NCBI GenBank assembly: GCA_003971905.1 | Contig: RSEE01000076.1 | Location: 310,001 to 349,668, forward strand | Direction: 5' to 3' | Source: Moniliella sp. 'wahieum' | Lineage: Eukaryota | DNA: 39,668 nucleotides | Shown here: one piece after another, positions 1 through 39,668 of the stretch | Layout: each line of letters begins with the position of its first letter | Numbering within the stretch: position 1 is the first letter of the stretch | The notes under the pieces: generated by a model | What the model was told of the DNA's origin: nothing | The model's database searches: none | Seen by the model: only the letters and a program-made list of their open reading frames with translations | Program-made: the position numbers and the translations under genes

Positions 1-279
1 CCATCACAAGGAAGAAACAGGCCAGCGCAATGCGCTGGATTCGCCGTGCGCGCAAACGCTTCCGCTGCCGAGCTGCGTACACGTACGCCAGAGCGGTGTG
101 AGGGCCGTTCCAGTTGCCCTGCACGGCCTGCAACGCAGCGGCCTCGGCGGCGGCAGCGGCTTCGAGGCTGTCGCTGCGTGCGGCGCGGGCCTCGGCCAGG
201 TTTGGGCACGGAGAGGACTGCGCGGCGAAGTGGCGGTGGCCGGGGCGGGAATGACGAGCGGGGTGCGCTCGGTGGGCAT
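1..279 (-). CDS. 5' part of a probable membrane protein running off the left edge (frameshifted)
   Basis: ATG at 279 in CACCACCATG context gives MPTERTPLV, resembling the N-terminal ERTPL[LV] motif of fungal vacuolar membrane proteins. In another frame, bases 60 to 1 read RLRARRIQRIALACFFLVM, a basic stretch followed by a hydrophobic segment. Confidence 0.5.
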
Positions 280-725
280 GGTGGTGACAAGCGCGCCAAA
301 GGTGGGGGGTGGGGGTGGGGGGGTAAGGACACTGGCTGGCATGGATCCCGCCAAGCCTTGGCCAACCATCTCTCACACCGTAGGCACAGCCGGTGCTGAG
401 CTACTGGCGCCGTGCCAGCTAATGGCTCTAATGCCAGTCCTCCAAAATGGCACTGGGACAGTGCGCTCACCTGAACTGTGTCACCCGTGACGTCACGTCA
501 CTGGCTGCAGCTTCGTCGTCAGGTGTTAGATCCAGATGCGTTACGAAGCAGGCCTGCCACTCTCAAGGGCTGAGCCTCAGCGCCCTCAGCGCCTCAGCGA
601 GCGCCTCAAGACAGTCCGATAGATATTTCCTCCCAGGATTGTCCCCACAGTCGAGCGACTCTCAGATCTCACCGAAGCTGGAATAAGAAAGAGTTCCTAC
701 CACAACCTTCCTAGTGACTATAGTC

Positions 726-761
726 AGTGACTAGTGACTTCAAGCTTCAAGCTTCAAGCTT
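726..761. repeat. Heptamer palindromic duplications AGTGA-CT-AGTGA and (CTTCAAG)3
   Basis: Read directly at 726-737 and 738-761. Confidence 0.9.
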
Positions 762-1305
762 TACTAGCTTCACTAGTGATGCTCTGATGCTCTGGTGAAG
801 CTCTTAAAGCTTGGAGCCGTAGAGCGGGCCTGTATCGCTCGGACCCGAGGGTTGCTTTCGGGCTGCACTTTTTGAAGCCTCTCTCTGCTTCTCGTGCTTC
901 GTCCACTTCACCATGGACAAGAGCGTGCTCCGTGAGCTTTTCGGGTGTGCATGTGGCAAGAGAAGAACTTGGAGACGCCTCGCTCTTCTTCCCCGAGCCT
1001 GGTGGCATCGAGTCTTCAGAACCGAAGCTGCTGTTGCATAGTGGCTTATATTTGGAGGCAATGGGGCATCAACAAAAAGGCGGCAGCACCTCGATAAGTA
1101 TAGAGGAGATAGGGCATGATCATTACCGCAGAGAGGCTGCCAAAAGTGGTGTAAAGTAGTGGGTGGGTGCAAGTACTAAGTGCTGAGCCGTGGTAGAGTG
1201 CGACTATAGACTTGGAATACTGGGTGTTCGTGTCCCAGCAACAGAAGCAGCTGAGCTGGCGTGGATCCGTCCCGTGTGGGAGGACAGGCCTCGTTGGTGG
1301 GCGTG

Positions 1306-1338
1306 TGATGCATGATGCATGATGCATGATGCATGATG
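1306..1338. repeat. Heptamer array (TGATGCA)4 TGATG
   Basis: Read directly. Confidence 0.95.
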
Positions 1339-1469
1339 GCAGAAATAACCAAATCCCCCCCAAAATCCATTCCGCCACCAGCGGAACGTTTTCTTGTTGG
1401 CCAAAGACCACCGCGCCGAAGCTCGCTTCAAGCTTCAGCATCCTCCACCCTCCAACATCATCACCCGTC

Positions 1470-4099
1470 ATGGTCGATGCGCCCAGCTTGTCTCCGAGTG
1501 CGCTCGCGGGAGAAGGCTTTACGCTCGTCGATGCAGATGCAGACACCACTGCCGCGAGGGAGGACCTCTACGCCCTCTTTGCTCCGCCCGACCGCTCCCC
1601 CGCTTACACCCAGCCCGGGTGGATCGAAGCTGTGCGCGCCCAGCGCACCCAGCTCGCCGGTCGTCTCTTCCTTGATCGTGTTTTGGGGTTTGCTCTCGAC
1701 TCGGACCAGATTCCCGAACTGTATCCGCCCACTTCGGCTGCTGGACTGCATGCGCTCATTGACCTGGTCGACGGTTCTACGACCTTTTCCAAGTCACAAA
1801 CCGACGCCATCATTTTCTATCTCCTCTTCGCCCTCTTCCCTTCCCCGATTTCGGCGTTTGGCCTAGGCCAGGGAAAGAGCGCCGTTGCTTCGCTTAAGGC
1901 TCAACGCGCCTCGCATCCAGCCCCCAATTCGCACAACTGGTTGGCCTGCCTCCGCCGCTACGGCGCGCCATCACTGCCTACGCTCTCCTCGACCAAGGCT
2001 TAATGGATCGTGCAGTGGGATTTATGCGCCCCGAGGAAGTTGAGTTCTCGGGGGATATGTTGGCGATTGTCCGTGCTCTCCCGGACGATTACACCCCGCC
2101 TCCCGACTTGGCGCGTGATGTGGCTCCGCTGCGGGCATATGGCCCGGGCGAGTATCGCACCCGCGTGCTCGTCTCCCTCGTCGATACGTTGGCGCTGGAC
2201 TTGCCCCAAGCCTGTGGACGAAGCCCACGCAGTGCTGCTCGCGCCTGGTGAGACGGACGTGTTACAGGACGCACAGGCCAACTGGGTCGCATATGCAGCA
2301 GCCCTATCGCTCACCCCGGGCACCGGACCTTGGGCTGTGTGGCAAAACATTGTTGAACAAATCCCCAAGGTTAAGACGGAGCTTGAAGAGCATGTGCTGC
2401 TCGATCTGGGCGAGGGCCATGAGCTTGGGACTCAGGTGGTCCTCGAGGCAACCGACAACCTACAGATCGCCATGGCCCGAGCTGTGTGGGAAAGTGTCTT
2501 TACTCGTACGTGTCTTGCGCCCACCCCCCCTTGGCACCCCTCGAATTAAGAACAGGGAACTGACTGGAATGTGGTTGTGACAGCTACTATACGCCCGCGC
2601 GCGGTAGAAGAGTTGCTAAGCATGCCCATCTCTCCTGTGGCCGGAGCAGCGCTTAAGGAAGCTGTCCTCAAGCCCTCTCCTGACCTTGGCGAGGTGGCAC
2701 GGGTAGCTTCGGGCGATACACTCTTGACCCGGTCCGTCGCCGACGCTCGCTACGTGGAGACGCTCCGACTGGATACCAAGCTCGGCGGGTTTGAAGGGTC
2801 GTTGGCGGTGCCTGCGGCGCAGCGCGCTGCTTTGGCCGCTCGTCGCCGCGACCTAATTCGTGGGGTGCGTTCTATCCTGCCGGCAATTCAGCGGCAAAAA
2901 ATCGATGCCGAACTCTCCCTGCGTCTGCCCATGGGGGCGATCAACTTCAGATGAGTTGGGAGCACGTTGCTCCGGCCGGATCGGACATGGGTGCGCACGT
3001 GGAAGAGTCCTTGCCCGTTGCCCAGCCCCTTAGCTCTTCACTCATGTCGACGAATGTCAATGCGGATCCGCAGGGTTCGCTACTGAATGCGATCAACCCG
3101 CTTTCTGCTCCGGGCCGGCGTGCCAGTTTGACACCGCGCCAGTCCAACTCCCTGACGCCGGCGGCCGATTCCTCCAAAACTCGTTCATTCCTGGCTACTT
3201 GTCTCGTGTAGCAGCCACGCCCCAAGCGACCGAGCCTACTCCCGTGGCAGATGCCGCAAATACGTCCCTGTCCCTCTCCCTCTCGCGCACTCGAGCCACG
3301 AAGCCCCGATCTAGTGTGCACGAGGCCTTTACCGACCCCGCCAATTTGAGTATCGCCTCCATCCGGTCCCGGTCGCATGCAGGGGACCGATCTGCGTCGG
3401 TCCTGGCGCCTGATCTCGGCGTGGAGTCCGGGCCGACTCAACAAGCAAGTGGGGAGAGCTTGGCATGGGGTCAAGGACTTCCCGCCACGCCCTTCCCACC
3501 CTTCCCCACAACTTTGCCCGAGCCGAGCCCGCACGACGAACCCGTTTTCCTCCCCCCCGCACCCGCGCATCTCCCTCACCACGGACGACGGACCTACTCA
3601 GCCCGATGCAGCTCCCCCGGCACTGAGACGTTCAGAGCCGATGTCCAAGTTGCCCTCTGCGCCACGCACGCGACGCTCTCGCGCCCCGAAACGGGTAGGT
3701 GCTTCGACGTCTCCCGGTGAGGCTGTGGAGGAAGCGGGAGCAAAGAAGACGGCCGTCCCCCGGCGGTTTGCCAAGGCGGCCAAAACGCGTAAGCCAGCGG
3801 CGGCTCCTGCGCCTGCACCAGCCACGCAACCGGACACGGTACCTGACCAGAAGCCGGAGCGGCGCACGCTCCCTGGCATGTTCCCCGGCATGGACGAAGA
3901 CGGGGAAGCGGAGCCGTCTGGGTCTGGCTCGACGCAACCCGTGTCGGAGCCCGTGGAAATGCGCCAAGTGCCGCCACCGCGTCGGACTTCGCCTCGTCGT
4001 CGGCGTGTGCGCGCGCCCGAGGCGGACGAACCGCAGACTCTGGTCGTTGACCCGGCCCCGCGGCGGCAGCCAACTAGGCGGACCAAGCGCAGTACTTAG
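1470..4099 (+). CDS. ELYS-like nuclear pore assembly protein (frameshifted; intron 2506-2583)
   Basis: GRLFLDRVL...LYPPTSAAGLHALIDLV...AIIFYLL resembles fungal ELYS-domain proteins. Removing GTACGT...CTGAC...CAG (2506-2583) joins FT-PTIRPRAVEELLSMP. The C-terminus is disordered and Arg/Lys-rich, ending RRTKRST* at 4099. Confidence 0.7.
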
Positions 4100-6216
4100 T
4101 TGGTCCTCCCTGAATCCACTGTATGCACTCGATGCGCGCTGCCCCACCCGAATCGTGATTCATGTTTCTTGGTCAGGTTCATGATTGTTGATTGTTGATT
4201 GATGATTGCCGATACGTGATTTGGTCAAATTAAGACGGGAGCAAGCAATTCATCACAACCACAACGGCACTTTCCTTTTGACTTCCTCTTTGGCCATATA
4301 GCCCAATGACCCGCCCTGGCCCCCTGGCGACGACGTCAGCTCTCTCAACACCCCATCCCGCTGGCTGGCATGGAAGGTGTGGATGACGAGGCGGATGGAA
4401 GAGTGGGTGTGAAAAGAGGGGAGAAGAAAAGAAAAAATGGGTTGGGTTCAGAGGTAGATTTCCCTGGTAGCTTGTCTAAGTCTAGTCTCAAGTAGGTTCG
4501 GCCGTATGCTTGGGAGTAGGCTCAGGAGAGTAGGCTCCGTGGTATCAAGATGCACAGAGCGTGTGCCAAAAAGTGCATTACTCTTCTAGCCCCATCACAT
4601 GTCGCATGCGGTTAGGCATCCCGTTCAGCGCCCCCGCCCGCCACGGGCCATGCATAAACGTTTCGTGGACCGGTGGGACGATGGACTACATACAAATACA
4701 GAACGGTAGGGGCCATGGGAGGCTACCCTACGGGACCCAAGCCAGGTCGTAGGCCTGGTGGCCTCTAGGCTGCACGCTTTCCTTAGTGTCAGGGTCGGCG
4801 CAAGACGAGTGAACCAGTACCAGCGTTGAGCCTCAGTTACGTTCAGGCCTCAAGGAGAGAAATGATTGGCAGAGAGAAACCGACGCCTACAGAAGAACAC
4901 AAGCAACCAGTCGCCGCCAGATCAGGGGCTAATAACAGGCTGCGCAGCAGGCCAAGCAGGAGCGACAACTCATCGGAACTCCTGCGACTGAGGAGGGAGC
5001 AGGCACCTGGAGAGAGACTCAAGGGACGCTGCGCGTGGCCAACATACACCACCCACCCGCGGTCGCGCTCAGCAGCCACAGCAGCCGCAGCAGCCAGACC
5101 AGCCCAAGCACCCCTGACAGTATCTAGTAAGCGCTACCGGGGCACACGCTGGCACAAGAGCAGTGCCGATCATCGATCCAGGCGGCATGCGGACACTGCC
5201 AGCCTCCACCCTCGCTGGGAAAGTGGTGCAGTGCCGACGGCTGCCAGACGATAGGACGCGATTTGGCGTTAGCGCGCTAGGTACTAGGTACTAGCCCCTG
5301 GGCTGCCTCGGCGCCTGAGCTGCGTGCCGGCCGAGCAAAGGACCGGGCAGCGCACAGCAGCGCACGGCACAGCTAGCGGCTACCATTATTTTAAGCTTCA
5401 AGCCGCACAATATAAACTTCACGCTGTGGAGCCGATCATCGATCATCGATCGTCTGCGGCGCTCGGCCGCTCATGCGCCCAGGCCCAGGGCTGGGGCAAG
5501 TTGGGCTCCTAACCCCATCACCATCAGCTCATCACCTTGGCTGGCCCCTCCACCTCCACCTCCACCTCCACCCCACCTTGGCAGCCCCTGGGGCGACGCA
5601 TGGCCAATCGCTGGTTACACTAGTCCCTAGGTCCCTAGGTCCCTAGTCACTCCGGTCACTACGTCGCTCTAGCCAGCCCAACCATACGCTGTTCCCCCCC
5701 ACCGGCACAACACACGCCTCACACACCGCCCCCCTCCCCGATCCCCGATCCCCATCCCACTGGCCCTGAGCTTAGCTTGAGCCTGTGAGCTGCCAGCACC
5801 ATTAGCCCTGGCTTAGCCTGGCCCGCCCTGGCCCAAAGACCACCCACCAGCCCACCTATAATTACTTCTGTCATCGCATCCAGCTTGGTTCAACCTGTTC
5901 AACTGAACGTTCAGTGCGTTCACCGCGTTCACCGGCACCAAAGTCCTCCCCTCCACCACCGTCACGCGTCACTACTGTTGCCCTTCTCAGATCTCAGGCC
6001 CCTCAGGTATGTCATACTCTCCATCACACTCCCGCCCCCTGCCGCTTCCCGTTGCTTCGATGCCCAGGGAGCATCATCGACATCATCCACATTCGGCTCG
6101 CCACCTCCCATCGCCCAACAATCTTAGGCCTCATCGACATCTCAGTCTCACGCCCAAAACCACCAACACCTGTGCTGCCACAGAGTCACTGGTCACACAC
6201 ATGTTCACAGGTCACC

Positions 6217-6274
6217 GGTCACATGTCACATGTCACAGAAGGTCACATGTCACATGTCACAGAAGGTCACATGT
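6217..6274. repeat. 24-bp tandem repeat (2.4 copies) built from TCACATG heptamers
   Basis: GGTCACATGTCACATGTCACAGAA at 6217-6240 and 6241-6264, plus a partial copy at 6265-6274. Confidence 0.95.
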
Positions 6275-7583
6275 GGCGCACTCAGTACTCAGGTGAGCAC
6301 ATTTTGAGGTCCCCGGGATTTCTGCACCTCTTCGGCCTCCTTCGGCTCAGCCTGAGCGCTCAGCCTCGGCGAGCCCACCTTATTGTGTGTCACACTGTGC
6401 ACCTGAGCCTGGGCGCGCCGAGACTCAGCCGCGCTGAGCCTCAGCTTTGGCACAGCCGACAGGAATTGCAGCGGCCCCGGGGACCTCAAAGGTGACCGGT
6501 GACTGTTGATCAGTGGATTAGCCCGCCCTTTCGCTCTTCCCTGCCCTCTGCCGTGTCCATTTGGGAGTCGCAAGGGACAAGTCATGCCGTGTTGCATTCC
6601 TCATCCGGCACGCCCTTGCGGACCTGGGAAGAATGGCGCGTGCAGTACAATATTCCCCGTGGATGGAACCGTTGGTCGACTTCTCTTACAACGATTCATT
6701 GGGAATCCTCATGCACCTCATGCATCATGATTTGTCCACCATGCTCCCTGTGGCTCGAAGCTTGAAGTTTGAAGCATGATCGGTGTTTGGTTGTGTGAAT
6801 GCTGACTTGTTCCATTTCGCCTCTTTTTTTCTGCTCTGCTCTTTCACAAAACCCATGCGTGGCATTTGGCCTATTCGACCTGTTTGGGGGTTCTTGGCCC
6901 TCGTCTTTATGCGATGGCCATATGTTGTCTGGCCTTGGTTGTTCACCTACAAAAATCACTTCCTATCCCTGTCACCATCACCGGCCTCTGCGACCTTTCC
7001 TCGTGATTACGATTGCCAGGCCGCCCAAATCCGTAATCAGTAATCATTCGTCATCGTATCCCAGTGCTACGCGCTAATTTCGCTGGGGATCGATCAACAC
7101 AGTGCGGCGCAACGCGTAACGTGTAACGTGTAAGTACTGTGCGGGCAGTGATCCGGTGATTCTCCAGTTTGACCCACTTGGCCGCTTCTGACTTTTGTTT
7201 TCTGGGCCTGCCGTGGCCAGCTGCCGAGTCGAGTGCAGCACACACCCACCGACTTGCTGCACAGTTGATTACTTTCACTAACTCACTGGTCACCGGCCAA
7301 CGCCCGTCAACCTGTATTACGCGCTAACGCTGTGGTGTGTTTTGCGTTGTTTGTCATCGATCACCCCAGGTTTCTTTTCAGGAAACCGCTCACGCGCATT
7401 TTGGAGACAACCTCTCCTACCGCTTAGCACCACCTTCCATCGCTCCCATTCTCCACTTCTTCCCGCTCCATCTGCAGCTCCAATGGTTACCGCCTACTCT
7501 CCACCACGCACGCCCCGAGCGAACCCTGCCGCTTCCCTACCAATATCCAGTGCCCCTATCGACCCCAGCCCCGACTCTATGCC

Positions 7584-9973
7584 ATGCCCAACCCCCAGTC
7601 CTGGGCAGCGCTGGGCCCTGCGACCCCTTCGGGGCCGAACAAGCCCAATAACCAAGACACCTTGTTTTCTCCTTCGGATTTTCGCCCAGACACCCCTCCT
7701 AGCAGTCCTTCCCGTGTCTCCCGTCACCGTGCAGCCCTGGCACATCGGGTGGCAGTCAGGAACGTCACTCTTGCTTCTCAACATTCCCGCTCCAGCCATG
7801 AACTGACCTCGGAGGAAAGGGAGCAACGGCGGAGCCAACTCCTCTTTTCATCCCAGTCTGACCTAGTTACCCCGGTGTGTCCCGACGTGCCAGCTTTCGA
7901 TCCTACTGGACCCAATCGTCGTTCCTCTTCACATTTGGCGCCACCTTCGTTGTCCCCCGACGGCAGCGGAAGCAGGACTACCACCCCCGTCACTCCAGAG
8001 GGAAGCATGCACAAGACGCACCCGTCGTTGCTTCAGCCTGGAACACCCTCAACCCCCCTCCGCCCATCTTCCCCCTCGTCTCCTCTTGCATGGGCGGAGG
8101 AGCCAAGGACCTTGCGTCACGCGACCTCATGCGCATCCGGGCTGCCAGGACTGGGGTTAACGCTAGAATCGGAATCGCCCGATGCTAGCGCCTGTTCTAC
8201 TCTGCAGCCTGGCGAAGGCGCGCTGGTACGGTGCCCCTCGCCATCAGAAGCATCCACCACCAGCACCCACGGCGTGGCCATGACCGCATCCCCTTTGAAG
8301 TGCGAGTTCTGCTTGACGAAGAGCGAGAGCAAGGGCAGCATCCTGTCCGTCGCCTCATCGTTGCATCCGGGATCGCGGGACCCTGTCTTCCAACAGTATT
8401 ATGATGATTCCCCGCCCGTCCCTTCTCCTGAGCGTACCGTTTCAGCCCTTCCACGTGGACTCGTTCAGTCTCCCCCTGGGGAACCGAGGCGTCCCAGCGT
8501 TTCTGTCAGTTCCCCTAGCGCGTCGTCAGGGACCAAGGTCATGGAGAAGGAGAGACGGACGGATAAGTTGGCACGTCTGTTGGGGTCCGAGTGCATGCCG
8601 GATGTCATCAAGTCTCAGGCGGGTCTGCATGCGCACAAAAGTGTCAGAGTTGGAGCCTGGATCGAGCGTCTTGGGGCCCAGGAAGAAGCGGGAAAAGGTG
8701 GTCAACGCTACTTGACGCGGACCCAGGTCGCATCCCGCCTGTGGGCTCTGACCGTCTGCCTCTGCGTTCGATCCCCGACCAAGACGAGACAGGCAAGCCA
8801 GTTGATGGGCTTAGGGCCCCGAGACAATGGCACCGTTCCCGGCCTGACAACGGGCGTTCCTCCCCCCTGCACCGACCTGTGTCTTCCGGCACAGTTCTCA
8901 AACCGGTCGCTGAAGGAGATGACGAGCAAGGCGTCAAGCCTAAAGCAGCTGCGTTGTTGGGCATTGATCCATTCACACCGACTAGCACCCACCCTCTACC
9001 CTGTCCCAGGCGACGCTGCAGCCGAAAGCGGCTGCTTTGCTGGGCCTTGATCGCTCTTCCAAGATCATCGGGTCGCAACGTTAGCTCAGGATGAGGAAGT
9101 AGGGAGCACGTCCATCTGGCCTCTGAGGCATCTCCATCTATCCCGTCCTTCCCCCTCGACGCCCACTGATACTCCCACCCCACGGTCGTCGCCCTTGCTT
9201 CTATCCCTGTGCGCGGATCGAAGCACGAAGGGTCCCGGTGCTCGTGCCGTGTCTGCGCCTCTTGTTCCTGCTTCGCACGAGCGCGCCAATGCCAAGTCCG
9301 AGACGAGCAAACGTCCCCTGGTGAGCAAGACGACTGTTCCGCAGCACACCCGTTCTGCTAGCTTCCGCGGCCGATACTCGCTTTGGTACCCCCGCCGAAC
9401 GGAGGAGGCGACTGGAGCGGGACAAGGGCGTGTGTCCGACCTGGGCCACGGGTACACGTATGTGGTGGGTGGATCAGGTGGACCTGCGTCCGACCTACCT
9501 ACCTCCTCTTCGCTTGCCTCTTGCTCTCGCTCTCGTGCGCCTCCTTCTCGGCGCCAGTCTGTGCCCAACATGGCGATGCTGAGCGACGCCGTTGGCCGGC
9601 ATGCCAGAACGAAGGGCGCGCAACTGGCCAAGGTGGCCAAGGTACTGGGCTCCTCGGTGCCGGAACTTCTGCTCAATTTCCAGAGTCGCCTGTTATCTCT
9701 CCCTAAGTGTCGCTGTGCCAATCCAAATCTCTTTTCAGGCACGCGGTCACGGTCTTTACTGCCCAAGCCCCACAAGTTCCTTCCCCCTCCGCCTACCCTC
9801 CACTTGTACCTGCCGTGATGGACCTCGGGCCTGTCCCCTATTCCTCTCAATGCGGACCTAATCCTCTTTCCTTTGCCCGTGGCCGCATTCGCCTTCATCC
9901 TCTCCTTTTTGCCGACCCGAGTACCCGTCGTTTCCGTTGTGCACCTCCATTGCTTCGGTTGTTGGCCAGATGA
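7584..9973 (+). CDS. Hypothetical Ser/Pro-rich disordered protein (frameshifted, 3' end uncertain)
   Basis: A 488-aa ORF from ATG 7584 continues in overlapping ORFs (8591, 9195) of similar S/P/R-rich composition, with recurring K-x-x-x-[LV]-L-G motifs. No domain recognised. Confidence 0.5.
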
Positions 9974-10847
9974 CGGGACGGGTCTTGTGTAGTTACTTCA
10001 TCTGGGGTCTTTATTGATTGATGCCAGAGGGCAAGCAAGGTCACTTGCATATGTTAGGTGTGCTCGCAGACAAGAGGAGACGGAGTGGCGGCGTGTACCA
10101 ACATTGAAGCATATGCAGATGAAGCGAGAGGCCATGCACTTTTACTATAGCCTCAGCCTCGGACGCATGGGCTGACAACTCGAAAGACAGAGGAGAGAGA
10201 AAGGGCAGAGGGCTAGGGGACACTGGGGGGCAGCGACGGACTTGGGACGGCTATGCGCCCACCATCCGTATTGCTGCGAGGCACACTTGCCACCTGCGTT
10301 GGAGCCAACTAACAAGCACCCAGCAGCCCCTGAGGCCGAGACCAGGGGGCGCAAGGGCGCAGCGCGCGTGTGGGGCGCATGGCTTGAAGCGACGCTGAAG
10401 CTGGACACAGGCAAGGGACAAAAGTGAGCACTGGGGGGCGCAACAGGCGGCGTGCATACAACATACACACGTTGGGATGCCAGGGGGTTACGTAGCCGAT
10501 CCCACACGGGGCAGTGCCTGTAGTGCTGACACCCACTGCGTCCCACCGAGCACAGACCATGGATCATCGATCATGGATCATCGACCACACTGCAGTCATG
10601 TACCAGGATGTTGGATGCTGCGCATGCATCCCGATTGTGATGGATGATCGATGACGTCTGCCGTCGCGGCCGTCGCTCCTCGCGGCAGATGCCAATGGCA
10701 GACCCAGATCTCACTCGGCCTGCCGACAAGCAGCTGCCCTGCCGATGTGACGAGGGACGGGGGAGGGGATGCATGCTGCCTGCAGCAAGTAGTGCTAGTT
10801 CGCTTTCTTGAAGCTTGACGCCGCAGCTCGACACTTGACTTGTGGGT

Positions 10848-10872
10848 ATGATCGATGATCGATGATCGATGA
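10848..10872. repeat. Heptamer array (ATGATCG)3 ATGA
   Basis: Read directly. Confidence 0.9.
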
Positions 10873-11025
10873 CATTGGCATGAGCGGCTGCTCGATGATC
10901 TCAGCGGTGATGTTGCAGCCCACCTCGGCGCACCCCCACTTCTGTCCTCCCCTCTGCTCCCTTGCTCCCTCGCCTCCTGCCACCGCCACCCCCCCCCCCC
11001 CCCCCTCCCCCCTCCCCTCCCGCCC

Positions 11026-14000
11026 ATGCCAACGCCCGCCCGCCGCGGCCCCGCCACACCCCGCGCCCAGCGCCCCCTTCGCGTCCAGATCGTACGCGCT
11101 CAAAACCTCGCCGCCCGCGACACGAATGGCAAGAGCGACCCCTACGTCGTCCTCTCCATTCCTGGCATATCCTCCAAGCGGCCGCACCCCCGTCAAGAAG
11201 AAGACCCTCAACCCCGTTTGGTCCCCAGCGAAGGCACCTTTGACTTGACATTGACCCTTCCTGGTTCGGCCTTCCTACCACCACCTCTTCAGTCTCGCCC
11301 AGGCGCTCGTTTCGTCCTTTGCACAGCGCTGTCTCTCACCTGCGTCTCCACTCCAAGGCGCCTGCGCCATCCGAATCGCCCGATGCGGCCCCGGCTCCCT
11401 CGCTGGACGAGGCTGCTGGTGCCTCGGACGTAACTACGACGAGACAGTGCGATGGCACATGCGCTCGAATTTGTCCTGTGGGACTTTGACCGCTTTTCCG
11501 CAGCTGACTACCTTGGTGAGTGCGCTCAGTGTCGACCAATGGGCTACCCCCTTGACGGCCCAGGAAAACGTACCTCGATCGCCTGGGCCGATTCACAACC
11601 GGTCGTGTTGCCCCTGAGCTCGATGCGCAAGTTTCAAGGTGTGAAGCGACCTGGTAGTCAAGGTGGGCTTCCTCCACCTATCAGTCCCGGTCCCGATTCC
11701 GAGCCAGGGGCTTCGGAGCACCATTAACTGAGAAGCAAGCGGGACCTTGAAACGCTATATCATCGCCTTGTTTGTCGTCAAGGTGCCATGAGTGCCGTGC
11801 GGGGTGTGCCAGCGGACCGAACCATTGGAATGACCGATGGCGATGAGGCGTACATCTTGGATATGGAAGACAATCTCGAGGCTGAAGGAGGAAGTGGAGG
11901 ACGATGGTTGGACCAGTTCAGCGACTGGAAGTAACAACGGACCATTACCGCTCCATTGCCGGGGTACCGGAAGGAGCTACCAAGCCCTTAACGGAACTGC
12001 ATTCCACCTCGGCCGCCGGTGAACAGCGCATTCCTTCTCTCCTCGCGCTAAGTCCAAGTCGAGAATTTTGCCCCGGATACGCCAAAAGTCTTCTGCGTCT
12101 TCCTTTTCTTCGACCCGGCAGGGGGGCCGAGAGTGGGACGGAATCAGGCGATCAAGCGCTCGACACGACGCCGTGTGCCCCTCCTTCCCTCCCACACACC
12201 TCGCCGGCCAACAGGACTCGCGCCGCATTGGCCTATGCCCAACGTCACGGCTCCACGAACTCTTTGGGTGGCCTTAATTGAGATCAAGTCCGCTTCCAAC
12301 TTGCCTCGTTGGCCCAACAGTACGTCTCTTTGCGTCTTTCTTTCGCATTCCATCTGACCCTTGTCCGCCTCACCCTCTTGTTTCTCTTCAGTGGCCAAAA
12401 CAAGCTTTGATATGGATCCGTTTACCATTGTAAGTTTCTCACGGCGAGTATTTCGCACGGCCGTCGTGCGCCACAACCTCAACCCGTCTGGAACCAAAAG
12501 ATGATGCTCCCGGTTGAGGAGCACGAGAAACAATTTACGCTCAAGCTCACGTTTTTGATTGGGACCGCCTGTCCACCCACGACGAGATTGGATCAACGTC
12601 CATATCCATGTCGGACCTGATTGCTGCACGAGAGAGCAGCTGGCATCCGAGGGTGGGACGCGGGAACCCGGAAACTGGGTGTATCCCCTCGCCATTCTCC
12701 AGCGCCAAACCGACATTTCCGCTGGGGCTCGCACGCGGTGTTAGAGCTGCATCGCAAGTCCGGGGCGAGGCAACGTCGGACGAGACCATCCGGTAGTAAT
12801 GGAAAATGAAACCTTGCACCCTTACCATTACTGCGCATTGGCAGCCGTACGCGCTGTTGCGACAACGCCTGTGTACCCGCCTGCTGCTCCACTATGACGA
12901 AACGAAAACCATGCTACCGTCGTGCTGGAGCTGGACCATGCTTGCCTCTCTCACACTCGACCGTTTCATCATCCGACACAATCCGGTCCTGGTTCACCAC
13001 GATGGAAAGAACCCAGACGAGGACGAGGAGCTGACGTTTGAGCAAGCCATCGTGCTCTCGAGCGGGCCACTCTTACCCCCTCTCTCCGCCCTGCTTTCTT
13101 CCATCCACGCCCCGGCTTTGCCTACAACAAGTTCCTGCCTCTGAGGATACCAGGAAGGCGAATTCCTCAGCCCCTCAGCTCGACTCGCCTCGCTCTTCTT
13201 CCACCGACGCCGATCGTAGCATCGCTCCAGCAGTCCGGGCGAGCGCGAAGCAGAACGGGTGATCAATTTGGCCAAATGTCCGCTGTGCGACAACAAGACT
13301 TGACGGTTGACCGAGTTTGGGATGGTGACCCACTTGGCCGTTTGCGCGTCGCGGGCTGGTCCCAAGTCGATAACTTAACCGTTCATACCTATGTGACGGA
13401 GAGCCAAGCGCAACGCAAGTGGTATACCAAGCTGGTGCGCCATGTCGCCCAAGGACATACACCTTGGGCGCCAACAATGCCAATTTGATCGTGACCGACC
13501 GGGCGACGGGGGAAATACTTGGAGCATATGGCCATCTATGTGCGGTTAGGCATTCGGCTCATGTACCAAACCCCCCGGTCTCGGATGGACGGACGACGGG
13601 CGCAGCAGTTGCTTAAAATCTCATCATCCAAGCAAGGCCGCAAATACGACGACCCTGCGTCGGTCAGGACATTGCGCCCTTTGTCGCGTTCCTAAACTCA
13701 ATCTGGACGAAATCTTGTTGCCCATGAACGAGTTCAAGACGTTTAACCAATTCTTTTATCGTAAGCTCAAGCCCGACGCACGGCCGATCGAGGACCCAGA
13801 CATCCGCTGCGCGTCGTCTCGGCCGCCGATTGTCGCATGATGTTTTTCCCCTCCTGTCCGTCCGACGCAACTCAGATCTGGATCAAAGGTCACAACTTTC
13901 CGTCCGTACCCTCTTGGCCGAGGCGGTGCCTGAGGAGGAAACGGTGCGCCAACTCGAGCAGGTAGCCTGTGCATTTTCCGGCTTGACCGCAAGATTAATC

Positions 14001-14395
14001 ATCGTTCCACATGCCTCTGACAGGCAAGATCGTCTCGGCGCAGACAGTGGGTACACATACTATACTGTCAATCCCTGGCCATTCGCTCGTCGTCGATTGA
14101 CGTGTACGGCAAAACCATCGGGTGGTGGTTCGGCTTGAGTCGCCCGACGGGTTCGGTACGTTCTACATGGTCTGTGTCGGTGCCATGATGGGGTACCACG
14201 GTCTTGACCAGTGCGGTCGGCACCACGGTTCAGCGTGGCGAGGAGCTGGGTTACTTTGCCTTTGGCGGCTCCACCGTCGTCACACTCTTTGCCCAGGGTA
14301 AGGTGATCTTCGATGCGGATTTGCTAGCCAACTCGGCCAAACCGGTAGAGACGTTGGTCAAGGTTGGCTATGGCATTGGCCGGCCAGGATGGTGA
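11026..14395 (+). CDS. PSD2: Phosphatidylserine decarboxylase 2 with C2 domains (frameshifted; intron 12320-12391)
   Basis: First C2 domain LRVQIVRAQNLAARDTNGKSDPYVV and LEFVLWDFDRFSAADYLGE. Second C2 domain IEIKSASNLPRWPN-MAKTSFDMDPF is restored by splicing GTACGT...CTGAC...CAG. FNQFFYRKLKP lies near 13742. The C-terminal GEELGYFAFGGSTVVTLF carries the GGST autocleavage motif. Confidence 0.93.
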
Positions 14396-14800
14396 GCCAT
14401 TTTCCGTTTGGTTTCCCCCATACCTGTTGTGCTCCTCTCCTTTTCCCCCTTGGGTTCACTTTTTGCCTCCTTGGCTGTTGGCCTTCGTTTTGATTTGACT
14501 CCCGCTTGCTTCTCCTGCCAACTAAGGGCGCATGCCCGCCCCCCCCCTGTTATCCCCATCTTGCTCGATTTTACCTGTAGGATTCCCGTTTCGGTGTGCA
14601 TCTGACGCGAGGAGGTTTGGAACATGCATGGAATTGTTTTTTATGTCTGTTTGGGACCATTTGTTGCGTACGGGATAGACCAGGGAGAAAAAGTATTCTT
14701 GTATGGGAGGGTGTCATCATGTCATAGCGTACACTGTTAAAGCGTTGTGCCAGATAATCGGAATTCGATTATGTATACAATAGACACGTGTACATTACAA

Positions 14801-14901
14801 GGCAACGTGCCCGAGCGGTTAAGGGGATTGATTCGAACGTTCATACGTGATCTGATATCAATTAGGCTTTGCCTGCACAGGTTCGAGTCCTGTCGTTGTC
14901 G
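14801..14901 (+). tRNA. tRNA-Ser(CGA) with 19-nt intron 14838-14856
   Basis: Acceptor stem GGCAACG/CGTTGTC with discriminator G; D arm CCGAGCGGTTAAGG; anticodon stem ATTGA/TCAAT with CGA at 14834-14836; intron one base 3' of the anticodon; long variable arm AGGCTTTGCCT; T loop GTTCGAGTC. Confidence 0.95.
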
Positions 14902-14902
14902 G

Positions 14903-14920
14903 TTTTTTTGCTTTTTTTTT
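14903..14920 (+). terminator. RNA polymerase III oligo-T terminator
   Basis: Two T runs immediately 3' of the tRNA. Confidence 0.8.
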
Positions 14921-15334
14921 GCTTCGCATCCACTACATGCCCCGCTTCCAGCTCCTACGCTCCTCACGTAGATGTTAATCGTGCCAAGCTTTCTACTACG
15001 ACTCAAGGTAGCGACTGAGCATGGGAGAACTGGGAACAGGTCACACCGAAGCCACCCCTACTGCGGCATTCCTTCCTTCCTGGGCTGCTGAGGGAGGGGC
15101 AATGGGGTCAATTGGGGGTGAAAAGGTGGTACGGTTGTGCCTGTGGCATGAAGGTGTGTTTCCTACACCAGTACAAATACGCTGGCGGCTCCTTCAAGCA
15201 ACCATTCACGACTCCCCCTCCAGCCCGCGAAGGAAGAACCTAGTAGCTGATATGGGCACTGATCATTAGATTATGGGCATGGACAGGATGGGAGACAACA
15301 CAGTAACGGGTTCTCCGAACCTAATGAAGCTAAG

Positions 15335-18300
15335 CTACGCTAAAGCGATGCTAGGCTCAGAGCTGGGCCCAAGGCCGACGTGATTGGTAGCCACCATGCG
15401 CTCAAACAAGGCAAAAGTGGCGTCGAACGCAGCTTCCTGGGCTGCGTGCGTTCCAGGGCATGATCCGCACCGGGAAAACAAAGCAGCGAAACATCGGCGC
15501 CGCGTTGTCGCAACGCATGGTACAACAACTTGCTTTGTGCCGGAGGTACCCGTTGGTCTGCTTCTCCCATCAGCAGCAGCACAGGGTCCTGGATCTTGTG
15601 CGCATGTATGATGGGGATGCATCGCGCATCACTTTCATCGCCTCCAGCGAGACGGCCTCCGGCGGCGTTCCAAAGGGGTAGGCGGCATCCACCACGGCAT
15701 AGCACCAGTCGGGATGTCGGTCGTGTGCACCATGGCGGCAATGTCGATTACGGGGTTGCGCAACGAGGCCGCGCGGAACTTGCCAGGGTACTGGCCCAAC
15801 AAGTGCGCCCCGATGAACCCGCCATGCGAGCCGCCCGAGACAAGACCAAGTTGGGATCGATGCGCACCAGCCGTTTGTCCAGCATTGGTCCAGCACAGCC
15901 GCCACACAATCCTTCACGTCCAAATCGCCCACCCTGCCCATCAGCCGATGCACAACGCATCCGTTTTGCCCACACTACCGGTATAGTTGGGCATGATCAC
16001 TTGGTACCCCAGCAGCGCCCATGTCGCCCGTGCCGCGTCGAACGCATAGGGGGTACTAGTGGGGACCACCGTGGGGAACAGAATGGTAGGAGGCGCGTTG
16101 GCGGCCGTTGTAGGCGCCCCATTGGCCGATCCGGGAGGGGCGGTGATGCCCCGCCTAACGAGAGAAAGGGAAGAAGATCGGTCGCGTCCGCCACCGGCTT
16201 GCGCATGGAACGGAGCCAAGACGACCGCATCGCAGTTGTTATCGACACCGAGGCCAGTGTGGGTGTGGGCAGCAAGCGGAGCACATCTTGACCAACACGC
16301 TCGCCTTGGAGTCCCTCAAGGAATCCCACACTGTCGAACCTCGTGCCGTCGGAACGCAGCAAAACGCGTCCCGACCGGGCGCAATGGTAAAGATGCCGAG
16401 CAGCGGAGGGATGGTGGGTGAGGTCGTAGCAAAGGCAGCCGACTTGGCCATTCGTTGCCAACAGCGTGGCAGAGGGCAAAATTCAGCTTCAAACTGCATC
16501 TGCCCTTCGGCATCTTGACCCATCCGGATCGCATAAAACCCAGTCTCGGAGCCCACAAAGCCATTGATCAACAACAAGTCGTCGTCTGTAATCTCCCGCG
16601 CGGCCCGATCCGAACGCTCCCGACCATCGACAAGAACGGTCTGTCGATCGCGCCTCGACAAAGAATTGCTGCGCCCCTCCGGCAGGGAGCGTATCCAGGT
16701 CCAGCTCCGGTGTCACTGGGGCGGAGAACCAGCTCCGCTTCCGCCTGCGAGGTGCCTGGGCCCAAGCCTTGCGAACCGGCACGAGCGGAGGCAAGGAACC
16801 GGAAAGGCAACCAAGAGGTCATGCTGGAAGAGCGGATCAACGGGATCGGTCGTCTGGGCATGGTGGGAGAGTTGTCGTCCGCGGTCCCCAGCGGTACATG
16901 CGCACTAGGCACCGCAAAAAGTCCGCAGAGCGATGAGGTCCTTCGCGCGCAGTGCCGATGGTGTAAATCTGTTGCTGCCCCACTACCAGGCCATCGCATC
17001 GACCCGGTACCCGGTACGGATGCAAGGCCGCCGCCACGCATACAGTTTCCCATCCACCACTCTTGCCCGTCGTGCTGATCTTAGTTTGGTTCGCCGTCAG
17101 GTTGCGCCACTTGAATTGGGTTGCAGCGTTGCAATCCGAAGCATAGGTCAACAAATACACGTCCGACGGACGGTTGCTGCAGTAGATCACGCCAAGTCGG
17201 TTGCCATTGCCCAAGGATGATAGCCCGTCGCACAACGCCTTGAAAAGCCTTGCTCTCCCCCTCGATCGCTGCCAAGAGGGAAGCTTGGGCAAAGATCACG
17301 TTCTGCAGCTCCGCGGGCGCCGAGGCAGGAGCACCACCGGTACCACCCGACCTTTGGGCAGTGGTAGTGATCACGCTGGTAATATCATTGGGCGGGGGGT
17401 TTCAGACCATTTGAAGCGGTAGATGGTGGGCCGTTTGAGGCCACGCCCTTTTTCGCCCAAAGAGGGGAGGTAATCGTATTTGTGGCCGTCGGGAGCATTG
17501 GCCTCGGCACTGTAATCAAAGTGGAGGTGGTGCCATCAATGTCGAGGGTTCCGTATGTTTCTGAGCCAGATGATGAAGGTTAGTTGACGGTGTAGGGTGA
17601 ATGTGGAGCACAGAAAAAAAGATGAGAGCAACGTACCATCCGTGATAAATTCCCCATGGAGATCTGTAACGTCTGACGCAAACCAGCACCGCCCCGGCCA
17701 GACCTCCCACCACGCGCCGGCCCGAGGCCGAGCGAAGGACAACCTTACGGCCGGTCGCAATGCACCGACGCTCAGCTGCACCGTGTCAGAGAGGGCAGGA
17801 ACGGGGGTGACCGCATGTAGCGTCACGGTCGACGGCAGTAACAACAGGTTCCGTCCTCAAAGAGCTCGTAGGTAAGAGGCACTACGACGCGGAAATGTAG
17901 TCGACGCCGCCCGGGCCAGGCAAGGCACCCGGAGGCGCGCGAGTTCGCGGGAACGGAGGGTCATGCGAACTGGGCAGCGCGTGGTCGAACACTGGCAGCG
18001 TGGCGTGTACCGGAGAGGGGCGCGGCGGGGATGAAGGAGACATTGCTGATCTTGGGGATGGAGGGCTAGGACGGAATGGATGCGATTGCCACCGGGGGGC
18101 AGAAAGGGGGTCGTGCGAACTGCTGCTACGCGGGCTCGGAGGAGGGGCGGCGAGAGAGGGACGGCGAGAGCCAGGGTGCGAGGGGCCAGCCTGGTAGGCG
18201 GCAGGGACGATGGGGGGGGGGGTGGACATGCTGTCAGGAAGAGGCGGGTGGTGGGGGCAAGGAAGGAGAGGAAGGGGCCGGTGGAAGGCCGCATGGTCAT

Positions 18301-18360
18301 GAAGCGTGCCGGACGAGGCTGCTCGGCCGAGCGCCGCGCGACATCCGATATATTCGACAT
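15335..18360 (-). CDS. Acylaminoacyl peptidase / prolyl oligopeptidase family S9 (APEH-like; frameshifted; intron 17561-17636)
   Basis: Nucleophile motif GGSHGGFIGAHLLGQYP (~15818-15835), RNPVID, catalytic Asp in ADQRVP and His in ADHALE, plus MPNYTGS and GDLDVKDC. Splicing GTACGT...CTAAC...CAG joins HGEFITD-ETYG. The start is uncertain (18360 or ~18229). Confidence 0.88.
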
Positions 18361-20572
18361 GGCACAATGGCAAGCTGGCTGTGCGCTGCTGTGCGCTGCT
18401 GTGCCCTGGCCAATATCCAATCCCCAACCCAGCCAACGGAGGCTGCGACGGCGGCTGACCTGCTCGAGTAGAAGGAAGCGGAGCCGGTCGCAGGTGACTA
18501 GCTTGAAGCTTGACTTTCAAAGGGGTGAGGGTGATGCGCACGAGTACCCGTACCCTGGATAGGCGAAGATACACCCCAACACCGCCCCCGCGCCTGCACC
18601 AAACAAACAAATCGGTTGCATAATCGCACCAGACTGAGCATACAGATCCTGTGAAATATGACCGTGATACCGCTTACTCTCGCCCCACTTATAATCGTGT
18701 GTCCGTCCTATCACACCCTATCCCATCCTATCCCCCACCACCCACCACCGGCACCCCCACCCGCCCCCACCCTCTCCACCAACACCCGTTGCCCGGAACC
18801 TGGCACCCGGCATCCTCCGCCTCCCTCCACATGCTCCACAGACAGCGGTACCTGTGACACAGAAGCAACCATCGAATATCCATTGCCGGGACCTGACACC
18901 AACGACCAATGCCCACAACGGTCATACCTATTTCCACATCCACACGATGGATGTCATGACTTCGGTGACTTTGATGACTGATCGATCATCGATGCTCGAT
19001 CATCGATCATTATCGATGACCGAAACCATCGGCTAGCGAGCTTCTCGGATTTTCTCAGTTTTAGTCCCACCGGCCAATCCACCGATCACTGATCAAGATT
19101 CCATACTCAAAACAAAACACCCTGCTTTCAGAGTCTCCCCGGAGGGTAGACTATGCCAAGTCCTCCAAGGGGCAACGTAACGCACTCACAACCTTCAAGC
19201 TTCAAGCTTTCACCGGCCTCACCACCTCTCCCTTAACTCAGTACTCACTCACCTAGCCTGTCAAATCACACCACCCTATAGGCGTCGTCTCATGCATCAA
19301 CGTGCATCAACAGAAGAGTGTGTTGTGGCTGTGCTTTTTGCATTTAGGGATGCTGCCCTGACGAGGTACGACGGGTACGTCTTGATGAGATGGACGATAC
19401 GCATCGAGCATCATGTGCATCAAACCACTTATTGATGACGACTGCTCTTCTACAAAAGAAAACTTAAGAGGAAGAATGCGTGCTATTGATGTTTTGTGAC
19501 CGAATGCCTATGCCCCGCGAAACAGCAATGAAGCATGGGAGGTCTCTCAATAGACGATAGGGATCGCTTACTGGTGACGTTAGTAGAGAGTAGCGGAGGG
19601 AGGAGGAGGGAGTGTAAGATAGGGAAGACTAAGTCACGACTGCCGACGTTTCGAGAGAAGGAGGCACGTCAGACTGGTAGACTTCCACCTGGACGAAACT
19701 AGCGGGGCTAGCTGCTGAGTGGAAGTGGTTGGGTGCGGCAGAGACCGGCTATTCTCTTGGCACGCCGCATTGGTGTCCCAACACCATATTATACCGGGTG
19801 TGTCTATTGCATTCCTCGGAATACATTCCTTTTTCCGAGACTTTTCGTACATGAGCAAACACCTCTTCGTTGCGGGCGCGAAAACACTAACGACGGCCGC
19901 CGCACCGCCCCATCGATCATTCTACACGCGATACTCGTCATATCATAAGCTGGTATCGACTATGCATCTAACTAGACTCCATAGTAACTAGGCAACACTT
20001 ATCTCACCTTCAAGCTTCATCCAGCCTCATCCACCTCATCTCGCCCCCAACCATGACACTAAGTATATGCCTGCCAGTGGCGTTCGGGTGATCGCAGCGT
20101 TCTCGTGTTTGCAGTGGTTGACAGAGAGTTGCTGTGGCACATACCCCCAGTGGTCCAGGGCAATACGAGGGGCAGTGCCTTCTTCATCTTCCCTGGGTCA
20201 CGCCCGGCAAAGCCTCATTTCCGAACCAAGTTTCCACTGGATCTCTGGTCCACATCTGTGGCTGAAGGCGCTGAAGTGAGATTATATTTTTTTAACGTGA
20301 AGACCCCGATTGTAAGCAGAGACACAAAAGAGCCACGGAAATGACCAAGTTCGACGTAGAGCAAACGTCCGACAGGGAGGAAAAATCCATTGAGTATAGC
20401 TCACACGGCCTCCCTGCAGAAACAATTCCTTCAATGTCGGGGAGTACGTCCCAGGCGACGATTGAGGACACCGCCAGATTAACTAGCGGACAAACAAAAT
20501 GCGGCTAGAACAGCAGCAGATGGGTACTAGCTAGGAGGTATCATATCATAGTACAGTGCGTGACAGATTCCA

Positions 20573-21318
20573 TCAATCGATCATCTTCGCTACCGCGGCC
20601 CGCAACCGCTGCTCAAAGACATCTTCCAAAAACTGGCCATTGGAGGCAAACCATTCGCCCAGATGGCCCAGCGCAAACGGTTGTTCGGCCTGCTTCAAAA
20701 GTGTTTTGCCCCCATTAGAAGTGCGCGCATACTTCATCCGGAGCGAATAGACAGGCGGGACGCAAATGGGTTTGCCCCCCTCTTTGGATGGAGGCAGCAA
20801 GGTAGGAGGCGGAGGGGCACGGCACTGACAGTCAAACGCTCGGTAAGAATGATTCCGTGCTGGGAAGCCCGGCGGCGCGCAACCAAAAGCGCATCGCGCT
20901 CGTACCAGGTAAGGAGCTGCTGTACGACTGCAGAGGCGATGTATACGCCGACTGCCAGCAGATTGGGCGTCTTCTTTTCGGCTAGGCTCAAGGGAGACAA
21001 GTAGGACCAAATGCTGACGCCGATTAGGAGAAAGGCAGAAAGGTAACCCAGAACGAGCTTCGTATCGCCAATAACATGGGAACCTGCCCAGGGGGCCTGA
21101 ACCTGAGACGAGACTGATTCACTGTCGCCATCAGAGTCAGTGTCGCCGACGGTGGACCTGGGGTTCGACGCGGGGGTCAAAGAGCCACTCCCGGGTGAGG
21201 TGGGCTGGGCGGCACCAGGCGCGCGGGACAAGATGCGCTCCACTGCCCCATCACAGGTGTACTTGAGGTCAGGGAGGCTGGAAACATCGACGAAGGTGGC
21301 CTCGGCGGTGTCGGCCAT
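20573..21318 (-). CDS. SPC2: Signal peptidase complex subunit 2 (SPC25 family; frameshifted)
   Basis: MADTAEATFVDVSSLPDLKYTCDGAV, SHVIGDTKLVLGY, two hydrophobic segments, PVYSLRMKY and C-terminal GEWFASNGQFLEDVFEQRL. Confidence 0.85.
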
Positions 21319-21676
21319 AGCGCAGGAGACACAGCGGTAGGTGGCGAGGGTGCAGGCGCACACGAGATGGGATGGGCAAGGGAGCTGGCTGGCTTCCACG
21401 TGAGCGTCCTGGAGGATGGTCGGTGACGGGTGATCATCGATCATCGGATGCCCACAAGCGGGCGGCCGCTTCAAATGGCCCAGACATTTGAACTGTTCAG
21501 GGGCAGCAATTGAACATTGAATGCTGAGTCAGCTGAGCTGAGCGCTGATGCACTGGTGGTGATTCTGCCACATTTCAGTCCAGGTTCGCCGCATCCCAGG
21601 CTGGACACAATGCTGGGCTGCTCGCCGCCATGGCCAAACTTCTCGAGCGCCACCGTTGCCACCGCCTCGCCTGAGA
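21319..21676. promoter_or_regulatory. Probable bidirectional promoter between SPC2 and SSL2
   Basis: Divergent start codons about 360 bp apart. Inferred from gene arrangement only. Confidence 0.5.
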
Positions 21677-24208
<2,532 letters not shown>

Positions 24209-24770
24209 ACTAGTCCCCCCTCAAGTTTCGCCTTTCACACCTCATATCTATCAAGGTCATCCATCTGTTTCTCTTGTTCGTTCGCAGGCACCAAAATGAT
24301 CACTGAAGGTTGATCAAAGCACGGTGCATTACCCCATCAGAAAAGTCGGGCGACGTGTGAGGGGGGAGATGAGCATAGTGATGAAACTATAAATATACAT
24401 GGTGGTGTTGGTGTTGAACGCTTTTGTGGCCGTTGAGGCACAGGGAGGGGGAAGGTGAGAATGGGAGCTAGATGAGAGTTGGATGGAGAGAGGGCCAAAG
24501 TGTTGAACAAAAATGCAAGACGTTGAGTTATTACATGGTCGTGTCGTATCACCGGGGGGAGCCGGAGAAGCATGGGAGAAAAAGCGGGTCCGTGCCAAAT
24601 GTTGGGGGAATCTAGGCGGGCGGGCAAGGAAGAGGGCATGGAGGATGCAAGGTGGGGCGGGCACGTGTTGGAGGCTCGGAGCATGGGATAGGATACAGCG
24701 CTTGTTGGAGACGCTTGTCCCTTGGCAGGACCGGTCGAAGCAGAGGGACACTTGGTGGAAGAGCATAGGA

Positions 24771-26629
24771 TCAAGCTTGGGTGCTAGCCGAAGAGGGCTC
24801 CTCAGTACCAGATGGGCTCAGCTCGAGCAAAGGCAGATTGTCCTTTTGGGCGAGATCAAAGAAGGGCTGGAAGATGGCATCTTTCGCCTTGTAGTCGTTG
24901 TACACAATGTTAACGAGGAAAAGATCGTCAAACGTTTCCTGTACCGCCTGACGTTCGGCCGATTGGGGGGGGTAGATCATCGCCCAGGCGCGGGCCAGTT
25001 GGTACGCCTCATCCTTCCACGCCAAAAACGAGATGCTCTCAACGATTGTTGGCTGCACATCTCGGCATGGGGGAACACACCCCAAGTGACAGCATTGGGC
25101 GACTCGGAGTACACATTGGTGCGCATGTCACCCGCCTGGTTGACGGCGTGGTACGTAATCTGCGGATCGGCCTCGATCCGCGTCAAAAGGGCATCTAGCA
25201 GCGGAGCGCGAACAAAGAACTCGAGGTAGGCTTTCTGGTACACGTACCCCCCTTTGGGACCCCAGCCAAAGGTAGGGTCATCCGAACGCGCTCCATCGAC
25301 CGAAGGCTGAGAGTTGATCGTGAGGAAGCCAAGTTGGTTGAGCTTAACGTGTTGTTCTGAAATGACCTTCGACTCCTTGGCGATCGCCGTCTCCGACCAA
25401 GGCAAGGCAGGAATCTTGCCCTGGCAAAAGTCGATAAAGACTCGCTGGATGTCAGCGTAAGACTTGGGGTGATTCCATGCCTTGAATGCCTTATCCCCCA
25501 GGAGAGGAAGTTGAATGCCATAGGCGTCAACATCGCCGTAGGCCGGTGAGCGAGCATCGCCCCAACGGCCGTTGGGAATTCGTCCCACGTTTCGGTCCGA
25601 CTCACGTAGCTCTTGCTCGGTTGGCCCAGAAGATGGGGCGGATGCCTTCCTCACGCCGCTTGGGGGTCAGACTGGGTGTCCACGGGATGGGACGGATCTG
25701 GGCAACATCCGGAGCAAGCGAAAGATAGTCGAGCAGCATGCGAGGACCACGCTCCAAGTTCATGGTGTACATGTGCAACGACGTGATGCCTAGGCCGGAG
25801 GCGACGATGTCTCGGCACATGTCACCTACCAATTTGTTCCAATCTCACGTACGGCTGCATCATCTTCTTTGACTTGCTCAAGAGCATCGTAGAAAATTGA
25901 GGTACCTTGGCCTGGAAGCGAGCCACGGCACGGGTAAACCCACCATAGTTCTGGATCGGCATGATGCCCGGCACAATGGGAACGGCAACCCCAGCTTTGC
26001 GCACAGCACCGACCAGCGCTTAAAGTGGCCACGTCGTAAAACATCTGAGTGAAAATGAAGTCGGCGCCAGCATCCACCTTGTCCTTGAGCCGTTGAAGCT
26101 CCTCCTCCTCGGATACATTGTCTCCGTAACCTTCGGGGAAACCGGCAACGGCAATGGAGAAGTAGTTGCCATGGGTTTGCGAATGTGACGCACAAGATCC
26201 TTGGCGTGCGAGAAACCACCGTTGGCCTCGCCATCCCATCGTCTCTTGCTGCCCTAGAGGCGGGTCACACGGAGAGCGAGAATATTGCGGCAACCGCAGC
26301 ACGCGCCGAGTTAAGGGCGCGGTCAACATCGGCCAGGGGCATGTTGGTGCAAGTGAGGTGCATGCACGTCTCAAGCCCCATGTACGAATGGACGGTATCG
26401 ACGAGCTGGAGAGTGAGGTCGTCACTGCCTTTGCGGAAGGTAATGTCGAAAACTCAGGGCCGAGCTGGCCCATGCGCTGGATACGGTCGTAGAGATTCTG
26501 CAGACCCTGGGGGGTGCGTGGCGGGAAATACTCAAAGGACCAGGCGATCCGATTCTCGCGCTGGGCAGCGGCAAGCTTGTCGGTGATGCGCCAGCTTGAC
26601 GAGCCAGGAGGGGGCGATGTTGACAGCAT
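24771..26629 (-). CDS. MET13: Methylenetetrahydrofolate reductase (MTHFR, Met13-like; frameshifted)
   Basis: SFEYFPPRTPQGLQNLYDRIQRM, IAVAGFPEG, KDKVDAGADFIFTQMFYD, PIVPGIMPIQNY, RPIFWANR, WDEFPNGRWGDARSPAYG (split by a frameshift), TINSQP, GWGPKGGYVYQKAYLEFF, NAVTWGVFP, SFLAWKDEAY. Confidence 0.95.
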
Positions 26630-27149
26630 GGCAAGACGTGGCGGGGGTGGGGGGGGGGCGATGGTGATGGTGATGGCAGAGAGATGGAAACAGGGGTGTG
26701 TCTACGTACGAGGAAAAAGCGGCAGCGGCAAACAACATCCCGCCCTGGGCAGAGGGCAGCAGCGCGGAGAAAAGGGAGGCTGCCACCGCCTCGGCCGCAT
26801 TTGACACTGACGCCGTGCTGGGTATTTCAATCAGCCATCATTGCCGGCGCCCCGCCCGGCACGTGCCCCGCGCACGGCGCCAGTCTCCCCCCATCTCCGC
26901 CTCCTTGGACTATCAATTCCGCCCCAACCAGCCGGCCCGGCTGCGAATATCAATCATCGCGCTGTCTTCACAAGTCGCCCCTGGGGCTGGCCTATCCCAG
27001 ATTCGCCAGGAGATGGCCAGGCGGGATGCTATCTCCCCTGCAGGTTTTCTCCCGCTGCTCTCATCCAACCGACCTCAGGTCTGAGCCTGTGCTACAACGG
27101 ACATACATAGCATGAACCAACAACACCTGCTGCACACCGTGCGTGCGTA

Positions 27150-27976
27150 TCATGCCGCGTTGATCAGCTCTTGGAACTCGCCCGACTCGACCGATTCCTG
27201 GATACCATCAATCATCCCAGTTAGTATGCGCATCCGGAAGTAAGGATCAGTGTATGGAACACATACCTTGAGAATGTCCAGCCCACCAATCAACTCGCCA
27301 CCGACAATGATCTGAGGGAAGGTAGGCCAGTCGTTTAGCTTCTTCATCCCTTGCCGCACACCCTCGTCTTGCAGGATATCATAGTAATCAAACTCAACCC
27401 CCTGCTGGCGGAGAAGAGCGACCGTCTTTTGGCTAAACCCACAACGCGGGGCATCGGGGCTACCCTTCATGAAGAGGACGACCTTGCCCTTGTTCATCAA
27501 GGCCTTGCACCGCTCCTCGATCTCTTCCTCCGTCTCCTCTCGGGGCTCCTCCTCGTCCGCTGCCGGGGTGTACGCGCCTCCTGCCGACGCTGGCGTCGCA
27601 GAGGTCGAAGCAGATGCTGCCGGTCCAGCAGCGTGTTGCGCCAAGGCCTCATTCAGCGCCTGCGCGTTGGCACCGGAAATGCGGCTGAGCAACGTGTGGC
27701 CGCGAAGCAAGACATAACAAGGAACAGATTCAATGTCAAAGCTGTCGCTTACATCCGGCTGGGCCTCAGCCTCAACGTTGAGGAAGGCTACTTTCGGATA
27801 CTTGGCCGCCAGCTGGGCCACCACTTCGTTCATCGCCTTGCATGGCTCCGCCACGGGGCCCAAAAGTTGAGTAGTGTGACCCGTGACAAGTCGGCCGTCA
27901 TGATGCTGGTAAAGTGATCGGGGCCGGTAACGTCGACCGGCACGCCGGGGGTTAGAGCAGGAGCGGTGGAGGACAT
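27150..27976 (-). CDS. GRX4: Monothiol glutaredoxin with Trx and Grx domains (Grx3/Grx4; one frameshift; intron 27198-27266)
   Basis: Trx-like LLNFWAPW/AEPCKAMN; Grx domain VLFMKGSPDAPRCGFS...WPTFPQ...GGLDILK; intron GTATGT...CTAAC...CAG. Confidence 0.95.
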
Positions 27977-28189
27977 CGTAAGGGGAATCGCCCGAAGAAC
28001 GTGACACAGGGGTGAAAAAAATGCCCTGGAGGTAGTACAGGAGGTGGTAGCGGCGGGGGTAGCTGTGGCAGACCGCAACCAGTTGAAACCCGCGCGACGC
28101 TATGGGCTGACGCCATCCATTCTGTCACATTCTTTCCTCGGCGACGACCAAGACCGGCGCAGTGCGGATAACCCTACCGCTATTATTAA

Positions 28190-28208
28190 TGAGATCTGAG
28201 ATCTGAGA
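28190..28208. repeat. Heptamer array TGAGA-TC-TGAGA-TC-TGAGA
   Basis: Read directly. Confidence 0.9.
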
Positions 28209-29059
28209 GTCATGGGGTGCGTCCACGGTGACCGTCACCCCTTGCTCTCCTCGGCCTCCCCCTTATCCAGTAGCTTGGGAATTCAATATGCACCGAGGCC
28301 GCCACCAATAAGGCACAGGCTCCCAGATGTATGATCAACTGACCCACCAGACCCTCCTACAGCTTGCCTCAACCCTGAACGTGTAACTCTTGCGGAGCGG
28401 AAATTGTTTGCCGATCAAAATAATCGGATCGATGAAATAATCGATCATCGATCGATGGATCGTTTTGATCACAGTCGCATCTGGCGCTTTAACAATGCCT
28501 TGCTGATGCTATCAGCGCTTAGCCTGAGCTCTGGTGTGGGGCACAGTTGCAGTGTGTCCTGAGTTGGCCATTATTCTTCCGTGCACTGACTGATATACCA
28601 CTAGCTTGTTGCGCGTTACAAGGCTGCTACCGTTAGGCCGGCTATCCAGGCCCGAGATAAAAAACACTGCGAAAGCAACTGTTATGCTAGGGTACCCCTC
28701 TGCATCATGCTCCTCAAAAGTCGGTGTCGGAGCGGCTCACAGTTGGATGAAAGAAGCGTTCCGCTTGCAGGCTGTGCAAATCCTCTCCTCGCTGATGCAT
28801 CTCGCCCTTCTCCATCCCCTGTTGTCTCCAGCCATTCAGCATGGCCGGAAACATGTGTCTAGCTGCATTGCCTTGTCCTAGTTTGTCGGAAGGCTACGCG
28901 CCGATGAGACTCATCCAGTAGGCTCATTTGTGTTCAAGTCGTACGAGCACCCGTGCCGCCTCAGGCCGCCCCCTTCAAGATTGAAGCAACAATTCACCAC
29001 CAAAACCACTGTAAAGCAGAAAGAATTGGTATAGATTTTGGGTATACGCTCCTGCGGTA

Positions 29060-30116
29060 CTACCCATCCCATTGGCCCACCTCGACGTCACAAATCCTCT
29101 CGAAGAATTTTTCGCTCGTCGGCCCCGTTTTAACCAAATAGGGCAGCAAGGCCCAAGCCTCGTTCAGTTGTTTGCGATTCCTCTCTCCGCCCTCAGTGGA
29201 GGATTGAGGGGCATCTAGGTCTGAAAGTGACCCTAAGCTGAGAGACACAATGGTAGAGCCGGTTAGGGCGGGAGGTCCGGCCAAGGTACCAGGTTTCCGT
29301 GGAGTAAGCTGGTCCAAAGTGCTTTGTAGGTCGGCGGTGCTCACGGAATATTGGCAAGTGAGTGAGGCCATGCCACGAACTAAAACGAGTTGGCGGCCCC
29401 CGAAAGACGAATACAGTTAGTTGCATGAGCGGGGCAAGGGAAAAGATACGTACCGAAAGCGTCCATGGTCCAAGTCCCCCACATGCCTTCCTGGAATGCA
29501 AACTCAAACCCCTGTTGAGCAGAAGCATCGAGAAGCAGCTGACGTGCCCGGGTGTCAATCTTCCGCATACGCTCCACAAATGAGTGCAAAGTCAGAAGTA
29601 TTTCAAGAAGAGTGTCCAGTGCAGTCTCCCGGTCGCCAAGCGCGGTTGCTAAGTGGTGTTCCTTGGCGCGAACAAGGGAAGGGTCATTCGACTGGTGGGA
29701 GGTGCGCATCGAAGGCACCAGACGCTCCACTTCTTCATCCGCTTGGGAATACGCCGACACAGCTTTGAGCCCATCCAGGGTCAGCATCTCCTCCCATTGC
29801 TCACGCCACTTCCGATGGTCGAGTAGCAACGAGCGCAAGGTGCGGTGAAACGTAATTTCCTTGTGACGGGGAAGAAGAGCATCCTGACCGGTGGGGTAGG
29901 TTGAGGCGCTGGGCTGCCGCCGCGGGCGCCACCAGAGGAAGGAGCAGCGGGACCCAAGGCAGGTGCGCCAAACGAGGCAAGCGTGACGGGTGCAGGGGAT
30001 CCACCGCGGGCACGCGGGGAGGAACCCTTCCTCAAAGGAGATGGAGATGTGGGCGCGCTGGCTGCACCGGGGCTAAAGGAAAAGGGGCGAGGCGTGGCAG
30101 GAGAAGAGGGTGGCAT
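29060..30116 (-). CDS. Hypothetical protein, probably CINP-like (frameshifted; intron 29380-29453)
   Basis: Pro/Ser-rich N-terminus followed by a helical region (RKWREQWEEMLTLDG...). Splicing GTACGT...CTAAC...TAG joins WGTWTMDAF-VRGMASLTCQY. C-terminal WALLPYL and EVEVGQWDG*. Confidence 0.55.
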
Positions 30117-30570
30117 GGGAAGGGAGGAGGATGCCTTACCTGGACATGGCTTGTGGATGGGCCAAAAAATGGTAATGAGATCACGAGAGCACGATTCCGC
30201 CCGCAGTTCCGCTGTTTGGCAGACCTAATGGTGAAGCTGGTGAAGGCCCAACCAGAACCAGGCAGCAGTGTTGCTTGGTTTGGCCCAGCGCTGCGCGAGT
30301 TGGGCGGGCTCGACAGGCCCGGCCCCTTCCATCCATACCATATGACAAGGTTGGTATAGTCCCCCTGCTCTTTATCGCCCTGACTGGTCCACAGGAGCTC
30401 CGCTTTTAAAGCGAATATATGGGCGCAAGTCCAAGATTTTGTCTATTAGTAAGTATAGTGTTTTGATATAGTACAAAACGGTGTGTCTTTATAGGAAAGG
30501 CATTGTAGGTTTTTTTATAAGCCACACACAGTTGCGCACAACCTAAGAGCCGAAGCGTGCGAACCATTCG

Positions 30571-32889
30571 TTAGGGACGGGGCCGGAGGGATTGGTTCCA
30601 AAAGCCTCGATGAACTTGCGGGTTGGAGTGCTGGGTGGAGTTGCGATGCCGAGATGGTACGAATGGACGAGGAGGGGTACTTCCTCTTTGGCCATGCCCG
30701 ATCATGTGAGCGGGCAAGGATCCCACGGTAAATACGGTGTCGGGGCTTAACTCGGGATCGCGCTCCCAAGGGACCCGCGATGACTGGGTGGGAACATTGG
30801 GCGCGTCGGAACGCACGTCACTGATCTGTTGATTGTGGTGGGGCCATGCAAGAGGTCCCAAAAAAGAGTAAGGGTCCTCCTGTTGCATCGGATCCTGCGC
30901 TGGCCACTGTAGGTGGGCATTGACCGCCAACATGGGGACCATGCGCTCCTCCCCAATAGGAAGTGACGTCTTGGGCTGAACTGGCTCGTGGTAGCGATGG
31001 TCTCTGCGCGTTGTCTTGCGGAAACCTATACGCGAAGCGTTGCAGTTCAAAGGAATATCAATCGCCCACTGTCGGTTTTAGTAGGTCGGAGGTCGGGCTT
31101 GAGGGCTCGGTGAGCGAGACCTTGTGGGGATGGTGTAATGTTGAGGGGACGGAGCGGCTCGTTGGAAAGGGAACTTCCTCATTCACATTGACGGAGGCAT
31201 TGGGTTCGTTGAGGTGATTGGGGGATGGGATGGGAACATTGATACCTTTGGGCCGCAGGAGATCACCATCTGGCTCTTCGATATTTCCCACCCCTTCGTC
31301 ATCATCCCATTCAAATTCGATAAAGGGATCAATATCGTTCATCATGGAGAAAGAGAGTTCGTTGTCGTCTTCGTCCTGGCCAACGGAAAGCGGTTCGTCG
31401 TCATCACCACTGGAATTCCCGGAGCACCAATCATCTTCTTCCTGAACAATCTGGGGCAACGTTGTTCTCCTTCCGCTCGGGTGACTGCTGGCATCAGCGA
31501 GAAGGCTTTCAAACGTAGGCCAGCGTTGCGGCGCCTTAAACTTGAGCCCAGTTCCCATGGGAATGAAGCCAGGAGATGAACTCATGCGTGTTGTTTCGTT
31601 CCATTTTGTCAGCGTCGAACGAGTGGCTTTGGGAGGAGGGGCCCGGTTAGATAAGTTCGGTCAGTGAGATCCCATGGTTTATTAGTCGTTGTCCCTGCTC
31701 CTACTTCCCTGTTGGAGTCGATCGGAGAGGTAAGGTAAATGTTATCTGCCACAACAGTCTCTGCCACTTGCTTGGTGTGCGTATCCTTCAATGGATGAGC
31801 AGTGCCCATGGGTGTAACTCCTGTGCCATCCAGAGTAAACATGGGAGAAAGGTACGGCGCTCCTTCATAAACGCTGTCGTTCTGTTGAAGGACGTTAAAG
31901 AGGCGGGTTGGTCATGGTCCGCTTTCTCAATTGCATGAGCCCACTCGGCTTCGTACTCCGTAGCCAATTGATCCAGACGAGTTTGGAACGTAGTTGGATG
32001 TGTGAGAAATGGGCATTGACAGCGACGGATCCTTGTTGCACCACCATCTCCGGTCCAAGCCCACTGCCTGAACTGCGAGGGGCAAAGGAAAGTCGCGGCC
32101 GTAGCTCGACTGCAATCCCAGACTCCATTACGGAGGAGGGGTGTAAACGCGGGAATGTGGCGATCCCGACGTTGCTTTTTCGAGCTGGAACCACTAGTAA
32201 TAGAAGAAGGCGACAATCCACATCCTTGAAGAAAGGGGGGTATGTTCAGAGTGGGTTGGGGTACCGGGGGTAGGAGTGGGCTGCCTCGCTCAGACGAGGA
32301 AGGAGTGGGTAGAAAGGAAGTGGGCGGGATGCACACTTGGTAGATAGAGGAGTACCAACTCGACCTGCGTGCTTTCTCGATCCCTTGCCTGTTCAGAGCC
32401 GAGGAGAAGACCCAGACATTTTCGTGCCTGGCTGAAGCACATTCCCCTTCTTCGGTCTTCGCCGTGTGCGGGGCATGACGAGAGTTTTGGGCTGTGGTGT
32501 AGACATACGTTTTGCACAGCTGACATCCATGCCACATCTGCTCGGACCCTCCGAGCTGCATGCAGACTGAGGGAAAGCAAAGTGGGGAACCGCTGCACAT
32601 TAGAATGCGCAGGTGGGAGCGGAAGAAGACCGAGAACGTCAGCTTCATTCCGTTGTGTTTGTACACACCGACAAAAACTCCACCCCAGGAGAGAGGGTTG
32701 AAAATGAGAAAGAGCGCCATAACGTACCACTGACATGCTCATCATCTTGAACCGCTCAGCCCGCAAGCGATCTGCTGTTCTGGCAGCAGCATCAACGGCC
32801 AGGCCCACCAGTTTGAGTTGAATGTTGAGGCACAAGCACGACGCGCTGTGGGAAGAGTGCGTATGATCATGTCGCCACTCGGTTGTCAT
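30571..32889 (-). CDS. Hypothetical protein with N-terminal CxCLN / CxxC motifs and an acidic disordered C-terminus (frameshifted; probable intron 32593-32727)
   Basis: MTTEW...SCLCLNIQL, GCQLCKTYVY, WYSSIYQV, a helical segment FQTRLDQLATEYEAEW and acidic tracts. Intron signals GTACGT...CTAAT...CAG. Confidence 0.55.
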
Positions 32890-33539
32890 GGAGTGAGAGT
32901 CGCGAGAGAAACGGATGTGGTGGTGCAGGAGAGTGAAGGATAACTTAAGGATTATTCGAAGAGAGAATGTATAAAAGTCTTGTCAGACTGGTATACACGG
33001 TCTTCTGTCAAAGAGTTATAGTAAGTGTGGGCCGGCGAGGGGACGGAGATAGTTGAACAGTATTGTTGCATATTGCATACTTGTTTTCTCTTGCTTCTAG
33101 ACGCCCGCAGCACCTACCATGTCTTGCATGAGTCACTACCTCCTAGTCATGCAGTGCCCGCCAACAACGACAGTATCGCAGCTTAATAGAGGCCTGTGTA
33201 TTTGATCGGAGACCCGCCTATAGGGGATGGAGACATCCATTGGCATTATCGACCAACGTTGAAAGAGCACGTTGAATCGCGGTGGCAGGTACACTATTTG
33301 TCGAGTTCATCATAAGCGCTAAGCATCATTCAACGTTCATCGAGTTCATCGTTCACATCGACGTCGTTCATCGATCAACCTCTTCTCTCGCCTCCCCGCT
33401 TTCGCCCGAAGCTCGAAGGATCTCCGAGTCGTGTGGTTTGTGAGTAGCTTCATGCATCACGCCAACAACAGTGTGGGGTAGACTGGAGTAGTGCGGGAGG
33501 TCATATCAGCCAACCCTATACCTCGCTGGGAACATTATG

Positions 33540-33558
33540 CGTTACGCGTTACGCGTTA
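33540..33558. repeat. Heptamer array CGTTA-CG-CGTTA-CG-CGTTA
   Basis: Read directly. Confidence 0.9.
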
Positions 33559-34453
33559 ATACGCTTCGTGACTCTCGTATAACTTTATGATTGTGCTTTT
33601 ATCGTACTAGAGTGAAGCCGAGACGGTGGCGGGTGGCTGGGTCATGTCATGAAATATGCACCTGGGCGGTGAAGAGTTGTGGCGCCTGGACGCGTGGGGG
33701 TTGGGGGGGCAGGCAATCACCCCCCCAACCCCCCAACACTTGTGGAAGACTGAGTACTGTGATGAAGCAATTGATAAGAGACGAGGGGATAAGACGGAGG
33801 GAGATTTGTTGAGACGGACGAGACACACACAGGCCAAGAACAAGGCTGTGTGAGTTGTACCTGTCGCAAACCACTCATGCAACTCATACATCGTGTGTGC
33901 GTGGCATGTCGGTGCACCCCACCTAAAAAGGGCCGAGAATGACGAAAAGAGAGGAAGAAGAAGTGAGCCCCTGCTACCACGCACCCGCTGATAACCCTGG
34001 CACTGGAGACTATACGTTGGTTCGATTGGTAGGTAAATCACATGTCACATCTTGAGATAGGGAGAGAGGGGGGGGGGGGTTGAGCGAGGTCGAGGCAACA
34101 CGCCAACCTGCATGGGTGGGCACGATACGGGAGTGTTGGAAGAGGGTGATTAATGGTTTGGGGGGGGGGAATATAACTTTTGCTGCCCACTGCGCAAGCA
34201 GCCTCCAAAGGAAGAATCGAACACGGAGGAGAGGGCCGCATGCGCTCGCATGCCACTGCCCGCTCCATGCGAGCTCAACACAAGTATAGGCGCATGCGGC
34301 GTACAGGGCACATCCAGTGACTATAGTATCGATGATCATAGTAATAAAGCGGGAGGGGGAGGGGTGGTGGGGAGGGAATTCTGACCCAGACCCAGACCAA
34401 GGGAGCCAAGACCAAAAGGAACGTCACAGTGACGCGCCAGCTGGACTATAGCT

Positions 34454-35897
34454 TCACGTGGATCGGACGCCACGTAAGCCCAACCCGCCCAGGATTTCCT
34501 CTTCGCTCAGACCGGCCCGACGCAAGAGCAGGACCAGGTCCTTGACACTCTCCGTTTTGACCATGCTGGTCCGAACTTTGTGGTGGACGTGTTGGTGTGT
34601 ATACTGGTCCCACGCCGCCAGGTACTCCGCGACGGAGCGGGCGCCGTCGGGAGCCGGAGGCGGACTGGCGCTGCGCTGGCGCTTCTTACTGGTGGAAGAA
34701 GGTGGGGAGGAGGTTTGTTGGGTCGGGTCTTCCGACGGCAAAAAGGGAGGAGCAGAGGTGAACACGCCGTTGGTGAGGTGGTTCAAAGGATGGGAACAGG
34801 CACGTGCGAGAGGACAGGCCAACAGCGCTGCGTTTTCCGCCGCGGGGAGATCGGGAGCGCGGACGTTGTGCAGGGTCAGGTCGGCCATGGCGGACCAGGT
34901 CCATTCGGTCCGGGTTTTGGTGGTCAACTTGGCCCATTGCATGGCGCGAATGCGTCGACTGAGTTCCAACGCGCCTGCTCCGGCCGAGGAAGCCGTCACA
35001 CTGGGCGGAGGGGAAGTGGCGTCGGTGGTGGAGGACTGAGCAAAGCCAGCGGTAGGCCTTCCAGGAGGAGAAACCCTGGATAGCCCAGCTTGACCACCAA
35101 CCACACCCCCAGCTCGTCCGCCCAGGAAGCAAGTTGGCGCTGCTTCTCTTCGAGAGCAGGTGGTGGGTCCAAAAGATTTGGCGGTACATGTGCACGCGCA
35201 GTGCCATCGGTGTAATGCCTTTCATTTCCTCAATCAAACTCGAGTGGTCGGCGTCTCCACCTCCGTCTTGGCTTGGGTCGGCAACAGGGAAGGGAACCGA
35301 GTGAAGGCTGACCCAATCGTGGAGGATGGTATAGAGGTCAAATAGCTGGCCACCGGAATCGTCGGCGGGTAAGGCGGGCGAAGCGAAAGGATCGGTCGCA
35401 AGGGATGAGCCAGGATCCAAGGTATCTTGAATCGTCGAGGCAGAGACGTAGGACTCGGATTGTGCCGCAACGTGCGTCGACAGTTCGCGCCGCAAGCCAG
35501 CAATCCAGTTGGTACGGGCTATGTGGGGCGGGGCAAAGTCAGGCGCCGAAATGGAGAGGTCGAGACGAATGGGGCCGTCGGCGCTGGGATCGGGAGGGGG
35601 GTTGGCAACAACCACAAGGACAACGTGGGCGGCAGGGGGGTCGAGAAGAGAAACACTGAAGTGGGCGTGGGACAAGGCGGTAGGGCTGCTGTCCGGCGCG
35701 GAAGCAGTGGGGTCGAGGTCGGCGTGCAGGGCACTATCCCAGCGCTGGATGTCAGAGGAGGTGCCAATCCAGGTAAACTCGTCTTCGGTAAGTGCAGCGG
35801 AAAGGAGGTAGATTTCGTCTCTCAAGCCCTGCAGGGTGAGGATGCGGAGGCTCAGAGGGTCGGCAGTGGGCAGAGGGGGAGCCGGCGGAGAGGACAT
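34454..35897 (-). CDS. RWD-domain / DUF1115 protein (RWDD2-like; frameshifted)
   Basis: N-terminal LRDEIYLLSAAL resembles the first RWD helix. YRQIFWTHHLLS...WADELGVWLVVKLGYPGFLLLEG...RRIRAMQW matches the DUF1115 pattern. C-terminal TESVKDLVLLL. Confidence 0.75.
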
Positions 35898-37030
35898 GTC
35901 CTTGCAAGGGGGGGGGGGGGATAGAGCGGGGTGCGTTCAGCGTGCTCGCGTGGAGAGCGCACTGCGCCGAGTCAGGACAGGAAGAGGTGCGGTGTGGTGG
36001 GGGGGCGGCGTATTTGCGGGATACAGGGAGTGATGGCCAAACCAGGTCGCTGCAGCTGCATTGATCCCGCTTGGAGGGAGGGGGCGAGGGAGAAGGAGAA
36101 GGCAGCAGCGAAGGCGCAAGCGCAGGCAAATGCGAATGAGACGATGGGGCGGCTTTGTCGGGACGCAGACGCACTTGAGGCTCAAGCTGCACGGACGCCA
36201 GCCCAGCCGCAGGCACTCGAGCAACGCAAGACGGTCGATTGTCGAGAGACGCCAACTGGCGAAGGACGCGCGCGAGATGGAGTTTGAATTGGACCGCGAA
36301 ACTGGGGCTGCTGATGCAATTCGAAATTGCGTCACCTCGAACCGGCCTTGGGTCTTGTTTGTTTAATTTGGTGAGCGACAGGTGGAGCGAAACCTTCTGG
36401 GCAAAACGGCAGGATATACATCCACAGCGGTTTTGGAGACGCCTGCCCCGGCTCCCGTTTCTGTCAACGACAGCTACTAATCTGCCTCGCCTGCCTCTTT
36501 TCTCCATATGGACACCAATGGTGGCCAGCAAAAGACAGATGGGCCTATGAAAGACATGGATATGCAGGCATATTCTCATATCTCATTTGTTTGTTGGATG
36601 TGGTGTGGGGGGCGGGGGGGGAAGAGAGATGGAAGAGGTCTCCAGAAAGGACAGCGAAAGCCAACAGGTGGTACGTGCGCCATAGAATCCATAGGTGGGG
36701 GTAAGCAGAGGGGTACGCGGTACAGCAAGACAGAAAGTAAGGAAACGAGGAACGAGGTACTGGAAGGGAATGAAGAACACGTAGAGGATCCGAGAATCTG
36801 TGGGGAATGGAAGCTTGGAACTGGGATATAATACAACCCAACACAACACGCACAACGCAGGCATGAGTGCAGTTTCCATGAGTATCCCATATACACATAG
36901 CAATCTGACGAGCACAAAACAGGTGCATCCGTGTGAAAGCCAACAAAGCGACCTCACCCAGTGAACAGGCAAACCACAACTGGGAGAAAGTGCAAGGGCA
37001 AAGGCGCAGGGTGCAGGGTGGCAGGGGGGA

Positions 37031-39668
37031 CTAATGACCCGGATGAGCAACGTACCTTCCCGGCGGAGGTGGGTTATGTTGGCCAGGGAAGGAGCTCATG
37101 ATGGGTGTGCCAAGCGGGTGGGCAGAATGACCCATGGCATAGTAACCAACCGGCGCAGCGTACCACCCCGGCGGTACGGCTGTGTGCGTGTGCGCATGCC
37201 CTCCCCGCGGTGGGGGATGATGAGACGTGCGTTGTGCACGAGGAGCAGGGGAAGTGGGTACACGACTTGTTCGGTGGGGAGGTAAGACCGCTTCTGTCGA
37301 AGCAGGGATGGAAGGCAGCTGGCCAGCTCGTTGCGCGGGCGTGGTCGGGGCGGAGGTACGGCCTGGCGGGATGCGGGAGAGCAAGGCAAGGTCCGTATGC
37401 GAGAACGAGGTACGGTGGAGAGAAGGATGACGTGCTCGGCTGCTTGGGGACTTGCGATGGAGGTCCTGGCGGCGTGCGAAGGACTGGCCCATGGTCCGGC
37501 CGGCAGAGGCGCGCCCCAGTCGCCCGAAGGAGGGAGAACTGCACTAGCTGAACGAGGCAGTCGGATGCCTTGGCTTGTAGAACTGTGTCGGCTTCGTTCG
37601 CCTCCAGTAACGACCTGGAGAGATGGGCGGTGTGTGCAACGTCTCGCGAGATGGTCGCGTCTTTGGTCCTGCAGCAGGAGCAGGAGCAGGAGCAGGAGCA
37701 GAAGCAGGAACAGGAGCAGGAGCAGGAAGCGGATTAGGTGCTCGCATCGTAGCCGTAAGGCAGTACTGGGACTGGGACTGCGAGCATGCCGGATCGTAGG
37801 AGCAGGATCGGGGCTAGGAGCTCGCCGGGTACGACTGGATGCGCGACTGAGAGACTGCCGCGGCGTCTGCCAATCCTCCCTCTCGTCGTCTGAGGAGGGC
37901 GGGGTCAACTGCGGAGGAGGGGAGGAAGCTCGGCTGAATCTGGGGCTGGTCGGGCGAAGCTGATGCTCAGGCAAGCTAGATAGCTGTTTGGGTGGGGGGA
38001 GAGTAAGCGAGCTTGGAGCGCTTGTAACTTTGTTCCAGTTCTGCTCCATGGGGCGGGGTGGGATCTGTGAGCATGTTGACCGAGCTCGTGGGTATTGAGG
38101 AGCCGTTTTGCACATGCCTAGTCTCGGACGAAGAGGCGTGCTCGCCCGCGCCTTCGCTTTCCCCGAAAGCGGCCAAGAGAGAAAGACGAGAATCGGTGGG
38201 TGAATGCGCAGCAGGACTGGGCACAGTGTCCACGGCATTCGCTTCGGCGGCTGATTTGAACGACGGCGGCGAGGCCTTGGACTGGGTATGCGCGTCTTGT
38301 CGTTTTGTGTCGGACGATTCGGCTGGCGCGCCAGGTGGCCCTGCAATCGCCGTTGAAGGTGCGCCCGGCCGTGAAGATCGAGCGATCGAGGCCGGTAGCT
38401 GGATGGATCCTACGCCCGTCGTGCTCAGCCCACAAGATGAGCCGTGTGCTGTCGAGCGGGCCAAGGAGGAAGAAGGTAAATACGCCCCCATCGTGCCCAT
38501 GGAAGCACTTGTGTTGAGGCCAGCCCGTGTTGGGTTGCCCTGAGTCTGTGCAGCCAGGGCGGCGGCCGCGTAAGCAGCAGCGTACCCCCTACCGGCGGGG
38601 AAGTAGGCGATGCAGGCGAAGTGGGAGCGAAGAAGAGGGTAGCGGCTTCACGGTGAGAGACGGACTTGCCAACGCATACAGTGAAGAGGAAGTGTGACTG
38701 GATCGGATGGTGGCATCCCGCGAGCTGCTGGTGTTGGCCCGATGGGAGGTGGGTGCATGCGAATGCCCGTTCTTGCTCCACGGTGCCGGTCGGCGTTGGC
38801 TTAGTTTCCGTTGAAGTCGCTCCGCCGTTTCACGGGCGGCTTGCGCTTTGGCATATTCCCGCGACAGTTGTGCGGCCGGAGAGAGAACGGTCTTTGGCTG
38901 AGGGAAGCGTTGCGTAGCAGGTGCACCAGGGCGCCATTCCCGGTGCCGCACCGCTTTGTGCAGCTGGGTCGTGATTGTTAGGAGACGCCGGGACAGCGAC
39001 ATGAGCCAAAGCAGCTACACGAGGTGAAAAGGAGACGGGATATTTGGTTCCGGGATCTGGTGCGGCGCGATCGTGGGGATGGAGCCATCAGGGAGGACGT
39101 GCACTTCGGCGCCAAGGTTGGGGCGTAGTTAAGGTAGGTAAACGGCCATGCGGTGCGCAAAGCTCGGCGCCGCCGTCCAACGCTGCAGGGCCTGCGTTCG
39201 TTCCGTCACTTCAGCCTCAACCGGCGCCGAAAGCAGGGCTTCGGGTGTGGCTCGTTTGCCTGCCACCGCTTCGGCCACCAAGGGCGACGGAATCAGCTCC
39301 GACCCGTATCGGCGCTGGAACCAGCCGAGCTCCACATCGTGGCTCCGTGACAGGGGCCGGATGAGCCGTTGCATCACCTTTTTCCGTGCTAATGCTACCC
39401 CCAAGCATCGGATCGAAGACGGGTGGACTCGTGGCCTTGCAGCAGCACAGCTGGGTTCATTGAGCGCGGGTAGACCAGCGTAACGGTGCTGGGGACCACC
39501 ACCACCCCAGCCCCCTGAGCTGTCTTGGCCAAGGCCGTCCCCGCGCCTGATAGAGCCCCAGGCGAGGTGGTTGGAGGCAACTGCCCGGCAACGAACTCTG
39601 CTTAGAAAGCGGCGTAGCCGGCTGCGAACGCTTGCCACCCCCCCCAAACTGGCACGAAGGACTTCAAA
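37031..39668 (-). CDS. Hypothetical low-complexity protein (frameshifted; start uncertain, possibly beyond the window)
   Basis: Chain of overlapping minus-strand ORFs (39129, 38589, 37976, 37096, 37544, 37031) with S/P/R-rich composition, a helical EYAKAQAARETAERLQRKL segment and an end at PPPPGRYVAHPGH*. Confidence 0.5.
37675..37729. repeat. Imperfect (CAGGAG)n hexamer repeat, probably encoding (PA)n on the minus strand
   Basis: CAGGAG repeated with variants CAGAAG and CAGGAA. Confidence 0.85.

Follow-up and report, generated by a model that had tools for sequence, protein, structure and literature searches.

The scar left by Tc1/mariner elements has a fixed sequence derived from the element ends, together with a TA duplication, and the Sleeping Beauty footprint of this family is a 7-bp odd palindrome in which identical 3-nt overhangs pair and a central mismatch leads to an ambiguous centre. 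Hermes-type hAT elements nick one base into the flank. Quasi-palindrome template-switch mutations make or perfect small palindromes by short inverted copies of nearby sequence. Hairpins on the flanking DNA are left by hAT, Transib, MULE and RAG (PMC5499845), and 7-bp duplications are described for hAT7 of the rust fungi Puccinia and Melampsora and for Kyakuja of Laccaria (PMC12730594). TcBuster, a hAT relative, duplicates nnnTAnnn with a central TA, and measured hAT footprints are heterogeneous, with deletions of up to 50 bp (PMC3499496).

In this study, we examined a 39,668-bp stretch of DNA from Moniliella sp. 'wahieum' (here named the window) and found about thirty 7-base duplications in its non-coding DNA that obey a single rule. 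Its encoded domains mark the window as eukaryotic and probably as derived from a fungus of Ustilaginomycotina. In its symmetric form, the rule takes a 7-bp segment abTSAfg, with S being C or G, which gives abTSA-b'a'-abTSAfg in the forward form and abTSAfg-g'f'-TSAfg in the mirror form, the primes denoting complementary bases. The repeat unit thus consists of one C/G plus a 6-bp palindrome A-NNNN-T. As in hAT, Transib and MULE footprints and in V(D)J P nucleotides, the junction is flanked by a direct target duplication and is the reverse complement of the adjoining flank. With the Tc1/mariner scar the loci share a stereotyped 7-bp odd palindrome, but here the outer bases follow the flank and the centre is copied directly, without a mismatch. 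Quasi-palindrome template switches, in contrast, have no fixed length, do not need T-S-A and usually cause no net tandem duplication.

A preceding sequence-only reading had listed 23 12-mers of this type, and all 23 were found exactly where it had placed them. Scanning the 290 positions of the window at which a 5-mer recurs 7 bases on, we obtained 53 that fit the rule (31 forward and 22 mirror), compared with a mean of 0.19 and never more than 3 in 300 shuffles that preserve dinucleotides; within the window, the claimed enrichment over such controls is therefore real. The scan added loci at 660, 5960, 5985 and 33313 as well as several array phases. These counts, and the confinement to non-coding DNA (binomial p 7e-18), which no sequencing error mode would yield, make chance or an assembly or sequencing artefact a practically negligible explanation, in favour of which nothing was found.

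The pattern is specific for period 7. Reverse-complement-symmetric units account for 35 of the 87 runs at this period, against a background of 10.5% (3.0 per shuffle), while at periods 5, 6 and 8 to 12 symmetric units stayed at background level in the window. A T.A centre is present in 32 of the 35 symmetric runs, with TCA or TGA in 30 of those 32; hence the TNA centre proposed from the sequence alone holds for its T and A, but not for any N. The requirement for this centre was likewise upheld by counts of a 7-bp palindrome followed by its own first five bases, a pattern found 53 times when base 3 is T (0.12 in shuffles) and only 2, 1 and 0 times when it is C, G and A (0.72, 0.60 and 0.15 in shuffles). 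When a palindrome plus four bases was considered, the next base was A in 53 of 60 cases. Furthermore, NNTSA 5-mers repeated at distance 7 carry a complementary spacer in 49 of 62 cases (1/16 expected), while palindromic spacers of 1, 3, 4 and 5 bases were found in 1/9, 0/9, 0/27 and 0/5 cases, in agreement with the proposed need for a complementary spacer.

Ordinary slippage of heptamer microsatellites, with a palindromic look from chance or composition, would account for the overall excess of period-7 runs (97 versus 34.2 in shuffles) and for several perfect multi-copy arrays with copies head to tail, and a few non-palindromic 7-mers are repeated too (e.g., at 4182-4208). However, it would leave unexplained the 35/87 symmetric units, 32 of 35 being T.A-centred, and the 1.7 to 1.9 copies with a fixed end phase at most loci, and it could not create the first copy with its complementary dinucleotide. 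We consider this explanation very improbable, and an unconstrained microsatellite was already disfavoured by the constraint on unit sequence.

Ten different outer dinucleotides occur, each paired with its own reverse complement, and this covariation without a consensus indicates templating rather than a binding motif, as had been claimed from the complementarity of junction and flank. The central C/G is copied directly between the repeats, as TNA-pal4-TNA 10-mers have equal N in 45 cases and unequal N in 12. The T.A-type runs comprise 16 forward, 7 mirror and 9 ambiguous cases (binomial p 0.09). The reconstructed targets (n = 28) share only T-S-A and a weak, symmetric preference for a purine at -2 and a pyrimidine at +2, which resembles the target preferences of transposases. 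Taken together, the loci look like scars of a single stereotyped process of DNA cutting and repair, and neither like chance nor like one binding motif.

About 10 of 32 loci, as estimated from run counts, hold more than two copies. Forward forms (plus strand) are TCTCA-GA-TCTCA at 660..671 (1.7 copies) and 5985..5997, CTTCA-AG-CTTCA at 1425..1437 (upstream of an in-frame ATG at 1470) and 20008..20019, CGTCA-CG-CGTCA at 5960..5972, ACTCA-GT-ACTCA at 6280..6292 and 19236..19247, GGTGA-CC-GGTGA at 6491..6503, GATCA-TC-GATCA at 10562..10574 within a degenerate 3.9-copy array (10558-10584), GATGA-TC-GATGA at 10643..10654, CTTGA-AG-CTTGA at 10807..10818, CTTGAAG in 2.0 copies at 18500..18513, and GCTGA-GC-GCTGA at 21537..21548, which is preceded by a period-5 GCTGA repeat. 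CGTTACG, with a TTA centre, is present on the plus strand in 2.9 copies at 33539..33558. Mirror forms (minus strand) include TCATG-CA-TCATG at 6718..6729, TCACA-TG-TCACA at 34038..34050, TAAGC-GC-TAAGC with a TAA centre at 33313..33324, and TGAGATC in 2.7 copies at 28190..28208, upstream of a glutaredoxin gene. TGATGCA forms a perfect mirror array of 4.7 copies at 1306..1338, with ATG...TGA mini-frames just before an ELYS-like ORF, and TGTCACA (mirror, 2.9 copies, 6242..6261) is a copy of 6218-6237 that arose via a 24-bp duplication. No orientation is assigned to AGTGACT (2.0 copies, form ambiguous, 726..739), to CTTCAAG at 738..761 (a perfect array of 3.4 copies) and 19193..19209 (2.4 copies), or to the GATCATC units at 5167..5178 (1.7 copies, ending in TC, not TCA), 5433..5451 (2.7 copies), 18981..19010 (a degenerate array of about four units, with runs at 18981-18993 and 18996-19010), 21432..21446 (2.1 copies, in the divergent SPC25/XPB promoter) and 28440..28453 (2.0 copies, symmetric ends). 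The same applies to GATGATC at 10848..10872, a perfect array of 3.6 copies just before a C2-domain ORF, and to the compound locus GGTCA-CC-GGTCACA-TG-TCACA-TG-TCACA at 6210..6237, in which a forward form from GG and a mirror form from CA surround one 7-mer.

Restriction to non-coding DNA had also been claimed, and this is borne out as far as a rough gene map, built from Pfam hits and ORFs only and without gene prediction, can tell. The intergenic set, 10,023 of 39,668 bp, contains 31 of the 32 T.A-type runs (one locus per about 300 bp), and the remaining one, at 18500, is situated upstream of the ATG that comes first in its minus-strand frame.

This location would also suit cis-regulatory tandem palindromes, that is, 6-bp sites for dimeric transcription factors that were multiplied by slippage and maintained by selection. 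Each of the 32 runs is located in non-coding DNA, promoter-side or other, the arrays at 1306 and 10848 immediately precede start codons, and units are shared by different promoters. Heptamer use is uneven, with 8 loci carrying GATSATC where 2.6 are expected and 6 carrying CTTSAAG where 1.9 are expected; ATCGAT occurs 25 times (6.4 in shuffles) and AAGCTT 20 times (8.0 expected), both partly outside arrays. Such over-use of GATSATC, CTTSAAG and ATCGAT points to selection or hot spots. Moreover, 33539-33558 contains three ACGCGT hexamers 7 bp apart, which we take to be the MluI cell-cycle box. On the other hand, no single factor fits ten different hexamers that share the A-NNNN-T form, a C/G spacer and a fixed 7-bp pitch, and single 12-mers stop exactly at TSA, without a full second site. 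Outside runs, a 4-bp palindrome beside TSA is hardly raised (7.6% versus about 6% expected). One-mismatch variants, at 58 positions, are about as frequent as exact copies (49), which fits steady input and neutral decay, and single-strand folding of the arrays was no better than that of shuffles in all eight folded (z from -1.7 to +1.0). We therefore regard selected regulatory elements as an unlikely explanation, although one with some evidence in its favour.

Our main reading, to which we assign a probability of roughly 0.4, is that the loci are excision scars of a cut-and-paste element with a 7-bp target duplication centred on TSA and with flanks closed into blunt hairpins. What the sequence shows is the rule with its symmetry, its dependence on period 7 and on T-S-A, and its confinement to non-coding DNA; what we infer is a transposon, its hairpin chemistry and the sequence of steps. 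One stereotyped, templated process would insert 7 bp at (R)T-S-A(Y) sites in open non-coding DNA. Upon insertion, a DNA transposon would duplicate its 7-bp target abTSAfg, with C or G at the centre; upon excision, both flanks would be closed as blunt hairpins and each would be opened 2 to 3 nt off the tip. If one flank then lost its overhang completely and the other kept its own and had it filled in, one target copy would have two of its bases exchanged for the reverse complement of the outer two bases in the other copy, which would yield either the forward or the mirror product. The period would be 7 at any opening offset, and since bases 3 and 5 are T and A, offsets 2 and 3 yield identical sequence. 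As every scar brings with it a tandem repeat and two further TSA sites, arrays could grow, up to 4.7 copies, by repeated visits or by replication slippage, and some units bearing ATCGAT or AAGCTT may then persist as promoter elements.

Brute-force enumeration of hairpin-footprint models revealed that only blunt (offset 0) hairpins reproduce the product. The 17 solutions include a 7-bp duplication with trim 2 plus P2 or trim 3 plus P3. Another formal solution has a 5-bp block, its left copy intact, and two P bases, so the 5-bp NNTNA duplication proposed initially is possible on paper; yet it is asymmetric and places the P bases on one side, with 1 unambiguous exception among 49 rule-fitting positions. 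The 7-bp target centred on T-S-A is preferred because both mirror forms arise from it symmetrically, and it also accounts for the compound locus at 6210-6237, to which a single 7-mer contributes both of its outer dinucleotides. Two target copies at an empty site, as expected of a footprint, are seen as 5 to 7 bases repeated at distance 7 at 32 loci.

The templated duplication and the fit to blunt hairpins thus support the footprint interpretation, but the lack of an element and of junction variation in the window does not. Opening of hairpins followed by end joining should vary junction length, and no such variation was detected, the P rule being followed at spacer 2 only. Compared with the 49 rule positions, alternative products amounted to 2 plain 7-bp duplications, 1 with a one-base P and 0 with both overhangs kept. 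TSATSA was not in excess (48 versus 39.4), and period-5 repeats showed a small excess (8 versus 2.3). Such a product is much too uniform to be expected of end joining, which counts against excision scars, as do the uneven use of heptamers, the estimated share of loci with more than two copies, which exceeds independent hits, and the locus density, which needs long-sustained activity. A search of the 39.7-kb window for the proposed inverted-repeat elements and Transib, hAT or CACTA genes was also negative: there was no case in which a pair of 7-bp direct repeats flanked inverted termini, no long repeat family, and no transposase domain among 215 stop-to-stop ORFs of at least 90 amino acids.

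Compared with the footprints of known hairpin-forming transposons, the duplicated block is 7 bp (or 5) rather than 8 or 9, and the window is without an element. The Hermes-type nick (offset 1) gave no solution in the enumeration, and its predicted products were not enriched in the window (1, 0 and 0 versus 0.08, 0.13 and 0.12 in shuffles), except for a period-5 class at 5 versus 1.3. Transib- or RAG-like elements, with a 5-bp duplication and blunt hairpins, fit formally, but with an asymmetric NNTSA target and one-sided P bases. In contrast to the heterogeneous hAT footprints of PMC3499496, the junction is constant here, with 2 to 3 templated bases and an equal loss opposite. The target of TcBuster is symmetric about a central TA (PMC3499496), and NNTSANN would be its odd-length counterpart. 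hAT7 and Kyakuja come from basidiomycetes, the phylum of the window as well, and have a 7-bp stagger that matches the period observed here; the part of PMC12730594 that we draw on mentions neither of them from Ustilaginomycotina. Period 7 fits hAT7 (PMC12730594) and not the classical 8-bp hAT duplication; in the enumeration, a 5-bp block plus two P bases fits the data equally well.

The missing element and the high density would be less of a problem for a transposon-free error of replication or repair, in which a two-step template switch runs forward through TSA, back for 2 to 3 bases and forward again, nucleated by the near-self-complementary T-S-A where breaks or stalled forks occur in open promoter DNA. 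A zig-zag copy would have two axes of reverse complementarity separated by 3.5 bases, as the product does, and the T and A on either side of the centre would supply the two pairings on which the first switch depends. In addition, we estimate from the density that insertions arise at a few percent of the rate of substitutions, which favours a host process over rare transposition. However, nothing sets the return point two bases past TSA, periods 5 and 9 show no symmetric excess, and the use of T.A alone as inner pair (not A.T, C.G or G.C) is unexplained. Literature searches found no such signature, and we know of no template-switch signature of this kind. A template switch is thus quite unlikely, both in its two-step course and in its nucleation at T-S-A.

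We tentatively consider, while leaning against it, that an undescribed and highly uniform process writes 7-bp near-palindromes at (R)T-S-A(Y) in fungal promoters. Its agent might be a hairpin-forming transposase with a 7-bp stagger, either very active or domesticated, or else a repair pathway of the host; that it proceeds at a few percent of the point-substitution rate is conceivable but rather doubtful. If true, it would be a main source of new palindromic hexamers, to which dimeric factors could potentially bind, and of changes in promoter length within this lineage. If the loci are selected elements instead, their 7-bp pitch and A-NNNN-T form would represent an unusual promoter grammar. If they are excision scars, the 40-kb window would log some thirty visits by a mobile element or nuclease that has since disappeared from view, and its 7-bp target with T-C/G-A at the centre and its blunt-hairpin chemistry could both be read from sequence alone. 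A hidden mutational force would then become measurable genome-wide, and a repair scar could seed palindromic promoter motifs.

All 23 of the 12-mers singled out by the sequence-only reading, in which a 5-mer NNTNA or its mirror is duplicated around two palindromic spacer nucleotides, were recovered exactly. Stated as the conversion of abTSAfg (S = C or G) into abTSA-b'a'-abTSAfg (forward form) or abTSAfg-g'f'-TSAfg (mirror form), with primes denoting complements, the rule fits 53 positions, whereas 300 dinucleotide shuffles gave 0.19 on average and never more than 3; chance is thereby ruled out. All counts refer to this one window. Maximal runs repeating with a period of 7 (at least five matches) numbered 100, and those with primitive units 97, against 34.2 in shuffles. 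In 35 period-7 runs the unit is, in some rotation, an odd palindrome abc-n-c'b'a'. Such symmetric units account for 40% of the 87 runs with a unit of at least three letters, against a background of 10.5% across all 7-mers, and shuffles yield 3.0 symmetric-unit runs per sequence. A generalized rule for other periods was rejected, as symmetric units showed no excess over background at periods of 5 (14/49), 6 (17/80), 8 (2/43), 9 (1/95), 10 (2/56), 11 (3/54), and 12 (1/76). The 35 symmetric runs are centered on TCA (21 runs), TGA (9), TAA (1), TTA (1), or other triplets (3). Plain slippage is ruled out by these T.A centers together with the excess of symmetric units (35 of 87).

The heptamer XY-TSA-Y'X' is an odd palindrome; it is equivalent to TSA joined to a 4-bp palindrome or, when rotated, to the 6-bp palindrome A-Y'X'XY-T plus one C or G. 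Among 10-mers of the form TNA-palindrome-TNA with a 4-bp palindrome, the two N positions are equal in 45 and unequal in only 12, indicating that the central base is copied and not complemented; the outer dinucleotide is present on one side or the other in 39 of the 45. The 2-nt spacer is complementary in 49 of 62 cases, in agreement with the palindromic spacer proposed earlier. The palindromic rule is absent at spacers of 0, 1, 3, 4, and 5 nt, and variable length of the P bases (nucleotides complementary to the adjoining flank, left by an opened hairpin) was therefore rejected. Palindromes with T at base 3 are followed by their own first 3, 4, or 5 bases in 73, 60, and 53 cases (2.8, 0.57, and 0.12 in shuffles). 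Since these counts drop slowly and the next base after four is A in 53 of 60 cases, T, S, and A are all part of the copied site.

Most loci comprise 1.7 to 1.9 copies with fixed ends. Sixteen are of the forward form, beginning with XY and finishing with TSA, and seven of the mirror form, beginning with TSA and finishing with the outer dinucleotide, while nine are ambiguous between the two. Neither the strand bias (16 versus 7; binomial P = 0.09) nor the split of forms between the left and right halves of the window (Fisher P = 0.067) is significant. Taking the 7-bp stretch abTSAfg as the unit acted on reduces both forms to a single rule, and at 6210 to 6237 both flank one 7-mer (GGTCA-CC-GGTCACA-TG-TCACA-TG-TCACA).

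With regard to location, 31 of the 32 T.A-type runs (symmetric units with a T.A center) lie within the 10,023 bp called intergenic on a rough gene map based on Pfam hits (P = 7e-18), in line with the noncoding location claimed from the sequence. The remaining run, at 18500, is upstream of the first ATG in its own frame, and the runs at 1306 and 1425 are at or before in-frame ATGs of an ELYS-like open reading frame (ORF), so that their untranslated status depends on the ATG used. Most sites are on the 5' side of genes, and the arrays at 1306 and 10848 adjoin start codons. A cis-regulatory reading, with the repeats as promoter elements, would account for this location and for the re-use of motifs, but not for a constant pitch, units of the form A-NNNN-T, or a second copy that is cut short. 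Single-strand structure is unremarkable, as eight of eight arrays fold no better than shuffles. The heptamer pairs at 5985 to 6010 and 6280 to 6297 end in CAG immediately followed by GTATGT or GTGAGC, which we take to resemble 5' splice sites; part of 5900 to 7400 may thus be a spliced 5' leader.

We enumerated footprint models covering duplication lengths of 0 to 11 bp, position, nick offsets of 0 to 3, any hairpin opening, and any trimming. Seventeen solutions yielded the product, all of them with blunt hairpins and a duplicated block that begins at X. Two equivalent ones duplicate 4 bp and add 3 P bases; these formal solutions were rejected because the A is needed. A 3-bp TSA duplication with element-terminus remnants was likewise rejected, given the frequent outer dinucleotide and the failure of every 3-bp model. 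The 5-bp duplication of the sequence-only reading survives as a formal solution, either with the copy intact and 2 P bases, listed twice in equivalent form, or with trimming of 1 and 3 P bases. Its target would be asymmetric, however, and it predicts that the flank distal to TSA supplies the complementary bases in every case; in one unambiguous case they come from the other side. For every length from 6 to 11 bp there are two solutions, in which trimming amounts to the length less 5 with 2 P bases or to the length less 4 with 3 P bases; only at 7 bp does trimming equal P length.

The sites are best explained, at a probability of roughly 40%, as excision scars of a cut-and-paste element with a 7-bp target duplication and blunt, hairpin-sealed flanks. 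Both hairpins would be opened k bases off the tip, and one overhang would be removed down to the duplex while the other is kept; trimming would then equal P length, and the period would be 7 whatever the value of k. As a model, the 7-bp version is self-consistent. Apart from T-S-A, the reconstructed targets (n = 28) have in common just a weak, symmetric preference for R at -2 and Y at +2, as expected of an enzyme with two-fold symmetry. It is known that hAT, Transib, MULE, and RAG act through hairpins formed on the flanking DNA (PMC5499845). In Basidiomycota, hAT7 and Kyakuja are described as making 7-bp duplications in PMC12730594, whose supplement contains element consensus sequences without duplication sequences for hAT7, and the target of one hAT relative is centered on TA (PMC3499496).

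Several results stand against a transposon scar. The transposase or TIR element anticipated earlier did not appear: the window holds neither, TIR pairs with 7-bp duplications number 0, and the only long repeats in it are the arrays themselves. Hermes-type hAT chemistry involves an offset-1 nick. This offset fits neither the enumeration nor the products, as Hermes-type products are not enriched in the window; nor are those with both overhangs kept or both clipped (TSATSA). The product spectrum approaches a single species, unlike the variable hAT footprints measured in PMC3499496. A template switch without a transposon would account for the two symmetry axes but not for the fixed return point or the exclusive T.A. 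The units are not used evenly (GATSATC, 8 loci versus 2.6 expected; CTTSAAG, 6 versus 1.9), ATCGAT and AAGCTT are enriched across the whole window, and about ten loci exceed two copies. The uneven units and additional copies suggest hot spots, slippage, or selection atop the primary process.

Other repeats occur in the window. A perfect 24-bp tandem duplication (6217 to 6274; 2.4 copies) includes a whole heptamer array, so larger local duplications are also at work here. TSA-centered 5-bp tandem duplications are found at five loci (490 to 501, GTCAC; 11239 to 11250, TTGAC; 20539 to 20550, ATCAT; 21531 to 21543, CTGAG; 33640 to 33651, GTCAT), versus 1.3 in shuffles, and the heptamer process might generate them as a minor product. 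The 10-bp tandem repeats GCAGCGCACA (5347 to 5369; 2.3 copies) and GCTGTGCGCT (18378 to 18408; 3.1 copies) are mutual reverse complements, 13 kb apart and both intergenic. GCTGAGTCAGCTGAG (21523 to 21537), symmetric with a 9-bp period, lies in the divergent SPC25/XPB promoter adjoining heptamer sites and contains TGAGTCA, the AP-1/Gcn4-type site. The sole clear nonpalindromic 7-bp repeat with a TGA center is TGATTGT (4182 to 4208; 3.9 copies), near the 3' end of the ELYS-like gene region.

The window has a GC content of 58% and short, broken ORFs. A Pfam search revealed eukaryotic housekeeping genes: on the plus strand, the ELYS-like gene (from about 1470), a C2-domain gene (from about 10880), and XPB/ERCC3 (about 21680 to 24205); on the minus strand, an S9 peptidase (15343 to about 18230), SPC25, MTHFR, and a monothiol glutaredoxin (27153 to 28124). 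The best named high-coverage relatives of the glutaredoxin are from Ustilaginomycotina (such as Tilletiaria, Tilletiopsis, Jaminaea, and Exobasidium; 55 to 62% identity), so that the DNA probably comes from a basidiomycete yeast or a relative of the smuts. The unnamed ORF at 31791 to 32738 gave no usable Protein Atlas match. Cumulative GC skew (1 to 39668) falls until about 15 to 23 kb and rises afterwards, paralleling a shift in gene orientation, predominantly plus-strand at first and predominantly minus-strand later. The AGCAGG array (37673 to 37727; 9.2 copies), within a long minus-strand ORF without a Pfam hit, is likely a coding low-complexity repeat. Long C/G homopolymer tracts are located near gene starts (10989 to 11025, 34068 to 34079, and 35908 to 35920), the longest reaching about 17 C inside a 37-base C-rich run.

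A full-text literature search found no published description of the signature, an absence that does not prove it unpublished. Exact copies (49 positions) and one-mismatch copies (58) are about equally common, which is the expectation for steady input and neutral decay. From these numbers, we estimate about one such insertion per 25 to 30 point substitutions in intergenic DNA.
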